From: a virus
IMG/VR virus record: IMGVR_UViG_3300042555_002918
Location: 1 to 64,000 of that record
Strand: one strand, 5' to 3'
Length of the DNA: 64,000 nt
Shown here: positions 1 through 64,000 of the stretch, piece after piece
Layout of the letters: each line of letters begins with the position of its first letter
Position numbering within the stretch: the stretch's first letter is position 1
The notes under the pieces: model-generated
Seen by the model: the letters and a program-made list of their open reading frames with translations, nothing else
Told to the model about the DNA's origin: nothing
Database searches by the model: none
Position numbers and translations under genes: made by a program

Positions 1-965
1 TGAAAGAGCTTGCTGACGCTATTGGAGAGGATCCAAACTTCTCGGCAACTATCTCTGGAATGGTTGGGACGGTATCTGCTGACCTCGCTGCTGAGGTAAC
101 TCGTGCTCAAGGTGCTGAGGCTGGACTGGCTTCCGACATCACAGCCGAAGAGACCCGCGCAATGGCTGCTGAGGCTGGACTTGCCTCCGACATCACAGCC
201 GAAGAGACCCGCGCAATGGCTGCTGAGGCTGGACTTGCCTCCGATCTCGCTGCTGAGGTAACTCGTGCTCAAGGTGCTGAGGCTGATCTCGCTTCGGATA
301 TCAGTGCTGAAGAGACCCGTGCTGTCGCTGCTGAGGCATCTCTTGCTTCAGACATCGCTGCTGAGGTAACTCGCGCTCAAGGCGTAGAAGCCGGACTCGC
401 TTCCGACATCGCAGATGAAGAGACTCGTGCTCTCGCTGCTGAGGGAGTTATAGCTTCGGATCTTGCTGCTGAGGTAACTCGTGCTGTCGCTGCTGAGGCC
501 GGACTCGCTTCTGACATCGCTGCTGAAGAGACTCGTGCTCTCGCTGCTGAGGGTGCGTTGGATACAAGAGTTTCGACTCTTGAAAGCGGTGTACTGGTAG
601 TTCGTGAAGCTCCAACCGGAGTCATCAACGGAAGCAATACCGTATTCACGCTTGCATCAACTCCTAACGCAGGTTCGGAGCAGGTGTTTGTGAACGGTGT
701 ACTTCAAGAGCCAGGATCATCGGCTGATTATACCATCTCAGGTGGCACGATTACCTTTAATTCGGCTCCTCAATCACCATGGACTGTATTTGTTAATTAT
801 ACGACTGGAGGCTTTGCTCCAATAGTAACAGGCGGTTCTAAAGTTGCAGTACCAGCTTCAGCTTCTTCAGCTGGACAGGTTGGCAATATTGCCTGGGATT
901 CGTCCTACTTCTATGTGTGTGTAAGTACAAACACATGGGTACGTTCGTCTCTTTCAACTTGGTAA
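1..965 (+). CDS. Tail fibre / fibritin-like coiled-coil protein, 5'-truncated by window edge
   Basis: Frame is open upstream of 60 (KELADAIGEDPNFSATISG). 18-aa SDIAAEETRALAAEAGL-type repeats, a REAPTG..NGSNTVFTL..VFVNG..DYTISG domain, and C-terminal GNIAWDSSYFYVCVSTNTW typical of phage fibres. Paralog of the next gene. Confidence 0.75.
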   Translation, partial: KELADAIGEDPNFSATISGMVGTVSADLAAEVTRAQGAEAGLASDITAEETRAMAAEAGLASDITAEETRAMAAEAGLASDLAAEVTRAQGAEADLASDISAEETRAVAAEASLASDIAAEVTRAQGVEAGLASDIADEETRALAAEGVIASDLAAEVTRAVAAEAGLASDIAAEETRALAAEGALDTRVSTLESGVLVVREAPTGVINGSNTVFTLASTPNAGSEQVFVNGVLQEPGSSADYTISGGTITFNSAPQSPWTVFVNYTTGGFAPIVTGGSKVAVPASASSAGQVGNIAWDSSYFYVCVSTNTWVRSSLSTW

Positions 966-981
966 TTGATTGATAACGGCC

Positions 982-1024
982 CTCCCCGCTCTGCCCCATA
1001 GGTAAGCGGGGAGCCCAGGTTTTT
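982..1024 (+). terminator. Putative intrinsic terminator hairpin
   Basis: ctccccgct...agcggggag stem followed by a T run. Confidence 0.45.
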
Positions 1025-1039
1025 AAATTTAGGTTAAAT

Positions 1040-4000
1040 ATGTCAAATTTTTTCAAAACTAAAATTGCCGGAGAGCAAATTCTCGATGGCGCAGTAAAAC
1101 GTCAAAATCTCGAAACATCTATCGTTTCAGACATTGACACACTCAAGGAGAACGATGTCACTAAAGCGGGAGATATCGCTCAGCTACAGACCGACCTCAC
1201 CGCTGAGGAGACCGCTCGTGTTTCAGGCGATACCGCTCTTGGTATTCGTGTCGATGGAGTCGAGGGAGATCTTAGCGCCGAGGTTACCCGAGCTCAGGCT
1301 GCTGAGGCTCAGGTTCTTTCCGATGCAAATAGCTATACAGACACGAAGGTTGCTGACCTTGTTAATTCGGCTCCAGCAGTTCTTGATACACTCAAAGAAC
1401 TTAGCGATGCCTTAGGCTCCGATCCATCATTCGCAACTACCGTTGCTAACAACATCGGTGAAGTGGCTGCTGACATCGCCGCTGAGGAGACTCGCGCTCT
1501 CGCTGCTGAAGGAGTTCTCCAAGGAAACATCGACGCTGAAGAGACTCGTGCTGTCGCTGCTGAGGGAGTCATCGCTTCCGATCTCGCTGCTGAGGTAACT
1601 CGCGCTACCGGCGTAGAGGCTGATCTCGCTTCCGACATTGCGGCTGAAGAGACCCGTGCTCTTGCTGCTGAGGCAGGACTTGCCTCCGACATCACTGCTG
1701 AGGTAACTCGTGCTCAAGGCGCCGAGACCCAACTTTCTAACAGCATTTCATCTGAGGTAACTCGTGCTCAAGGTGCTGAGGCTGATCTCGCTTCGGATAT
1801 CAGTGCTGAAGAATCCCGTGCAATGGCCGCCGAAGGAGCTCTTGGAGTTCGCATTGACGAAGTAGAATCCGACATCGCTGCTGAAGAGACTCGTGCTGTC
1901 GCTGCTGAGGGAGTTATCGCTTCCGATCTCGCTGCTGAGGTAACTCGCGCTACCGGCGTTGAGGCTGGACTTGCTTCAGACATCGCTGCTGAAGAGACCC
2001 GTGCTCTTGCTGCTGAGGCTGATCTCGCTTCAGACATCGCTGCTGAGGTAACTCGCGCTCAAGGCGTAGAAGCCGGACTCGCTTCCGACATCGCAGATGA
2101 AGAGACTCGTGCTCTCGCTGCTGAAGGCGCTCTTTCGAGTCGTCTTAATGTCCTTGAGCAGGATCCAACCACAAAGACCTATGTAGACCAACAGGTTGCG
2201 GGTCTGGTTGACTCTGCCCCAGAGGTTTTAAACACCCTTAAAGAGCTTGCTGATGCAATTGGCGCAGACGCAAACTTTTCAGCCACAATATCTGGAATGG
2301 TAGGCGAAGTAGCATCTGACCTTGCTGCTGAAGAGACCCGTGCCCTCGCTGCTGAGGCTGATCTCGCTTCTGACCTTGCCGCCGAGGTGACTCGTGCTCA
2401 AGGTGCTGAGGCTGATCTCGCTTCCGACATTGCGGCTGAAGAGACTCGTGCTGTCGCTGCTGAGGGAGTTATCGCTTCCGATCTCGCTGCTGAGGTAACT
2501 CGCGCTACCGGCGTAGAGGCTGATCTCGCTTCCGACATCGCGGCTGAAGAGACCCGTGCTCTTGCTGCTGAAGGCGCTCTTGGAGTTCGAATTGATGCAG
2601 TTGAAGCAGATATCGCTGCAGAGGAAACTCGTGCTCTCGCTGCTGAGGCCGATCTCGCTTCCGACATCGCTGCTGAAGAGACCCGTGCTGTCGCTGCTGA
2701 GGCCGGACTCGCTTCTGACATCACTGCTGAGGAAACTCGTGCTCTCGCTGCTGAGGCTGCTATTGCTGCGGACCTCATATCAGAGACCAGCAACCGCGAA
2801 ACCGCCGATTTAGCTCTTGGAGTCAGAATCGACGGCGTTGAAGCAGATCTGGCTGCTGAGGTTACAGATCGAACAAGCGCAGATAGCGCCCTTTCGACTC
2901 GTATCTCTGCACTTGAGGCAGATGCAACAACTAAGAGCTACGTAGATCAAAAGTTTGCTGAGGTAGTTGATAATGCTCCTGCGGTACTCGATACACTTAA
3001 CGAGCTGGCTCAGGCAATAGGCGACGATCCTGCATTTATTACGAACATCAGCTCAACCATCGATGCAGTAGAAGCAAGCGTAAGTGCTGAGGTAACTCGC
3101 GCTCAAGGCGTTGAGGCTGGACTTGCTTCAGACATCGCTGCTGAAGAGACCCGTGCTCTTGCTGCTGAGGCTGGACTTGCTTCCGACATCGCAGATGAAG
3201 AGACTCGTGCTCTCGCTGCTGAGGCTGGACTTGCTTCAGACATCGCTGGCATTGACAGTCGTGTTACAACTCTTGAGGAAAGTGCTTATATAATTCGAGA
3301 AGTTCCATCAGGACTTATCAATGGCACTAACACCGTCTTCCAACTTGATTCTGTTCCTTCCACGGGAACCGAGCAGGTATATTTGAACGGTCTTCTTCAA
3401 GAGGCTGGCGCTTCTGGTGACTACACGATCTCAGGAGACACTATTACGTTTGGTGTAGCCCCAAGCACCGGATATTCTTTGGTAGTCAGCTATGTGACTG
3501 GAGCCCCAGTCTTTAACAGCGTAGGTTCTGGAAGTTCTTCTGGATTCAGTGGTGATTACAACGACCTGGTCAACAAGCCTAGCTTGTTTAGCGGCTCCTA
3601 CACGGACCTTTCAAACAAGCCACAATTGTTTAGTGGTTCTTATACGGACCTCTCAGACAAGCCAAGTTTGTTCAGTGGAGATTACAATGACCTGATCAAC
3701 AAGCCTACAATCCCAAGTCTCACATCGGTTGAGTCGCGAATCTCCTCATTGGAAGCTGACGCTACGACTAAGACCTATGTAGACCAACAGGTTAGTGGTC
3801 TTGTGAACTCGGCTCCTGCAGTTCTTGATACTCTCAAAGAGCTTGCTGATGCTTTGGGATCCGATCCAGCTTTTGCGACAACGGTCTCAAATTCGATTGG
3901 TGCGATTTCAAGCCGAGTTACTTCACTTGAGAGCGTTACTCTTGCTAGCGTAGCTACAAGCGGTTCGTATGCAGATCTGACAAATAAGCCAACTTTGTTT

Positions 4001-5176
4001 AGCGGAGCTTACGCTGACCTAACTGGCACCCCGTCCTTGGCTAGCGTAGCTACAAGCGGTTCGTATGCAGATCTGACAAATAAACCAACTTTGTTTAGCG
4101 GTTCGTATGCAGATCTGACAAATAAGCCAACTTTGTTTAGCGGAGCTTACGCTGACCTAACTGGCAAGCCTTCTTTAGCTAGCGTAGCTACAAGCGGTTC
4201 GTATGCTGACCTCAGTAACAAGCCAACTCTTGCAAGTTTTACGACATTAACTTCACCAGCTTCGGGTCATCATTTAAGATACAACGGAACTTCTTGGGTT
4301 AATGCTGCTATTCCTGCATCCGACTTACCTGTAGCTCAACAAAGCTCTGGAATTATTGACACTGGGTTTCAGATATTCTCTGGTGACAAACGATTCAATG
4401 GCATTATTCAAGCATATGGTGGAGTTGCGGCTAAAGCACCTGCTATCAATCAGCCTGCACTTCGTGTTCAACCAGCCGGAGTATCGCAAAGTATTCCACT
4501 CATCTACCTGGAAAACACTTCGGGCGGTGGAGCATTTACTGTCAGCACATCTGGTGCAACAACAATTGCTCTTGCCAGCGCAAGTGCAAAAGGCATGGTC
4601 ATTACGGCTGCTGCTTCACAAACAGGGAACTTGTTTGAGGTGCAAAACAGTGCGGGAACTGCGAAGACTAGCATCACAAAAGATGGTACGATCGTATTGA
4701 ACGCACTTGGCAACACTACAACCTATGGAATTGGAGTAAGTTACGACTTAAATGGCGGAACCTGCTTGTCCATTCAGCACTCGGGAACTGCTGGTCGGTT
4801 TTTGGCGTCATTCTATAATTCAGCTGCACAGATGGTGGGGTCTATTACCCACGATGGTTCAACTACATCATATGCAACGACCTCTGACCACCGCCTCAAG
4901 GAAAATTTTGTTCCTCTGACCGGTGCTCTTGATAGAGTTGGTAGTTTGCCAATCTACCGTTTCAATTTCAAAGCTAATCCAAGCAAAGTAGTTGATGGAT
5001 GTAAGGCACATGAAGTTGCTGCGGTTTGTCCAGAGGCAGTAAATGGGGATAAAGATGCTACAGATGCTGATGGGGGAATTATTCCTCAGTCAGTTGACTA
5101 TAGTAAGTTAATCCCACTTCTCGTCGCATCAATTCAGGAGCTTAAGGCTAAAGTTGCCGCTCTTGAGAGTAAGTAA
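1040..5176 (+). CDS. Long tail fibre with C-terminal intramolecular chaperone (peptidase S74-like)
   Basis: 18-aa coiled-coil repeats, four SAP..LDTLKELADA.G.D modules, SGSYADLTNKP repeats, C-terminal TTSDHRLKEN...VDYSKLIPLLVASIQEL autocleaving-chaperone signature. Confidence 0.85.
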   Translation: MSNFFKTKIAGEQILDGAVKRQNLETSIVSDIDTLKENDVTKAGDIAQLQTDLTAEETARVSGDTALGIRVDGVEGDLSAEVTRAQAAEAQVLSDANSYTDTKVADLVNSAPAVLDTLKELSDALGSDPSFATTVANNIGEVAADIAAEETRALAAEGVLQGNIDAEETRAVAAEGVIASDLAAEVTRATGVEADLASDIAAEETRALAAEAGLASDITAEVTRAQGAETQLSNSISSEVTRAQGAEADLASDISAEESRAMAAEGALGVRIDEVESDIAAEETRAVAAEGVIASDLAAEVTRATGVEAGLASDIAAEETRALAAEADLASDIAAEVTRAQGVEAGLASDIADEETRALAAEGALSSRLNVLEQDPTTKTYVDQQVAGLVDSAPEVLNTLKELADAIGADANFSATISGMVGEVASDLAAEETRALAAEADLASDLAAEVTRAQGAEADLASDIAAEETRAVAAEGVIASDLAAEVTRATGVEADLASDIAAEETRALAAEGALGVRIDAVEADIAAEETRALAAEADLASDIAAEETRAVAAEAGLASDITAEETRALAAEAAIAADLISETSNRETADLALGVRIDGVEADLAAEVTDRTSADSALSTRISALEADATTKSYVDQKFAEVVDNAPAVLDTLNELAQAIGDDPAFITNISSTIDAVEASVSAEVTRAQGVEAGLASDIAAEETRALAAEAGLASDIADEETRALAAEAGLASDIAGIDSRVTTLEESAYIIREVPSGLINGTNTVFQLDSVPSTGTEQVYLNGLLQEAGASGDYTISGDTITFGVAPSTGYSLVVSYVTGAPVFNSVGSGSSSGFSGDYNDLVNKPSLFSGSYTDLSNKPQLFSGSYTDLSDKPSLFSGDYNDLINKPTIPSLTSVESRISSLEADATTKTYVDQQVSGLVNSAPAVLDTLKELADALGSDPAFATTVSNSIGAISSRVTSLESVTLASVATSGSYADLTNKPTLFSGAYADLTGTPSLASVATSGSYADLTNKPTLFSGSYADLTNKPTLFSGAYADLTGKPSLASVATSGSYADLSNKPTLASFTTLTSPASGHHLRYNGTSWVNAAIPASDLPVAQQSSGIIDTGFQIFSGDKRFNGIIQAYGGVAAKAPAINQPALRVQPAGVSQSIPLIYLENTSGGGAFTVSTSGATTIALASASAKGMVITAAASQTGNLFEVQNSAGTAKTSITKDGTIVLNALGNTTTYGIGVSYDLNGGTCLSIQHSGTAGRFLASFYNSAAQMVGSITHDGSTTSYATTSDHRLKENFVPLTGALDRVGSLPIYRFNFKANPSKVVDGCKAHEVAAVCPEAVNGDKDATDADGGIIPQSVDYSKLIPLLVASIQELKAKVAALESK

Positions 5177-5195
5177 TTTACTTGACTGACCTACC

Positions 5196-5231
5196 GGGCC
5201 GCCGTCTTAAAAGAGATGGCGGCCCTTTTTT
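5196..5231 (+). terminator. Rho-independent terminator
   Basis: gggccgccgtct/agatggcggccc stem followed by T6. Confidence 0.85.
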
Positions 5232-5691
5232 ATGCCTTTGCTCTGGAAATGATAACGACACCGAGAGATTTTAAGGTCACTTCATCCCACACCTGGAATT
5301 TATATCCCATAGAGTTCGCATACTGCTCCGCTGCTTGCCATTTAGCAGTGTTTTGGGCGTAGGTCCTAGCCTCAGCTTCTACTAGCTGCTTCCGCCTCCC
5401 CTTGCCCGTTTTAGGAGGTATACACTCTTTCTGCGGCTTGACCTCCACCAGAAAGATTCCGGCAGTTGTTTCAATCATGAAATCTATGATGTACCGGTGA
5501 ACCCGGTCGTCTACAGGCGATACGTATGGAACGACCACGCTTTCGGACGACCACTTGAGAACCTTGTCGTTCATATCGAGCCAGTACATAACAGCCGCCT
5601 CCCAAGATGAGCGATACACGATTTTAGAGAGGTCACCTCGATATTTTTGGGGATTTTTGGGTCGATAGAGGCCCTGATGGAACGTTTTCAC
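5230..5691 (-). CDS. gp4: Head completion nuclease, T4 gp4-like (TnsA-like PD-(D/E)xK)
   Basis: G.YRPKNPQKY.GD..IVYRSSWE, WSSE, HRY..DF, EVKP, N.AKW motifs. Confidence 0.9.
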   Translation of the reverse strand: MKTFHQGLYRPKNPQKYRGDLSKIVYRSSWEAAVMYWLDMNDKVLKWSSESVVVPYVSPVDDRVHRYIIDFMIETTAGIFLVEVKPQKECIPPKTGKGRRKQLVEAEARTYAQNTAKWQAAEQYANSMGYKFQVWDEVTLKSLGVVIISRAKA

Positions 5692-5747
5692 AGTCGCCCA
5701 CTAAATAGATCATTGAATTTCAACGAACTATTTAGAGGCACCTATAA

Positions 5748-6644
5748 ATGTCGGGCTACCTTGAATACATGCGGAAAATCTATGGAGACCGCGCCCTTGA
5801 GCTAATCAATAAGGCTGGTCAAGGGTTCTTGCCTCCGGACGGGAATACCGAGGTAGACCAAATGGTGTACCCACAAGACCTATTCTCTCCTGACGCATCC
5901 CCTTTCATCCTCTTCTTTGCGGTACATCCAACAAACACCAACGTGATCTTAGACAAAATCGCTCTATACATGCCCCGAGAAGTCTCCGTGAACTATGGGA
6001 TAAATTTCAGCGAGGCGACCAACTTGTTTGAGTATAACAACATGATGAGCGACAAGTCGGTGCAAGACTACTTTGCTGGCACTGCCATGGCTACTGCAGT
6101 ATACGGAGCATATCGAGGCGCCTCAGGAGCACCAGGAATTGGTGGGAAGATACTTGGAGCTGGCGCTGGAGCATTAACGGCTGCTGGAAACGTTGCCAGC
6201 CGCTCAAACTCTATCGGACAAACTCTCTCTATTCAGAAAAAGAAGACCCTTAACCCTCACCTTGCTGCTTCGTTTGAGGGTGTAAGCTTTAGGCGACATC
6301 CTTTCTTTTTTGACCTAGTAGCCCGTAATAAAGAAGAAACAGAGACAATCAATCAAATCATTTACAAATTTAAGTACCATGCACACCCAGAAGCAGGCGA
6401 CCCCGACTCCACAGCTACCTTCTGGCAATGGCCGTCTGCCTGGCAAATCGGTCTTTTTTCTCCGGCCCGAAAGTACCTACACAGTATTTCAACCTGTCAC
6501 ATTACCAACATGAACGTAAGTTACTCGGGAGGAGGAACCCGAGCGTTTTTCTCTGATACCGGAGCTCCCGTTTCAGTTCGTCTGTCATTAGAGTTTATGG
6601 AAACCGAGTTGATAACACGCGGTCGCATACGCCAAGGATTTTAG
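5748..6644 (+). CDS. gp48: Baseplate tail-tube cap, gp48-like
   Basis: IALYMP, NP..A.FEGV.FR.H.F.F, C.IT..V.Y, P..V.LSLEF.E.E motifs; lies between gp4 and gp53. Confidence 0.75.
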   Translation: MSGYLEYMRKIYGDRALELINKAGQGFLPPDGNTEVDQMVYPQDLFSPDASPFILFFAVHPTNTNVILDKIALYMPREVSVNYGINFSEATNLFEYNNMMSDKSVQDYFAGTAMATAVYGAYRGASGAPGIGGKILGAGAGALTAAGNVASRSNSIGQTLSIQKKKTLNPHLAASFEGVSFRRHPFFFDLVARNKEETETINQIIYKFKYHAHPEAGDPDSTATFWQWPSAWQIGLFSPARKYLHSISTCHITNMNVSYSGGGTRAFFSDTGAPVSVRLSLEFMETELITRGRIRQGF

Positions 6645-6646
6645 GC

Positions 6647-7153
6647 ATGAAGTACTTTCAGTATCTTCCTACATTTGATTACTCCAACCTCACTGTAACC
6701 AACATTCTTGCGCGGGCAAAAGTGCGAGAGTTTGTACTGAACAATGCATCTGTTTATTACAAACATCGCATTGCCGACGGAGAGCGCCCAGATATTCTGG
6801 CTAGCAAATATTACGGAAACTCCAACTATACCTGGCTTATTTTTTACGCCAACGACATCTTTGACCCGATATTTGACTGGCCTTTGACTGGAGATGCACT
6901 TGAGGCGCACATGTCCAACACCGTTGGGTCACTTGAAGTAGCTCAACAGACCCCACATCACTACTTGCTGGACGGTCAATATATAATTGACCGAGAGACA
7001 TACATGGACATAAACCTCCCGGCCAACCGAAAGAGGGTAGTCTCTGTCTATGAACATCATGTGAATGAGAACGAAAAGAAGAGAGAGATCAAGCTTATTG
7101 ACCAAGCGTACGTGCGACAGATCGTAAACGAGATGCAGAGGTTATTCATCTAG
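6647..7153 (+). CDS. gp53: Baseplate wedge subunit, gp53-like
   Basis: MKYF..LP, GERPDILA.KYYG....WLI..AN.I.DP..DWP, NE.KR.I.LI. Confidence 0.9.
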   Translation: MKYFQYLPTFDYSNLTVTNILARAKVREFVLNNASVYYKHRIADGERPDILASKYYGNSNYTWLIFYANDIFDPIFDWPLTGDALEAHMSNTVGSLEVAQQTPHHYLLDGQYIIDRETYMDINLPANRKRVVSVYEHHVNENEKKREIKLIDQAYVRQIVNEMQRLFI

Positions 7154-7159
7154 GGGTTT

Positions 7160-8554
7160 ATGTCTGATACTAGCCTTAGTCCAGAAGTCCTTCGTAGGGA
7201 ACGAGACTACTACATTAACTACCTGAAAATTGTCGCCTACAATGGCAAAGAGTACTCTATCGCGTCTCAAATGATAGAGTTTACTTTTCACGAAAACATT
7301 GCGACCCCGTGCGTTTACTGTTCAGTTACTCTGTACGATGCGGTTGACTTCCCCACTCTTCTTCCAATGATTGGCGAAGAGCGCCTTAAAGTTAGCTTTA
7401 CCCGACAAGATGAACACGCAGCAAAAAATGAGGGAGGATTTAAGAAGCCAATCGTTCTCGACATGCCCATCTATAAGATATCAGGTAGGTCACCGGAGAA
7501 CACAAGCAGAAAGGGGCAGGTTTACACTCTTCACGCCACTTCGGATGAGATGCTTCAGTCACTGAAAAGCAAAGTACGCCTAGGCCTTAAAGGAATGACC
7601 TACTCGGAGATGGTCGACAAGGTGTTTAACGAATACGTAAAGGTTTCAAAACCCGTTGAGGTTGAACCTACAAAGCACCTCCACGATTTCTGCATATCAA
7701 ACATGAACCCATTTAGGTTTATTACGCATGTGTCGGGCAAATCAATCAGTCCGAAATACGGAGGATGCCTGTACTTTTTCTATGAGGACCGAGACAAATT
7801 CAACTACAAGAGCCTAGGAAGCCTCTTCGAGGGGAATAAGAGCCTAGACATAAACTTTGCGGTAAAAAACACCCTCAAGCAGGGAGGAGATAAGGCTGGT
7901 CCAAAGGAACGCATATTTGAAAGGGACATGTATGCAGTTGAGGCTCTTGAGCATAAGGGCAGTTTTGACCTGATTAAAACTATTGTGTCAGGCGGCTACT
8001 CCCAAAAAGCGATTTTTTTCGACCCAGTTCGGCAACTTATAACAACTAAAGACTTTGACATTGAACAGGAATGGGACTCCTTACCCCATATCGATAAGGT
8101 AAAGCCATTCACAGAAGGCAACAAAGCAAAGGCGGCCCCCGATTCACGAATAACAGTCCAATGGACGAACGCCGAGCACGACAGTGTTGAGCATATTTCA
8201 GGGAAAGAGCCAGGTATTAACCCGTTTAGAGCGGAAGATTTCAGCCTTCGGGTAAACGCTCAGATGGACGGAATGATCAGAAACTCCATTGACGTGGTTA
8301 TACCCGGAACACCCGATTTGGTGGCAGGGCAAGTCATTAACTTTCACCTACCAGAGCACCTAGGAAAAGTCAGTAAAGAAGAGCCCGAGGAACCTGACGC
8401 ATATCTGCAGGGTAAATACCTTGTAGTCAGCGTGATGCATCGACTCTCAACTACAGAGTACACGTGCAGTGCAACTATAGTTAAGGACTCCTTCTACTCG
8501 AACATCAAACATCGCAACCCCGAGGAAGAGTACCCAATCAATAAGATTTACTAA
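7160..8554 (+). CDS. Baseplate hub / tail protein (gp27-like)
   Basis: LP.IGEE.L...F, FFYE....F..KSL, IPG..L.AG..I.F, G.YLV..V.H; synteny in baseplate module. Confidence 0.65.
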   Translation: MSDTSLSPEVLRRERDYYINYLKIVAYNGKEYSIASQMIEFTFHENIATPCVYCSVTLYDAVDFPTLLPMIGEERLKVSFTRQDEHAAKNEGGFKKPIVLDMPIYKISGRSPENTSRKGQVYTLHATSDEMLQSLKSKVRLGLKGMTYSEMVDKVFNEYVKVSKPVEVEPTKHLHDFCISNMNPFRFITHVSGKSISPKYGGCLYFFYEDRDKFNYKSLGSLFEGNKSLDINFAVKNTLKQGGDKAGPKERIFERDMYAVEALEHKGSFDLIKTIVSGGYSQKAIFFDPVRQLITTKDFDIEQEWDSLPHIDKVKPFTEGNKAKAAPDSRITVQWTNAEHDSVEHISGKEPGINPFRAEDFSLRVNAQMDGMIRNSIDVVIPGTPDLVAGQVINFHLPEHLGKVSKEEPEEPDAYLQGKYLVVSVMHRLSTTEYTCSATIVKDSFYSNIKHRNPEEEYPINKIY

Positions 8555-9216
8555 TGACGGATTTACGAGACACCAAACGAAAGAAGTCAGCCCGGTCTCC
8601 GGAGGATATCTTCGAGATAGGTATCCAGGAAGCTCAGACTGCCGGAGTCTTCCGTAAACGCACCCAGAGCGCAATTAAATGGTACCTTGGCCTAATCCGC
8701 CGCCTTGCCCCATCCCCAATCAACAGGGCAGGATTTACCAAACGAGAGCGGCTTCAGCAGGGACTGCGCTTCGGGAGCCTCTACTGCTACGTGTATGACG
8801 CAAAAACTAAAGACGACCTACCATACTGGGATAGGTTTCCATTGGTATTCCCGATAACCCCTACAAAGAATGGAAATGGCTGGTACGGCCTTAACTTACA
8901 CTACGTTCCACTCGAATACCGGGCAAAACTTCTATCTGTGCTCTATCGCGTAGCAAACAATAAGCGATACGACGAGACAACCAAATTGAAGCTCTCATAC
9001 GAATATTTGAAAGACCTAGGCGGGATGAACAAAGCCTTGGCTATGGTTGCCTTCAAGCAATACCTAACAAGCCACGTCCGAAGCCGTTTCATTTATATCA
9101 CCCCGGATGAGTGGCCCATCGCCTTATTTCTACCCATGGAACAGTGGCAAAAGAAGAGCTTTGGGGAGGTCAATTTTGACATACAGGGCCAGATTAAACG
9201 GCTCAGGGATAAATAG
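8554..9216 (+). CDS. gp2: DNA end protector, gp2-like
   Basis: G.LY.Y.YDAK.K..LPYWDRFPLVF, GLNLHY.P..R, K.YL..HVRS, W..A..LP. Confidence 0.9.
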   Translation: MTDLRDTKRKKSARSPEDIFEIGIQEAQTAGVFRKRTQSAIKWYLGLIRRLAPSPINRAGFTKRERLQQGLRFGSLYCYVYDAKTKDDLPYWDRFPLVFPITPTKNGNGWYGLNLHYVPLEYRAKLLSVLYRVANNKRYDETTKLKLSYEYLKDLGGMNKALAMVAFKQYLTSHVRSRFIYITPDEWPIALFLPMEQWQKKSFGEVNFDIQGQIKRLRDK

Positions 9217-9223
9217 TCAGTAT

Positions 9224-9877
9224 ATGCCTATCTCAATCGACATTCTGAAAGCGGCTCTTGACCTGGGAAATGGTCCTACCATGGCATCCCAGTTCCAGGT
9301 CATTTTTAGCCTACCCTCGGCACTTAGAACAGGAAGCGAGGGATTTAACTCTACTTCACTTTCGATTCTTTGTCAGAGTGCTACCTTGCCAGGAACCCAA
9401 GTAGCAACAACCGAGCTTCCGGTTTATGGACCAGGAGTAAAAATGCCATATGGCCTGATTTATCAGGACTTGAACATCACCTTCCTGTGTACCAATTCAA
9501 TGGCACAGAGGAAGATATTTGAGGAGTGGCGCCGGATTATAATCGACCCCACGTCAAACTACGTAAATTACTACGATACATATGTAGGAGAGATACTTGT
9601 ACAGAAGCTGAATCAAAGTGGCCAAGCATCACATAGCGTGCTCTATGAAGAGGCTTTCCCTATTGCCATTTATGAACAAGAGCTTGCCTCTACCAATAAC
9701 GATTGGTTGAAGTTATCCGTACAGTTCTCTTATAGACGATGGAGAACCAAACTGGATCTCACTGCTGCATCAACGGCGGGTTTTGGATCTGTAGAGATAC
9801 CCGAGGCGCCGGGTGAAGTTGGTAATCCAAGTGACATATTTAAAAACACACCAGTACCAAAGGTACCTAGTTTTTAG
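9224..9877 (+). CDS. gp54: Baseplate tail-tube initiator (gp54-like, tube fold)
   Basis: LC..ATLPG, K.PY...Y..L..TF, FE.W, EAFP, L.V.FSYR.W. Start moved to ATG 9224, just after late promoter ATAAATA. Confidence 0.75.
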   Translation: MPISIDILKAALDLGNGPTMASQFQVIFSLPSALRTGSEGFNSTSLSILCQSATLPGTQVATTELPVYGPGVKMPYGLIYQDLNITFLCTNSMAQRKIFEEWRRIIIDPTSNYVNYYDTYVGEILVQKLNQSGQASHSVLYEEAFPIAIYEQELASTNNDWLKLSVQFSYRRWRTKLDLTAASTAGFGSVEIPEAPGEVGNPSDIFKNTPVPKVPSF

Positions 9878-9900
9878 AAGTGTTTTGAGGAGTAGCAACC

Positions 9901-10641
9901 ATGCAACGGATAACCCCAATCGTACATCCAACATTCGAAATTGCCATTCCATCATCAGGAAAGAAAGTCACTTCTCGCCCTATCGTTACACGAGAGCGAA
10001 AAGCTCTCCTTACCGCCCTACAATCTGCAGACAGTGTAACAATAGGCCGAAGCGTCAAAGACATTATTAAGTCATGTGTAAACGACATCACGGTTGATGA
10101 CCTGACCACTTTTGACTTCGAATGGATCTTCCTACAACTAATTATCAATTCAATAAAAGAAACGCTCGACTTGGAGGTACGTATTCCGAACCGCGAGGAA
10201 GAGTGCCAGGAGTGTGGGCGTACTCGAATCATGAGAGTAAATTTACGAGACGCGCAAGTTGAGGGAATCAAGCGAGAAAAATCAGACTTTTTGATTGAAA
10301 TCTCTGCTGGAGTCGGCTTGAAGCTGCGGTATCCAACGGAGAAGACACTAGAGGCCCTAGCAGAAAACTCGACCAACAAGAGTCACATAGAGAAATTAAC
10401 GGACCTTATTGCTCTATCTATAGAATCGGTATTTGACGAGTCAGGAACAAAGCTGTTTTCTGAATTTGATTATAAGTCTCAGATTGAATTTTTGGACTCA
10501 CTCCCAATACCGGTAACGGATAGGTTAGAGGCATTTGTTGAATCAGTTCCGAGAGTTGAATTGAATGTGGTCGTAGAGTGCCCCAAGTGCAAATTCAAAG
10601 CCTATCATCAGATGTCGGGGCTAGCTGATTTTTTCGTCTGA
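9901..10641 (+). CDS. gp26: Baseplate hub assembly chaperone, gp26-like
   Basis: PTFE..IPSSGKKV..RP...E.K.LL, L..FD.E.IFL.L...S..E, L.YP, C-terminal CPKC...GLADFF. Confidence 0.85.
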   Translation: MQRITPIVHPTFEIAIPSSGKKVTSRPIVTRERKALLTALQSADSVTIGRSVKDIIKSCVNDITVDDLTTFDFEWIFLQLIINSIKETLDLEVRIPNREEECQECGRTRIMRVNLRDAQVEGIKREKSDFLIEISAGVGLKLRYPTEKTLEALAENSTNKSHIEKLTDLIALSIESVFDESGTKLFSEFDYKSQIEFLDSLPIPVTDRLEAFVESVPRVELNVVVECPKCKFKAYHQMSGLADFFV

Positions 10642-10664
10642 CGCTAGGTGATGAAAACCTAGCG
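10629..10664 (+). promoter_or_regulatory. Putative programmed -1 ribosomal frameshift signal
   Basis: T TTT TTC heptamer 10629-10635, 6-nt spacer, perfect hairpin cgctaggt-gatgaaa-acctagcg 10642-10664. Confidence 0.7.
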
Positions 10665-10811
10665 GGATACTACAGCGTTTGCTTCGACCTAATGCATATT
10701 CACAAATGGAGTCTTTATGACATTGAGAATATGTACCCATACGAGCTAGAGGCCTACAAGATAATGCTACTGAACCACCTAAGCGATTTGAAGAAGAGCT
10801 CACAGCGATAA
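10629..10811 (+). CDS. gp51: gp51-like hub assembly catalyst frame (not in ORF track), probably reached by -1 frameshift from gp26
   Basis: Manual translation FFRLTLGDENLAGYYSVCFDLMHIHKWSLYDIENMYPYELEAYKIMLLNHLSDLKKSSQR* resembles gp51. No ATG before the conserved ENL..YY block. Confidence 0.75.
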   Translation, partial: FFRLTLGDENLAGYYSVCFDLMHIHKWSLYDIENMYPYELEAYKIMLLNHLSDLKKSSQR

Positions 10812-10814
10812 ACT

Positions 10815-13289
10815 ATGGATACCAAAAAAGCATCTGCCGAGAACAGGGCATATTTCGAGTTCATTGATGAGCTTAGAAAGAGTTCACGCCAGGATTCACC
10901 TACCGCTGAAATTTCCAGGATGTATAAGGAGGTTGCCGACATCCTCGCTGAAGCATTTGACGAGTTTAACCCAGAAGACCTCCCTAAATATCAAGATAGA
11001 CTTGAAGGCATCATTAACCTTCAGGAGACTCAGCCCTCTCTGTCAGATCCTCTTTTCAAGGAAGATATTCAAAAAGCCAAAGCCCTTCTTGACCAAAAAG
11101 TAAGGCAGAGGTTTGGTGCCATCCAAAAGATCTCAAGGATTGCCTCGGGTACGCTCCGTACTTTTGGGGATATAAGCTCTCATGTACGAGATTTCATTTC
11201 TATTGGTGACCAATCCGCCGATGCTGGAAGAAGGTTTAGTCAGATAAATTTCGGATTTGGTAAAAGGCGTCTGGACCCGGAAGAAGAACGTCGACAGTAC
11301 GATATCCTTAAGGGAAATGATTCACCTGAAGGGACCAATCAGCCAAACATTCAAACTCCCGTCCCCCTTAACAGCTCAACTATTGGTAATGGCAAACAGA
11401 TCTTGCCAGTCAAAGATGACAAGCTGATCGGGACTAACACCCAACAGAACAAGGTACTGTTACAGCTCTTTCACGTCACAAAGGATTCAAACTCTGACAT
11501 CAAGCAAATTAAGGCCCTGATTAAGGCGGATACGGCAAAAGCTGCAAAGATACGCAACAAAGACGAACTGAATCAAAAAGAAGATAAACAGGAAGCTAAA
11601 GCGTCGGTAAAGCCAACAGATAAGGGAATACTTACTGACTTGGTTTCAATTTTCGGCGGAAGGCAAGCTTCCAGTGATTCTCCAAGCGAACAGGCCGCAC
11701 CAACAACACTGCCGCAGGATACCACGGGGCTACTTGGAAGGGTTGGGGTAATCACATCGGCATTACTCTCCAAAACCGCTGGCGTACTAGGAGGAACGAT
11801 ACTGGGCGGCGTAGGTGGAAGTAACTTTTGGGGACCAAAAGCTAAGCCAATAAGGAGCAAGATCCAGTCAGCCGCAAACAAAACAGGAGAGATGATCAGA
11901 GGAGAGGACTACTATAAAGACCTCCTTCAATCACAGAGTCATGATCTCATGTCTCAGGACAAAGCTGAAGAGGCGGCCCTCGCGTACCTTGAAAAGATTG
12001 CCAAGCAGAAAAGGGACCTGTGGAGAAAGGCTTTTAGTAATGGTTCGCGGTTTGGTGATGGTAGCTACACCATGGGCGGTAAACCTTTGGATATTGACGA
12101 GGCAGTCGCAGACGCCCAAGGCGCTGAGGAAAAGGCAAAAGAGTACAAAGCGTATATCGAGGCAAAGAGAAAGAAAAACCATAATTTGTCATCAACTGCC
12201 AAGTTTAATCTTGATGGAAAGGAGTATAGGAATCCTATCTACTCAGAACAGGAAAGAAGCAAGATTGATGAGTCAAATAGGACCGTTCCGAATGACGGTG
12301 GATTGTTCGATTCTGAAAACTTTTGGTCCAGTGTATACGAAAAAGGTATGGGGCTGTTTTCTTCTCGGTCGTCAGACAATACAAGTGACGGAGAAGAACT
12401 TTCAGCAGACGTTTCAACACTCAATCAAGGTCAAAACTCACAACTAAACTTTTCCCAAGGCGGACCTGGGCTATTATCAGCTAAAGAGACCTCAGGGAGA
12501 GAGAAGGTTGGCGCAACAAGTGTACCCAAAGACGAACTAGATACGGTGATGCGAGGAATTGCAGCAGCCGAGACCGGTCCAGTAACTGATGACAGAGACC
12601 TTAACGACAGAACTCGGGCTATACGGACAACGGGAGGGGCAAATTCCAGTGCTTATGGTAGTTATCAGATTACCTATCGCCTTGCTAAAGCACATTTGGA
12701 AAAAGGATTATTCGATAGCGACCCGGAGCTAAAGAAGTGGACAAAAGAGCGATTTGTGCCACATGGAAAGAAGCTACTTAAATCCTCATATAGCGACCCC
12801 CAATACGGTGCTGGCGGAGAGGGAGACCTCAACGGCGACAAGGACCGTGAAATGTATCAGAAAATGTCCCGAGCAATCATCGGGGAGAACTACGCTCGAA
12901 ACAAGGGAGACATGCTCTCGGTACTGGGGGAGCATAGATTTGGTCAGTCTGAGAGGCATAAGTTGCTTCAGGCAGATCCTCAATATGCACAAAGAGCCAT
13001 GGCTCAATGGAAGAAGGATCAGCAGACTATGATGGCTAGTGCCAACCAGAAGGCCAATGTGAATCCTGTTTCACAAGCTGGTACCCAAGTTGCGCTCAAT
13101 CAGCTTTCGAAGGAACAGGAAGCCGCTCGCTCGGCCCCAATAGTTGTTGCCGTGCCTGCCCCACAGCCAGTTTCGCATCAGACCCAACCGGCAGGTGGAG
13201 TATCCACTAAGTCATTTGGAGCTTCCCCAAATGGGGCCTCAGACTCTAGCTTGATGCTTGGGATACGCCAGTCTGTCTCTCCAATCTAA
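10815..13289 (+). CDS. Tape-measure / hub protein with lysozyme-like domain
   Basis: Long helical low-complexity protein directly after gp26/gp51; IAAAETG...SSAYGSYQIT lysozyme-superfamily-like motif. Confidence 0.6.
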   Translation: MDTKKASAENRAYFEFIDELRKSSRQDSPTAEISRMYKEVADILAEAFDEFNPEDLPKYQDRLEGIINLQETQPSLSDPLFKEDIQKAKALLDQKVRQRFGAIQKISRIASGTLRTFGDISSHVRDFISIGDQSADAGRRFSQINFGFGKRRLDPEEERRQYDILKGNDSPEGTNQPNIQTPVPLNSSTIGNGKQILPVKDDKLIGTNTQQNKVLLQLFHVTKDSNSDIKQIKALIKADTAKAAKIRNKDELNQKEDKQEAKASVKPTDKGILTDLVSIFGGRQASSDSPSEQAAPTTLPQDTTGLLGRVGVITSALLSKTAGVLGGTILGGVGGSNFWGPKAKPIRSKIQSAANKTGEMIRGEDYYKDLLQSQSHDLMSQDKAEEAALAYLEKIAKQKRDLWRKAFSNGSRFGDGSYTMGGKPLDIDEAVADAQGAEEKAKEYKAYIEAKRKKNHNLSSTAKFNLDGKEYRNPIYSEQERSKIDESNRTVPNDGGLFDSENFWSSVYEKGMGLFSSRSSDNTSDGEELSADVSTLNQGQNSQLNFSQGGPGLLSAKETSGREKVGATSVPKDELDTVMRGIAAAETGPVTDDRDLNDRTRAIRTTGGANSSAYGSYQITYRLAKAHLEKGLFDSDPELKKWTKERFVPHGKKLLKSSYSDPQYGAGGEGDLNGDKDREMYQKMSRAIIGENYARNKGDMLSVLGEHRFGQSERHKLLQADPQYAQRAMAQWKKDQQTMMASANQKANVNPVSQAGTQVALNQLSKEQEAARSAPIVVAVPAPQPVSHQTQPAGGVSTKSFGASPNGASDSSLMLGIRQSVSPI

Positions 13290-13290
13290 T

Positions 13291-13322
13291 AAAAAAGCCC
13301 GCCTAGCGGATGCTAAGCGGGC
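13291..13322 (-). terminator. Rho-independent terminator of gp32 transcript
   Basis: gcccgc..gcgggc stem with A6 on the + strand (U tract on -). Confidence 0.75.
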
Positions 13323-13343
13323 ACGAACACTAGATAAACGAAT

Positions 13344-14270
13344 CTATTCGTTAAACATGGCGTCGACTGCGTCGTCACTTGAGAGAGCTTCGGTTCCGCT
13401 AACCAAATCCTCAAAGATCTTATCCGGATCATCGGAAAGGTCATCCTCTCGTGGACTTTCAGCCTTTGCTGCACGAGGTGATGTCTTAGCCGGTGCCTTA
13501 CCGGAGGTAGCGGCCTTCGATTGGACGAGGTCATCCCCTACTACGTCTGCTAAATGACGAGCGAGTTCGTCATAGCTCTTGAACGTATCGGCAGCTATAA
13601 GTGGCTTAAGCTTATGAGCCGTCTTCCAAGCTGCCTCAATCTTATCAAGGTCACCGTTAAACAACGAAGACTGCCCCATGAACTGCGACTCATCGTAGTT
13701 GTTCTGTCCACCCTGCTTAGTAACTACAAGCTTGAAGTTGGCTCCTTCGAGAGGATCGAGGACATTTACAGGCTCCCTAGGATCAATAGGGTCATCCGAG
13801 CCGTTCATAACGGCGGTAATCTTCTTCATGATCTTATTACCGAACTCAAGCAAAAACACCCTTCCGTTGTTCTCTGGCTTATTTCCGTCCTGAATGACGA
13901 GAACATTTGCCACAAATCTGGGGGTCCGTCCGTATTTGAGGTACACGTCCTTGTTCCCTCCACCTAATCGCTTCGCTAGCTCCTCGGCCGGATCGGCTTC
14001 TCCAAGAGTCGTTCGGCAACGCTCAATATACTTCTTGTTACCTTGACCTCGAATGAAGTGGGTATAGAACTTTGCAAAATCCTCCGTCTCTCCATCCGGG
14101 GCAGGAAGAAATCGAACGATAGCCTTTGACTCTTCTCTGCCGTCTTTGTTTTTGGCAAAGGTGGGACTCCAGAACCTGGGGTCACTCACATAGTTTGACT
14201 GCACTTTATTCACAATGCTTTTAATCGCATCCTTCTTCTTCATGCGATCCATCATATCCCTGAATGACAT
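13344..14270 (-). CDS. gp32: Single-stranded DNA-binding protein, gp32-like
   Basis: DPRFW.P, AIVRFLPAP, YIE.C..TLG..DP, ANVLVI.D..PENNG.VFL..FG.KI, GANFKL, NYD.S.F, acidic tail. Confidence 0.93.
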   Translation of the reverse strand: MSFRDMMDRMKKKDAIKSIVNKVQSNYVSDPRFWSPTFAKNKDGREESKAIVRFLPAPDGETEDFAKFYTHFIRGQGNKKYIERCRTTLGEADPAEELAKRLGGGNKDVYLKYGRTPRFVANVLVIQDGNKPENNGRVFLLEFGNKIMKKITAVMNGSDDPIDPREPVNVLDPLEGANFKLVVTKQGGQNNYDESQFMGQSSLFNGDLDKIEAAWKTAHKLKPLIAADTFKSYDELARHLADVVGDDLVQSKAATSGKAPAKTSPRAAKAESPREDDLSDDPDKIFEDLVSGTEALSSDDAVDAMFNE

Positions 14271-14275
14271 GCCGA

Positions 14276-14953
14276 TTACTCCTTGGTTATTCTCTTAAGC
14301 GTTTCTTTTGCTTTTTCAATGTTTAATTTTGGCCTCAGAAATTTCATGTATTTCCCAACCTTGAACTCAAAATCCGCCCATAGCGAATCATCGAGTAGAA
14401 AAGGCTGGTATACCTTCCCGAGATCCAGTGCTATCGAGAGTAACAAGTATGACTCGATGCCAAACATTCCCCCCCAAACAAACCTCAGAACTAGCGGGTG
14501 GCTGTCCGATGGCTTACGAACCAATAACTTCAGGGCGTCTCTTGGACCGACGCCCTTTCGTGTTTGAATTTCACCCAGGGAGTTTTTTAGGTCTTCCTCA
14601 AATTGGTAATCAATTCGGGTAATTCTGCCCTTCCAGTCATTCCAAACATCAATACAGTTATCCGCCAGCAATTCGCCTATCCAAAGGTGTTTATTGTAGA
14701 CGAAATTGGCGAGAAAAATTTGGTTTCGCTCGATCCCCGAGTACCGCTTCTGTATGATTTGAAAGAATTTCTTATCCTTACGGCGTTCATACGCCTCTCG
14801 CGGGATAGTTACCCTTCCCTCGTATCTGTTCCAGTCGTAAGCCTTTTTGTTGAAGTGATTCTTTAAGCTTACGTAGTTACAAAAAGAGTCGTACCCATCC
14901 CCTAGGTCGAGGTCCGAACATTCATCATCCGTAGTTTCTTTGATGTCGCTCAT
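14276..14953 (-). CDS. gp59: Helicase loader, gp59-like
   Basis: Y..LKNHF....YD...Y.G, RRKDK.FF, F.ANF, WIG.L; adjacent to gp32. Confidence 0.85.
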   Translation of the reverse strand: MSDIKETTDDECSDLDLGDGYDSFCNYVSLKNHFNKKAYDWNRYEGRVTIPREAYERRKDKKFFQIIQKRYSGIERNQIFLANFVYNKHLWIGELLADNCIDVWNDWKGRITRIDYQFEEDLKNSLGEIQTRKGVGPRDALKLLVRKPSDSHPLVLRFVWGGMFGIESYLLLSIALDLGKVYQPFLLDDSLWADFEFKVGKYMKFLRPKLNIEKAKETLKRITKE

Positions 14954-14961
14954 ATAAACGA

Positions 14962-15321
14962 CTAATCCCAGGATACAGGCTCGCCTTTAAGATACGCCTT
15001 CCATGCATCGTAATCGCAAGGGTAATAGCCGTCCTGCTCCTCATACGGCACCCCCTTGAGAAAGGGGCAGGTCTGCCCCATGAGCCACTTGGAGAACTCT
15101 CGCTGCTCATCTGGAGAGAGGTTCCTAATACGTGGGAATTTGGTGATTTGATGTTCAGCTAATGCCACCGCGCTTCGGTGGGATTCGCGTTCAAGCGTGC
15201 TGATGTACTGCTCGGCGGCTGCTAAAACTGCGGCAGTCTCTACAGGAGGATTTGTCTGATACTTGAGCTTAAGGTACTGGTTACGCGTCTGTTCAATGGT
15301 AGGTTCGAATTTCTCAGCCAT
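14962..15321 (-). CDS. Hypothetical protein
   Basis: Co-oriented ORF with upstream TGTAATGCTA-N19-TATTGT promoter. Confidence 0.6.
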   Translation of the reverse strand: MAEKFEPTIEQTRNQYLKLKYQTNPPVETAAVLAAAEQYISTLERESHRSAVALAEHQITKFPRIRNLSPDEQREFSKWLMGQTCPFLKGVPYEEQDGYYPCDYDAWKAYLKGEPVSWD

Positions 15322-15403
15322 AATGCCCCAATGAAGGTTTTGTTGGTAAACCTTACAATAGCTGACACTGAGACCTCTCTAGCATTACATTTCCGACCAG
15401 GAC

Positions 15404-15646
15404 CTAGTCGTCAAACTTAACTTTTTGATTGTAGGACCTAAACATGTTGAGGTCCAAAGCCTCTTTATGGAGCAGCGCTTTAAACTCATTTGTGAGCAAG
15501 GAGGAGACGTCCTCAGTTTCAATCCCCTTTGTAACGCAGTACTCCGCAAGCCCGTCCAGTAATGACAGTTCATTTTGCTTTGCAAAGTACAAAACCTTCT
15601 CTGAAAACGAAGCCTTAGTCTCTAGCATGTCTTGTATACCGTTCAT
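15404..15646 (-). CDS. gp33: Late-transcription coactivator, gp33-like
   Basis: FSE.V.....LSLLD...YC....IE.E.V..LL...K..L..EA..LN; synteny with gp59/gp32. Confidence 0.75.
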   Translation of the reverse strand: MNGIQDMLETKASFSEKVLYFAKQNELSLLDGLAEYCVTKGIETEDVSSLLTNEFKALLHKEALDLNMFRSYNQKVKFDD

Positions 15647-16413
15647 AAGCCCAAAAGCTTTTTGGCAGTTAAAAACTCTTTTACCAGCGCACTACGGAGA
15701 ACATCCTGTACGCCAAATTCCACAACATCGAAGCAACTCATATTATGGCAAACTCGGATCATGCTCTCCAATCCACTTTGCTCTGTTTTTCTGTGCTGAC
15801 TCAAATCGTTCTGTTCTCGGTCACCGAGCAACACCAAACGTGAACCTTCACCCATGCGAGTAACGAGGCTGGTAATCTCGTGCCAAGTGCAGTTTTGAAT
15901 TTCATCCGCAATAACAAGAGCGTTTGCCCATGAGACTCCACGAAGGAAGGAGGTACACTTGAATTGTAAGACCTCATCTCTCTTCAATTCCTCATATGCG
16001 CCTTTACGTCCAAGAATATCATCTACGATTTCCGCGTAGGGCTCTTCATACATGGCTATTTTCTCTTGGAGCGTTCCGGGTAGAAATCCAACATCGCGTG
16101 TAGGAACTATGGACCGAACGATTATGATCTTGTCGTACCGACCCTCGAAAAGCTCCTTAAGAGCCAGAAAGAGAGCACAGTAACTCTTACCGGTACCGGC
16201 ACACCCATGCAGCAAGATGTTCTTTTCGTTGAAGAATGAATGAAACAACTGCTCTTGGTTGGAAGTCTTGGGCGAAACGTGTTTCAGCTTTACGAGATGA
16301 TTTTCAAATCTCTTTTGCCTTCGGCGTCGCGCACGTTCCTCTTTGCGCTCCTTTTCATAGGCTGCCTGAAGGTCTTTAAGTGCGGATTCAGAGTCTTTTA
16401 CATCATCCATCAA
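15643..16413 (-). CDS. phoH: PhoH-family ATPase
   Basis: PKT.NQ, G.AGTGKS, GFLPG...EK, FLRG, DE.QN, TRMGE.S, GD..Q.DL, D..RS.LV. Confidence 0.93.
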   Translation of the reverse strand: MMDDVKDSESALKDLQAAYEKERKEERARRRRQKRFENHLVKLKHVSPKTSNQEQLFHSFFNEKNILLHGCAGTGKSYCALFLALKELFEGRYDKIIIVRSIVPTRDVGFLPGTLQEKIAMYEEPYAEIVDDILGRKGAYEELKRDEVLQFKCTSFLRGVSWANALVIADEIQNCTWHEITSLVTRMGEGSRLVLLGDREQNDLSQHRKTEQSGLESMIRVCHNMSCFDVVEFGVQDVLRSALVKEFLTAKKLLGL

Positions 16414-16679
16414 AAATCCGGGATATTGGCTCGCTTATCCTTACTCAACCCCTTCTTGATCTGCTGCATCCTTTCGATGAAGTCACCCTGCGGTTTTGAA
16501 GACGAAGTTCCACTTACTCTATGAGATGAGCATATCGCAGGAGCCGCCATCTGGAGCATTACCGTTTTTTCTGAACACTCTGGGCAGGGTAATGTTTGGG
16601 GTCCGTGGCGGTCGTCTACACTCTTTATAAGCTCAAACTCATGGGCACATGAGTCACAGCGATAGTTGTAAGATGGCAT
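16410..16679 (-). CDS. FmdB-family zinc-ribbon protein
   Basis: MPSYNYRCDSC.HEFE...CPEC. Confidence 0.8.
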   Translation of the reverse strand: MPSYNYRCDSCAHEFELIKSVDDRHGPQTLPCPECSEKTVMLQMAAPAICSSHRVSGTSSSKPQGDFIERMQQIKKGLSKDKRANIPDF

Positions 16680-16825
16680 AAGGATTCCTATCAATTTGGC
16701 TCCCATCTCTATTTATGGCGGCAAAAATGACGGTAATTCGGAGGTTTTGTGAAACTTGATATGAGAAATACACCCTCGGATCTTCGGGCTGGTGTCACAT
16801 TTCCCCACGGCCAGATAAATAGAGT

Positions 16826-17182
16826 ATGGAGATGCTCATGATGACAGGCCCAGATGACTCAACAATTTCATCACCTTCGCTGATAGAAATGGCTGTCATT
16901 GTCAGATCTGAGTTCAATAAGAGCTCAAAACTGGGGATGCTAAACCACCGAGTCATCCTCAAGGCGGAGGACGTAGCTAAGATCTACTACTCGAATAACG
17001 AGAAAGTATCCGCCAATGAGCTTGATGTTCTGTACGAGGTTCTTCGAGAGTTCGGTATTATCGCAGCGCACGTCCCTCCTGACTTTCATGTACACGTTGG
17101 GAATGTCATGAAGTTTTTAGAGGTAGGAGATAAGACTGTTACCAAAAGCCATGTGGCTGGCCTGATTTTTTCAAGGATGTGA
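16826..17182 (+). CDS. Hypothetical late protein
   Basis: ORF preceded by GATAAATA late-type promoter. Confidence 0.55.
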   Translation: MEMLMMTGPDDSTISSPSLIEMAVIVRSEFNKSSKLGMLNHRVILKAEDVAKIYYSNNEKVSANELDVLYEVLREFGIIAAHVPPDFHVHVGNVMKFLEVGDKTVTKSHVAGLIFSRM

Positions 17183-17183
17183 C

Positions 17184-17759
17184 ATGACTTGTGTAGTTGG
17201 ACTCATTACAGACTCAGGATTGATGTTTGGGGCTGATTCTTTGGTAACTACGGAGTCGGGCTCCAAGATAACCCTCCTCGATAAGAAAGTCTTTGTTAAG
17301 AACAACATGATCTTTGGATTTTGCGGAGACCTGCGCTTTGGTCAGCTGATAAAGCATCGATTCAACCCTCCCTCTCCTGGGCGCAATAAAGACATTGAAC
17401 TGTTCATACATACCAAATTCATTCCCGACCTTCAGAAATTCTTCATGGACTTGGGGTTCTCAAAATTAGAGCCAGGCTCCTTTGACTTGATGGTTGGGGT
17501 GCATCGAAGCATCTTTACTGTCTCAGATGACCTAGCTGTAGTTGAGACCCCAGCTAGGTATCAGGCGATAGGCAGCGGGGCCGACTACGCTCTCGGGGTT
17601 ATGTACGCCACGAAGTCAATTTCAAGCCCAACCCAGCGGATAACTCTTGCCCTTGAAGCTTCAAGTCAGTTTTGCCAGACGGTATCAAAGCCGTTCAATT
17701 TTGAGTTTTTGCCGTCATCAACAAAGCGACAGGTCAGCCCCAGAAGGGGTAAGCGGTAA
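17184..17759 (+). CDS. Ntn-hydrolase, HslV/proteasome-beta-like protease
   Basis: MTC start (Thr nucleophile), GADS, K at conserved position, AIGSG.DYALG. Confidence 0.8.
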   Translation: MTCVVGLITDSGLMFGADSLVTTESGSKITLLDKKVFVKNNMIFGFCGDLRFGQLIKHRFNPPSPGRNKDIELFIHTKFIPDLQKFFMDLGFSKLEPGSFDLMVGVHRSIFTVSDDLAVVETPARYQAIGSGADYALGVMYATKSISSPTQRITLALEASSQFCQTVSKPFNFEFLPSSTKRQVSPRRGKR

Positions 17760-18018
17760 TCTGCCCTGCAGTACACCAGCAATCGCAAACTCCTGTCATC
17801 CTGTCCATAAACATCAACCTGTCACATAATGTGTGAAACTCAAAATGATTGAAGTTTGACGTTTTCACATACTATTTTGCGTACCCAGAGTTTAAATAAC
17901 AATACTTCATTAAGACACACCTATTTCGCGTCGACTGCCAATGCTGTGCGGAGCATGAAGGCAATCGTTTAGGTCAGTGAAGGCTACTCCGGGGTCTTTA
18001 CGTTATTTGGGAGAGACT

Positions 18019-18636
18019 ATGAAAATAAGACACACACTTTCTTTGCTTGGGGCCGTGCTTACAATTGCAACCTCAGCTTTTGGTGCACCACAGAAGCTCT
18101 CTGTTACGACTTCAAGCTTTCCAAAGGGAGGAACCATTCCGAGCGCTTTTACGTGCCAGGGCATGGATATCAGCCCTCAACTATCATGGACTAAAGTTCC
18201 ACCAAAAACAAAATCATTTGCTGTGGTCTTATCTGATCCCGATGCTCCAGGCGGGACCTTTTATCATTGGGGAGTCTATAACATTCCATCGACCGTCACC
18301 TCCTTTATCGAGAATGTTGCCGTAGTAGGCGCTCAGCAGGCTACTAACGACTTCCGATACAAGGGATACAACGGGCCATGCCCACCCAGCGGAAAGGCCC
18401 ATAGGTACATCTTTACAGTGTATGCGCTATCTAAAGCTTCTATTAAAGCTACATCTGCAGGGGCGCTTCTGAAGAACCTTACAAAGGGCAGTTTAAAGAA
18501 GTTTGTGCTAGCGTCAGGAACAGTAAATGGCAAGTATAAGCTTCAGGCATCCGAAGAAGAGCAATGCTACGACAACGGAGGTACTTGGTCCTGTAGCACC
18601 TTTGGCGAACAAACATCATGCACCTGTCGCTTGTAA
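18019..18636 (+). CDS. Secreted YbhB/YbcL (PEBP) family protein
   Basis: Signal peptide; SPQLSW, DPDAP..TFYHW..YNIP, GY.GPCPP...HRY.F.VYAL. Confidence 0.9.
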   Translation: MKIRHTLSLLGAVLTIATSAFGAPQKLSVTTSSFPKGGTIPSAFTCQGMDISPQLSWTKVPPKTKSFAVVLSDPDAPGGTFYHWGVYNIPSTVTSFIENVAVVGAQQATNDFRYKGYNGPCPPSGKAHRYIFTVYALSKASIKATSAGALLKNLTKGSLKKFVLASGTVNGKYKLQASEEEQCYDNGGTWSCSTFGEQTSCTCRL

Positions 18637-18650
18637 TCAAACAGTAAACA

Positions 18651-18682
18651 TGAAAAAGGCACCTCAAGGGGTGCCTTTTTCA
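18651..18682. terminator. Bidirectional terminator between convergent genes
   Basis: aaaaaggcacc/ggtgccttttt inverted repeat. Confidence 0.85.
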
Positions 18683-18699
18683 ATTATGCAAGGGGCCGA

Positions 18700-19257
18700 T
18701 TACGTTCGAACCGTAGCTTGAGGGGCTACCGAGTCAACCGCAAAGGTTACCTGGAATCGCTCAATTTGATTCGAAGCCTCCCATCCAAGGGTGATCTCCG
18801 ATACGTTAGTTGGGAAGATTCCCATACATTTCCAGGTCTTAATTAACGACTCATCCTGACCATATTGATGAATCATCGCCTGAGACTTGTATTGCGAAGG
18901 ACGGCTAGTGAACCCGCTATTTCGAACGTTATCGACGGGCTCGTTCAAAGCAGCAAGCCACGCAATGAACGCATCATAGACGGCGAAATCCTCATCATTG
19001 ATCACTTCGATTGTCCAGGGCGAGTATGTTCTGTTTCCGGAGAAGTTCACCGAACGTCCCTGAAAGAATACCGGTATTGCATCTACCGTTGAGGCTGGGA
19101 TCTGGGTAGCCGTAGCCTTAACCGGCACATCTCGTGAGAAGTTTGAGCCTGATGAGTTGATGAGCGATATAGGGAGAGACATCTCAACTTGAAAGAGATG
19201 AGGTCGTGCGCCGCCGTAGCGCATGGTCTCTGTAAATTCGTCGATTTTAAATGTCAT
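18700..19257 (-). CDS. gp19: Tail tube protein
   Basis: GGARP.LF.V, A..IPAS.V..I.V.F.GR...GNRT...WT..VINDEDF, FPT.VS.I.L. Confidence 0.93.
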   Translation of the reverse strand: MTFKIDEFTETMRYGGARPHLFQVEMSLPISLINSSGSNFSRDVPVKATATQIPASTVDAIPVFFQGRSVNFSGNRTYSPWTIEVINDEDFAVYDAFIAWLAALNEPVDNVRNSGFTSRPSQYKSQAMIHQYGQDESLIKTWKCMGIFPTNVSEITLGWEASNQIERFQVTFAVDSVAPQATVRT

Positions 19258-19335
19258 ATCTTGATATCGAGAAAAAGCTATGTCCTAGCGTATATTTATG
19301 TTTTACGAAGGGAGGCTCTCGCCCCCCTTCGCTTA

Positions 19336-21243
19336 TTAGAATTTACCTACGACCTCGTTAAATGCGACACCGGAGCGTGTTGCTACAAAATTGAGGGTGA
19401 TAAAGTTAATGGATTTGGCAGGCTTGACGTATATGTCACCTACAAACTCATTGCGATCCACCACCTCAGCCGTATTGTTTGTGCCATCACAAACCACCTT
19501 CGAATCATAGATACCACGCCGCGCCTGAACGTTCTTCAGGAACGGCTCTACCTGGTTCTTGAAGTTATTACGAGTAACCTCATCGTTGATCTCATGTATG
19601 AGAGTCTTAGCAATAATCGAAATCGACTTTCTAAGAACGATAAAGAGACGTCGCACATTGATTCGGTCAAATGCCGATGGTCGAGCAAGGAGAGTCTTGT
19701 CACCAATCCAAACTGGGCCACTTCCCGCTTGAGAAACAACAAAGTTAATTCCAGCCAGGTACAGATCATCTCGGGCCGCCTTGCGTGGATTCCACGCAAG
19801 CTTTACGACCTCACGAAGAATACCTCTGTTATAACCAGCTGGAGACACCCATGGGTGACTTTGGGTATCGGCTCTGGCAACAATACCACCAAGATCCCCG
19901 TTATCTGGAATCCAGACGAACGTATCGCGGTACTTATCGTAGATGTTAAGCCAGTTGGATGACATCACTCCATACGAGGTTGAAGTCAGTGTATTTCGGA
20001 ACTCAATTACGTTTGAGGCCTCTCGTCCTACGGCAGCTACCACGTCATCTTTTTCTGGGGACACTAGGGCAATACAGTCCTGACGACTTTCAGCAATACC
20101 CAGCACATGAAGAGCAACCGCAGTTGAGGCTTCACCACAAAGTAGAAGAGCCACATCTACAGACTCAGTATCGGCAAACAAATCATACCCAAGGTTGCGA
20201 GATGCGTCGATGTCAGAGCCAGTATTGGCATCCTCCCCGCCACTTAACCTTACCGTTGTAGGCTTGTATACCTGAGTAAACGCAGTTCCCGACGAGGAAT
20301 TGCCCCAGTTAAGGCCAGCTGGCAGATGGTCCGTCCAGTAAACATAAGCGCTGTTACGGTTGAGCTTGTTTACGTAGTAGTTTGACGTACCGTCCTCATC
20401 CATTGCATCCGACGCCTTGGACATAAACGCATGGCGCTCAAGCACCGTACCTGGAATATTAGTAAATTCCCCACCACGGTCGATAACCACAACATGTACC
20501 TGGTCGTGAGAGCCACCTTTGTTCAGAACATACTCCGAAGTTCCGGGAGCTACACCAATTGCATCTGCAAACTCCCATTTGGCAACAAGAGTGGAGCTAT
20601 TAAGAGACGGAGAGAATGGTCGGTCCACAACAAGACTAGTATCGTCTTCAACAGCGACTACCTTTCTCTCTTGACCGCTTGTAAGGTCCTTGAGAATGGT
20701 ACCAACGGTTACTCTGGATGTGAACTCACACTCCTCGCTTCCCGATACTGCAGTGCCCGATGACGAAACTGTGCCTTCCAACGTTTGACTAAATGCGGCG
20801 GACGAAGGGCAAATTGAAACCTCAATCGAGTTTCCAAGGGCACCAGGGCATCTTGCGGCAAATGGACCAACATCAGAGAGTCCGTTTGAAAAATCAGACT
20901 CATAGTGAGCATCGTTCTTAATAAGAACGCCAACTCCCTGGTTTCCAGTACCTGTACCATCTTCTGCAGTCGCATTTAAAGCACCATTACCCGCAGCGCG
21001 AACTACTCGAAGAGCATCTGCATAGGATAGGAACCGAGCTGCAGTAAAAAATGAGGTAGCTGTGTCAAGGTTTGGTTTACCAAACCGTTTAACGAGATCA
21101 CCTTCATTTGAAATTGTGATAATTTCGTCTAAAGGTCCCCATTGAAACACGCCACAAAAAGCTCCAACCGTCGTATTGACGCCTGGAACATAGCTTGAGA
21201 GGTCAACCTCTCGTGTGATAACACCTGGTGAAATTTGCGTCAT
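19336..21243 (-). CDS. gp18: Tail sheath protein
   Basis: SPGV..RE.DL, F.WGP, FGKP, W.SPAG.NRG, GDKT, FDRINVRRLF, IYVKPAKSINFITLNFVATRSG. Confidence 0.96.
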   Translation of the reverse strand: MTQISPGVITREVDLSSYVPGVNTTVGAFCGVFQWGPLDEIITISNEGDLVKRFGKPNLDTATSFFTAARFLSYADALRVVRAAGNGALNATAEDGTGTGNQGVGVLIKNDAHYESDFSNGLSDVGPFAARCPGALGNSIEVSICPSSAAFSQTLEGTVSSSGTAVSGSEECEFTSRVTVGTILKDLTSGQERKVVAVEDDTSLVVDRPFSPSLNSSTLVAKWEFADAIGVAPGTSEYVLNKGGSHDQVHVVVIDRGGEFTNIPGTVLERHAFMSKASDAMDEDGTSNYYVNKLNRNSAYVYWTDHLPAGLNWGNSSSGTAFTQVYKPTTVRLSGGEDANTGSDIDASRNLGYDLFADTESVDVALLLCGEASTAVALHVLGIAESRQDCIALVSPEKDDVVAAVGREASNVIEFRNTLTSTSYGVMSSNWLNIYDKYRDTFVWIPDNGDLGGIVARADTQSHPWVSPAGYNRGILREVVKLAWNPRKAARDDLYLAGINFVVSQAGSGPVWIGDKTLLARPSAFDRINVRRLFIVLRKSISIIAKTLIHEINDEVTRNNFKNQVEPFLKNVQARRGIYDSKVVCDGTNNTAEVVDRNEFVGDIYVKPAKSINFITLNFVATRSGVAFNEVVGKF

Positions 21244-21384
21244 TGTACTAATCCCTTGTTATTTGGATTCGCTGATACGTCTATTTATTGTGCATTAGAC
21301 GACCCCAAAGGGTTATAGCTCGCCCTTACCAGCGAATATTCATATCGAGATTCGATAATCCAACGTTAATAAGAAGGATCAGGA

Positions 21385-22998
21385 TTAGCTCATCTTCTTC
21401 CAGAGCAGCCCATGAGCTTCAAACTGCTCAACTCCGTTGAGTTTTTGCATGAAATTCAATATTTGATAGGTCTCTGCCTTTGCTCGGACGCTTTCCTCAC
21501 TGAGGGTTGCGTTATCTAAGATAAGCTTGAACTCGCGAAGAGTATGCAGCCAACCGAAAAGCATCAGAGCAGTAACAAGGTCGTCATTGTTGCCTTCTTC
21601 AGCAGCATAGACGGCCCCCTGTCTGGAGTAGCTTTCGAGCTCGTCAATTGTCGCTCGGTCGTTTAGAATCAGTAGGTCATTCTCTATAAGTCGCTTGAGC
21701 TCAGTGCAACCTAACAGTTTTACTGGTAGCGTTGTCTTTCCCCCAAATCTCCCCTTCCCATTTCGACCGAGTAAGACCTTATGCTGTTCCTTACCTTTGA
21801 TCTTTTCCAGTGTAAGTAGATTCTTGTAATCCGCAGCATACAGCCCTTCCGCCACTAATGGGCCAGTTGAAGCATCCTCAATGAAAACCATCGCCTGATT
21901 ATAAAGGTCGGCGATTTGCTTAATGAACAATGCTAACTCATGGGGCTTAATCTTGTTGTCGCGATACGACGCAACCTGCCGAAATATCTTCTCGGAAACG
22001 TCTAGTACTTGAATTGCTGAATAGTCGAGCCCAACCCCCTCGCCACAATCGCAGATCATGACGTACTGTTTACCGTCTTCCGGCTGTTTATAAATGTTAA
22101 GCGGAACGGTTGTGAGTGGCTTTTGAGCTACAAGAGCCATAAGCTTGTCTGGGTGAATGAGGGTTTGAGTCGAGCCCACGAAGGAATTGAGGTGCTCCTG
22201 CCTGAACATGTCATAGCCGAGCTCTTTTATCTGAGCGTCCACCCACTCTTTGGTATCTCGCGCCGGATCTGCCCTGTAATCAGCTTTGATTAAGTGCCAG
22301 TTATTTCCAGCCTCAGCTTCCTGGACAAGTTTGTAGAAGTGGTTCTTTCCTTGAGGAGTAGACGTAACAAACAGTTTTGTCTCAGTACCGGCTGCTATAG
22401 TCGGAATAATTGATGCCTTAAACTTCTCTGCCACGGTTCTCTTTACAGCAGCAAATTCGTCAAGGAATACAATAGAGAAAGATCTACCTCGACCGGCGTT
22501 AATCGTAGTGGCTGATACTTGCACTGATGAGCCGTTCTCCAGCTTAATAGACTTAACGTTCCACTTACTAAACCCGTGCTTTAACCAATGCGGAAGGTTT
22601 TCGTATCCAAGCTTTAGACGATCATGAATTTCGATTGCAGTTTCTTGCTTGTCAGCAAGAACTCCGACTGAGACGTTGGAGTGGAAGTTAATGAACCATC
22701 CGATGAACGCGGCAGTGCAACTAGTCTTTCCAATCTGCCTCGAACATAGCATTGCAATCATTCGATGTTCGACGTAGGCCTTAATTGCCTCTTTCTGGAA
22801 CGACCTTAATGGAAATAGGATCAGTCCTCTATCCGGATGAGTGATTTTCCAGTACTTCTCAATAAAGTAGATAGGGTCTTGTGCACACTTGATCCACTCT
22901 TCCTTCTGCTCATCCGTGTACGGAGGAATGTGCCCAGCTTTTCTGAGCCCGGGTCCTTCCCAGTCAATAACCTCTTCTAGGTCTTTCCTATTTGACAT
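21385..22998 (-). CDS. gp17: Terminase large subunit
   Basis: KC..DP.YF, RQIGKT Walker A, LDEFA Walker B, STP.G.NHFY, D..EG.G.DYS, DDLV nuclease motifs. Confidence 0.95.
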   Translation of the reverse strand: MSNRKDLEEVIDWEGPGLRKAGHIPPYTDEQKEEWIKCAQDPIYFIEKYWKITHPDRGLILFPLRSFQKEAIKAYVEHRMIAMLCSRQIGKTSCTAAFIGWFINFHSNVSVGVLADKQETAIEIHDRLKLGYENLPHWLKHGFSKWNVKSIKLENGSSVQVSATTINAGRGRSFSIVFLDEFAAVKRTVAEKFKASIIPTIAAGTETKLFVTSTPQGKNHFYKLVQEAEAGNNWHLIKADYRADPARDTKEWVDAQIKELGYDMFRQEHLNSFVGSTQTLIHPDKLMALVAQKPLTTVPLNIYKQPEDGKQYVMICDCGEGVGLDYSAIQVLDVSEKIFRQVASYRDNKIKPHELALFIKQIADLYNQAMVFIEDASTGPLVAEGLYAADYKNLLTLEKIKGKEQHKVLLGRNGKGRFGGKTTLPVKLLGCTELKRLIENDLLILNDRATIDELESYSRQGAVYAAEEGNNDDLVTALMLFGWLHTLREFKLILDNATLSEESVRAKAETYQILNFMQKLNGVEQFEAHGLLWKKMS

Positions 22999-23467
22999 TC
23001 TTTGCCTTCTTCACCTGCGAAGCAATGAAGTCGCCGAACTGAGCGGAGGTCACGTTGAGGTGTAGGTGATTACTTCGAGATCCTCCACGGGTCTCCTCTT
23101 TTGCTTTGGAAGCGGGACCACCTTCGAGGGCAGCAAGCATGTTTGCTCCCTCAATTCGTGTTTTGGCCAGAGTTGCGGCGCACTGAAATAGGAAGCCTTG
23201 CTGTGAGGCCGGGGCCAATTCTTTTAAATCATCAAGGAGCCCTTTCAAGGTAGTGAGCGTATCCTTAATATGATCCACTGCGGCTTTCCGATTCTCATCA
23301 TTAAGAGTTATTACTTGCTCTTCGGCTATACGAGGACTGTGCCCCTCGACTTCCGGAATGACTACGGCGGAATCAGCCCCATTGTCATCAGTCCTGGCAA
23401 TTGCGGGCTTTGCAAGAGCCTCAACAACTGATGGCTCAGGCTTATAATCGTTATTCTGTTCACTCAT
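22988..23467 (-). CDS. gp16: Terminase small subunit (gp16-like)
   Basis: Overlaps the gp17 start, helical, late promoter upstream; call rests mainly on synteny. Confidence 0.6.
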   Translation of the reverse strand: MSEQNNDYKPEPSVVEALAKPAIARTDDNGADSAVVIPEVEGHSPRIAEEQVITLNDENRKAAVDHIKDTLTTLKGLLDDLKELAPASQQGFLFQCAATLAKTRIEGANMLAALEGGPASKAKEETRGGSRSNHLHLNVTSAQFGDFIASQVKKAKNVK

Positions 23468-23547
23468 ATGGATTCACTCGGTTTGAGTTATATCGAGTAT
23501 TTATGACCAAACTATTGGCCACATTTTGAGGCGACGGGCGGAAGGGA

Positions 23548-23892
23548 CTACCCGTTCTTTTTCTGCTTGGCCAAAAGCTCCGCACGCTTACGCTCTCGCT
23601 CGGCCTTCCAGGCAGCATCCGGGTCATTTTGAACGGCAGTGGACTGAGCGCGGTCGGTGCTAGGAGTCTCGACTACGTCAGGGGCAGAATCCTTCAATCG
23701 GCTGTATGCGGCATTTATCCTTTTCATGAGTTCTGGATTGCCAGTGGGTGAGTCTGGATGATGAGTCTTTGCTGCTTTGTAGTAGGCAACCTTAAGCTGC
23801 TCCGGCGAATAGCCAATTTTAAGGCCAAGCAGGGACCTTGCCTCGTCGTCGTCGAGAGACTGCTCAAGTAGAAATTCATCAAACGTCAACAT
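23548..23892 (-). CDS. DnaJ J-domain protein with capsid-targeting-like leader
   Basis: LLGL...AYYKAAKTHHPD...MKRINAAY; N-terminal MLTFDEFLLE; TATAAATA at 23899-23906. Confidence 0.85.
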   Translation of the reverse strand: MLTFDEFLLEQSLDDDEARSLLGLKIGYSPEQLKVAYYKAAKTHHPDSPTGNPELMKRINAAYSRLKDSAPDVVETPSTDRAQSTAVQNDPDAAWKAERERKRAELLAKQKKNG

Positions 23893-24102
23893 GCCCTCTA
23901 TTTATAGGACCTGGATATCGCATCGGCGGGGATGTGAACCCTAATTAAAACCAGGCACCCAGGGGCATCTACCCCCACAATTTGGCACAAATTCATCCGC
24001 CTTCAATAACTGCCTGAAATCACTAGCGACAAAACATCAAGAAAACTGTTTGAAGGCGGAACCGGCGCTATGGTAGAATAAGGTGACGGTTGATTAAGAG
24101 AG

Positions 24103-24681
24103 GTGTGTATGAAAGGTTGCAGGCCACTTACAGAGACTGAGAAAACTCAGGTTTTAAATTCCATCAGCGGTCGCCATCAGCTTCGCGATAAGCTAATTGT
24201 CACTTTTGGTATCTATGCCGGATTTCGAATCTCCGAGATCTTGTCTCTTCGGGTCAAAGACGTATTCCAGAATGGAGTTGTCCCCAACCACGTCACGGTA
24301 CAGCGACGGAACGTCAAAGGTCGGCGTGAGGGACGAACGGTTGTAATGCATCAGATGATAAAGGATGCGGTTATTCAGTACCTCCTTGCTAACCTGGGGT
24401 TATCCTCAGACTCTCCACTGTTTCTGAATCAGGGCGGCAAAAAGGCTATTAGCCGACAGCAAGCTTGGAACATTGTTGAAAGTGCTTTTAGTGCATGTGG
24501 ATTAACGGGAACTCTGGGTACCCACTCTCTACGAAAGACTTTTGCCCTCAATGCATATCAGAAGTCCGGACACTGCCTACTCAAGACGAAAAAGGCTTTG
24601 GGGCACACCGATATTCGAACTACCGAGAAATACTTAAGTTTTGCTGAAAGTGAGGTCGAAGACCTTATTCTCAGTGCGTGA
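24103..24681 (+). CDS. Tyrosine recombinase (catalytic domain only)
   Basis: GFRISE, HSLRKT, LGH, TEKY catalytic residues; ~190 aa with no separate N-terminal domain. Confidence 0.9.
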   Translation: MCMKGCRPLTETEKTQVLNSISGRHQLRDKLIVTFGIYAGFRISEILSLRVKDVFQNGVVPNHVTVQRRNVKGRREGRTVVMHQMIKDAVIQYLLANLGLSSDSPLFLNQGGKKAISRQQAWNIVESAFSACGLTGTLGTHSLRKTFALNAYQKSGHCLLKTKKALGHTDIRTTEKYLSFAESEVEDLILSA

Positions 24682-24746
24682 ACGTCCATTAAGTTTGAAC
24701 AATTCAGTGCCAAAATGGCAGGTCGCCTTCCTAATAAATACGGGGG

Positions 24747-25619
24747 ATGAAGACCTACCTGGAGTTTATCAGTGAGTCAATTATCGACCCCCATCATGAT
24801 GGGTTAGCTCCGGCTGTGTTTGAGAGCGATCACCCTGCCCGTCTGAAGCCTATGGTACGGTCTCAAATTGAACGCGGGATTGACCACATCAACACCCATG
24901 CCGGAGTTAGGGTCCAGGATTACAGATTGATAGGGAGCATTTTAACTCATCGATACTCGGACGATTCGGACCTAGACATAAACGTACTTATCGACGGGAG
25001 TCTTGACCAGGCAGTAAAGGTCGCCTCTCAGATCAGCGGACAGCCAATACCGGGCTCCCCCTATGTCGTCAACTTTCATGTTCTTAATCACAGGGACATT
25101 TGGGATGCTGCAAATAGGGATGCGGACGGAGTGTTTGACGTTGAAAAGAATCGATTCGAGAGGGTACCAAAAGACCTCCCGTTTGATGTTACTCTCTACT
25201 GGAAAGATTTCTCTCGCGTCGCTAGCACAATTGAAAGCTTGTCAAAGAGGCTAAAAGAACTAACTCTCGACTATGATTCACTAAGAAAGGCAGGCCCAGA
25301 CGAGCTAAAGCATCTTCGAACTCTAACTATAGAGAAACTACGTACACTCAAAAAGACAGCAGTGTCACTGGTGGACATATACAAAATCATCAAGAACTAC
25401 CGTAACAAGGTTTTTGCACATGAGCTCACCCAAAGTGACATCATCAGGTACGGAGATAAAAATCGGATGCCTGCAAATGTCATCTACAAGCTGCTTGAGA
25501 AGTACCACTACATGAAACTTCTCGACAAAATCTCAAATATAATTGGACACGACGGCTCCCTGTCGGCTTCCGAAGTCAGGGAGCTTCAAGACATCTTCCG
25601 ACCAACGCACCCTAAATAA
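24747..25619 (+). CDS. Pol-beta-superfamily nucleotidyltransferase with T4 CTS-like leader
   Basis: IGS......SDLDINV motif; N-terminal MKTYLEFISE; AATAAATA at 24733-24740. Confidence 0.7.
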   Translation: MKTYLEFISESIIDPHHDGLAPAVFESDHPARLKPMVRSQIERGIDHINTHAGVRVQDYRLIGSILTHRYSDDSDLDINVLIDGSLDQAVKVASQISGQPIPGSPYVVNFHVLNHRDIWDAANRDADGVFDVEKNRFERVPKDLPFDVTLYWKDFSRVASTIESLSKRLKELTLDYDSLRKAGPDELKHLRTLTIEKLRTLKKTAVSLVDIYKIIKNYRNKVFAHELTQSDIIRYGDKNRMPANVIYKLLEKYHYMKLLDKISNIIGHDGSLSASEVRELQDIFRPTHPK

Positions 25620-25623
25620 CAAT

Positions 25624-25839
25624 ATGCCGCTTTACGAATATAAGTGCGAAACGTGTGACAACATTTTTGACTCCTACGTGAGCAAAGCCACCTCATGTAG
25701 TGAAGACCAGGGTTGTAAGTGCCCAGCTTGCTCCTCGTTAGCAAAACGCGTTGAAATTTCAACTACATCAGAGCCTGTTTTTAAAGGCACAGGCTTTTAT
25801 ACTACTGATTACAAGGGGAAAAAGACCTACTCGGGGTAA
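25624..25839 (+). CDS. Second FmdB-family zinc-ribbon protein
   Basis: MPLYEYKCETC...CPAC...FKGTGFYTTDY. Confidence 0.88.
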   Translation: MPLYEYKCETCDNIFDSYVSKATSCSEDQGCKCPACSSLAKRVEISTTSEPVFKGTGFYTTDYKGKKTYSG

Positions 25840-25981
25840 TGTGCGACGGGATAGGCGCTTTGGGATACTTTATCCAAGCGCTGGCCCGAGGTGACTGTTT
25901 AGCCTATGTCCCGCCAGGCGTATACTGGAGTCCCCAGTTACTTCGGGCGAGTGCTTTTACTGTTCAACTAAGGCGCCGAAC

Positions 25982-26128
25982 ATGAAAGAGCTATGGACCA
26001 TAATCGGCAAAGTAATGGTCGACTTTCTCAGTGACCTATTATCAATGGCCGTGATCTTTACCGTCATTGTTTCCTTGATGATTGCATTAAAGCATCTGGC
26101 CTTGTGGTTTCTAGGTCCCCTCTCCTGA
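25982..26128 (+). CDS. Small membrane peptide (48 aa, not in ORF track)
   Basis: MKELWTIIGKVMVDFLSDLLSMAVIFTVIVSLMIALKHLALWFLGPLS*, hydrophobic. Confidence 0.45.
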   Translation: MKELWTIIGKVMVDFLSDLLSMAVIFTVIVSLMIALKHLALWFLGPLS

Positions 26129-26247
26129 CATTATTCACCAATACCAACTATAGGGCACACTTACTCATCTTAGCCGGTATATGGCTTAGAGCCTTCCCAC
26201 CCTGCTTATAAGCCAGGGCCTATCATGCTACGTCATGTCCGGATTAC

Positions 26248-27960
26248 CTAATACCAAGGGGTCGGCGTCCGAGTTGCAGTTGGGGTCGGAGTCCGAGTCG
26301 GCGTTCGTGTTGGAGTCGCAGTAAACGTCGGGGTCGGCGTCCTGGTAGCAGTTGCAGTCCGAGTCGGCGTTCGTGTTGGAGTCCGAGTCGGCGTTCGTGT
26401 TGGAGTCGCAGTAAACGTCGGGGTCGGCGTCCTGGTAGCAGTCGGTGTGGCAGTTACCGTGATTGTTGGGATTGCCGTTCTTGTTGGAGAAGGCGTCGCT
26501 GTTAAGGTCGCAGTCGGAGCCTGCGTCGGTGTGGCAGGCACTACTGTTGGTATGGTCGTAGGTACGGCCGTTTGGTCCACCACAGGCGTAGCAGTTGGAC
26601 TCGGAGTTAAAATGGCATCACCTATCTGTTTACATTCAGCTTGAGCCTCGAACGTGGACAGGTCCATGTTCACAATAGATGACGTTATGACCTTTCCAGT
26701 CAGCGATGATGCAAAGGTACCATTATTCAATAAGATGTCTTTTACCTTCGATACCGGAAACAATCCTCCGCACATAGATTGAATGGCAAGCACTACCCCA
26801 GCGACATGAGGAGTTGCCATAGAGGTCCCGCTCATTCCGATGTAGAACTTATCCTTATATGTGCTAATAACGTTTGAACCCGGCGCTGCAATATGAACGG
26901 TCTTAGCCCCATAGTTTGAAAACGGAGACAGGGTCCCCGAGCTAGTCACAGACGCTACAGACACAATATTGCTGCTTGCATATCCTGCCGGATAGACGGG
27001 TAATCGATCGTTGCTATAGGAAGAGTTACCAGCAGCCGCCGCAAACAAAATCCCCTGATCCCCCGCAGTCTTAATTGCTGCTAAAAGTGCTGAACTGAAA
27101 CCAGTCCCTCCCCAAGAGTTATTACTTACGACAACTTTATATCCTGCCTTACGAAGCGCTGTTCCGTAATTGATTGCCTTGATAGCATTAGCAAGACTTC
27201 CGTATCCATTCTTGTCCAAAAACTTGGTGGCTACCAGTTTGACATTCCAAACAATCCCGGGGATGCCGATTAAATTATTCCCTTTTGCGCCAATGATTCC
27301 AGCAACGTGCGTACCGTGCCCATTATCATCAAGGGGATCTCCAGAGTTTCTGATTGCATTGTAGCCATATACGTCATCAACGACGCCGTTACCATCATCA
27401 TCAATCCGATTACCTGGAATCTCTCGCGGGTTTCTCCACACATTAGGGTTAAGATCTGGATGGTTGTAAGAGATACCGGTGTCGACGAGTACAACTAACA
27501 GTTCGTCACTACCCTTCGTTCGCTCCCATGCTAATGGGGCCTTGATCATTTCCTGGGCATATAGCTGAGAGTAAAGGGAATCGTTTGGAATCTCGGACTT
27601 AGAGTATGCAAAGTTAGGCTCGCACTTTACCCTCTTACCAAGCTTAGCCAAAGCCTTTCGAACCTTAGGCGACTTACATGCATTATTTTTTCTCGTGAGA
27701 ACTATTGGTTTTGAGTCTGAAACGAGAGAAAGAGCGGTCAGTCCGGACGTCTTCTCATCAAAGAACAGAGTCTTTGATGATATCGAACTAATGCGAAACC
27801 CAGATGGTGCACTTGCCACCATTGACGATAAACTTTCGGAGGATACGGACCTAGGAACGGTCACTACGGCCCCCGGATACACTAGTTGATCTCCATAGAC
27901 CATACCAATGCGAGTGATATACAGCGCAAGACTAACCACAACAGCAACAACATTCTTCAT
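26248..27960 (-). CDS. Secreted S8 subtilisin-like protease with Pro/Thr-rich tail
   Basis: [20 protein letters not shown] catalytic triad; signal peptide; TPTR/TATP repeats. Confidence 0.93.
26260..26450 (-). repeat. Tandem 12-bp-based coding repeats (TPTR/TATP linker)
   Basis: Repeated gtcggcgttcgtgttggagtc and gtcggggtcggcgtcctggtagca blocks. Confidence 0.85.
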
Positions 27961-28120
27961 ATCACTCCATATCGGCAGCCTTCAATCAGGGCTTGAGGTT
28001 TTATGTTCCACCTTCAAACATTTCCTTACTTTCTCAAACCTTAATCCGTGCGTCTAGGGGATTCTCTTGCGCATATGCACCAGAGATGCACGAATCCGAC
28101 GGTCGGGTGATGGACCTTAG

Positions 28121-28693
28121 TTAGTGGGCTACCCCAAAACTCAGAGAGAATCCGGCTTTCCCAAAACTGTTCTTGAGAACTCCCAGAGTATATGTGTTGT
28201 GGTGAAACTCCTGAATGTCCATTGCTACATCAGACATGCGGAGCAGCTTTACTATATCGTTCTCGGGGAATATCCCCACACCAGCAACAATAGCTTTGCT
28301 ACACATCATCGCCGACACTCGTAAGTTGTGAAGCACGCTAACGGCCTCGGCATTAAACTGAAAACAGTCAATCTGGCTAAGGTCATCGATAACTATGAGG
28401 TCAGAACTTAGTCCGGCTATGGCTAATTGAAGAGTTTCAAGCTTTGTCTTTGGCTCTAAATATGTCAGCTTTGCGTAGGGGTTCACAATTTTCTCGGCAA
28501 GGACCTCAGTGTCATCTTCGAACGAGATGAACGCAACGTTACTTCCGGAGTCCACTGCCTTATTAGCAAGGTAGGTCAAGGTGGTAGTTTTACCTGACAT
28601 TTCCCCTTCGCCGATAATAATCGACAGGCTTCCTTTCTCAAACCCTCCACATAATGTTCTGTCTAGCTCGGGGATACCGGATCGCAATTTCAT
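28121..28693 (-). CDS. RecA/KaiC/RAD55-like ATPase
   Basis: SGIPELD..L.GG, G....SGKTT Walker A, FISFE, LIVIDD Walker B. Confidence 0.75.
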   Translation of the reverse strand: MKLRSGIPELDRTLCGGFEKGSLSIIIGEGEMSGKTTTLTYLANKAVDSGSNVAFISFEDDTEVLAEKIVNPYAKLTYLEPKTKLETLQLAIAGLSSDLIVIDDLSQIDCFQFNAEAVSVLHNLRVSAMMCSKAIVAGVGIFPENDIVKLLRMSDVAMDIQEFHHNTYTLGVLKNSFGKAGFSLSFGVAH

Positions 28694-28834
28694 AGAACCT
28701 CGCTAACTGGTTTTCACACTCTGTTGAAACAAAATCTAACAGATGCCCAACAGCCGCGAGCATTACCCCCAACAAAATGTTTGAAGTTTTTTGTACTGTA
28801 CAAGTAGCTGAATGAGATTGAGAAATTACCGATG

Positions 28835-29209
28835 CTAAACAAAGGACTTGATGGTTCGTTTTGCTGGGGTTGTGTAATCAATCACCAATGCCAACGTTTG
28901 TTTTCCCGAGCCGGTTCGGCACGCAAAGGCTTTCAAGACTTCAATGCGTGTAAATTTGATCCCTTGAACTGAGTCTTTCTTAAGAAACTCAGTAAAGTGG
29001 CTAATACCCTTGTCGATTATAGCCTGTGCGGCAAGGTGATCTGGCATCCCTTGATCTACCTCAAGGTCACAAAAGAATGTGGAGGTTACGTCCCGAGTCT
29101 GGGGTCCAACTGGCTGACGAACAAAGTCATAAGTTCTCTGGAGATTTGCATGGAGCCCCGAGGTAAATTGAGTTTCTGCAAAAATATAATCAAGGCTATA
29201 GAAGTCCAT
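28835..29209 (-). CDS. Hypothetical protein
   Basis: GGTAATGCTC-N19-TAGGTT promoter ends 6 nt before the ATG. Confidence 0.65.
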   Translation of the reverse strand: MDFYSLDYIFAETQFTSGLHANLQRTYDFVRQPVGPQTRDVTSTFFCDLEVDQGMPDHLAAQAIIDKGISHFTEFLKKDSVQGIKFTRIEVLKAFACRTGSGKQTLALVIDYTTPAKRTIKSFV

Positions 29210-29213
29210 TATA

Positions 29214-29411
29214 TTAACCTACCAACCCTCCAGCACTCTTGAGCATTACCACCAAGCGAACATCTCCCTGAGTTCGATTTCCTCCTAGGTATTTATCGGA
29301 GCATTTTTTACAGATTGCGGACACCATCCCTGGTACATGCGGTACGTCTACCAGTACACGGCAACATTTGCAGCTTATCCTCACCTCGTTGGGCTTTTGT
29401 GCACAATTCAT
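29214..29411 (-). CDS. Small zinc-ribbon-like protein
   Basis: CKCC...CKKC; promoter ends 6 nt before the ATG. Confidence 0.55.
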   Translation of the reverse strand: MNCAQKPNEVRISCKCCRVLVDVPHVPGMVSAICKKCSDKYLGGNRTQGDVRLVVMLKSAGGLVG

Positions 29412-29561
29412 CCTTTCACAATAACCAAGTCGTTCAGGTGCCGAGCATTACCTAATAGAGAGCTGACTACATCTGGCAAGAGGAAAGGCTCAAGAGTGGG
29501 TCTGATTACCTATAATCGGTCCAAATCAATAAAGGCGACTGCCTCCCTTATAGATAGGTAA

Positions 29562-30230
29562 ATGGACAACATCATCGCCAAAATAAACAAAATGCTTGAA
29601 CTTGCGAGACGCGGCGGCACTCAGGCGGAGTCCCAAACCGCACAAAAAATGGCCGATGAGTTATTGTCAAAGTACAGCCTCCTAATCGCCAATATAAACA
29701 CCGCGACTACCTCAGAAGACTATATGTTTGATGGGTTGATGGTTGGGGCATTAAGAGCAACGTGGCAGGACTCAATCTACGTTGCCATATCAAAGCTTTA
29801 CGGTTGCACCTATACGAAGCGATATGACAGTAACGACCGCGCAGTACGAACCATCGTCGGCTCTCCGGGCGATGTTGAAACAGCCAAGAAGGTCGCTGCT
29901 CATATTGTGGTGATTGCTATTACCTTGGCCAAGGAAGCAGGGAAAAGCCAAACCTTCATGCGCTCCTTTAAAAAAGGATTTGCATGTCGAATCTGGGCCA
30001 GGGTCGATGAACAAATGATTGCTGATAATCGCGGTTCACTAACTGACTCCATTCCGGAAATGAAGAAGGCTTCAGAGAGCCAATCTTCAGATCCGAGTGA
30101 AAAGGAAGCTAACCCATCGGGCCAATCCACCAAATCCTCGAATGGCGAAATTGACAGGCGGGCATTTCATCGCGGATCCGCTGCGGCAGGCTTGGTCAGC
30201 CTTGAACTCCACGACTTTCTTAAAAAGTAA
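29562..30230 (+). CDS. DUF2786-like protein
   Basis: IIAKINKMLELA.....ES..A.KMA..LL.KY N-terminus; SF..GF. Confidence 0.7.
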   Translation: MDNIIAKINKMLELARRGGTQAESQTAQKMADELLSKYSLLIANINTATTSEDYMFDGLMVGALRATWQDSIYVAISKLYGCTYTKRYDSNDRAVRTIVGSPGDVETAKKVAAHIVVIAITLAKEAGKSQTFMRSFKKGFACRIWARVDEQMIADNRGSLTDSIPEMKKASESQSSDPSEKEANPSGQSTKSSNGEIDRRAFHRGSAAAGLVSLELHDFLKK

Positions 30231-30241
30231 GCATAGGTCAG

Positions 30242-30520
30242 ATGAACGTCATATTAGTAACAGTGCTTCAGGAGGGTAAGGCTATCTTTGAACTCGAAGA
30301 GGAAGATCGACTTGTCCGCCGACAAATCGAAACTGATAGCGCCGGTAGCTTTTCATTTTGTGTTCGTCCAAATGTAGAAGTCGCGGAACTGCACGACATG
30401 CCAAACCGCATCTTCACGGAAATACTTATCGAAGCGGAGCAGAGAGGATTTAAATACTTTGGCGACGACTTTAGGGTACTAAGATTCGCTTTTTGGGGAT
30501 TTTCCCGGTGCTTTTGGTAG
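30242..30520 (+). CDS. Hypothetical protein
   Basis: Co-oriented ORF 11 nt after previous stop. Confidence 0.5.
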   Translation: MNVILVTVLQEGKAIFELEEEDRLVRRQIETDSAGSFSFCVRPNVEVAELHDMPNRIFTEILIEAEQRGFKYFGDDFRVLRFAFWGFSRCFW

Positions 30521-30616
30521 CAGAACCACCTTGGATAGGGCCTCAATATCTGAATCTATAAATACCATGACACCACCATGTATCTGATTCGGGCTATGTT
30601 TTACTCGGAGTGATTT

Positions 30617-30823
30617 ATGCGGGAATTGATTGTTACGTTATTGGTTCTACTGCCACAAGCCTCGCGGCACCCATCCGTCGCTCATCAGCATAAGCCAAAA
30701 GCAGCGGTATCGGCCCAGCAAACTAGCTCCTCACATTCTAACGGCGTGAAGAAATCCCAAACAAAGACAAAAAGAGTTGGGCGAAGTAAGTCCCCCCATC
30801 TTCAACGCAAAGGTCTAGTGTGA
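30617..30823 (+). CDS. Small basic protein with signal-peptide-like N-terminus
   Basis: GGAG SD; TATAAATA at 30557-30564. Confidence 0.45.
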   Translation: MRELIVTLLVLLPQASRHPSVAHQHKPKAAVSAQQTSSSHSNGVKKSQTKTKRVGRSKSPHLQRKGLV

Positions 30824-31004
30824 AATGTTCCTAACCTCAAACGAAAGAGCGCAGTGACCTCTTCTCTTGGCCGACAGCCCCCTACATCCACGGACGAAAT
30901 CGGAAATCTTTATTAGGTAATGCTCGGCGCCTCCCCAATATCGCTACAGTGAACAAGCATTGAGAGCTTTTTCGTTCTGTTTTGTAGTTTGGAGGCAGGG
31001 TTAC

Positions 31005-31601
31005 ATGTCAAAGGGCCAAAGCGACTTCGATTTAGTGCAAGGATTAGTACAGCGCGGCGACGAAGCATGTTTCCTTGAGCTTTTTAATCGACACAGCCCG
31101 AGAGTGTACCGGGTCGCTTACCGAATCCTTAACAATCAAGCCGATGCTGAGGACATCGTACAAGAGGTCTTTATTAAGGTACTGACCAAAGTCGGAGAGT
31201 TTAAATTCCAGTGTAAATTTACAAGCTGGATACACAGAGTAGCCGCAAATGTGGCTCTGATGCGTCTTCGCTCAGTCAAACGACGCCCATCGACTTCTAT
31301 GGAGGACCTCTCAGGAACAGATTTTAACTCGTTGGTGGCTCATCGGTCAGATTCTACAAACATCGACTACATGACTTGCCAGCATGAGATACGGGCGATC
31401 CTGCAAGAGGCAATTGACAGCCTTCCAATAGCGTATCGTGAAATATTCTGCCTTCGAGATATTGACGGTCTCAGCAATAAAGAAGCTAGCAACTTGCTTC
31501 ATCTCACGGAAACGTCCGTAAAAAACCGGATTCTTCGTGCGCGTTACCTAGTTCGGGAGAAGGTGGAGGAATATTTAAAAGAGTGCGAGCTCGCAGCGTG
31601 A
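31005..31601 (+). CDS. ECF (RpoE-like) sigma factor
   Basis: DAEDIVQEVF, F..WI.RVA.N, LP..YREIF.LRD..GLS..E...L......VKNR..RAR; GGAGG SD. Confidence 0.92.
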   Translation: MSKGQSDFDLVQGLVQRGDEACFLELFNRHSPRVYRVAYRILNNQADAEDIVQEVFIKVLTKVGEFKFQCKFTSWIHRVAANVALMRLRSVKRRPSTSMEDLSGTDFNSLVAHRSDSTNIDYMTCQHEIRAILQEAIDSLPIAYREIFCLRDIDGLSNKEASNLLHLTETSVKNRILRARYLVREKVEEYLKECELAA

Positions 31602-31809
31602 TGATACGCATAGCTCTACTTCTGTTATTTACTTACGTATCGTGTGCATTTTCAGGATGCTGCGTTGGAACGCCAAAGCATCCAGGATGCCTCGACGTCA
31701 GAATCGAAGGGCTTGGCGGGGACTCGATTCAGCGAGACGTGCCTATTGGTGTGGATGGCGTACGCGGTCAGTCGCCCCAAAGTAGGGGTGGATTCCTGCG
31801 AGGCATTTT

Positions 31810-32016
31810 ATGGATGAACATTTGAGGAAGCAGTACCTCCAAGACATCCTTAATAGGGCGTGTCAGGCAGGAGACATCACTCCTTTTATTCATGAGCGTA
31901 TCGCCTATCATAGGGACAGGCGTGATACATTGAGAAAGCTCGGTCAACATGAGCGGGCAGATCATCATAGCGAGATTGTTAGAGCGCTTGAGCTATCTCT
32001 CCTCTCTAAAGGGTGA
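31810..32016 (+). CDS. Hypothetical protein
   Basis: Short helical ORF in the + strand run. Confidence 0.45.
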   Translation: MDEHLRKQYLQDILNRACQAGDITPFIHERIAYHRDRRDTLRKLGQHERADHHSEIVRALELSLLSKG

Positions 32017-32182
32017 TCATAGGGTTAGCTTTTAAAGAGAACCCACTTACGGCACATATTTAATTATTTCAATCGTATTGTGGGACAGTTACGCGCTTTC
32101 AGTCAATTTTCACTTAAGCATTGTTTGAAGGCTGCCGATTGCGGTATAATTGATATCAGAGTTATACCGGGGGTCTACCGAC

Positions 32183-32503
32183 ATGAACTACACCAAAGAA
32201 GAAAGACTTCAGATCGCTAGCACAATAATTGAACAGCTTGGAGGTGCGCAGTTTCGGGCCATGACCGGAGCAAAGGACCTAATTGCCCTTGAAACCGGTT
32301 TGCAGTTCTCTCTCCCCTCCCGTCTGGCAAAGAACGGGATCAACAAGGTAAGGATTCAACTGACCCCATCGGACACGTACAAAATTGAGTATCTGAGTGT
32401 ACGGGGAACAAGCGCAAAGACAGTTACCGTTGATGAGGATATCTACTGCGATGGCTTAAGGGAGAGCTTCTGTGCAGCCACTGGCCTGTATGTAAGTCTC
32501 TAA
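32183..32503 (+). CDS. Conserved phage/plasmid hypothetical protein
   Basis: IASTIIEQLGG..F.AMTGAK...L...DTY; preceded by TGTTTGAAGG motif and TATAAT. Confidence 0.7.
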   Translation: MNYTKEERLQIASTIIEQLGGAQFRAMTGAKDLIALETGLQFSLPSRLAKNGINKVRIQLTPSDTYKIEYLSVRGTSAKTVTVDEDIYCDGLRESFCAATGLYVSL

Positions 32504-32550
32504 CAAGGGCGTTTGGATACTATATAAATAGACGTAGGGGAGATTATTCC

Positions 32551-33327
32551 ATGTCAGATGCTAGATTTGAGAAACTTCTTGAATACATTCAAGAGCTTAA
32601 CATCACAGCCCTTTCAGAGGCTGCCAAGCGTTCGCTTAATCGCGTCAATCAGCATTTGAGTACGCGCAGTGTTGGCTTCATTACGGCTAATCGCCTCAAG
32701 AAGCCAGGTTCAGTCGACGGGAAAGAGAGTGAGGTCAGAGTCTCTACTGCTGAGAACCGATCAAATAACAAATCCCTGGAACATGACATTCGTAAGGCCG
32801 GGTACAGCTTCATTCGAGTAAAGGGCGGCTATCCCGAGGTCGATAAGGACGGCAAAAAACAAGCTGGCGCGAGTAAGTACGAGCCATCTTACATCGTAGT
32901 AGGACCAAAGGGAGACGACGGTGGAAAACTGAAGAGCTTCCTTACCCAACATGGCAGCAAGTATAGCCAGGACGCAGTGCTATATAAGCACCACTCCAGC
33001 CCGCACATCCATTCGATCTCGACATCAGACCGAGATAAAGAGTTCCCAAGAGGACAGGAACAACCACTAGGTGGATTCAAGGCGGGTAAATTTGGGGAAT
33101 ATTTTACGGCCCTTCACGGGGACGCAGACTCATCAAAGCCTCGGGCAGAAATGTCCCCGGAAGAGCGCGAAGCTCACAAGCAGGCTAGTCTTCGAAAAAA
33201 ATCGTTTGTTTTTGAATCTTTTGAGTTTGAGTTCTCGGAGGATGAGGACTCCCCAGTTCCGCGAGAGAGCCTCACCTACTACGCACGACTCAGTGAGCAC
33301 GAGCGCAATAAAAAGACGAAAGACTAG
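32551..33327 (+). CDS. Late protein resembling T4 30.3-like conserved hypothetical
   Basis: SL.RV..H....GFITA.R, N..L..DIR..GY....V.GGY.E, KY.QDAVL; TATAAATA at 32523-32530; LSEA processing-like site. Confidence 0.55.
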   Translation: MSDARFEKLLEYIQELNITALSEAAKRSLNRVNQHLSTRSVGFITANRLKKPGSVDGKESEVRVSTAENRSNNKSLEHDIRKAGYSFIRVKGGYPEVDKDGKKQAGASKYEPSYIVVGPKGDDGGKLKSFLTQHGSKYSQDAVLYKHHSSPHIHSISTSDRDKEFPRGQEQPLGGFKAGKFGEYFTALHGDADSSKPRAEMSPEEREAHKQASLRKKSFVFESFEFEFSEDEDSPVPRESLTYYARLSEHERNKKTKD

Positions 33328-34140
33328 CTAGTTATAAACCGACATAAGGCCACCACGGATCGCATAGATCCGCTGAGTATTATTTGAACTAACAAGCGTG
33401 CCAGGTAAATTGTCAGTCTGCTGCTTCCACATGACTATTCTTGAAACATTAGAGGCAGGAGATACACCATCGCTAAAGATGGTCAGATTCCCAAACGCTC
33501 TATAGGTTGCAGCTATCCTTTCCGGATCATCGAGTGGCGTTACTGTTCTGTCAGCGTCCGTTGGCTTCTTCCAGTAGGACCCCTTTCCTTCCATGGGCTT
33601 TCGACCTGCCCATATTTTCTCAAAATCACCCAGTAACTGCTTGGTGAGCTTACCAGACATGTAAACCATCTTCGATATTAGAGAGTCCGAATCATCCGTG
33701 TCGGAGACTTCAATCTTCTCCTGCAAGACTATCTCACCAAAATCCCACTTATCAGTCATGGTATGTAGGGTCATCCCCGCTGCCTCGGGGTGCCGCAAAA
33801 GAACGTGAGGGGAAGGCCATGGACCTCTCCCCTCAGGGAGCAATGTCCCGTGAACGTTTATACTCTTTAGGCTACCGTCTTGAGGAACAGGGACCTTGTA
33901 ATCATATGCAGCTGAAATGAGCAGGTCGACCCCATCATCTTTCATGCGTGCAATATGTTCTTCAGTGACAGCACCAACGGCGAACTGCGACCTCATTTCT
34001 TTTGCAAACTCGGCGGTTTTAAGACTCCACCCACTATCTAGGTCACAGGATGTAAAGACGTGAGAAACCTCATGGCCAGTATCTCTGATACTTTGATGAA
34101 CGGGAGCGTAAAAGTCTGAGGTGCAAAGTGCTATCTTCAT
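33328..34140 (-). CDS. Formyltransferase (Fmt-like)
   Basis: INVHGTLLPEGRGPWP (N.H...LP..RG.P), G.T.H....D.G.I. Confidence 0.85.
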   Translation of the reverse strand: MKIALCTSDFYAPVHQSIRDTGHEVSHVFTSCDLDSGWSLKTAEFAKEMRSQFAVGAVTEEHIARMKDDGVDLLISAAYDYKVPVPQDGSLKSINVHGTLLPEGRGPWPSPHVLLRHPEAAGMTLHTMTDKWDFGEIVLQEKIEVSDTDDSDSLISKMVYMSGKLTKQLLGDFEKIWAGRKPMEGKGSYWKKPTDADRTVTPLDDPERIAATYRAFGNLTIFSDGVSPASNVSRIVMWKQQTDNLPGTLVSSNNTQRIYAIRGGLMSVYN

Positions 34141-34141
34141 G

Positions 34142-34972
34142 TTAAAATTCGCCTTCTTTCTCTAACTCGTTAACGACTCGCTTTATAAACTCCTTACTTG
34201 CAGCCGGAGATAGGGATGCAGATATCAGGTAGTTCATGGTTTCAATGTAGTACGAGACATCTTCCCCAGTCCACAGGTCCAACTCTCCCTTAAGGACCTC
34301 AATATTCACAGTCCTTTCGTCGTAAAGAATAAAGGAATCCATAATAAAACGATTCAGCACCTTTTGCCACGGAAGAACGCGGATCTCTACTGAAGGCGAT
34401 GTATTGATGATATCAATTAGCCGCTTAAGCTGGTCTATCAAAACAGACCTAGAACCAAAGCATGTCCGAATAGCTCCCTCTCCCAACACAAACGTCAGCG
34501 CAGTTCGCTTACTGTGAAGTATGTTCTGTCTTTTTAATCGGGTCTTTACGAGCCTATTCAGGTTATCCTTTTCGGAGCCTACTAGGTGCTGAAACACAAC
34601 TCGCATGTACTCCTGCGACTGCAGAAGACCGGGGATTATCTGATTGTAGAAAACTCTAATATTCTTGGAGTTTTTTTCCCTGAGTCCAATGTTAATTTGG
34701 TTGTTTGTGACTTGATTTTGACTCAAGGTCCATCTAGCAAACTGCGAATTTACGAAAGCGGAGAGTTCGCGTAGTGCGTACGCCTCAGATGATGAGAGAT
34801 TGAGAGCTGCGATAGTGGCTTCGATGAAATTTTCAGTGGGTCGAAGCAGCCCATTTTCAAACTTTGATACAGCTGCCGCCGATAGACCTGTCTTTTCAGC
34901 TAAGTCCTTTCCTGTAAATCCTCGTAGTTTTCGCAGTGCCTTTATTCTGGCACCTACGCTTTCCCGGTCCAC
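34142..34972 (-). CDS. XRE-HTH regulator with DUF5753-like domain
   Basis: N-terminal HTH_3; IPGLLQS.EY.R, RL.RQ.IL, FVLGE.A, QL..L, F.LYD...V..E. Confidence 0.85.
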   Translation of the reverse strand: MDRESVGARIKALRKLRGFTGKDLAEKTGLSAAAVSKFENGLLRPTENFIEATIAALNLSSSEAYALRELSAFVNSQFARWTLSQNQVTNNQINIGLREKNSKNIRVFYNQIIPGLLQSQEYMRVVFQHLVGSEKDNLNRLVKTRLKRQNILHSKRTALTFVLGEGAIRTCFGSRSVLIDQLKRLIDIINTSPSVEIRVLPWQKVLNRFIMDSFILYDERTVNIEVLKGELDLWTGEDVSYYIETMNYLISASLSPAASKEFIKRVVNELEKEGEF

Positions 34973-34982
34973 TTTTACCTGA

Positions 34983-35579
34983 CTACAGTTCTATACCAGT
35001 GTGGGTTTTATAAAATTCCCTAAATGGCACTCCAATGCCCCAGAGCTTTTGATCGACACTTGAATAGTACGCCACCGCTTTTAGATCTGTTGTAATACGA
35101 GCTTGGTAGAGCGCACCTGTAGGATCGTAGTCGTTAACCACGACAGTTGAGCCGTCAAGGAACCAGAAATCCTCTTGAGTAATCTTTAAGAGCTCAGGAG
35201 AAAGATTGACCCTGTCCAACAGTCGAATATCTTCCCCAGCTAAACCTGTATCTTTGTAACAACACTCTATTTCAAACTTCATGTATTCGCTGAGCGGAAG
35301 GTCAACAATGTGAACTCTTCGCATGGACCGACCCGCGTCTACGTGCCCCTTTACTAGACTGCACCAGTCGGCCATGAATGATGGATCTGGACGTGTTCCT
35401 CTTCGGTACTGATTGAATGGTGAGGACTCCGATGGTTCAGCATAAGCTTGAAGAGTCTCAAGTCGGTAAGCCGACTGCTTGAACGACTGGAACATTGCAC
35501 TCCACTCGTCGCCTATTGGGATAGTGCGCCATGATACCTGTGGAATAGCTGTTCCTTGCTCTCTCTGTGTCTGCATCAT
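34983..35579 (-). CDS. DUF6879-like protein
   Basis: F..SAYRLETL..Y, RRVHIVD.PLSEY..FE, GEDIR, DFW..D. Confidence 0.8.
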   Translation of the reverse strand: MMQTQREQGTAIPQVSWRTIPIGDEWSAMFQSFKQSAYRLETLQAYAEPSESSPFNQYRRGTRPDPSFMADWCSLVKGHVDAGRSMRRVHIVDLPLSEYMKFEIECCYKDTGLAGEDIRLLDRVNLSPELLKITQEDFWFLDGSTVVVNDYDPTGALYQARITTDLKAVAYYSSVDQKLWGIGVPFREFYKTHTGIEL

Positions 35580-35612
35580 GGTTGATATCTCATTATTCAA
35601 ATAGAGCGAATA

Positions 35613-35644
35613 ACCAAGGGGCGCATATTTCAGCGCCCCTTGGT
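35613..35644 (-). terminator. 12-bp hairpin between small gene and DUF6879 gene (terminator/attenuator)
   Basis: accaaggggcgc-8nt-gcgccccttggt. Confidence 0.55.
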
Positions 35645-35657
35645 AACTTGTCAAAAC

Positions 35658-35873
35658 TTACTTCGAATCTTTCGCGTAAGCCTTGAGCTGCGTCCAAAAG
35701 CTTGCTGGCACTCGAACTAGGTCCTCATGCCCTGGACACTTGGTCTCTTCGCGAACGCCTGTTTCCACCTTGTATCCCTGGAAGAAAAAATCTCCAGTCT
35801 CTTCATCCACCCAGAAAGCAGGTGAACCGGCGCCGCCGCTTTGATCCCAATGAACAAGTTCCTTAAGCTTCAT
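35658..35873 (-). CDS. Small protein of the type that precedes DUF6879 genes
   Basis: S...GSPA.W....GD...QG..V...E..V.VP. Confidence 0.7.
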   Translation of the reverse strand: MKLKELVHWDQSGGAGSPAFWVDEETGDFFFQGYKVETGVREETKCPGHEDLVRVPASFWTQLKAYAKDSK

Positions 35874-36040
35874 ATATCATCCCCTTAACAAAATGGGTTT
35901 GCTAGACAGGATGAAATACTACCAAGATTTCAGAAACTATCTAGCGGAATATGTCTTTAGTCTCATGATCGTTAATACATTAAGACACCTAGGTATTCAA
36001 TACCTGATTAACCGGTTCGGTTAATTTCTGCTTGTAGGTC

Positions 36041-36682
36041 ATGCGGCTCAGTGTTAATGGTGTACTCGAAGTTAAAAAGCGGTTCGATCTGTTACGTCTA
36101 AACGAGTACAAGGAGCCTATGAAGAGAGCATTTGAGATCCACTTCTTTAATACTAAAAGCGGCTACGAGCTTGCAGAGACCAAATTTACCTCTTTTAGTG
36201 GGGAGCCCTTGCGTTGCATTAGGGGCAAGACGCCTGGGGCGTTTCGAGGAGCAGGAAGCTTTCAATGGACTTCAGCGGTTCGAGCAATTTCATCCCTGTT
36301 CATTAGGCACCTAATTTCACAGCAGATCCAGTCAGTTGAGAATCAGATATCAGGCGGACACTCCTCCCTGGCTTCATCGCTCGACTATGCCCTTTCAAAG
36401 GCCCCACGATGGCTTTGTGAAATGTTTGGTACCTACCAAAACGGACAAATAACAGCCAAAAGACTCTTTCTGGTTACCAATCCGAATCAGAAGCGACCAG
36501 GCCCAGTCACTATCGCCATAAACGACTCTGCAATAGCTCCCGGAGATGTAAGGGTTATGATAAACGGACGAGAGGCATATGACCTGAACGCTCTTCTTAC
36601 CCTTCTGAATGACGTTGAGCGAATGGATCAGGAGCTTCCAGAGGAGAAGGCCTGTGAGGCCGCTTCAATTGAAGTTGCCTAG
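36041..36682 (+). CDS. Hypothetical bacterial-type protein, divergent from the DUF6879 operon
   Basis: FQWTSAVRA...SLASSLDYA.SK.P.WL..MFG block. Confidence 0.65.
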   Translation: MRLSVNGVLEVKKRFDLLRLNEYKEPMKRAFEIHFFNTKSGYELAETKFTSFSGEPLRCIRGKTPGAFRGAGSFQWTSAVRAISSLFIRHLISQQIQSVENQISGGHSSLASSLDYALSKAPRWLCEMFGTYQNGQITAKRLFLVTNPNQKRPGPVTIAINDSAIAPGDVRVMINGREAYDLNALLTLLNDVERMDQELPEEKACEAASIEVA

Positions 36683-37123
36683 GCTGCAGCTGCGGGGAAG
36701 ACGTCGACCTATTTGAAACCGAACCCTAAATACATGGCACCCACCACCAACGTTTAGGTCATTTGGTTAAAGGTTATGACTCTTTCACACTCACGTACTG
36801 AGGTTATCGCGTATCGTGCCGATGATCTTCCCCGACTGGCCGACAATGAGCTTAAAGAAGCTCTTACCGCACGCCCTCACTATGCCCTTACGTCTCTTAT
36901 GGGCGATAAGGACTCTCGCAAAAGAACATTCTGCCCTAGCCTTCAGGTGCCATCAATAAAAGTAACCGAGGCTCTTAAGGAGCGAGTTCGCAACGCTTTC
37001 GTAAAAGCAGGCTGTCCAGTCCTGTTTACTTGGATCTAAGCCGCACACGCCCTAACTGCCTGTTACCAGGCTTCAAACAATCAAAAAAAGGGTTTGAAGG
37101 CGGACTGTTAAACAGGTTACAAT

Positions 37124-37561
37124 ATGGGCATGACAAACACATACTGCCCAAAAACAGAGCTCGATCAATTCATCGAAACCCTCTCAAACGCAGGCGACGT
37201 AACCCTCGTGGGACTGTCCGATTTTGGATATGCCTATGTGACTCCTATCTCAGTCAAAGAGGTCACTCGGTGCAGCTATGCTCAGTATGACGAAGCGGTA
37301 AAGGTGACATTTAGACAGAAGCGAAAGCGAAGTGATTCGTACGACTATTACTACGCAAGTCACAGCTTCTCGAAGCTCCCGGCAATCATAAAAGGACACC
37401 CGAGCCTCAAAGCAGAAATTCAGTTTAATGAGCCTAAGCAGGTCGCTGGTGGGATTGCTGCGGTCTCGCAAGCCAAGTATCGCTCAAGCGATCCACGAAA
37501 CGTCACGGACATCCTGGACGGGGTAAGGGATGCTGTAATTTTTAAGCCTTCCAGGTTTTAA
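37124..37561 (+). CDS. Hypothetical early-type protein
   Basis: Preceded by GTTTGAAGGCGGAC and TACAAT. Confidence 0.6.
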   Translation: MGMTNTYCPKTELDQFIETLSNAGDVTLVGLSDFGYAYVTPISVKEVTRCSYAQYDEAVKVTFRQKRKRSDSYDYYYASHSFSKLPAIIKGHPSLKAEIQFNEPKQVAGGIAAVSQAKYRSSDPRNVTDILDGVRDAVIFKPSRF

Positions 37562-37572
37562 CGGGGTGAGCC

Positions 37573-37776
37573 ATGAACCGATTTCGGGCCTATGAGATAT
37601 ATCAGCAGTACCTATCGTCATCCAAGTATCAGCCTTCCATATACGATTTTATGAACGAAGCCGAGATTCTATATGTCAATCGGGTCTGGGCGGATATGCC
37701 AACTTCGACCTCATTTTTTGATGCGTTTCTGTCAGTAGTAGAAGGCAACATACCCGCCGAGATAGGGAGCAGGTAA
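37573..37776 (+). CDS. Hypothetical protein
   Basis: Co-oriented ORF with SD. Confidence 0.5.
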   Translation: MNRFRAYEIYQQYLSSSKYQPSIYDFMNEAEILYVNRVWADMPTSTSFFDAFLSVVEGNIPAEIGSR

Positions 37777-37888
37777 AGCAAGAAGGGGAAAGAGAGAGGA
37801 GCCGAGCGCTGGTTGGGTCTGGGATGTGTGTTGCTTGTGAAGATGCGACATCTCCACACTCCCCCCTCTTTCCCTTGGATAAGGCTAC

Positions 37889-38392
37889 TTACAATTGATA
37901 CCTGAAGAAATCCCCTAAATCACGTCTATCAAAAATAGCCAGAGGAGCGCGTGTGATACCGTCTTTCTCCTCACTTATAACGATCCAAAACGGGCTTACC
38001 TTGAAGTTAAACCGTTTAAGCTTATGAGACTCTTCCCATGTCGCCTGCTCCTCAATGATGTCGTGTTGGGAGTAGAGGATTGTGTATTTTTCAACGTAGA
38101 CATGCCCGAAGTTCAGCACTAATTCCAGGAGCTCTTCCCTCTTTTCATCCAGCCAATGATCAAGCGCTGACACAACCCTTACGATAGTATCTTGGTCCGC
38201 CACCCTGTTGTGCCATAGATAGGTCGCGACTAGTTGCTGACCGTCCTTCCATGAGGCCAGATCTCGTCGCATCACAATATTCTGAGCCATTGCTCCTTGT
38301 TTACAGTACTCAACGAGAACAAAAGGGTTGGTCGTATTTCCTGCTTCTATCCCGGTTATAAGCGTATCTATGAACATATCTCCCTCTGGCAT
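37889..38392 (-). CDS. Hypothetical protein
   Basis: 167-aa ORF. Confidence 0.55.
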   Translation of the reverse strand: MPEGDMFIDTLITGIEAGNTTNPFVLVEYCKQGAMAQNIVMRRDLASWKDGQQLVATYLWHNRVADQDTIVRVVSALDHWLDEKREELLELVLNFGHVYVEKYTILYSQHDIIEEQATWEESHKLKRFNFKVSPFWIVISEEKDGITRAPLAIFDRRDLGDFFRYQL

Positions 38393-38954
38393 TTATATGC
38401 TTAACCCGACAGCAGCTGCCGTCGATGGGATATCTTTCTCACACTTTTATTGACGTTTTAACAGGCAAAGTGAATGGTTGAAAACTCATCCGGGTTCTCT
38501 TATTCGGGATGTGTTTCAGAATCAGGTAGCAACCTTGAATCCGGAGAGAAGTGCAATTTGGCCCCTTTAGGCGGACTCGGGCACCATCTTCTTGAATTTC
38601 GCCAAGAGGGGCTTTTGCTCAACAACTGTGTCTTTTGAAAACGTAACCGAATCCCCGGTAATTGTAAGTGTAATGGAGAATGAATCGCGCCTGTAAACGT
38701 TGCACAGTAGTCTTCCCAGCATGATTGCTCGGGTCATAGTGGAGCAGAAGCTCTTCGTGTCCCCAACCTGCACAATAAAGCCAACATGTTTAGTCATACA
38801 TACCCACGTTCGTGTGAGATGGCTATTATCACAGGAAGTTCCGCCTTCAAACACAATTCTTAACCTTCCTTGAGCGTCGATTCAGAACACTTTTTAGGAG
38901 TTTGAAAACGCAAGCGGATTCAACAGCTTGTTCGAAGGCTGACGCTTTAAGGGT

Positions 38955-39707
38955 TTAGGCTTTGAAAGCACCGCGCCGCCGAAGGTGGTCGATTGCAAGC
39001 TTTCGTACATCTTCGTCCTCATCGTGAAGGCCTTTTTCGATGTGTCCAATGTGAACCTTGGGATGCTCCATTGCCGCGAACCTCACGAAGCTACTGTCAT
39101 CGTTAAGCGCCTGGTCAATGTGCCCTTCGTGGGAGTTAGGATGTCGAATTGCGTCCTCTCTTACGGACTCGTCCTCATGACGAAGCCCCTTAGAGATATT
39201 GTCATGGGTTGCGTTTGGATGCTCCATAGCGGCATTTGCTACCATTGAGTCTTTATCATCAAGGGCTTTGTCGATGTGATGAGGTTGAGCATTAGGATGA
39301 GAGACGGCCTTTAACCTTACCCAGTAGTCATTATCATTCAAAGCATGGTCGATATGATGATGCTGCACGTTAGGATGCTGAATTGCATTTGCTCTTACGT
39401 CAGAATCAGGATGCCTGAGTTTGTTGAAGATTGGGTCTCCTCCTTGGTCAGCATGGAAATGCCCACCGGCTCCCTTTAATTTCTCATACGCAGCATTTAC
39501 ATGCTTCATTGCTTCAGGACTTCCACCTAGGTCAGGATGATGTCGTTTTGATGCTGCCCGGAAGGCAGTCTTCAATTCATCCTCGGAGTGATCAGGTTCC
39601 AGACCAAGGACAGACCTTGCCTCATCGTGGCTCATACTCTCAACGAGGGAACGGAAATCCTTATCTATTTGCTCTTGTATTAAATCTTGAAGCGTCTTCT
39701 TGGACAT
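38955..39707 (-). CDS. J-domain + HEAT/LRV-repeat protein with MSKK leader
   Basis: HHPDLGG J-domain; ~5 25-aa HPN...HI..AL.D....VR..A repeats; TATAAATA at 39754-39761. Confidence 0.85.
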   Translation of the reverse strand: MSKKTLQDLIQEQIDKDFRSLVESMSHDEARSVLGLEPDHSEDELKTAFRAASKRHHPDLGGSPEAMKHVNAAYEKLKGAGGHFHADQGGDPIFNKLRHPDSDVRANAIQHPNVQHHHIDHALNDNDYWVRLKAVSHPNAQPHHIDKALDDKDSMVANAAMEHPNATHDNISKGLRHEDESVREDAIRHPNSHEGHIDQALNDDSSFVRFAAMEHPKVHIGHIEKGLHDEDEDVRKLAIDHLRRRGAFKA

Positions 39708-39784
39708 ATGCGAGTAGCGTTCAATAGAGAGACCTTTCTGGTCGTAACGAGTCTATTTATAGAAGTGCCGCCTCGCTCCCCGGA

Positions 39785-40033
39785 TCAATTCCCCGTGGTA
39801 CCATCAAATCGTTTTCGTAGGAGATCAAAAGCACCGTTAATTGTAGCCCAAGCCAGCCGGTTACCTCCAAGATTAGGATGATGTTTTGACACAAGTGCCC
39901 GGTACGCCACGTGCAGGTCCCATTCGGTGTACTTTCGGGGAAGTCCCAAGACCCTTCTCGCCTGACGTTCTACGTAGGCCATGTGAAGTGTCCTTATCGG
40001 GTGTGTAATGATGGATATAACCTTTGATCTCAC
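39785..40033 (-). CDS. J-domain-like protein with HPN variant
   Basis: ARRVLGL...AYRALVSKHHPNLGG...INGAFDLL. Confidence 0.65.
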   Translation of the reverse strand: MRSKVISIITHPIRTLHMAYVERQARRVLGLPRKYTEWDLHVAYRALVSKHHPNLGGNRLAWATINGAFDLLRKRFDGTTGN

Positions 40034-40066
40034 TCATGCCTCGTGCATCTGACTAGAGTAAACAAA

Positions 40067-40143
40067 GCGGGCGCATCCGACTCGAACGGATTCGACGCGA
40101 GGAGCCTTAAGAGCCATTAGGTCCACTCCCCAACAAGCGCCCA
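40067..40143 (-). tRNA. tRNA-like RNA (atypical; anticodon unclear, possibly Leu-TAA-derived)
   Basis: 7-bp acceptor TGGGCGC/GCGCCCG; perfect T-arm ATCCG-TTCGAGT-CGGAT; D-loop GG; weak anticodon stem; no encoded CCA. Confidence 0.55.
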
Positions 40144-40287
40144 ATGAAACCTTTCCGGGAAAAAAGGCTTAGCTCAAGCACTCACGGGTACTACTGCGGT
40201 CGCGCTGGTCGGCTTATTGAGGGCTGGCTACCTCCCTGCCCCGACACCCATTATCCTACGGTACTAGAGTGAGTGATGCGGCGAGCA

Positions 40288-40581
40288 TTACCCTCTCAAA
40301 GGTTCTTTTTTCGATTCGTTGAAATGAGTAGCTGTAATATCAGCAAGAGCCCCATCTAATGTCAGAAATTCACCTAGGCATCTGGTGATAAATTGTGAGC
40401 TGGTTTTGTAAATCTGAACCAGAGCTAGGAAGCGAACATGCTCGCCAGTTTCAGCGGAGGTAATGTAGAAAATTGATCCTACCTGCTTCCCTCTGTAATG
40501 AACCTGTCTACCGTGGGCAGTCTCCGGCCCTAATTCGTAATCGGTATTTGCGATGATAACCTTGTCTGTCTGAGCGGCCAT
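40288..40581 (-). CDS. Late hypothetical protein sharing a module with 48012 and 50796
   Basis: TRCLGEFLTLDGA vs TRRLGEFNTHDEA; GATAAATA at 40589-40596. Confidence 0.65.
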   Translation of the reverse strand: MAAQTDKVIIANTDYELGPETAHGRQVHYRGKQVGSIFYITSAETGEHVRFLALVQIYKTSSQFITRCLGEFLTLDGALADITATHFNESKKEPLRG

Positions 40582-40682
40582 AGCCAGGTATTTATCTTAA
40601 TAAAAGATAAATTTCGTGCGCAATTTGCGTATTTTTCATTGGAACGCTAAAGTGACGTTTGAAGGCGGACGATGGTCTTAGT

Positions 40683-41301
40683 ATGAGACGAAAATATACC
40701 ATCAAAACTATTACATCAGACGGCCAAGAGACAACCCAGACTTTTACCTCCAAACGAGAGGCAAAGCTCTATTGCCAGCAGACCGGACTTCGCCCGGAGC
40801 GCCTGGACGTCGAGATTACAGTCCAAGGTGGTGGAGCTATACAGTCTGAGAGGTTTGTGAAGGAGGCTCGGTCTTATGACGCATAAAAAGCCTAAGTCCC
40901 TCTGGGGCCTAAAACGTATTTCAGGGCTATGGGAGCACATTCGCGACGTTTCTCCAGAGACCGAAGCTCAGTGGCTGAAAACCTTTCAAGAGGATGAGGA
41001 CTACAAAGGAGCTAAGCGAGATTATATAGAATTTAAGGTTTCAAGCTTGCGGCCCAGGTACCAGTCAATCTTGTCTAACTAGACACGGAGGATGAATATG
41101 ACTAACCGACTCACGTTGAAAGAAGCAGCCCAAAAGTCAATTCAAACCAGCGACCTGGTAATGTTTTCCAAGGTAGTCGACCAGCTACGGTCTATGGGCT
41201 TTAACTACGAAGACACCCAAGCCTTCTTTTTTAAGACGACAGGGATCGATGCCAATACCTTTGAAGACCTGTGCTATGAGTCGGACAGGCAATCTCTCTA
41301 G
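40683..41301 (+). CDS. Three small hypothetical genes (40683-40886, 40876-41082, 41092-41301)
   Basis: Tightly packed ORFs behind a TAAAG-N15-GACGAT / GTTTGAAGGCGGAC motif. Confidence 0.55.
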
Positions 41302-41741
41302 TTAGCCTTTAGGTGCTTCTTATATCCTTTCCAGAAAAGCTTTCCCTTCTCGCTTTGGTCACTTGATGGTTTAATCGCTAGCCCCTTCTCTCGGGCATGG
41401 TCATACATTGCCGTGGCGACCCCTCTTCGCTGCCACCCATAGTCAGTATGAAGCTTATGTGCCCGGAAACCCTTTCCCCTAGGGTCCTTGTGAAATATTG
41501 CAAATCCTATCCCATGCTGAGGCCCCATTCCCGCTGGGTGCTCCTTAGCATGTTTTACAATCTCACTCCTGGCATAGCTTGTGTCGTCGGTTGAGGCGTC
41601 GGGATGGTAGGCTACTACCATATGGGCTTTTCTGCCTCGGTCAGATGGGTGGTCAATCTCCTGCATGTGGAGAACGGTACCGCTTGGGAGCTTCTCAGGC
41701 AGCCCAAGGCGCTCAACTATGAATTGTAAGAAGGTCTTCAT
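41298..41741 (-). CDS. GNAT-family acetyltransferase with T4 CTS-like leader
   Basis: WQRRGVATAMY acetyl-CoA motif, QS..GK.FW; N-terminal MKTFLQFIVE; late promoter at 41751-41758. Confidence 0.8.
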   Translation of the reverse strand: MKTFLQFIVERLGLPEKLPSGTVLHMQEIDHPSDRGRKAHMVVAYHPDASTDDTSYARSEIVKHAKEHPAGMGPQHGIGFAIFHKDPRGKGFRAHKLHTDYGWQRRGVATAMYDHAREKGLAIKPSSDQSEKGKLFWKGYKKHLKAN

Positions 41742-41783
41742 GACGGGAGGTATTTATCTCCCGTCGAAGACGACCCATTTTAG

Positions 41784-42224
41784 CTACTTGATCCGCTTGC
41801 ATTTCGACCCACACGCCTTTCGGAGCTTTTTCTCCAAGGTAATACGGGCCTTGTTGTCCGCAGTTGCTGCGTTAAGGTTAGCAGTTGCTGCGTTATAGTT
41901 ACCGGTTAAAGCTTGGTGATCTGCCAGGAGGGAGTTATGAGCCCCCATACAGGCATTAAGGTCTTGGTAATCTGCGTAAAGGATGGCTTCGACGGCTGGA
42001 CCATAGAAAACGCTCATCTCGGTTCGGCCATATTGGTTGTGAGTAAACCAGTTGTAATAGTTGTCCGATGCGACAAAGCACCTCGGAACGTAACCAAAAG
42101 TCTGCCCAAATAAATTCCTTTCCGAATCCGTGATGTAGCACCCAGGAGGGATGCCCTCCGACTGAGCTACGGGAGCCCCTATGACGCAGAAAAGGATTGT
42201 GGCAAGAGTAGTGAGCTTTTTCAT
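41784..42224 (-). CDS. Secreted hypothetical protein with coiled-coil C-terminus
   Basis: Signal peptide; ends LEKKLRKACGSKCKRIK. Confidence 0.65.
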   Translation of the reverse strand: MKKLTTLATILFCVIGAPVAQSEGIPPGCYITDSERNLFGQTFGYVPRCFVASDNYYNWFTHNQYGRTEMSVFYGPAVEAILYADYQDLNACMGAHNSLLADHQALTGNYNAATANLNAATADNKARITLEKKLRKACGSKCKRIK

Positions 42225-42437
42225 ATTTCCCCCTTAAATGAGCCGGTAGACCTATGGTAGGGCACCCCAACATTTGAAATCAACGGCGTTTGCGCATATT
42301 GTTTGAAGGCTGATCGCTAAGTCATTGAAAGGTAATGTTTGACGATCAAACTTTTTCGTTAGAGTCACTTCGAAACGTATACAATTCCAGGTTTCCCTTA
42401 TTGATAGTTTGAAGGCGGACTGCGTATACTTGACGTT

Positions 42438-43184
42438 ATGACGACACAATGGTTTTTTGCTGACGGAAGAAGCTACGAGGGACAGGCCCCGACGGGTGAC
42501 GCTGCGACGGCTACCATCTCGTACATCGATACATGCCCCCGCTGTAATGGAAGCGGTAGATACCCGTCTATCGCATGGGAGGGGAAATGTTTGAAATGCA
42601 ATACAGCAGGCCGCGTCAAGATTACCGCTAGGATTTTCACCAGCGAAGCACTTTCGCGTTTGCAAGCCTCTAAGCAAAAGCGCCAAGCCGCTAAAGAGGC
42701 AAAGCGTCAGGCAGAGAGAGCCGCAAAGGTAGCTGCACTGGAGGAGACTAAAGCGCAATTCACAGCTCAGAACCCAGGGCTTATTGAGAACTTACGCTCT
42801 CACACGGACTCCTTTGCCACTTCGCTTGTTGAGCAGTTTGACCGAAAAGGTACCCTGACTGCAGCCCAGATAGCTGCGGGACAGCGTAAGATTGATCAGA
42901 TTGCAAATGAGCTTCCAAGCGCTCACCTCGGGACAGTCGGGGAACGCCGAGAGTTTACCCTCACGGTGACTTTTACCAAGCTGTCTGAGGGCCGCTTTTG
43001 TAGTACCTTTATTGCCTTTAAGGACAGCGCAGGAAACCGCGTGACATGGAAGGCTTCCGGCTGCTCAGCCCTCCAGGCGGGTGATGTTGTAACCGGCCTC
43101 GCTACCGTCAAGGAGCACTATGAGTACCAAGGTAAGAAACAGACCGCTATCACACGGGCTCAGTTTAGCCTGAAACGGGAGTAG
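42438..43184 (+). CDS. Zn-finger + OB-fold-like protein
   Basis: CPRC.GSG...CLKC; C-terminal G.VGER..F...D..GN..W..S...T.K.H.EY.G..QT...R. Confidence 0.65.
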   Translation: MTTQWFFADGRSYEGQAPTGDAATATISYIDTCPRCNGSGRYPSIAWEGKCLKCNTAGRVKITARIFTSEALSRLQASKQKRQAAKEAKRQAERAAKVAALEETKAQFTAQNPGLIENLRSHTDSFATSLVEQFDRKGTLTAAQIAAGQRKIDQIANELPSAHLGTVGERREFTLTVTFTKLSEGRFCSTFIAFKDSAGNRVTWKASGCSALQAGDVVTGLATVKEHYEYQGKKQTAITRAQFSLKRE

Positions 43185-43209
43185 GCGAGAAATCCGCCGA
43201 GCGCCCTTT

Positions 43210-43467
43210 TTACTCTTCGTCGTCTAGCTTTATGGTATGCACCCCGCGTACTTCTAATATGTCGCGCAAGGTTGTTTCATTTTCGTGCAGGTAATCGCAA
43301 AGCTTTTCAAGAAGCTCTTTCTGCCCCGCCAGGAACGCCTTGTAGAACTCGCCTGTCTTAGATGTGTCCTCGGTAAGCTTGTCGTCTAGCCTAGTCGATG
43401 TCTCATCGACCCAAAACCAAAGGTTTTCGGCGCTTGTGTACTTGTGCTCTTTCCAGTGTCTACTCAT
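43210..43467 (-). CDS. Hypothetical protein
   Basis: ORF directly downstream of 43473 gene. Confidence 0.5.
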   Translation of the reverse strand: MSRHWKEHKYTSAENLWFWVDETSTRLDDKLTEDTSKTGEFYKAFLAGQKELLEKLCDYLHENETTLRDILEVRGVHTIKLDDEE

Positions 43468-43472
43468 GACAA

Positions 43473-43991
43473 TCAGTCCTCATCCTTTGGGTCATACCCC
43501 CACTCGTGAATGGAGTCCCCGTTCGTGAAAACGTGCTTCGCTGGAACTCTCATACTGGCGACTTTGTAATCTCCGTTTAGAGCGCCTTCCCCATGGTCGT
43601 GTGCGTACTCTTTCGAAATAGTGACCCAATCTCCCTTTTGAATCATGTGATGGAGGGGAGACTTGCCGCTCTTCTTAGCTTCCTTGAAAGCGTTTTTATA
43701 GACGTCTGTCGGGATAGCCCGGTGAATCCACACCTTGTCGTCTGGCTTATGTCTCATAGTAGTCACTTTAAAATGAGACTTTGAGTCATACCCATTTCCG
43801 TAATCTGAATAGTACCTAAAGCCTTTATGGGAGTAGAAATCATCCGGGTATGTGCCCTTAGCCGTAACATCGTGCAGGGGTGAGCCATCGGTAGAGTCAG
43901 GTGCGGTATGCTCCCCTCGGTACTCCTTTTCGTTAAGGAATGACCGGATCGCCTCGGCGATAATGTCAGTTTCGGTTCTCTTCTTAGCCAC
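43473..43991 (-). CDS. Putative R-S-E ADP-ribosyltransferase-like protein with targeting leader
   Basis: IHRA, GDWVTIS..YA, HEWGY; N-terminal KKRTETDIIAEAI; TATAAATA at 43999-44006. Confidence 0.55.
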   Translation of the reverse strand: MAKKRTETDIIAEAIRSFLNEKEYRGEHTAPDSTDGSPLHDVTAKGTYPDDFYSHKGFRYYSDYGNGYDSKSHFKVTTMRHKPDDKVWIHRAIPTDVYKNAFKEAKKSGKSPLHHMIQKGDWVTISKEYAHDHGEGALNGDYKVASMRVPAKHVFTNGDSIHEWGYDPKDED

Positions 43992-44022
43992 AGAGGGCTA
44001 TTTATAGAGAGCCGATTCTCAT

Positions 44023-44220
44023 CTATTCCTGAACAGCCGGAGGACTAGGTAACTCCATCCAGAAATCGACCCATGAGAGCTCAGACCCAAGGGCTGAGTA
44101 CTTAAAAGCTCCCCCCACAAAGCACACGATCTGAAAGTTCTCCCCAAAGGCTACAAGGTAAGTGCCCCCTTCGGTGGGGTGCGTAGCCCGGTCATCTTTA
44201 TCGAATTTGTTCCAGTTCAT
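44023..44220 (-). CDS. DUF551-like small protein
   Basis: W....P....YLV....V.FWMELPSPP. Confidence 0.65.
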   Translation of the reverse strand: MNWNKFDKDDRATHPTEGGTYLVAFGENFQIVCFVGGAFKYSALGSELSWVDFWMELPSPPAVQE

Positions 44221-44291
44221 ACACCCTCACATGGCCTTGGGAATAAGGTCCTATGTGAGTGAGTGTACCTGAGATAGTGACCCGTCGAGCA

Positions 44292-44528
44292 TTACCCCTT
44301 TGCTAACTGACGCAAGGCTTCACTCTTTGAAAACTCATTAAAACTGTCCCAGTCCTCTCTCAAATAAGTGAGAACGTGGCTTAGGACCTTGGCGTCCTCT
44401 GCTCCGACCACTAGGGAGTGACCTTTGAGTGCCCCACCCTTAGCCACAATCGATTTAATTGATTCGGTGATGTCAGTCAGTACATCATGAACAGTCTCTG
44501 CCGATGGTACGCCAGTCTTCATCTCCAA
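44292..44528 (-). CDS. Hypothetical protein
   Basis: GGGAATGTTC-N19-TACTCT promoter upstream. Confidence 0.5.
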   Translation of the reverse strand: MEMKTGVPSAETVHDVLTDITESIKSIVAKGGALKGHSLVVGAEDAKVLSHVLTYLREDWDSFNEFSKSEALRQLAKG

Positions 44529-44603
44529 TCCTCATAAAGGTAAATCGCCCGAGGGTAGAGTATGAAATGTGAACAATCGGGGAACATTCCCCTATCGAGT
44601 AAA

Positions 44604-45212
44604 TTATTTGGGGAAATATATCCCGATGCCTTCAGCGATGATGTCCTGTTCCGACACGCTGTCTATGGTGAGGCTCTCGTTAACATTGCCCGAGCGAGCG
44701 TTTATCTTATTTAAAAGATTCTTAGCTGCGCCTAAAAGCTTTGGATGAGCTTTATCAAGAATTTGCAACGTCTCCCCTTTCTCTTTGAAATACGTCTTAG
44801 AGAACTTAGGGTCGTGCTTTGCAATAGAATGACTGTTCGAGATAAGGTCCGCAGCTTTCACTGTATGAGCGATGTGACTCCCAGACTTTATCTTGTCATT
44901 ATAGGCGGCTTTCCGCGTTGCCCTATTTCCATCTACCCCAGGCTTACCCCTGTCCGTTAAGGTTTCAACATCGTCCGCAACTCGCTTCCCGAAATGATGA
45001 TGAATCTCATCATAGGTCGTAGGGGTGTCTTCTAAGGTATCATGGAGCCATGCTACGGCCTTGGCGTGCTCAGTTTCCTGTGGAGTATCCGCCATGGACA
45101 TTGCAGCAACGTCCCGTAGGTGATGCCAGTAGGGTTCCCCGGTGTACTTTCTCTTTTGTTCCCCGTGACGCTCGATAGCAAACTGACGGGCTCTTTTTAC
45201 CAAGTCTGACAT
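44604..45212 (-). CDS. HD-domain small alarmone hydrolase (RelA/SpoT-HD, Mesh1-like)
   Basis: A...H..Q.RK..GEPY..H, A.LHDT.EDT, V..LTD, VK.AD.ISN. Confidence 0.88.
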   Translation of the reverse strand: MSDLVKRARQFAIERHGEQKRKYTGEPYWHHLRDVAAMSMADTPQETEHAKAVAWLHDTLEDTPTTYDEIHHHFGKRVADDVETLTDRGKPGVDGNRATRKAAYNDKIKSGSHIAHTVKAADLISNSHSIAKHDPKFSKTYFKEKGETLQILDKAHPKLLGAAKNLLNKINARSGNVNESLTIDSVSEQDIIAEGIGIYFPK

Positions 45213-45255
45213 ACACTCTAATCTACTTAGACGAGTGTATTTATGAGGAAGATTT

Positions 45256-45711
45256 CTAATCTTCCCGAGCGGGTACGTGCCTCTTTACAAAGAAGCTATG
45301 CCCTACGTCCTTGGACCCCTCTTCGTCTTTTTCAATATCCGGAACGTGGCTTTTGTGAATCCTCACCACTGCTACCGGTGGAGGGTCATCGTGAGAGTGA
45401 AACAGGTGGTCTTCGACCTTATCGGCCCAGGCCTTCGCCGAGGAGCGACTAGAGAGAAATGCTCTTCCCTTGGAATGAGCCGGATACGCCCCAGCAGTAA
45501 ACATGGACTTTGTGCCAGTTCCGCCCGGCTTTAGCCCATGTTGCACTATGGCCTTTGCCGCCGGTTCACTTGTTGCGTGATACAGGTAGTCATCCTCGTC
45601 ATCGCGGTACTTAAGCGAGTCGTATGGGACAAGCTCAAAGCGGGATTTGGGAGAGGTAGCCTCTGTAAACGTCGATATGGCTTCCGCTAATAGGTCATGG
45701 TCTTTTCCCAT
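45256..45711 (-). CDS. Tpt1/ART-fold-like NAD-binding protein with targeting leader
   Basis: YLYHAT....I...GLKP, AFLS; N-terminal DLLAEAI..FTE; late promoter at 45718-45725. Confidence 0.55.
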   Translation of the reverse strand: MGKDHDLLAEAISTFTEATSPKSRFELVPYDSLKYRDDEDDYLYHATSEPAAKAIVQHGLKPGGTGTKSMFTAGAYPAHSKGRAFLSSRSSAKAWADKVEDHLFHSHDDPPPVAVVRIHKSHVPDIEKDEEGSKDVGHSFFVKRHVPARED

Positions 45712-45782
45712 GAGCCATATTTATGACCGGCGGAAAGAGTACTGGGTCGGCTGAGTACTAAGGTTTTACAAGACGGAGTAAC

Positions 45783-45876
45783 GAAAAAGCCAGCCGCCCT
45801 CCCCTCTGACACCGTTCTGCTTCGAGGTGGAGTGCGTGGCAGGAAACGGTAAAAACACCCCCTAGCGGCTGACTGC
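45783..45876 (-). ncRNA. Candidate late-expressed rod-like small RNA
   Basis: GATAAATA at 45880-45887, 11-bp closing stem AGUCAGCCGCU/GGCGGCUGGCU, inner stem accgtt..ctgc/gcagaacggt, U tract. Confidence 0.5.
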
Positions 45877-46013
45877 AGGTATTTATCACCTACGAAATAC
45901 TGGGAATGTGAGGGGAAAGGTCAACTTTTGTAGAAAAGTAGTGTCTAAGCTGTTAAGCTATGTTTGAAGGCGGACGATAGGCTCTATGTAAGCAGTTTAT
46001 AGCGAGGTTCACT

Positions 46014-46283
46014 ATGGCAAAGCAAGTTTACGCACGAGCGACACAGACTGGGAAGCTCTTCCTTGAGCTTGCAACCGTACACTCAAACGAAACGAGCTTT
46101 AAAGAGACCGCTACCTACCTAGGCGACTATGGCTACGTGATTAACCTTAAACGCGGCATGGACAAGATTCAAACCATCCGCTGCAAGCGCCTTAAGGCCT
46201 TCATCTCAGAGGTCGAAGGGGCCGCAAAGGAGCGCTTTGGGTCTCACTATCGGATTCGCGAATTTGTCCTTATTGGCCACTAA
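46014..46283 (+). CDS. Hypothetical protein
   Basis: GAGG SD; motif promoter upstream. Confidence 0.6.
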   Translation: MAKQVYARATQTGKLFLELATVHSNETSFKETATYLGDYGYVINLKRGMDKIQTIRCKRLKAFISEVEGAAKERFGSHYRIREFVLIGH

Positions 46284-46319
46284 CCCCCTTTCTCACGTCT
46301 AGCTTTTAAGAGGTACACC

Positions 46320-46856
46320 ATGGCAACGAACACTCCTTGGGGCAAATCACAAAATTCAACTCAGTTCGCTCGTGGGCTCACCTTCCATACGACCGCCGGG
46401 CACGGTGGGTTCTTGGTTAGTAAGGGCTACGCTGAAAAGCACCTTACCCCAAGTGCCCTTAAACGAGCCGAGGTCTGGGGCGGCTACTATGCCTTCGAGG
46501 AAGATTGCGCCGCTGCAATCGTCGAATTTGAACTCCCCTACACTCGTGTCCTCTACACGAACTTCCAGGAGGTCACCGACGAAAAGGTCTTTAAGACCCT
46601 CTCGCGCTGGTACCCCGACTATCTCATCGAGCGTGGGTTCTCCCCGGAAGCCTCCCTCTACGCTCAGTGGCTTGTCTCTAAAGAAGACCAGAGGCTTAGG
46701 GCTGAGCGCTCCCCGGATCTGATTGTCTGTGCCGAAGGCGTTGATTCCAACACTGTCCGGGTCACAACGGCAGACCGCAAGGAGCACCTGGTTACCTATG
46801 AATCATACCAGCGCCGCGAAGGCCTAAACCTTCTTTCAAAGTGTGTATTAGCCTAA
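46320..46856 (+). CDS. DUF7007-like protein
   Basis: TPWG..Q, T.GHGGF, EEDC, ..WYPD. Confidence 0.7.
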   Translation: MATNTPWGKSQNSTQFARGLTFHTTAGHGGFLVSKGYAEKHLTPSALKRAEVWGGYYAFEEDCAAAIVEFELPYTRVLYTNFQEVTDEKVFKTLSRWYPDYLIERGFSPEASLYAQWLVSKEDQRLRAERSPDLIVCAEGVDSNTVRVTTADRKEHLVTYESYQRREGLNLLSKCVLA

Positions 46857-46862
46857 AGGGAG

Positions 46863-47156
46863 ATGAATATGAGTAAGTACATAAACGTTCACGTTAATAG
46901 CACCCTCTTCCTTGACGCTAAGCACGCTGGGCGAATCGACCACGTGAAATACCGGGAACTGGATAGGACCCCGAGTGCAGGGAAGGCTTTTCAGTTTAGG
47001 AGCAAAGTGGCTGCTCTCAACTTCATAAATGCCCTTGTCGCCTTTGCCACTGACTACCCTTCGACGGTCACCGACCCCGCCTGTAACGGGCATAGGTGGA
47101 TATACGACTTAGGGAATACCCATGGGTTTAAGATCGACTTTCCGACTCACCGGTAA
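46863..47156 (+). CDS. Hypothetical protein
   Basis: Co-oriented ORF with SD. Confidence 0.55.
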   Translation: MNMSKYINVHVNSTLFLDAKHAGRIDHVKYRELDRTPSAGKAFQFRSKVAALNFINALVAFATDYPSTVTDPACNGHRWIYDLGNTHGFKIDFPTHR

Positions 47157-47247
47157 AGAAAGTTGAAAAATTCCAAGATTCCCCTATTCAGCTATGTTTG
47201 AAGGCTGACGATACTTATTCTTACAAGGGCAAAGGATAAGGAGCACT

Positions 47248-47742
47248 ATGTACCAGTACAAAATCCGAGGTATCAGCGACGACCAGACAGAGTGCGATTG
47301 CTGTGGGCGCAAGGGCCTTAAGCGCACGGTCGCTCTTGAAGTGTTCAAAGATGGGGAGTCGCTCCTGGAAGTTACTCGCGTAGGGGTCGACTGCGCAAGT
47401 GTGCTTTTGTCCAGGTCAGGAAAGCCCAAGTCGGCCCGTGCCATTAAGGCTGAAGCGGAGGCCTTAAAGTCCCACGAGGAGCGCCAAAAGGAGATGCTTG
47501 AGCAGGGCTACCAATGGAAGCTCCAGAACAGGATCTCGTCCGATAAGGGCCAGGCGAACCTCTCCTACCATCGCCAATGGAAGACTCCCGATTACCGTAA
47601 CGCCGACACGGGCGTACTGCTTACGGACGGTGTGTCCTATGCACGAATCCCAAGTGACTCGACTCCAGTTCAACCGGAGAGCCCTGAAGGGAGATTCATA
47701 CGGGAGCTTTCAGCTAGGGGCTTTGCTCCGGTAGAGGGATAA
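47248..47742 (+). CDS. Zn-binding hypothetical protein
   Basis: CDCCGRK.LKRTV...G.DCA; AGGAG SD. Confidence 0.65.
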   Translation: MYQYKIRGISDDQTECDCCGRKGLKRTVALEVFKDGESLLEVTRVGVDCASVLLSRSGKPKSARAIKAEAEALKSHEERQKEMLEQGYQWKLQNRISSDKGQANLSYHRQWKTPDYRNADTGVLLTDGVSYARIPSDSTPVQPESPEGRFIRELSARGFAPVEG

Positions 47743-47760
47743 CAACAAAAGGAGATATGT

Positions 47761-48006
47761 ATGACAGTTGAACGACTTGTGCTCTCGCTCGATATCCCAG
47801 TGCGCCTTCAGATAGTAGCCTGGGTCACTATCACTGAGGCTCAAGCGTACATTAAAGCATGTAAGACTGAAGCCCCAGAGCTCCCAACGGAAAGGGCAGC
47901 ATACGACTTTTTAAAGATCATAAGCGCCCTCTCCATGCCAAGTGAGGATTACCGAAAGGTGAAAGACTTTCTATTTGCCGATAGTGAATTACTCGCCGAT
48001 GCGTGA
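47761..48006 (+). CDS. Hypothetical protein
   Basis: AGGAGA SD. Confidence 0.55.
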   Translation: MTVERLVLSLDIPVRLQIVAWVTITEAQAYIKACKTEAPELPTERAAYDFLKIISALSMPSEDYRKVKDFLFADSELLADA

Positions 48007-48011
48007 CGGGG

Positions 48012-49472
48012 TTACTTCTTAGCTCTCTGCCCAGTGGAGATGCCGCGAAATGCGGCATAGGCCCTATTGGAGAGGCGTGCATGACGGGACCTCTTATCCC
48101 CAAGCTCATGGTATCGTGTGTACTCGGGCGTCCCTGGCTTTGCGCCATCGAGCTTGTCCATTTCCCGACCGAGTGAATCGGCTATCTCACTGTGTCGCTG
48201 ATGGACGCTGTAGAGCTTATCCCTAAGGCCGCTTGCCGAACCTGGGTCAGCCGTACCTATTGATTTCCCCGTCGTATAAGAGGGGTGTGAGAGAAAAGAG
48301 GAGTTTCCGTACCAGGCTTCTTTAAGAGCGCCCTTATCGGTTAGGAACTTCTCAACTCGCGTGAGGTGTTGAGAAACGTGACGCCGTCCAGTGCGCTTAT
48401 CCTTGATGGTGTATTTGAAATCTTTGCCTGGATCGGCTTTGGGTCTGGCCTCAATTTCATAATCGGGATGGTCAAATCGGTACACGCCACTAAGTCCATC
48501 TTTTGTCTGGGCTGGGATCTGTTCCGAAAAGCCTAACTTTTTAAGCCGTGCTTTGTAGTTTTCCTCGATGAGGGACTCGGTACCTTCGGAGACGGTACCC
48601 TTAGCGTGCTTTTTCACAAGGTCAGATGCCCACGAGACAACCTTCTTGGGAAAGAACTCGGGGTTATCAAATCCGACTCGGTCAGTGTGGGAGTAATGGA
48701 CGGGATAGTCCGATCTCCAATCGTCCGAGAGGTGATAGAAGGAGTGGTTATCCTTAAGCCGGGTCACGTGAGAGAGGGTGTGCTTACCCTTAGTGCCAAG
48801 CTTTACCTTTTTGAAATCCTTAGACGGAAAAGGCTCATGCTCGGATTCCGCAGCCTCACTCAGGCCGCCGTATTGGCTTGCAGCCCGCTTGGCCTTTTCG
48901 ATCTGGTCTTGGGCTTTCTCCTCTGCGTCCTGGTGAGGTCTAACTGAGGCATAACGACTGAGGTTATGTTTGAATTTTTTGAATTGCTTATCAAACTCTT
49001 CCTCATTACCCGCTTCCTTTGCGCGACCGCCCTTGAGCATGTTTTTCATGCTGTTTCTCATGGTCTTTTGCATGATTCGGTTTAACTTGGTGATCTTTGA
49101 GTCACCGATCTGCTCTTGAAGGTGAGTATCGATAGCTTCAGTGATAATGTCACCTTCGCTCTTCTTCGTAGGCACAGAAACGCCCTCTTCAATCTTGTGA
49201 AACTTCTTAACAGCCGCTACGGCCTCGTCATGTGTGTTAAATTCGCCCAGGCGACGGGTAACATAGTGTGAGATGCCATGTTTGCCTTTTCGCTTAGAGA
49301 CGGCGTAGGCATGGTGGCCCTCTCCCTTGTCGGCCATGGTGGTGACATCCACTCGTGGGATGACGTCAACGTGTCCTACAAGGTCCCCGGCCTCTTTCCC
49401 CTTCATGAGAATGGTACGATTGCCGTGAGCTTTGATCTGATTGATGCCCTCTGCGAGTGTCTGCTTTGCCAT
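48012..49472 (-). CDS. Multi-module putative internal head polyprotein
   Basis: Internal KKSEGDIITEAI..LQE motif; LAE, IEE, LSEA, VSE, LIEE, LKEA sites; TATAAATA at 49480-49487. Confidence 0.7.
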   Translation of the reverse strand: MAKQTLAEGINQIKAHGNRTILMKGKEAGDLVGHVDVIPRVDVTTMADKGEGHHAYAVSKRKGKHGISHYVTRRLGEFNTHDEAVAAVKKFHKIEEGVSVPTKKSEGDIITEAIDTHLQEQIGDSKITKLNRIMQKTMRNSMKNMLKGGRAKEAGNEEEFDKQFKKFKHNLSRYASVRPHQDAEEKAQDQIEKAKRAASQYGGLSEAAESEHEPFPSKDFKKVKLGTKGKHTLSHVTRLKDNHSFYHLSDDWRSDYPVHYSHTDRVGFDNPEFFPKKVVSWASDLVKKHAKGTVSEGTESLIEENYKARLKKLGFSEQIPAQTKDGLSGVYRFDHPDYEIEARPKADPGKDFKYTIKDKRTGRRHVSQHLTRVEKFLTDKGALKEAWYGNSSFLSHPSYTTGKSIGTADPGSASGLRDKLYSVHQRHSEIADSLGREMDKLDGAKPGTPEYTRYHELGDKRSRHARLSNRAYAAFRGISTGQRAKK

Positions 49473-49619
49473 AGAGGTCTATTTATAAAGCCCTCTTTGC
49501 CCTGAGCGACCTTTGCAATTTGACGTTTAGCAAATGTACCCACTGTCCCCCTTTGGGTGCATTTGCTCAGTGTGTACGACTAGCGAGAGCGCTCTTTCCC
49601 TACGGAGATCTGTGATTTA

Positions 49620-50759
49620 CGGAATGTAGAAAAGGTCAAATTGGAGGGATCACTAAAGGGTAATGCTCTAGCCTTGCCCAGTTTTCGTATCGTTTATCGA
49701 TATGAAAGACCAAATCCTGATTGGCGATGCCTTAGAGATCTTAAAGACCCTACCAGACGGCATCATTAACACCTGTGTTACGTCTCCACCTTATTTTGGC
49801 CTCCGGGACTATGGCGTTGATGGTCAAATAGGATTGGAGCAAGGCCCAGAGCAGTTCATTCAAAAATTGGTAGAGGTGTTTCGTGAGGTCCGTCGTGTTC
49901 TAAGGGACGATGGGACACTGTGGGTCAACATCGGGGATAGTTATGCAACGATGCAGCGCAGTGGAAAAAAAGAATCTCCAGGGGTTGGAGCCAAACAAGC
50001 GATGCCTCCCATTAGAACAAAAATTAGGTGGGGGAAGGGTGGCGGTACAAATTTCTGGTGGCGTATTCCAACTGAAAAGTACGGGGATTTAAAACCCAAA
50101 GACCTCATAGGAATCCCTTGGATGCTTGCCTTTGCGCTTCGTGCGGATGGCTGGCACTTAAGGCAAGACACCATCTGGCATAAGCCAAACTCAATGCCTG
50201 AGAGTGTTAAAGACCGCTGCACCAAGGCGCATGAGTACATATTTCTACTAAGCAAATCTCCAAAGTATTACTTTGATAGCGAAGCTATACAAGAGCCGTC
50301 CGTTTCCACTCATCCTTCAGGTAATGGGTTTAAGAGAGAATGTCGGCTTTCGTACAAAGATAAAAATGGCGCAAGAGGAAATGATCAGCCATGGCAAGTA
50401 AAGCCTACTCGTAATCGCCGCTCGGTGTGGAGCGTAAATACAAAACCTTTCAAGGAGGCACATTTTGCAACATTTCCGGAGAAGCTAGTAGAGCCTTGTA
50501 TTCTAGCAGGCTCCCCGAAGGGTGGCTTGGTGCTTGATCCCTTTTTTGGGGCGGGGACTACGGGACTTGTAGCAAAGAAGCTTGGGCGAAATTACCTCGG
50601 TGTAGAGATCAATCCAAAGTACGCACAAATTGCAAGTGAGAGAATTGACAAATGGTTAATCTCAAACGTCTTGCCGGTAGATCACATTTTTGAATGATAA
50701 CTCATTGGACAGCGGGGCGAGCCCATCGAGCACTGGTCGCGGAATGTAGAAAAGGTCAA
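49620..50759 (+). repeat. 20-bp perfect direct repeat CGGAATGTAGAAAAGGTCAA flanking the methyltransferase
   Basis: Copies at 49620-49639 and 50740-50759. Confidence 0.85.
49702..50697 (+). CDS. Orphan N4/N6 DNA methyltransferase (beta class)
   Basis: TSPPY catalytic motif precedes HFATFP and VLDPFFGAGTT SAM-binding motif. Confidence 0.92.
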   Translation: MKDQILIGDALEILKTLPDGIINTCVTSPPYFGLRDYGVDGQIGLEQGPEQFIQKLVEVFREVRRVLRDDGTLWVNIGDSYATMQRSGKKESPGVGAKQAMPPIRTKIRWGKGGGTNFWWRIPTEKYGDLKPKDLIGIPWMLAFALRADGWHLRQDTIWHKPNSMPESVKDRCTKAHEYIFLLSKSPKYYFDSEAIQEPSVSTHPSGNGFKRECRLSYKDKNGARGNDQPWQVKPTRNRRSVWSVNTKPFKEAHFATFPEKLVEPCILAGSPKGGLVLDPFFGAGTTGLVAKKLGRNYLGVEINPKYAQIASERIDKWLISNVLPVDHIFE

Positions 50760-50795
50760 GTTTGTCGAAGGATTAGGGACTTTCGTATCTACCCT

Positions 50796-51116
50796 TTAAG
50801 GCTTGATTGCTTGTGCGTGGGGCAATACTCGATTTTGATGGCGGGTGATTTTAGCCGCACCTATTCGGTGGTGAAACCTGATAGCGGCCAATGCCTCGTC
50901 TTCTGTGTCGTAACTCCCTTTATGAACACTAATGTCATCATCTGTCACGGAAGAGTGAAATTTGCCGTTTAACTGAGTGTATGAACCAAGAAGTTTCCCT
51001 TTAGTCTCAACATCCACTGAGCTACCCCTATGAACAAGGTCCATAGGAGTCTTTTGCTCAATGAGATGAGCATCAATCTCTTCCGTGATAATGTCTTGTT
51101 CGGTCTTCTTGCTCAT
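50796..51116 (-). CDS. Putative internal head protein
   Basis: MSKKTEQDIITEEIDAHLIE leader; TATAAATA at 51125-51132. Confidence 0.7.
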   Translation of the reverse strand: MSKKTEQDIITEEIDAHLIEQKTPMDLVHRGSSVDVETKGKLLGSYTQLNGKFHSSVTDDDISVHKGSYDTEDEALAAIRFHHRIGAAKITRHQNRVLPHAQAIKP

Positions 51117-51225
51117 AGAGAGTCTATTTATAGAGAGTGAGAAGGAGCGGTGTTAAGCAGTTACATGGGCTTATGCCCCTAGAAAGTGCTTCGGGGTGAG
51201 GGTATAATTATGGTATAATTATGGT

Positions 51226-51402
51226 ATGGCGTTTGAGTTCGACCCCGCTGCTGTCATTTATGGCGAGGAGAGATTCCTCCCTATTGGTAAGGTCGGACCG
51301 TTTTACTGGACAGATGTTATCACTTACCGTTTCGGTAAGGTGAGATTTATATCGGTTAGGAGATCACGTGACACAGAGAAAAAGCTCCACCAAAGCACTT
51401 AA
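51226..51402 (+). pseudogene. BrnT-like toxin with internal deletion (58 aa)
   Basis: MAFEFDP joined almost directly to GEERF..IG...R.ISVRR; the N..KHG.DF block is absent. Confidence 0.7.
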
Positions 51403-51634
51403 GCCCATTACGGCAAAAGAGTTTGATGAAAAGTTTGACGCCGGAGAGGACGTCTCGGAACACATTCAGTGGGACAAGGCCGTTCGGCATGAGCCAAACA
51501 AGGTAAGACGGGTCAACATCGATTTCCCTGAGTGGATGATTAGAGAGCTTGACGTAAAGGCGGATCGTCTTGGGATCGCCAGACAGTCACTTGTAAAGAT
51601 GTGGGTAGCTGAGAAGTTAAAGGCGGAGAAGTGA
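51368..51634 (+). CDS. BrnA/CopG-family antitoxin
   Basis: A.EFD.KFD.GED, RRVNIDFP.WM...LD..A..LG..RQS..K.W..E.L. Confidence 0.85.
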   Translation: MTQRKSSTKALKPITAKEFDEKFDAGEDVSEHIQWDKAVRHEPNKVRRVNIDFPEWMIRELDVKADRLGIARQSLVKMWVAEKLKAEK

Positions 51635-51644
51635 GCCTTGTAAA

Positions 51645-52238
51645 CTAATCCCTTCTAGCTGCCGCTCGAACTGCCCAGTGTGGGTCCTTAGCAGCTTTTT
51701 CTAAGTGTGATGGTTTGGCGCTTGGATTCTCTGCCGCTCCCATACGGACCATGTAGTCATTATCTGAGAGAGCCTTCTCAATGTGGTGGTCTTTAGCAAC
51801 AGGGTTCTTTGCCGCAGCGTGTCTTACTACCCAATCCTCATCGGAAAGTCCTTTTTCAATGTGGTGGTCTTGAGCCTTTGGGTGACGGGCTGCCATGAAG
51901 CGTCGCTCTGAATCGTGGTCACCGATTGCACGGTCTAAATCGATCTCAAACCCGTGGTTATCAACCTTAGTTGAAATGGATTCGGCGATGATATCTTGTT
52001 CGGTCTTTTTCCCCTCTAAGAGCTTAGCTATCTCTTGGTCGGTATGCCCGGATTGTTTCAAAGACTTTACCGCGTGCTCCCTTCCTTTATGTCGGGCGAT
52101 GAGCTTTGCTGCTTCAGACTTTGACATGCCACCAAGGAGCGATGCTCCGGCGTCACTCATTTTGAGTGTTGATGCTGCAATTTTTAACTGATGCTTAACT
52201 GCATCTTCAGTAAGCGATAGTGTGGTCTTTTTGGACAT
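51645..52238 (-). CDS. Putative internal protein with HEAT/LRV repeats
   Basis: MSKKT start, internal KKTEQDIIAESI, 25-aa HHIEK.LSD.D..VR..AA.NP repeats. Confidence 0.75.
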   Translation of the reverse strand: MSKKTTLSLTEDAVKHQLKIAASTLKMSDAGASLLGGMSKSEAAKLIARHKGREHAVKSLKQSGHTDQEIAKLLEGKKTEQDIIAESISTKVDNHGFEIDLDRAIGDHDSERRFMAARHPKAQDHHIEKGLSDEDWVVRHAAAKNPVAKDHHIEKALSDNDYMVRMGAAENPSAKPSHLEKAAKDPHWAVRAAARRD

Positions 52239-52241
52239 ACC

Positions 52242-52484
52242 CTATTCCTTTTCGCGCTCTACTTTATGCTCAGGTACTTTTATAGACTCGTATTCACCGA
52301 CGTCCACAACGTAGAAGGGGCTTCCGTGGCGGTAGCCTTGGTCATATCGGACAACTTTGCCTGATGTCATTTTGCCCTTATGCGGCACTCTCACCTTGGT
52401 TCCTTCTGGGTGACCACGTAAAGCCTCTCCAAGGTAGGTCTCAATTGACTCAGCAATAAGGTCCTGTTCTGACTTTTTGGACAT
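52242..52484 (-). CDS. Putative internal protein (SH3/KOW-like)
   Basis: MSKKSEQDLIAESIETYLGE leader; GTKVRV....GKVV...FYVVD. Confidence 0.7.
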   Translation of the reverse strand: MSKKSEQDLIAESIETYLGEALRGHPEGTKVRVPHKGKMTSGKVVRYDQGYRHGSPFYVVDVGEYESIKVPEHKVEREKE

Positions 52485-52524
52485 AGTGAGCCCTTTCATT
52501 GGGGGATGATTCTTAAATTACTTG

Positions 52525-53232
52525 CTACTTAGTCTCATCGTCCAGAAAGTCAGAGAAGTGACCCCAACCGTCCTTTTTAAGAAGACCTCTTTCGTAGGCC
52601 GCTTTTCTAAGTCCGCTCTGTACCCGTTGAGATGCCCAGTGGGTTTTATGAGCTTTGCCTGCTGGTCCGCTACTTTCTCGGTACGCGCTTCGCTGCTCTT
52701 CAGACCATTCACCTGGGTGTGCAGGAAGGTCTCTCGTTCTTGTCTGATGCGCCGCAATCAATTCCTGATATTTCTTCTCGGACCTTTGATGAATGTCATC
52801 AACGCGCTTTACTCTCTGCTTAAGCTCCTCGGGGCTAATCTTCATGCCATGCTTATATGCAAGCTGCTCAGGAGCCCACGCTTTCTTAGCCCTGGCCTTG
52901 TCGTCAGAGATAGCCTCACTCACACCGCCGTATCGTAAGGCTGCATGTTTGGCCTTTATCCCCTCCAACTCGGCCTTCTCCTCAGCGGCCCTATCTGCCA
53001 TGAGCACCGTCTGGAGATCGTGGTGACGCCCAAACTTGCTAGCGTTCTTTTCAAATCCTGCCTTGTCGCCCTTAGCCTTTGCGGCCTCGGCGGCCTTGTC
53101 GCTCTTTGCGATGCTTTTATCCGCTTTTTGAATAATGCGATTTATCTTGGCGAGCTTTGAGTCACCAATCTTTTCCTGAAGGTCAGAGTCGATAGCTTCA
53201 GCGATTAACTCTTGTTCGGTTTTCTTGGTCAT
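52525..53232 (-). CDS. Putative internal polyprotein
   Basis: MTKKTEQELIAEAIDSDLQE leader; modules shared with 48012 and 53245. Confidence 0.7.
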   Translation of the reverse strand: MTKKTEQELIAEAIDSDLQEKIGDSKLAKINRIIQKADKSIAKSDKAAEAAKAKGDKAGFEKNASKFGRHHDLQTVLMADRAAEEKAELEGIKAKHAALRYGGVSEAISDDKARAKKAWAPEQLAYKHGMKISPEELKQRVKRVDDIHQRSEKKYQELIAAHQTRTRDLPAHPGEWSEEQRSAYRESSGPAGKAHKTHWASQRVQSGLRKAAYERGLLKKDGWGHFSDFLDDETK

Positions 53233-53244
53233 AATTATCTCAAA

Positions 53245-54033
53245 TTAAAACCCGCCATTGTTGTCCCAGTCATCCTTTGCACTGTGCATCCCGTGAGCAA
53301 ACGCTCGAAGGCGCGAGGAAAGGTGTTTGTAGTGCTCCTTTTTGGCAGGGTCAGATTCTTTTGATGATCGCTCTTGGTAGGTATCAGAGTGGCTGTTGAG
53401 CTTGTCGATGTAGCGGGTGTGATGGAAGTCATCACCTTTGGACTGTTTGAGCATCTTCTTTCCAAACTCATACCCTAAGTCCATAGGGCGGCTAACGCGC
53501 TTAGAGAACCCTTCAGGCTCACCTGTAATGTGCCCAAGTTTTCCAGGGAGCTTATGCTTTGCTGCGTAGTCTCTGACTTTACCGTAGACGTTTACGGCCT
53601 TGGCCACATTAGCGTCTTTTTGGTCTTCAAGGTCGTCAAACTCTTTATGGCTAATGTAGGGGTCATCCTTTTGAGCTTGGGTGAGGTCTCGGTTCTTATC
53701 CTGGAGGTCAAGGTACGCCTTTGTAAAGACGCGCTCTGCCTTCTTGGCTTTGTCGTCAGAGATAGCCTCTTTGAGACTCTTTTTAATTTCAATGGTGGGC
53801 TTTTTGTCCTCTCCACCGCGCATAAAAGGCTCTTTGGTCCGATGCTTCCAATCAAAATCAAGTTGCTTCAGGCGTTTCTTTGCATCCTCTTCGGAGGAAT
53901 GTGAGCTTTCAAGCTTCCCGTCTATGAACACTTGATGAACCTCTCTAGCTTCGGCGATTAGTTCACGCACGAGGGAGGTCTCAGTGAGGTCGATGGCTTC
54001 CGCGATTAACTCTTGTTCGGTTTTCTTGCTCAT
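53245..54033 (-). CDS. Putative internal polyprotein
   Basis: MSKKTEQELIAEAI leader; LKEAISDDKA site; TATAAATA at 54041-54048 heads a four-gene run. Confidence 0.7.
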   Translation of the reverse strand: MSKKTEQELIAEAIDLTETSLVRELIAEAREVHQVFIDGKLESSHSSEEDAKKRLKQLDFDWKHRTKEPFMRGGEDKKPTIEIKKSLKEAISDDKAKKAERVFTKAYLDLQDKNRDLTQAQKDDPYISHKEFDDLEDQKDANVAKAVNVYGKVRDYAAKHKLPGKLGHITGEPEGFSKRVSRPMDLGYEFGKKMLKQSKGDDFHHTRYIDKLNSHSDTYQERSSKESDPAKKEHYKHLSSRLRAFAHGMHSAKDDWDNNGGF

Positions 54034-54078
54034 AGAGGTCTATTTATAGAGAGTTACAAGGTGCTATCTCGATTTGAC

Positions 54079-54713
54079 CTACTCATCAGTAGGCCCCTCT
54101 GGCATCTCCATCCAATGAGTCACGGTGTTTCCGTAGATAAGCCCTGACCACGCAGCTTGATAGGGATTCCAATAGAGAGCTTCCATGTATTTAATCTGCC
54201 CGTTGGTCACGTGAACCAAGTACTGTGAATAGGTTGATGGGAGATGATCCTTGACGTTTACCCATTTGGGCGTTGCCGCAATGTACCCGGCCAAAAAGTA
54301 CACATTGGGATCAGGTGGTGATATGGACTCAACAGGCGGCGTTTCACTCATGGTCACTACTCTAGTTAAGACAAGGCACTGAGTAACATTCACCTTTGAC
54401 CAAAAGGAGCCTTAGGCAGCACAGTCCAATACACGGGCGCTTGAGTCCTCACCTCATAGGAGAACTCATTAAGTGTGCCTGATATCACCCCTAACGATGG
54501 AATAGACCACAGTACATCCCTTTCAGGTTCCGGGGTCTCCTCTCTAAGACTCACCCACTCGGGAGCTCGTCCCATTTGGTACCCCAACGCAAAGCACTGG
54601 TGGCAGTCGGTCCATTCATGGGGAGAAAGGTCATAGACATTCTCTAGGGTCTCACGCGCAAGGTCTTTAATGCTCTTTTTCATATCCATTCCCCTATCCA
54701 ATTCTATCCACAA
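54079..54713 (-). CDS. Two DUF551-like genes (54079-54351, 54390-54713)
   Basis: WV.V...P....VTHWMEMP and WVSL...P....YW..LP..P; GGGAATGTTG-N19-TACGGT promoter. Confidence 0.6.
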
Positions 54714-54949
54714 AAGTGTTGAAAACTTTGATTAGCCGAGACCGTACATGGTAAGCTCTCCCCTACAACATTCCCCTATGGGAATACTTCGTATGGGTAG
54801 AAGGCTTCATGTCACCTCGTCTTAAGAGGAACTTGGAATTTGTTTGACGTTTTCCAGATTTCGTAAATCAGAGGATCTTGGATTTTGGCGCTGGAGGCTA
54901 AAGTTTTGTTTGAAAGGTGACGATGTAAGAGAGGACGTGTTTGTCTGGC

Positions 54950-55279
54950 TTACTTCCCTTTAAGGCGCGCCGCGTCTCGGTCCGCTCGAATCTCACTCTT
55001 AAACTTCTTGGTGAAGGACTGATTGAAAGTCTGGAGGCGCTTAAAGGCGATATCAAAGTTCTGCTTGTGAGCTTTGAAGTCGGGCGAGTTTCTTACATGG
55101 TCAGGGGTGAGTCCGTTCTCTAACTTTGGGAACTTCGACAGTTCAGCTTTATGTCGAGAGACGTCCGCCTCAAGTGAATCTCTCGCCTGCTTCGCCCGTG
55201 CGTAGAGGTCATCTTGGCTTTCTGTCACGAATGACCTAATAGCCTCTGCGATAATCTCCCTGGCATCTTTTTTGCTCAT
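54950..55279 (-). CDS. Putative internal protein
   Basis: MSKKDAREIIAEAIRSFVTE leader; CTAAATA at 55286-55292. Confidence 0.7.
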   Translation of the reverse strand: MSKKDAREIIAEAIRSFVTESQDDLYARAKQARDSLEADVSRHKAELSKFPKLENGLTPDHVRNSPDFKAHKQNFDIAFKRLQTFNQSFTKKFKSEIRADRDAARLKGK

Positions 55280-55847
55280 GCCATCTATTTAGAGTGGGCG
55301 AATGAGATAATCGCCTAGGGCGCGAATAGGCTCCTTTAAATCCACAACGGGGAGGGGTAGCAATCTTTCAAACACACCGTCAGTCCGGATCTAGCCTTCG
55401 TCCGCCTTCAAACAACCAGCGTTCTATTCAATCGCTCACCATCCGCAAAGGGCGATTTTGAGACTATGAAAAATTACGAGAAGTAGAGTAAGTAGCTTAT
55501 AATACTCGGAAACTAGGCGGCCAAGGCCCTAATTTCATTCACCTTTCTTTGATATCGAGAACATGTGCCCCGTGGTAATTCTCACAAAGTAACTCTTTGG
55601 GAAGGTTTTACGTGTGACGATACCTTTTATGGCATGAGGTTACCTCTTCCCCCATCTGATAAGGCACTTGTCCATGAAGCTTTAGGTCCACAGGGCTCTC
55701 TGGCGTCTCATATCACACATTCACAGTGGCTCACCGCGTATCTCTTATGTGACGGGCTCGGGCGTATCGATTTGAAAACTGCACTTGAAGCAGACTTTGA
55801 TTGGACCCATGTCAGGGACTCTTCCCCTAAAGGATTAAAGAGAGATG

Positions 55848-56309
55848 CTAGCTACCTTCGTTCTCTGAGTGGAAAGGATTAAGCCTTAACACTGGTGGTT
55901 CATAGTGAGAGGTTTCAAGTCCAAGGATAGCTCTTACCTCCTCTATCGTTTGAGCCTTAGCTATTTGTTCTAGGAGATGTTTTAACTGTTTAATCTCTTC
56001 CGCCTTTGAAATCTTTCTCTCTAAGCTTGGTGTGGTTGGGTCAGCTTCCCAAACATAGGCAATCTTTCCCGTGACTCGACATGGACGCTTTGCAGTGGGC
56101 TTTATGAGCCCGTCCTCTTCAAGGGCTGAGAAGCGACACCGAAGCATGAGATATGACCCCGTTGTGCGTTCATAGTGAGCCTCTATTTCCCTCTGTGTGG
56201 ATGGACCTAACTCTTTTAAGAGCTTGTACACGATCCCTTTTTGAGTCTGGAGGAACCCGTTTGATACAAGGTCCTCGTAGGCTTCGTTGCTTGTGTCTTT
56301 TCGTCCCAT
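55848..56309 (-). CDS. Winged-HTH DNA-binding protein
   Basis: TS.EAY, VY.LL...GP.T..EI, R.S.L...GLI....R.C..TG....W. Confidence 0.7.
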   Translation of the reverse strand: MGRKDTSNEAYEDLVSNGFLQTQKGIVYKLLKELGPSTQREIEAHYERTTGSYLMLRCRFSALEEDGLIKPTAKRPCRVTGKIAYVWEADPTTPSLERKISKAEEIKQLKHLLEQIAKAQTIEEVRAILGLETSHYEPPVLRLNPFHSENEGS

Positions 56310-56391
56310 GCCCCTTACCTTAAGGAGTTAGGGGATCGCCCGAGCATTACCTTTTAAAAGCGTTTGAAGGCGGACTAGGGGACATGATACC

Positions 56392-56592
56392 ATGGGGGAT
56401 ATGAGAGCTAGTGTCGCTTTTGAAAAGCTAAGGGCAGAGGAGCCAAGGGCCAATTACCGAAAGCTCTTTGGGACCATTGTTCTCTTTACGGTCCTTGTCG
56501 TAGTAGCGATTACCCTAAAGCTCTTTACCCATGTGCTTGATAGGGCTCTTGGGTTAGACAAAAAGGGTAAGGGGTTATTCAATCCCTTTTGA
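56392..56592 (+). CDS. Small membrane protein
   Basis: One hydrophobic helix; motif promoter upstream. Confidence 0.5.
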   Translation: MGDMRASVAFEKLRAEEPRANYRKLFGTIVLFTVLVVVAITLKLFTHVLDRALGLDKKGKGLFNPF

Positions 56593-56901
56593 TTGAGCCA
56601 GAGCTTTCCATCTCTCTTTAAACCGTGCCTGCCGCTCAATTATTGCGGTTATCTCTTCCCGTGTCTTAGTGGTATGGAGAGGGGTTAAGAGGAACTGAAG
56701 CCTTATTTCATCTTTTAAATGGGCAAGAGATGCTGTCTCGATATGGGACTCATTCTTCTCGCACTCCTGCAGGGCATCAAAGAGCTGCTTAGTCTTTTCC
56801 TCATAGACCGTATAGAGCGCATAGCGAAGGAAGCTCTTTTGAGAGTTTGAGAACCCTTCGGTTATCGTATCAAGCATCTCGTTAAAGAATGTTTCAAACA
56901 T
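56575..56901 (-). CDS. Hypothetical protein
   Basis: Helical ORF; CTAAATA upstream. Confidence 0.55.
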   Translation of the reverse strand: MFETFFNEMLDTITEGFSNSQKSFLRYALYTVYEEKTKQLFDALQECEKNESHIETASLAHLKDEIRLQFLLTPLHTTKTREEITAIIERQARFKERWKALAQSKGIE

Positions 56902-56963
56902 GTTTCACACATATTTCGTTGCCTAGTTCTATTTAGGTTTAGGGAGTAGTCCAAACAAACGCT

Positions 56964-58253
56964 GTGGCGTCTGACCTTGTAAGAGGTCAAATGCAGTTCA
57001 CGTTTGCAAAATGGGTGAGACGGTGGCAGCTACTAGTGGTGGTTGTGTTACTTTTCACACTCACCTCTTCTGCTCGGTGTGAGAGCGTTACATTTAGAGT
57101 ACGAGAGCTCGGGCGCGTTAGGGCCTCTTTGTCAGTAAAAAGAGACTTCCCTGGGCTTAATCTTTCTAAAGACTTCTTCCAAGGTCAGGTACGGTTCACC
57201 TCTCATAGGTTTCCCCTTGCAGCATCAAAGGATTTAGAGACTTTGACACTTACCTTCCCTGGGAAGGCCACAGGGAGTGAAGGGAGAAGACAGAGGCTCT
57301 ATACGGTTAAGGTAACGGGGAAAAGGGTAAAGGTTACAAGTATCCCTCGCTCATATCTACCTCCCGCCTCGTGCGCTGAAGCTCATGAGAGTGGGATAGA
57401 GGAACACAGACCAACTGTTAAGGAATTTTCAGATGTTCAGGCGAAAGAGACCGTACGAGTCATTTCGTTAAGAGCTTTTACAGACCCCGAGTGGCAAAGT
57501 ATCCATGGAGGGAACTCCTCATCTGATGTAGCAAGCGCTATCAATGTGGCAGAAAGCATTTACAACAGGCAGCTTGGGATTCGGTTTAAGGTGTTAAGCA
57601 TTACCTCTCTTCTTGATTCTTTCTTAAACTCTTCCCCCTCTCCCCTTCTCAATGAGTTTAGAGTGAGTCCATCAGCAGAAGGGGAAGCAAACCTAAAGGC
57701 TCTCTTTACAGGGAAAGACATGGACGGAAGCACCATTGGAATAGCCTATGTGGGAGTTGTCTGCTACGCGCCAGAGTACTCATTCAGCGTTACTCAAAGC
57801 TATGGGGCACTTTCAGGAGCCATATTCGCTCATGAGGTTGGACATAACCTTGGCGCCTCTCACGACTTCTATAACCCCGATACGCTCATGTACCCGTCCA
57901 TTGGGACTAACCAATCAGGCTTTAGCCCTTTAAGCCTAGGACAGATTGAAAGCCACCTAAGCTACTTTGGGGAGTGCTTGGGGAGAGACTCAATGACTCC
58001 CCTTCTCTCTGGTGCAAAGCTTAGCGTGAATAGGGGGAAAAAGAGCTTTATCCTTACCCTTCGCTCAACTCGGGGGACGCTTTTGGATGGGGTCTTAGTG
58101 AGATACGCCGTAAATGGGAAAACGGCATCAAAGGTAACTTCTTCTCGTGGGTCTATCGTAATCCCAGTTAAAAGTAAGGGCGTCTTTACAATAGCCGCTC
58201 ATGTCGCAACCGAAACCACAATCACCGCTCGGGCTCGGATACGGTTCAAATAG
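56964..58253 (+). CDS. Secreted M12B/reprolysin-like zinc metalloprotease
   Basis: HEVGHNLGASHD, Met-turn LMYP, GIAYVG..C, signal-like N-terminus. Confidence 0.88.
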   Translation: MASDLVRGQMQFTFAKWVRRWQLLVVVVLLFTLTSSARCESVTFRVRELGRVRASLSVKRDFPGLNLSKDFFQGQVRFTSHRFPLAASKDLETLTLTFPGKATGSEGRRQRLYTVKVTGKRVKVTSIPRSYLPPASCAEAHESGIEEHRPTVKEFSDVQAKETVRVISLRAFTDPEWQSIHGGNSSSDVASAINVAESIYNRQLGIRFKVLSITSLLDSFLNSSPSPLLNEFRVSPSAEGEANLKALFTGKDMDGSTIGIAYVGVVCYAPEYSFSVTQSYGALSGAIFAHEVGHNLGASHDFYNPDTLMYPSIGTNQSGFSPLSLGQIESHLSYFGECLGRDSMTPLLSGAKLSVNRGKKSFILTLRSTRGTLLDGVLVRYAVNGKTASKVTSSRGSIVIPVKSKGVFTIAAHVATETTITARARIRFK

Positions 58254-58257
58254 GGAA

Positions 58258-58512
58258 TTACTTCTTTTTACTTGGAGCTTTCTTTTTAGCGGAAGCCTTC
58301 TTCACGGGGCGTTTTGCGCTGTAAGCGTTCTTAATACACTCAATAAGAGCCTCTGGCTCCGAGTCAGATAGGACGAAGTTATAGCCTAATCCCCTCTCGT
58401 CTATCCCGATAATGGAAAGGGTAATCCCAAACGGAAAGAGCTCTTCCATCTTAGAGATCCCTTCCTGGAGTCCGTCCTCGATTTGCTGAATGGTTAATTG
58501 TTTGCTCATCAA
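58258..58512 (-). CDS. Hypothetical protein with Lys-rich tail
   Basis: ORF ending KKASAKKKAPSKKK. Confidence 0.55.
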   Translation of the reverse strand: MMSKQLTIQQIEDGLQEGISKMEELFPFGITLSIIGIDERGLGYNFVLSDSEPEALIECIKNAYSAKRPVKKASAKKKAPSKKK

Positions 58513-58534
58513 AGGACCTTTTACAAATTAAAGA

Positions 58535-58795
58535 GGGCGCTAGTCGGATTCCCGATTCGTCCACCGACACCTGCCACGTGACCTCTTAGAGTCCTCTTAA
58601 CGGCCGCGAGACCGCCTCTCTTGCTCTCTAAGCGTCACAACAAAACCAGTTGCTGTGCTATTTATTTCAATCGTTTCTCCACTTAAAGGCACGAAAACCG
58701 ACAATGGGACCTGCAAACCTAAACGGTGTTCAAGAAGAAGCACCAACACGCAAGCCGCCGAACCCTTTAAGCTACGATCTTACACCATAGCGCCC
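58535..58795 (-). ncRNA. Candidate ~260-nt structured RNA
   Basis: Ends pair GGGCGCTA/TAGCGCCC; 5' end lies ~7 nt after the -10 of a GGTAATGCTC promoter; no ORF. Confidence 0.5.
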
Positions 58796-58849
58796 ACTAT
58801 AGTTTTATCAGGGTAGGCAGTACTTAGAGCATTACCCTTTTGAGAGTTA

Positions 58850-60202
58850 CTATTCGGGGTTGACTTGTCTTTTCGTCATTGCGGAAAGCGCAGCCTTACG
58901 GACATATGTTTTTTTATCAGCAAGCGCTTTAGTAATGTGCTCGTGTGTAGCATTTGGATGTGAAACGGCTTTAGCCCTTACATAATCGTCTTCATCAGCA
59001 AGCGCTTTAGTAATGTGCTCGTGTGTAGCATTTGGATGTGAAACGGCTTTAGCCCTTACATAGTAATCTTCATCAGCAAGCGCTTTAGTAATGTGCTCGT
59101 GTGTAGCATTTGGATGTGAAACGGCGCTCCCCCTGATTGGCGCACTTCCATCCGCAAGCGCTTTAGTAATGTGCTCGTATGTAGCATTTGGGTGGGAAAT
59201 TGCGGCATCTCTTACCGGCGGCTGTGCATCAGCAAGCGCTTTAGTAATGTGCTCGTGTGTAGCATTTGGATGACGAATTGCATTGACCCTTACGAGGGGA
59301 TTTCCATCAGCAAGCGCTTTAGTAATGTGCTCGTGTGTAGCATTTGGGTGGGAAATTGCGGCAACTCTAACATCTATCGAATGATGACCAAGGGCAGCAC
59401 CAATTTCATGGGACCTAACGTGAGCAACTGTACGCCCCGAGCCATCATCGTAAATATTTTCATTCTTATGATAAGCCCCCATCGGCTGATGATGATTATG
59501 ATGGGTATCGAGAATGTGCTTGACCTGATCTTCGAATCCTTTTGGTGCATCACCATATATACTTGGCTCAGGGACCAAGATAGAGTTTTGGTTCTCATCA
59601 CTGTGTTTTTTTATAGCAATCCGAGCAAGTGGCTTTTGAGGATGCCCCTGGTCATCAGCATGAACAAGATAGGCAACGTGCGTGCCGTGCTTTAGGTCTT
59701 GTTGAAGATTATGCCTGTTTTTACCACTCTCAAAGTTCATACACGAGCTGTTTTCCCAAGAGTGTCCACAGCTCGTCATTCCTGCGACATCATGTGGGTG
59801 TCTGGAAATGAGGACTCTGAGGTTTTGTTTGTTTTTCTGAGCACGAACAGGATCCTCAGCGAACTTCTTTACAAGGTTTGGCTCAGCCTTAGTCTGACCG
59901 AGAGCCTTACCAATCCGCACGTCTCGTCCGTGCTTATCCTTTGCTAAACCTGCCTTGTAGTCGTGAACCTTATATCCGTGCTTTGAAAGGTGTCCTTCTA
60001 TCGCTTCCTTCGCCGGGGAATCCGCATGGGCGGTTGAGTCAAAGTCAAAGTATCGCCGTTGGTGGGTTTCTTTATCCGTATCGGGGCCGCCAAAAAGCTT
60101 GTCACTAAACTCATTATTTCCCTTCCTCCAGGCATTTACGTCGGCCTTTTGGTCATTCCTAAGGGCTTCTTGGAGCATTTTGAATTGCTTAAAGGTCAGC
60201 AT
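58850..60202 (-). CDS. Putative internal protein with six HEAT/LRV repeats
   Basis: MLTFKQFKMLQEA leader; 75-bp tandem repeats encoding HPNATHEHITKALAD...VR..A; TATAAATA at 60211-60218. Confidence 0.8.
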   Translation of the reverse strand: MLTFKQFKMLQEALRNDQKADVNAWRKGNNEFSDKLFGGPDTDKETHQRRYFDFDSTAHADSPAKEAIEGHLSKHGYKVHDYKAGLAKDKHGRDVRIGKALGQTKAEPNLVKKFAEDPVRAQKNKQNLRVLISRHPHDVAGMTSCGHSWENSSCMNFESGKNRHNLQQDLKHGTHVAYLVHADDQGHPQKPLARIAIKKHSDENQNSILVPEPSIYGDAPKGFEDQVKHILDTHHNHHQPMGAYHKNENIYDDGSGRTVAHVRSHEIGAALGHHSIDVRVAAISHPNATHEHITKALADGNPLVRVNAIRHPNATHEHITKALADAQPPVRDAAISHPNATYEHITKALADGSAPIRGSAVSHPNATHEHITKALADEDYYVRAKAVSHPNATHEHITKALADEDDYVRAKAVSHPNATHEHITKALADKKTYVRKAALSAMTKRQVNPE

Positions 60203-60234
60203 AGACTGACTATTTATAGCTCATCATGGGAATA

Positions 60235-61065
60235 CTATTTAGGGATTTCTTCGTCTTCCCCTGTCACTGGATTGTAGCGTTTGTTGTCGCTAAACCTTTC
60301 CCAGGTGTCGCTGTATCCAAAGTCATCTTGCGGCCCAGCAGACGCTGGCTCGGTGACAGTTGTGTTACGAGCAATACGCGGGGTCTTCTCCATCTTTTCC
60401 TGAGTAAGGTCACTCGGAGTATAGAGGTCGACCTGAACCTTCTTAATAATCTTGGCGGTCTCGACCGGACCGTGGAAGTTCATCTTGGCCGAAAAGCTCA
60501 GGTCATACCGCACCTGGCGCGGTTGCATGTCTAGCTCAGCTTCGTAGTTATCCGAAGGGGAAATAGAGTTAAGCTCAATTGGGATGTTCTCCTCGTACCC
60601 CATGGCAGGTACGGTTACTATCTTAAGGGTAAAGCTTGGAGTGAAATACGGAAGAATCTGCTCTAAAATCTGATTTGCATCCACTACATGCTTTGCAACG
60701 ATGGTAAGGGAGAAATCAATCGTATAGGCAACTGATTGATATGCGGCAAACTTTTCCCCGTCTGTAGCATTATCGGTTGAGTGTCGATGAATGGTGTTGA
60801 ACTTGCGAGAAGGGTCGTAGGTAATGGCTGAAATCTCAAATGCCATACGCGGGAACGTTTGCTCCACGTACACTGAATCCTCAAGGTCTGGATTGGCTGC
60901 AAGCCGTGCGATATACGCATGACGGTTTGCGTAGTTTATTGGAACTAGGTTCTTCTCGACCACATTACCGTTCTCGTCGTATTTGGCGACATAGATGCCA
61001 TTAAAGAGCGACCCAAACGCCTTAGTGACCTTCTCTAAAATGCCGTGGTAGAAATAGGTAAACAT
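60235..61065 (-). CDS. gp15: Tail terminator / sheath stabilizer
   Basis: MF.YFYH......AFG.LFN, VPI.YA, PRMAFE...YD..RK, QILEQILPYF.P. Confidence 0.93.
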   Translation of the reverse strand: MFTYFYHGILEKVTKAFGSLFNGIYVAKYDENGNVVEKNLVPINYANRHAYIARLAANPDLEDSVYVEQTFPRMAFEISAITYDPSRKFNTIHRHSTDNATDGEKFAAYQSVAYTIDFSLTIVAKHVVDANQILEQILPYFTPSFTLKIVTVPAMGYEENIPIELNSISPSDNYEAELDMQPRQVRYDLSFSAKMNFHGPVETAKIIKKVQVDLYTPSDLTQEKMEKTPRIARNTTVTEPASAGPQDDFGYSDTWERFSDNKRYNPVTGEDEEIPK

Positions 61066-61925
61066 TACAATTTACCCTTATCGAATGGATTACGTGAGTT
61101 TTTAAGAACAACCCCAGAAGCTTCCGTTTGAATGAGAGAGTTCTGAGCGGAGATATCGTTAAGGATCTCTTCCTTGTCGGCCCCTACACTACGAGAGGCC
61201 CCGGAGGTGTTCCCAAGAAGCTCAGCCGTGTCTTTGATGTTACCGTTAATGTTGGTTAGGTAGATTGTTGTACCTTCTATTCGGTTTACGACAGCTTTGA
61301 AGGTTGAATTTGCAAATGAATTACCTTGGTAGACAACCTCACCAGGGACAAATTCCCCTGCCCCTGACCCAACCTCAATCTCAAGACGTTGCTTAATCTC
61401 TTGCTCGATGGCGTCAATCTCGGGAAGCCCCGTCTTAATGCTCTCGTTCCCATAGGTAAAGATGCGGCAGTCAATCTCGTAAATGTAATCGCGACCAAGC
61501 TCGATGAATGGAATGTTGTCGTTTACGTACTTAATCTCAAGGAGATATTGGCCAGGGACACCGTACGGGAAATAGATAAGGTCTCCCTCGCGGGGCCTAT
61601 TAACTGCACCAAGCTCGCCGCCAACTTGTTTCGTGAACTCGGTTTTACCAATTTGAATGGTGATGGACTGCTCCATCGTAATGCCCCACTTCTGCATTGC
61701 AGCTCGGCCTGTGAAACCGTCAGCGCTTTTGATGTACGACACCATCTCAAACCACTTGTCGAACTTAGCAAGCGGGTCCTCGCCGTAGAAAAGGTCAACG
61801 GGGCCTGAGCGGGAGATGTAAAAGCAGTTTACCCCATGGATCTCAATAACCTCGTTCATGAGGTCATCCATGAGGTCCTGCTCTGGCTTGTTCTTGAAGA
61901 GGTTAAAGTACTTATTGGAAGTCAT
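61065..61925 (-). CDS. gp14: Neck protein
   Basis: EQ.L...L..E.I.I.G...YI.R, RPREGDLIYFP, EI.YV....PF..LG, NPF. Confidence 0.93.
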   Translation of the reverse strand: MTSNKYFNLFKNKPEQDLMDDLMNEVIEIHGVNCFYISRSGPVDLFYGEDPLAKFDKWFEMVSYIKSADGFTGRAAMQKWGITMEQSITIQIGKTEFTKQVGGELGAVNRPREGDLIYFPYGVPGQYLLEIKYVNDNIPFIELGRDYIYEIDCRIFTYGNESIKTGLPEIDAIEQEIKQRLEIEVGSGAGEFVPGEVVYQGNSFANSTFKAVVNRIEGTTIYLTNINGNIKDTAELLGNTSGASRSVGADKEEILNDISAQNSLIQTEASGVVLKNSRNPFDKGKL

Positions 61926-61939
61926 GCTTTCCTCCGCTC

Positions 61940-62926
61940 TTATCCTATCTTGAACGGAGTCTTCATCTCATAGGTCGAACGAAGCTCAATTTCTGCCTCT
62001 TCTTTGTCCTTCAGGCCAAGCTCAAGGATCTGTTGTCCGTTAAGCACGATTCCGCCGGGAAGCGTTACGTTGTTGTATTTGGTAAGGTTTCGTCCCCACT
62101 GAACCTGTAAGAGCGCGGTGAGATACTTCCTGACCCATTTGTCGCCGTACACCTTTGGGAAATCTTCTGGCTTAACGGCACCCCAGAACTTAAGAACGAT
62201 GTACTCACCCAACCGGAACTCTTCAGGCCAGTTTGTGGCGATGTAGAGACGGTTTTGCTTACGAGAGTGCCAGTGTGGTTTCACCCCAACGAACATCTGG
62301 TTCCATAGCTGAATATCCTGCTGGTACATGTAGTACGTCATGACATCAGCGTTAAGGAACGTTTGAATGGTTACCTGCTGAGCGAGCTGATACTGAAGGT
62401 CGAACGGGTTAATTGGATGTGAACCAAAGGAGCTTCTGGATTTAAGCACCTCAATTACTCCAACGACCGAGTCTGGAAGGTCGATGTACTTGTTGTCCAT
62501 CATGCCGAGAGTCTGAGCGTGACAATTTGTCAGAGTTGTTGTTGCACCAGACGTGAGGCCGGTAATTATTTCCCCATCCATGAAATGAACAGGGGCAAGC
62601 CTATCGGTAAAAGTGAATTTTATCGTGCGTGTGCTTTTGTCATACGCCTCAACGCGTGCCTGGGCACCGGAGACTCCGCCCTGGATAATCTCATGAACCT
62701 TAAAATCCTTGCCGGGAATACCAGCAAGAACAAGGGACGAAGCAGTTACCTTGAAAGCTTTATAAAAGACTGCCGTACCATCGATGTGGTACTCCTTGAA
62801 AAGCTCTAGCGCCTTGTCTACCTGATTCTCAATCTGTCCTTCGTCAAGATTGATCTGAATGACAGGGGCACCAAGCTCTTGGAGGCAAAACTTTATAAGA
62901 CTATTTCTGTCTGTTGGAAGGGCCAC
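61940..62926 (-). CDS. gp13: Neck protein
   Basis: P..R..L..FCL..LGAPVIQIN, YH.DG, W...Y.TAL...QWG.NL.KY..V.LPGG..LNG; start set at GTG 62926. Confidence 0.93.
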   Translation of the reverse strand: MALPTDRNSLIKFCLQELGAPVIQINLDEGQIENQVDKALELFKEYHIDGTAVFYKAFKVTASSLVLAGIPGKDFKVHEIIQGGVSGAQARVEAYDKSTRTIKFTFTDRLAPVHFMDGEIITGLTSGATTTLTNCHAQTLGMMDNKYIDLPDSVVGVIEVLKSRSSFGSHPINPFDLQYQLAQQVTIQTFLNADVMTYYMYQQDIQLWNQMFVGVKPHWHSRKQNRLYIATNWPEEFRLGEYIVLKFWGAVKPEDFPKVYGDKWVRKYLTALLQVQWGRNLTKYNNVTLPGGIVLNGQQILELGLKDKEEAEIELRSTYEMKTPFKIG

Positions 62927-63482
62927 GCTTTTTCTCCTTTTTCTTTCCCGCCTTCTTATTTTCGGTGGGCTTGGATTCCTCAGTGTCAATCGTTCGAACT
63001 ACAGAGGTAGCAGCATCGAGGCGATCCGCAACTTGAGAGGAATCAGAGGCGATGCGGTCAATGAGAAATTGTAAAAACGGTTGCTTTTGAACTTTGTGAA
63101 GGTTCTCAAAGATGGACTTAAGCTCCGTGAGCGCGATAAACGATATAATCAGGCTGTCCAGAGGGAGAGAGAAATCCCCGGCCGATAAGAGGAACTTATT
63201 AGCAACGTGAACTACACAGACAGTGGTCAGGTAAACGAACGTTTTAACAATGGTTCTGGCAAGCCTGCGCGAAGAGATGGGACTTTTCGTGTGATATGCA
63301 GCCCATATTCCGGTAAGAAAATCCGCAGACACCAAGAACAAAAGCGCCACCATCATTTTTTGAAGGGGCGCAAAAACAGCAAGGAGGGAAAGCGCAAACG
63401 TAACAATACTGTCAAGGGAGAATGAGTCTCCAGTTGTAACCGAAGTGCTGTGTGGAGGAGCCTGAAACATCGTATATCTCAC
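62901..63482 (-). CDS. Phage holin (family-4-like)
   Basis: Several transmembrane segments, DFLTG..AA, SS, E..SI.EN motif, basic tail. Confidence 0.75.
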   Translation of the reverse strand: MRYTMFQAPPHSTSVTTGDSFSLDSIVTFALSLLAVFAPLQKMMVALLFLVSADFLTGIWAAYHTKSPISSRRLARTIVKTFVYLTTVCVVHVANKFLLSAGDFSLPLDSLIISFIALTELKSIFENLHKVQKQPFLQFLIDRIASDSSQVADRLDAATSVVRTIDTEESKPTENKKAGKKKEKKRGPSNRQK

Positions 63483-63494
63483 ATCAAATCTGCC

Positions 63495-63705
63495 GACCTA
63501 CGATGAATTATTAAGCAACCGTTACCCATTCAGTGCTCAGTCCGGCGGCCCTTCCTTGTATCAAAAGTGGCGACACGAGCTTTTTGAGCCCGCTTGATAT
63601 CTAACGAAGAGGTTCATATCGATACGTCGATATGAACCCCCGAAGTCGTAGGTCTTACGCCAGAAGATTGAGTGAAATTCATCGAAAGCAATCTCTGTAG
63701 TCTAT
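63495..63705 (-). ncRNA. Candidate structured leader/ncRNA upstream of holin
   Basis: Late promoter at 63711-63718; 12-bp perfect hairpin 63611-63638; 9-bp long-range stem 63495-63503/63646-63654; loop pairing 63676-63684/63501-63509. Confidence 0.5.
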
Positions 63706-63713
63706 GTGACTAT

Positions 63714-63983
63714 TTATGCTTCCGTGTTGTCCGATGGCTGGCTTGCGTTGGCCTCTTCACTATTGGAAGCGGCACTTAAAGCCTCTTCATTCGGGTCCTG
63801 AGCAGACGAGTCTTTCTGGAGCTTTTCATCAACGAATTTTTTGACTTCGGTGAGTACCGACGTGGTTATAGCAAATTCCTGAGCTCGGGCAGCAGGGATG
63901 TTTAATTGATTAAACAGCAATAGGACGATATCCAACGCTATTGCAACATCGCTAAAAAGCACCTCTTTCCTACCATCAGTCAT
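63714..63983 (-). CDS. Hypothetical protein
   Basis: GGAG SD, 89 aa. Confidence 0.55.
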   Translation of the reverse strand: MTDGRKEVLFSDVAIALDIVLLLFNQLNIPAARAQEFAITTSVLTEVKKFVDEKLQKDSSAQDPNEEALSAASNSEEANASQPSDNTEA

Positions 63984-64000
63984 GATTGATATCTCCCTTT

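Follow-up and report, generated by a model that had tools for sequence, protein, structure and literature searches.

A conserved -1 frameshift in tail assembly chaperone (TAC) genes, with gpG and gpGT of phage lambda as the example, is said to have been described by Levin et al. in 1993 and by Xu, Hendrix and Duda in 2004. In this system one gene gives rise to two products, a short form and, by a -1 slip on a heptamer of the type X_XXY_YYZ near the 3' end, a long form.

Leiman et al. (2010; PMC3004832) list both gp26 and gp51 of T4 among the chaperones of hub assembly. The two T4 genes are divergent, with gene 26 on the minus strand and gene 51 on the plus strand, and their products have lengths of 208 aa and 249 aa, respectively. 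According to the papers that cite it, the work of Vladimirov, Gautam and Davidson (2022; Virology 566:9-15, doi 10.1016/j.virol.2021.11.003) identified the TAC genes of T4-like phages. As cited in PMC12846349, it reports that TAC-N genes of T4-like phages contain poly-T slippery sequences, and as cited in PMC10885494, it reports that some T4-like phages carry a separate short gene and a fused long gene and do not use frameshifting. The title of Vladimirov et al. (2022) stresses a route other than frameshifting, which PMC10885494 takes as meaning separate genes. It was furthermore described, and left unexplained, that gp51 of cyanophages and of marine vibriophages lacks the first ~200 residues of T4 gp51; having only ~20% of the length of T4 gp51, the cyanophage protein is a long-noted oddity (Sullivan et al., 2010; PMC3037559). 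A further -1 frameshift on a poly-U/Phe site, with slippage on UUU/UUC Phe codons, is that of T7 gene 10A/10B (PMC12846349), which concerns an unrelated capsid protein of different function.

Here we describe a gp26-like gene in a stretch of 64,000 nt (the window, positions 1 to 64,000 of IMG/VR virus record IMGVR_UViG_3300042555_002918). The complete virus record, of which the window is part, has 145,388 bp with terminal repeats, and DNA near-identical to the window is present in lake-water metagenomes; a search of sequencing runs for the sequence listed no RNA run. On the basis of sequence comparison, the gp26-like gene very likely encodes a tail assembly chaperone in two forms, the long one being produced by ribosomal -1 slippage on U_UUU_UUC.

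With lambda G/GT the locus shares a short and a (predicted) long form from one gene, a -1 slippery X_XXY_YYZ heptamer near the 3' end, a tail-tube-family gene on one side and, on the other, a long ORF at the place of the tape measure gene, and a TAC fold predicted for the N-terminal domain. It differs from lambda G in having no sequence similarity to it and in its larger body, with an extra domain containing two Cys pairs after the TAC-like N-terminal domain; the heptamer is U_UUU_UUC and is separated by only one codon from the stop. Compared with the TAC genes of T4-like phages, as these are represented in the papers citing Vladimirov et al. (2022), nothing is different in kind: the family (gp26/gp51, PF12322), the chaperone role and the poly-T slippery sequences are the same. 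What distinguishes the window is its source, an uncultured freshwater phage with a gp26 that shares no more than 33% identity with the gp26 of any isolate. It represents a clean case, because near the junction the gp51 frame lacks a start codon. A preliminary description of the locus knew of no earlier account of such an arrangement. This has to be corrected, since, going by the same citing papers, the TAC gene pair and the poly-T slip sites of T4-like phages are already published and the window is one more example. In the open literature searched, no report of an experimental demonstration of the slip in any T4-like phage was found.

Results

Reading frames at the 3' end of the gp26-like gene

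The features of the locus are listed in Table 1. The gp26-like ORF ends with GAT TTT TTC GTC TGA; relative to the zero frame the heptamer has the X_XXY_YYZ phase, and one codon separates it from the stop. A TGA (10626-10628) just 5' of the heptamer closes the -1 frame, which is open from 10629. Its translation after a slip would read FF followed directly by RLTLGDENLAGYYSVCFDLM... over 58 codons, which yields a predicted long form of 245 + 58 = 303 aa versus 246 aa for the short form and a predicted junction peptide ...GLADFFRLTLGDENLAGYY. The first ATG of the -1 frame is located at 10692, 19 codons into the extension, and the sole other candidate start is a CTG at 10638. When read again from the sequence, the heptamer, the 6-nt spacer with the stop, the 8-bp hairpin, the -1 frame and the lengths of 303 and 246 aa were all found to be as given in the preliminary description.

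Table 1. Features of the gp26/gp51 locus and of its neighbourhood (positions in the window)
Feature	Position	Strand	Remarks
gp53-like gene	6647-7153		
Tail/hub protein	7160-8554		
gp2 DNA end protector	8554-9216		
Tail-tube-family gene (gp54/gp48-like)	9107..9877	+	directly 5' of gp26; PF23849 E 1.7e-08, phrog_45 E 9.1e-38
gp26-like gene, predicted short chaperone form (TAC-N)	9901..10641	+	246 aa; PF12322, phrog_150
Possible Shine-Dalgarno-like upstream stimulator GGGG	10617..10620	+	8 nt 5' of heptamer; conjectural
Slippery heptamer T_TTT_TTC	10629..10635	+	X_XXY_YYZ phase of zero frame
Spacer	10636..10641	+	6 nt; contains zero-frame stop TGA (10639-10641)
Stem-loop, putative frameshift stimulator	10642..10664	+	8-bp stem, 7-nt loop
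-1 frame extension, gp51-like C-terminal domain	10635..10811	+	58 codons + TAA (10809-10811)
Predicted long form	9901-10635 joined to 10635-10808	+	303 aa
824-aa ORF occupying the tape-measure position (that of T4 gp29)	10815..13289	+	begins 3 nt after extension; placed by position and size
Tail tube protein	18700-19257	minus	
gp32, gp59, PhoH, sheath, large terminase		opposite strand	

TTTTTTC occurs 13 times in the window, compared with 18.7 occurrences expected by chance. Since this count is at the level of chance, the heptamer alone is not significant; judged from the sequences, the excess over chance lies in its phase, its position and its conservation in relatives. Around an invariant Gly codon, the relatives carry purine- or G-rich codons at the same distance from the heptamer as the GGGG of the window. 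These G-rich codons could simply reflect the conserved Gly residue.

Domains encoded in the two frames

The gp26-like ORF matched PF12322 (T4_baseplate) with an E value of 6.8e-42 and 144 bits (cut-off 24.5) and phrog_150 ('baseplate hub') with an E value of 3.1e-44. The peptide of the -1 frame was matched by phrog_634, which is the gp51 family ('baseplate hub assembly catalyst'; E 8.2e-17), and this match already begins at residue 2 of the peptide, ahead of the first ATG. A gp51-type C-terminal domain is hence predicted to be attached to the gp26-like body in the window. The complete genome contains a single PF12322 gene and a single phrog_634 match, and therefore the long form would arise by recoding only. 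Two separate paralogous genes in the style of T4 were not found in the complete genome, which has the one-gene version instead.

The relation to T4 is one of homology. PF12322 is found in both T4 proteins, residues 1-201 of T4 gp51 belonging to this gp26 family, and the C-terminus of T4 gp51 matches phrog_634; T4 gp51 is thus a gp26 paralogue to which the same C-terminal domain has been fused in frame. When the long form of the window is reconstructed, its alignment with T4 gp51 (BLAST HSP 53-281) runs colinearly through the junction, which lies at about residue 244 as built; there the window sequence opposite T4 gp51 reads ...ADFFRLTLGDENLAGYYSVCF... Because of this colinearity, T4 gp51 can be regarded as an in-frame version of the predicted long form. 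In a direct BLASTP comparison of the 60-aa -1 peptide with T4 gp51 no significant match was obtained, and the link is made via the profile and the multiple alignment. The arrangement of the genes is different: T4 has two divergent genes and gene 26 does not end in the heptamer, whereas the window has one gene with a -1 extension. The 3' end of T4 gene 26 reads GAG TTC TTT GAG TTA CTA TAA, in which the heptamer is broken, and a separate gene 51 is present.

The neighbours of gp26/gp51 agree with a T4-like tail module (Table 1). For the 824-aa ORF, no similarity to T4 gp29 or to the downstream ORF of Aeromonas phage PX29 was detected by BLASTP, and no Pfam or PHROG family was matched. The statement of the preliminary description that the tape measure follows directly needs correction, its basis being the position and the size of this ORF. 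In relatives, gp51 is likewise followed by long ORFs. An SLT/lysozyme-like part was suggested for residues ~550-740 of the 824-aa ORF by an atlas lead. A complex prediction for the gp51-like extension with the tail tube protein (18703-19257, minus strand) gave a score of 0.00, the partner being poorly folded.

Predicted fold of the short form

The 246-aa gp26-like protein was modelled with AlphaFold2 from a 24-sequence alignment, with a mean pLDDT of 87.9. In an exhaustive VIA-align comparison of this model with 48,161 chains, the top three matches, all to model residues 1-94, were 3fgx (Z 7.5, rmsd 3.5 over 84 residues), 3klu (Z 7.2, rmsd 4.6 over 85 residues) and 2ob9 (Z 7.0, rmsd 4.6 over 84 residues), with unrelated rows at Z ≤4.8. 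All three are solved phage tail assembly chaperones (PMC9603447, citing Pell et al., 2013). A Foldseek search of the gp26 model against the PDB returned nothing significant, the row of highest probability being the HK97 TAC 2ob9 with an E value of 0.7. As the Z scores are middling and the Foldseek result is weak, the weight of the assignment lies in the agreement of the three matches. According to the model, the N-terminal domain of gp26 is predicted to have the TAC fold.

Conservation of the site in T4-like phages

A gp26 homologue was found by tblastn in 571 records of phage genomes, all with less than 60% identity and the best with 33%, and the gp51-like peptide in 536 records. Nearly all alignments of the gp51-like peptide start at query residue 1, and they consequently overlap the annotated 3' end of gp26. 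A set of 23 relatives' loci was compiled from 15 diverse GenBank loci and from IMG/VR loci. At 22 loci from about a dozen lineages, T_TTT_TTN precedes the stop of gp26 by 0-2 codons and gp51 lies in the -1 frame; there is one exception among the 23 relatives. In the first set of relatives, 16 of 17 have T_TTT_TT(C/T/G) at this distance of 0-2 codons from the stop and a gp51 frame that is -1 and open through the heptamer; the five further IMG/VR loci all have the same heptamer position and -1 gp51 frame. The exception is Vibrio phage 1.255.O, where the canonical heptamer is absent and the corresponding sequence is CTT TTT CGC TAA.

The site occurs in Kyanoviridae (cyanophages), Schizotequatrovirus (vibriophages), Angelvirus, Pootjesviridae, Emdodecavirus, Busanvirus and Menderavirus, in Xanthomonas phage BUDD and Methylophilales phage Melnitz and in an uncultured IMG/VR phage; named phages that carry it also include Aeromonas phage PX29, Rhizobium phage Y68, Sinorhizobium phage phiM7, Acidovorax phage ACP17 and Stenotrophomonas phage Yut2. 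The translation after the shift is kept among the relatives as FFRL(T/M/I)L... In about half of the loci there is no ATG, GTG or TTG within ~15 nt of the junction (the window, L006, L020, L023, L024, MbCM1, ACG-2014j, Melnitz, ACP17 and BUDD). None of the 16 annotated GenBank records examined marks a joined CDS, and in three GenBank records the gp51 region is unannotated. The alignment of gp26 3' ends across T4-like phages, which had been put forward as a check together with the initial proposal, thus revealed conservation of the heptamer and of the -1 gp51 frame with one exception, and a stem-loop in most lineages.

Constraint on synonymous sites, on the -1 frame and on the hairpin

GC-rich phages which prefer TTC and GAC still use GAT TTT at the site. 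For each locus, the probability that the preceding codon ends in T and that the first Phe codon is TTT was calculated from local codon usage with the amino acids given. In six lineages preferring TTC and GAC (Y68, K491, ACP17, phiM7, BUDD and Yut2) P per locus was 0.04-0.20. Over the window and 16 relatives' loci the summed log10 P was -9.7, which, the loci being related, is an upper bound on significance; when one locus per lineage was used, P was still ~1e-7. The T-rich run is partly forced by the conserved Phe-Phe residues.

In comparisons of the window with L006/L007, whose gp26 is 80% identical, the stretch 10635-10808 holds 32 substitutions, of which 26 are at third positions of the -1 frame; among these 26 are 5 of the 7 substitutions that lie upstream of the first ATG. 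The other two frames of the extension region are full of stops. A lake metagenome contig carries the L006 variant. Judged by this distribution of substitutions, the -1 peptide is under purifying selection, including the part upstream of the first ATG.

The arms of the hairpin, CGCTAGGT (10642-10649) and ACCTAGCG (10657-10664), form a perfect 8-bp pairing with a 7-nt loop. Folding of 10625-10700 gave -18.1 kcal/mol with a modest z of -1.64 (range -1.6 to -1.7), and the hairpin of the window is unremarkable by folding energy alone. Its arms are identical at 15 of 16 nt in the 80% relative (L006) and at 16 of 16 nt in the 52% relative (L020). In both relatives all six third codon positions that the arms contain are the same as in the window (6/6), compared with 27/52 (80% relative) and 19/52 (52% relative) elsewhere in the extension, which points to selection on the RNA itself. 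Most other lineages likewise have a stem-loop, of different sequence, which begins 1-7 nt downstream of the heptamer, with z values of -4.3 in P-SSM2, -4.4 in AG-345-L05, -3.3 in ACG-2014j and -2.8 in S-CRM01. In four lineages, folding of the relatives revealed no convincing hairpin after the heptamer.

Discussion

The lambda G/GT-like -1 frameshift fusing gp26 to gp51 that was originally proposed for this locus is supported by the synonymous sites, the frame relation, the relatives lacking a start, the codon-position bias, the colinearity with T4 gp51, the single gene in the complete genome and the TAC fold. According to the proposed mechanism, the product of the gp26-like gene would be the short form, the major 246-aa chaperone. 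A fraction of the ribosomes would pause on U_UUU_UUC (10629-10635), slippage being helped by the hairpin, which follows after 6 nt, and possibly by the G-rich stretch that lies 8 nt 5' of the heptamer. After slipping back by one base, both Phe-tRNAs would re-pair on UUU UUU, and the ribosome would bypass the TGA at 10639 and add 58 residues, giving rise to a minor 303-aa long form. Its C-terminal domain would be the 'small gp51' of cyanophage-type T4-like phages. The presumed binding partner is the tape-measure/hub protein, on which the short and the long form may jointly act in tail-hub assembly, as lambda gpG and gpGT do. T4 itself has a paralogous gene for each of the two forms, gene 26 for the short one and gene 51 for the long one, in which the fusion is in frame.

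The same 303-aa fusion would be produced by ordinary translation if RNA polymerase slipped and inserted an extra U in the T6 run of some transcripts. The site is indeed a homopolymeric T run, which is longer in two lineages (T8 in Melnitz and T7 in phiM7), and with an identical protein product the synonymous-site selection for T fits this explanation equally well. Efficient polymerase slippage, however, usually needs runs of ~8-9 or more, whereas only six Ts ending in C are present at 19 of 22 sites (the window and 21 relatives), even in AT-rich genomes, so that the run length is not maximised. The T run furthermore always stands in the X_XXY_YYZ phase, and the stem-loop lies at a spacing typical of ribosomal -1 frameshifting and is under synonymous constraint. 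We therefore consider slippage of the polymerase unlikely.

Ribosomal slippage also has to be weighed against a small gp51 made as a separate peptide of ~40-60 aa that acts in trans, be it from ATG 10692, from the non-canonical CTG at 10638 or, after termination at the end of gp26, by reinitiation. Most GenBank records annotate the small ORF separately, and in about half of the relatives an ATG, GTG or TTG a few nt from the gp26 stop would permit translational coupling. About ten loci, on the other hand, have no nearby start, the conservation of the heptamer at synonymous sites is something that a separate gene would not require, and in T4 the domain is fused to a gp26-like body. Separate initiation fails in the window because the first start, ATG 10692, would remove 19 conserved residues under purifying selection; this ATG, which also has no Shine-Dalgarno sequence, was rejected as a start. 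Initiation at CTG 10638 was likewise rejected, as the GGGG 17 nt upstream is too far away for a ribosome-binding site. Taken together, a separate peptide is very improbable. That the arrangement is due to chance or is a decaying remnant without function would agree with the chance-level count of the heptamer in the window, but it is already contradicted by the comparative data, as site, frame and peptide are conserved across about a dozen lineages and the peptide is under purifying selection; its probability is close to nil.

If -1 slippage by the ribosome takes place as proposed, the 'small gp51' ORFs, which occur in hundreds of genomes of cyanophages, vibriophages, Aeromonas phages and rhizophages, are probably not genes in their own right. 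The 'small gp51' is most likely the frameshift extension of gp26, and with this reading the annotation is corrected, also in several genomes in which the ORF is unannotated. The T4 superfamily would then also conform to the rule, general among long-tailed phages, of making two forms of the chaperone, and the seeming exception of T4 would be explained. The clade of the window offers a convenient test construct, with no start near the junction and a strongly conserved hairpin. The main value of the locus lies in this annotation and in the test construct; the concept itself has, as far as the papers citing Vladimirov et al. (2022) represent it, already been published. It is rather unlikely, and presupposes that Vladimirov et al. 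(2022) lacks the heptamer and hairpin across cyanophage-, vibriophage- and rhizophage-type lineages, that the data establish a G/GT-type -1 frameshift as ancestral in the T4 superfamily, with T4 genes 26 and 51 as a derived hard-wiring and with the short cyanophage gp51 explained.

gp26 3' ends in relatives

The 3' ends of gp26 were compared among T4-like relatives. Gene 26 of T4 retains the Phe-Phe residues while the slippery heptamer is absent, and its stop codon overlaps the start of gene 25 in a TAATG. Among the relatives' loci examined, Vibrio phage 1.255.O (MG592621) was the sole relative without a canonical heptamer. Here, an overlapping TAATG forms the start of the annotated gp51, and this phage might rely on slippage of a single tRNA on U_UUU or, alternatively, on coupled re-initiation.

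In three further loci (L008, L009, L012), belonging to Synechococcus phages metaG-MbCM1 and ACG-2014j and to Acidovorax phage ACP17, the gp51-homologous stretch between gp26 and the next gene is unannotated in GenBank. The first in-frame start in these loci lies at least 18-51 nt 3' of the gp26 stop.

Features of the window and of relatives' gp26 genes
Feature	Location	Strand	Match or remark
301-aa ORF adjoining tail-fibre gene	window 60-965		phrog_13589
Tail-fibre protein, 1378 aa	window 1040-5176		phrog_1197
gp2-like ORF	window 8554-9216		DNA end protector
Tail-tube-family ORF	window 9107-9877		listed start
GGGG	window 10617-10620		Shine-Dalgarno-like, G-rich
824-aa ORF	window 10815-13289		tape-measure position
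191-aa ORF	window 17184-17759		HslV-family peptidase PHROG phrog_1040, E 1.2e-18
Gene 26 3' end, ...GAG TTC TTT GAG TTA CTA TAA	T4 (L005) 7803-7835	minus
gp26 3' end, TCA CTT TTT CGC TAA	Vibrio phage 1.255.O (L019) 1755-1775

Other genes in the window

The 824-aa ORF matched no Pfam and no PHROG family and showed no similarity to T4 gp29. In the protein atlas it was placed near clusters with lysozyme or lytic-transglycosylase domains (Phage_lysozyme2, SLT; scores 0.90-0.91), a link that we treat as a lead only. Its structural hits span residues ~550-740, and residues ~305-340 are hydrophobic and Gly-rich.

The gp2-like ORF and the tail-tube-family ORF, as listed, overlap by 110 nt. Since the tube-protein family match begins at residue 40, the true start of the latter is probably located further downstream. 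The HslV-family-like ORF is flanked by a PhoH gene on one side and by tail tube and sheath genes on the other. Several internally repeated domains were found in the tail-fibre protein, phrog_1197 being matched in four stretches, and this protein and its 301-aa neighbour have phrog_13589 and a fibre C-terminal module in common.

G-rich stretch upstream of the heptamer

A Shine-Dalgarno-like G-rich stretch (GGGG, GAGGA, GGAGGG) is located 8-10 nt 5' of the heptamer in most lineages (window and L001-L025, the relatives' loci), where it coincides with an invariant Gly codon. In dnaX, such an upstream stretch stimulates the slip. By analogy, the G-rich stretch might act as a slip stimulator in these phages, or it might be a mere trace of the conserved Gly residue.

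Follow-up and report, generated by a model that had tools for sequence, protein, structure and literature searches.

We found that the first 64 kb (64,000 nucleotides, the window analysed here) of a complete 145,388-bp phage genome from lake water carry a series of genes whose otherwise unrelated products share short leader peptides ending in hydrophobic-x-Glu. The phage is uncultured, T4-like and very divergent, with a TerL identity to any cultured phage of only about 38%. The leaders fall into two classes, and all those listed in a preliminary description of this DNA were present at the positions given there (Table 1; genes are named by the coordinate of their start). Class A occurs in four genes of the window and in three to five more outside it. 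Class B consists of KKTEQDIIAEAI followed by hydrophobic-x-Glu and occupies exactly 11 sites, all in minus-strand late operons (39.7-55.3 kb). Eight of them stand at the N-terminus of the protein, two are internal and one is C-terminal, as had been claimed. In a six-frame translation of the whole genome the strict class B core peptide pattern gave 10 matches, all within long minus-strand ORFs (43.9-55.3 kb), and zero in any other frame. A tag profile gave the 11 sites 27-44 bits, against 8 bits for the best remaining match in the genome; being made from the tags themselves it is circular as a search for members, yet the score gap is real.

Table 1. Genes with class A or class B leaders in the window, and related genes elsewhere in the genome (last four rows, genome coordinates). 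Bits refer to the class B tag profile.
Coordinates	Strand	Product	Leader or tag	Matches	Promoter
23548..23892	-	J-domain protein, 114 aa	Class A; leader end L-x-E at residue 10	PF00226 DnaJ, E 1.5e-8	TATAAATA 6 nt before ATG; also early-type, 103 nt upstream
24747..25619	+	290-aa protein	Class A, 8/10 as T4 CTS; exact class A DNA-pattern match	Polbeta, E 1.3e-3, and HEPN_AbiU2, E 3.6e-4, both under Pfam cut-offs	AATAAATA 6 nt before ATG
38955..39707	-	J-domain and HEAT-repeat protein, 250 aa	Class B, divergent; 36 bits	DnaJ, E 2.3e-8; HEAT, E 1.3e-12	TATAAATA 46 nt upstream of gene
41298..41741	-	Basic protein, weakly GNAT-like, 147 aa	Class A; exact DNA-pattern match	Two GNAT Pfam families, E about 0.05 only	GATAAATA 9 nt before ATG
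43473..43991	-	172-aa protein	Class B; 36 bits	Body matches C-terminal part of phrog_2579 (positions 321-465, E 1.3e-31); weak ART-PolyVal and Arr leads in Atlas (0.78 and 0.75)	TATAAATA 7 nt before GTG start
44604..45212	-	HD-domain protein, 202 aa	Class B, C-terminal (44607-44666, last 20 residues); 29 bits	PF13328 HD_4, E 2.2e-9	CATAAATA 25 nt upstream of gene
45256..45711	-	151-aa protein, weakly ART-like (H-Y-E type)	Class B, short; 27 bits	PARP catalytic, E 0.22	CATAAATA 6 nt before ATG
48012..49472	-	486-aa protein	Class B, internal (49098-49172, residues 104-127); 38 bits		TATAAATA 7 nt before ATG
50796..51116	-	106-aa protein	Class B; 40 bits	No Pfam match	TATAAATA 8 nt before ATG
51645..52238	-	N-domain, tag and HEAT repeats, 197 aa	Class B, internal (51942-52016, residues 77-99); 38 bits	HEAT, E 1.5e-11	Closes operon headed by promoter at 54048
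52242..52484	-	80-aa protein	Class B; 44 bits		In operon behind 54048 promoter
52525..53232	-	Basic protein, 235 aa	Class B; 41 bits	43% identity over 110 aa to post-tag region of 49472 protein	
53245..54033	-	262-aa protein	Class B; 36.5 bits		TATAAATA at 54041-54048, 7 nt before ATG; heads four-gene late operon
54950..55279	-	Basic protein, 109 aa	Class B; 38 bits		TCTAAATA 6 nt before ATG; also early-type, 121 nt upstream
58850..60202	-	HEAT-repeat protein, 450 aa	Class A-like, two-residue insertion	PF02985 HEAT, E 1e-12	TATAAATA at 60211-60218, 8 nt before ATG
79159-80199		J-domain protein	Class A		Early-type only
91418-92332		Alt-like ADP-ribosyltransferase (ART)	Class A-like N-terminus, no Glu at position 10	PF03496, E 2.9e-16; phrog_802, E 8e-8	Late-type
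92370-93338		Alt-like ART	Class A-like N-terminus, no Glu at position 10	PF03496, E 2.3e-14; phrog_802, E 2e-10	Late-type
107765-108412		gp21-type prohead protease homologue		Peptidase_S77, PF03420, 118 bits	

The capsid targeting sequence (CTS) of T4 is MKTYQEFIAE (PMC8442874). Targeting requires its aromatics at positions 4 and 7, and processing requires Ile/Leu at 8 together with Glu at 10, the cleavage motif of gp21 being L/I-x-E (PMC9026906). Class A leaders are identical to this sequence at up to 8 of the 10 positions and keep the aromatics at 4 and 7, Ile/Leu at 8 and Glu at 10; both aromatics were found in the genes starting at 24747, 41741 and 23892, and with an insertion in that starting at 60202. 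A class A DNA pattern matched 3 genes in the genome and recovered T4 ipII and ipIII as a positive control, while the reversed pattern gave 0 matches in the genome. Since the pattern also matches T4 gp61.1, a protein not known to be packaged, it is not proof by itself. No match was obtained in Melnitz, S-N03 and S-CAM3, the three nearest cultured relatives by TerL, so that conservation across the superfamily is patchy.

Every N-terminal class B leader carries I/L-x-E at residues 10-12, most of them with a second hydrophobic-x-E at residues 18-21, and the gp21 motif ends all N-terminal class B and class A leaders except those of the two ARTs. Class B forms an amphipathic acidic helix with two lysines before it. 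In an alignment of class B with the T4 CTS, 6 of 10 residues agree (K, T, Q, I, A, E), the peptide being too short for a statistical homology test; position 7 is Ile, and Glu occupies position 4, where T4 has a targeting-critical aromatic. A search of T4 and cultured phages did not find this leader. The preliminary description had regarded class B as a second, phage-specific tag. It is indeed a second leader family, but its presence on different cargo in about 20 more proteins of other metagenomic relatives shows that it is not phage-specific, and the six aligned CTS positions favour a divergent CTS over an independent second tag. The leader is specific to a lineage and resembles a diverged T4 tag.

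In an all-against-all BLASTP comparison most class B proteins resemble one another only in their first 15-25 residues, and similarity ends after the tag. In the tag core 49% of the identical residues are encoded by different codons, near the random expectation (0.47-0.79); synonymous sites in the leader are saturated, and selection acts on the peptide. Conservation is limited to the leader, whereas the cargo is of many kinds and differs from one relative to the next. The N-domain and tag of the 52238 protein recur in a relative (P0021) with a different C-terminal cargo, the body of the 54033 protein stands behind an internal tag in another (P0017), and the N-terminal 100 aa of the 49472 protein, apparently a fusion of two modules, form a stand-alone gene in a third (L009, 10182-10580). 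Orthologues of the 43991 protein (P0011 and P0018) keep the tag, and a homologue of the 45711 protein (P0012; Exotoxin A catalytic, E 0.09) has a full-length class B leader. J-domain and HEAT-repeat cargo follows leaders of either class. With similarity ending after the tag, cargo families common to both classes and cargo swapped between relatives, the tag is modular. The view that these leaders on unrelated proteins are real holds for about 20 late proteins, and in silico evidence supports the leader as a functional protein module under protein-level selection. Paralogy extending beyond the tag was seen for 53232 with 49472, a J-domain trio, a HEAT trio and the ART pair; the HEAT regions of the 60202, 39707 and 52238 proteins are homologous by BLASTP.

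Of the 20 tagged genes, 15 have the late-type motif N[AC]TAAATA in the 60 nt before them, versus 33 of the 161 remaining genes (Fisher p = 2e-6), and with operon members included 18 of 20 stand behind a late promoter (p = 1e-9). This bears out the earlier statement that nearly all of them sit behind a late promoter or in an operon headed by one. Three tagged genes lie within an operon without a promoter of their own, the class A J-domain gene outside the window has an early-type promoter only, and two other tagged genes have both types. The spacing from promoter to ATG is also seen at baseplate and head genes, and the association with late promoters recurs in the relative L009. The promoter motif suggests that the tagged proteins are made at the time of head assembly.

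Without the leader, 14 of the 20 proteins have a pI of 8.6-9.9, resembling the basic T4 internal proteins, while three mature cargos are near-neutral or acidic (39707, 43991, 45711). Two ART-like proteins had been proposed among the cargo; the in-window candidates gave only E 0.09-0.22, and the bona fide ARTs are the Alt-like pair outside the window (genome 91418-93338). The cargo labels GNAT and NTase fared poorly, with sub-threshold matches only, and the AF2 model of the 41741 protein is of low confidence (pLDDT 56). Elsewhere in the genome, phrog assignments were obtained for the protease (phrog_207), a gp22-like scaffold (phrog_237), a gp23-like capsid protein (phrog_138) and the portal (phrog_213). 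Both components needed by the T4 mechanism, a gp21-type protease and a gp22-type scaffolding core, are thus encoded by the phage. Among the scaffold and capsid propeptides, to which the preliminary description had pointed, that of the capsid protein contains an I-x-E site (I-T-E at residue 61; T4 gp23 is cut at 65).

These leaders most likely represent an expanded version of the T4 internal-protein system, and we consider it probable that they are T4-type capsid-targeting propeptides processed by gp21, with the cargo packaged and ejected together with the DNA. The tagged proteins would be made late in infection, mostly from leaderless late transcripts, and the short amphipathic leader would dock them on the scaffolding core while the prohead assembles. 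A gp21-type protease would then cut after the Glu of hydrophobic-x-Glu at the end of the conserved core, with a second cut probably about 8 residues further on, and the mature, mostly basic cargo would be retained in the head with the DNA and be carried along with it into the next host cell. Class A would be the conserved T4-type CTS and class B its lineage-specific divergent form, and proteins with internal tags may be fusions of two tagged modules that are separated by the protease inside the head. Points that weigh against this reading are the Glu of class B at CTS position 4, the three near-neutral or acidic mature cargos, the early-type promoter of the 79159-80199 gene, the Glu missing from the two ARTs, the match of gp61.1 to the class A pattern and the patchy conservation among cultured relatives. 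About 20 tagged late proteins would probably amount to an unusually large protein cargo loaded into the head.

As in the T4 internal proteins, an N-terminal leader of about 10 residues, nearly identical in class A, ends in L/I-x-E and stands on diverse, unrelated, mostly basic proteins behind late promoters, and homologues of gp21, gp22 and gp23 are encoded here as well. In contrast to T4, with 3-4 tagged genes, there are about 20; a class B family exists, with Glu at CTS position 4 and a conserved extension holding a second cleavage-type site; tags are also internal and C-terminal; and J-domain, HEAT-repeat and HD proteins are among the cargo. The packaged T4 protein Alt is trimmed by gp21 at its two ends (PMC9026906), which provides a precedent for a C-terminal tag such as that on the HD protein. 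The two ARTs share with Alt their PF03496/phrog_802 assignment, class A-like start and late-type promoters, but are about 300 aa long instead of about 680 aa and lack the Glu at position 10. The giant phages phiKZ and SPN3US use N-terminal propeptides to target many internal head proteins, which are cut after Glu (PMC5694885, PMC10052503). A gp21-related protease cutting after Glu and paralogues with conserved N-termini are common to both cases, but those propeptides are usually >100 residues long, with several internal cleavage sites and no shared short consensus (PMC5694885); the leaders here, with 10-21 residues and a strict consensus, are not ejection propeptides of the giant-phage type.

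It is unlikely, in our estimate, that the leaders act as cleaved prohead-targeting signals but the cargo helps to build the head or condense the DNA, as accessory core proteins, recruiters of chaperones or neutralisers of charge, and is not a set of effectors delivered to the next host. Proteins with J-domains or HEAT repeats could plausibly assist assembly, many of the tagged proteins are small and basic and belong to no known family, and most T4 core proteins are degraded and expelled (PMC9026906). The Alt-like ARTs, the HD hydrolase, the ART-like body and the phrog_2579 domain, however, have no obvious role in assembly, the rapid turnover of cargo between relatives is typical of host-interaction genes, and T4 internal proteins and Alt are ejected (PMC9026906).

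We give little credence to a reading in which the late promoter, leaderless start and first ~20 codons form a 5' module for translation initiation and recombination that shuffles late genes without capsid targeting. Its model would be the PeSLs of T4-type phages (PMC2839356), mobile regulatory cassettes that consist of an early promoter and a stem-loop, do not code for protein and are conserved as DNA, and which likewise are repeated promoter-proximal modules flanking rapidly shuffled accessory genes in a hyperplastic region and for which shuffling is documented (PMC2839356). The promoter lies only 6-9 nt from the ATG, so that the mRNA begins with the first codons, and Lys codons follow the start; relatives swap cargo directly after the tag, and contigs of a related strain join tag to tag, though with short flanks. 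Against such a module stand the amino-acid-level conservation, internal and C-terminal tags far from any promoter, the tagged operon genes without their own promoter and the protease recognition pattern that ends the motif. The repeat here encodes protein, belongs to late genes and is conserved in its peptide only, with saturated synonymous sites, which rejects a PeSL-type cassette.

The chance is similarly slim that only class A is a true CTS and class B some other signal, for instance a helix binding a host factor or membrane, a driver of co-assembly or a degron. An amphipathic acidic helix after two lysines is a generic interaction motif, and class B lacks both the aromatic at CTS position 4 and any known occurrence in the T4 and cultured phages searched, but the six aligned CTS positions include I-A-E, J-domain and HEAT cargo is common to both classes, class B is confined to late operons and its second hydrophobic-x-E comes at a fixed distance. 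Recent duplication within one paralogous family or chance resemblance is very improbable: some pairs (53232/49472, the J-domain and HEAT trios, the ART pair) are paralogous beyond the tag, but this is contradicted by most pairs sharing nothing past 15-25 residues, by the saturated synonymous sites, by eleven profile matches against a next best of 8 bits and by the tag kept on unrelated cargo in other metagenomes.

Returning to capsid-targeting propeptides, a broader form of this reading is possible, although we hold it tentatively: in a freshwater T4-like clade a portable two-part leader code (classes A and B) may load about one tenth of the gene products into the head, with internal tags marking effector polyproteins, to be split by the prohead protease within the head, and J-domain proteins taking over Hsp70. 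If this is true, the J-domain cargo would act on the Hsp70 of the host from the first moment of infection, and the phage would possess by far the largest and most modular repertoire of injected proteins known for a T4-type phage.

When the whole genome was translated in six frames and searched with a strict peptide pattern for the core of the class B leader, 10 sites came up, every one of them in a long ORF on the minus strand, in the stretch from 43.9 to 55.3 kb. A profile of the tag (alignment A1) yielded 11 sites at 27-44 bits, with the next best score at 8 bits. By position, eight of these tags sit at an N-terminus and one at a C-terminus, where it accounts for the final 20 residues of the HD-domain protein; the other two lie inside their proteins, at residues 104-127 (486-aa protein) and 77-99 (197-aa protein). 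The leaders claimed in the preliminary description are thus real, with these 11 profile sites for class B and four gene starts in the window for class A (see table). The class B core is followed by A-I and then, after a short variable segment, by another hydrophobic-x-Glu motif. The N-termini of the 486-aa (48012-49472) and 197-aa (51645-52238) proteins are themselves tag-like, though degenerate, and end in L-x-E at residues 6-8 and 9-11, respectively, as would be expected if two tagged modules had been fused in tandem.

The capsid targeting sequence (CTS) of phage T4 is the classic example of how a phage directs proteins into its head so that they are delivered with the DNA, and it is in use as an engineering tool. 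The T4 CTS reads MKTYQEFIAE (PMC8442874); alone it is enough to package foreign proteins, with residues 4 and 7 serving targeting and residues 8 and 10 processing, and the prohead protease gp21 cleaves after L/I-x-E (PMC9026906). T-even internal proteins are diverse and have the CTS as their sole common part (PMC3012670). All four critical positions (4, 7, 8 and 10) are retained in class A, and class B aligns with the CTS at 6 of the 10 positions of a very short peptide, I-A-E among them, with Glu at position 4. A degenerate DNA pattern for class A picked out 3 genes in this genome and ipII, ipIII and gp61.1 in T4, found no match in Melnitz, S-N03 and S-CAM3, and gave 0 matches in its reversed control. 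T4 gp61.1 (NC_000866 18966-19130) is a 54-aa hypothetical protein adjoining the primase gene and carries a CTS-like decapeptide at its start, so either the pattern alone is no proof of packaging or gp61.1 merits a second look. With the leader removed, 14 of the 20 tagged proteins are basic (pI 8.6-9.9).

Leaders, promoters and head-assembly genes, with coordinates in the window or in the full record (genome)
Feature	Location	Coordinates	Remark
Class A leaders	window	gene starts 23892, 24747, 41741, 60202	
Class A-like start	genome, outside window	79159-80199	346-aa J-domain protein
Class A-like starts	genome, outside window	91418-92332, 92370-93338	two ADP-ribosyltransferases
Less clear class A-like starts	genome, outside window	93369-94106, 115931-116293	
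Short-spaced late promoters, examples	window	9224, 24747, 43991, 49472, 51116, 54033, 60202	
Short-spaced late promoters, examples	genome	80288-82090, 82100-82492, 85573-87549, 114969-115319	
Early-type promoters	window	24050, 28017, 32125, 37094, 40659, 42409, 45964, 47198, 56364 and others	
gp21-type prohead protease	genome, outside window	107765-108412	Peptidase_S77, 118 bits
gp22-like scaffold	genome, outside window	113653-114957	
gp23-like capsid protein	genome, outside window	112307-113617	
Portal gene	outside window		

In an all-against-all BLASTP comparison most class B proteins were alike only across their first 15-25 residues. Likeness beyond the tag was found for the 53232 and 49472 proteins (named by start coordinate), the three J-domains, the three HEAT-repeat regions and the ART pair. 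Leaders of either class are found in front of J-domains and HEAT repeats; leaders and cargo have therefore been recombined. Within the 12-codon class B core, 49% of the identical residues are encoded by different codons, where random synonymous choice expects 0.47-0.79; divergence this close to random argues for an old leader that, as judged from codon usage, is kept by selection on the peptide and not by recent duplication or DNA-level conservation. Pure paralogy of the tagged proteins, which the exceptions in the BLASTP comparison might recall, is rejected in view of the tag-limited likeness of the others, the gap in profile scores and the codon divergence. A chance resemblance of the leaders is rejected on the same three results. 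Of four lake metagenomes compared, run X8 has contigs that join tag to tag, from 44651 to 53949 and from 51107 to 52000, with only 22-32 letters on the short side, at most a hint that the tags act as homology patches.

Class B had been described as phage-specific, which did not hold up: such leaders occur in L009, a partial IMG/VR relative, and in about 20 further proteins from other metagenomes, and are thus specific to a lineage and not to a single phage. L009 is syntenic with the neck and baseplate end of the window and has the same late-promoter layout as the source phage; it has three leaders, two of class B and one class A-like, all on other cargo. In L009, what corresponds to the N-terminal domain of the 486-aa window protein forms a gene of its own, which indicates that the internal tag of that protein arose by fusion. 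The metagenomic proteins, retrieved by searching collections of 5.8 billion and 1.8 billion proteins with a profile, bear the tag at residue 1 in nearly all cases and have unrelated bodies. Among them, P0034 combines HEAT repeats with a class B tag, and P0012 places a full-length leader before the ART-like body seen in the 45711 protein. P0021 shares N-domain and tag with the 52238 protein and differs in its C-terminal cargo; in P0017 the tag is internal, and the part after it is a mosaic of the bodies of 54033 and 49472. P0011 and P0014 are encoded on one 154.6-kb Logan/ENA contig. A degenerate class B DNA pattern gave 0 matches in metagenome contigs, and a search for related loci with protein P0015 returned no relative. 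With a looser class B pattern, 9 matches in viral contigs were internal to unrelated proteins and judged to be due to chance, L009 being the only true relative among the contigs matched.

The late promoter of the source phage, N[AC]TAAATA, precedes tail, baseplate, head and terminase genes and often lies just 6-9 nt from the ATG. It is present at most 60 nt upstream of 15 of the 20 tagged genes and of 33 of the 161 other genes (p 2e-6); counting three more tagged genes in the operon headed by the 54048 promoter, the p value is 1e-9. The statement that nearly all tagged genes sit behind a late promoter or in an operon headed by one is therefore borne out. At many late genes, including those for baseplate and head, the 6-9 nt spacing to the start codon comes without a Shine-Dalgarno sequence, which implies leaderless late mRNAs. 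The early-type promoter consists of TTGAAGGCGGAC plus a -10 box and has 17 copies in its strict form, compared with 0.4 in shuffles, and 21 in a looser form; as a rigid element it reads GTTTGAAGGCGGAC with a -10-like box about 12 nt further. Plus-strand accessory genes interleaved with the late tagged genes appear to be driven by this promoter, which is also found upstream of tagged genes 23892 and 55279. The gene of the 346-aa J-domain protein has the early-type promoter only and is a partial exception to the late pattern.

As to the cargo, three J-domains, three HEAT repeats and one HD_4 domain are firm, as are two Alt-like ARTs outside the window, whereas the labels proposed for other proteins in the window, namely ART (45711, 43991), GNAT (41741) and NTase, here with HEPN (24747), are tentative. 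The body of the 43991 protein matches the C-terminal part of phrog_2579 (E 1e-31); sequence searches against solved structures gave no match for this protein and the 41741 protein. AlphaFold2, run on single sequences, modelled the 45711 and 41741 proteins with low confidence (pLDDT 44 and 56). Homologues of the 346-aa J-domain protein were found in 203 records of cultured T4-like phages, and the one in Vibrio phage vB_VmeM-32 (KU160494 115395-116447) has a CTS-like leader ending in L-M-E, with TATAAATA about 30 nt upstream.

The source genome (IMG/VR, 145,388 bp, direct terminal repeats, rated complete), whose first 64 kb form the window, is that of a very divergent T4-type myovirus. Compared with cultured phages, its large terminase reaches no more than 38-39% identity, with Kyanoviridae cyanophages and Methylophilales phage Melnitz as top matches, and the window encodes tail fibre, baseplate, gp32-like, tail sheath and tube, terminase and gp15 proteins. 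In the capsid protein, an I-T-E lies at residue 61, close to the cut position of T4 gp23, and L-x-E-type sites also occur near the start of the scaffold and protease proteins; the class B profile found no match in these three proteins. Many lake-water metagenomes contain the same DNA. Two related contigs (L007, L008) encode a capsid protein 89% identical, but are fragments without the tagged region.

Several further genes were noted. Window 3-5176 (+) encodes two very large fibre-like proteins with dozens of near-identical 18-residue Ala/Glu-rich repeats, 31005-31601 (+) an ECF-like sigma factor (Sigma70_r2 E 1.7e-19, r4_2 E 1.3e-14) and 24109-24681 (+) a short (190 aa) member of the tyrosine recombinase/integrase family with an early-type promoter upstream. 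Two apparently secreted proteases (26248-27960, -; 56964-58253, +) comprise a subtilase, which ends in a long Thr/Pro-rich repeat and whose gene is preceded by two early-type promoters, and a reprolysin-like zinc metalloprotease; a second HExxH protein lies within the head module (genome 111396-112205). The gene pair HTH-DUF5753 and DUF6879 (34142-35654, -; E 1e-31 and 2e-46) represents families found mainly in actinobacteria. Taken with the TP-rich linker and the leaderless mRNAs, the pair may hint at an actinobacterial host.

Overall, we consider it fairly probable that the leaders represent the T4 capsid-targeting system in an expanded form with two consensus sequences, in which the tagged proteins would be packaged, cleaved and ejected. 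If so, the targeting code would have been kept with hardly a letter changed on both sides of a very deep divide in the T4 superfamily, would be able to diversify into a second consensus, and would serve about 20 cargos, among them enzymes of the ART and HD hydrolase families and J-domain proteins as chaperone recruiters. The leaders would also offer ready-made alternative tags for protein delivery in phage capsids. The significance lies in a sequence rule for spotting candidate injected proteins in uncultured phages, as a short motif would pick putative anti-defence or host-takeover proteins straight from metagenomes.
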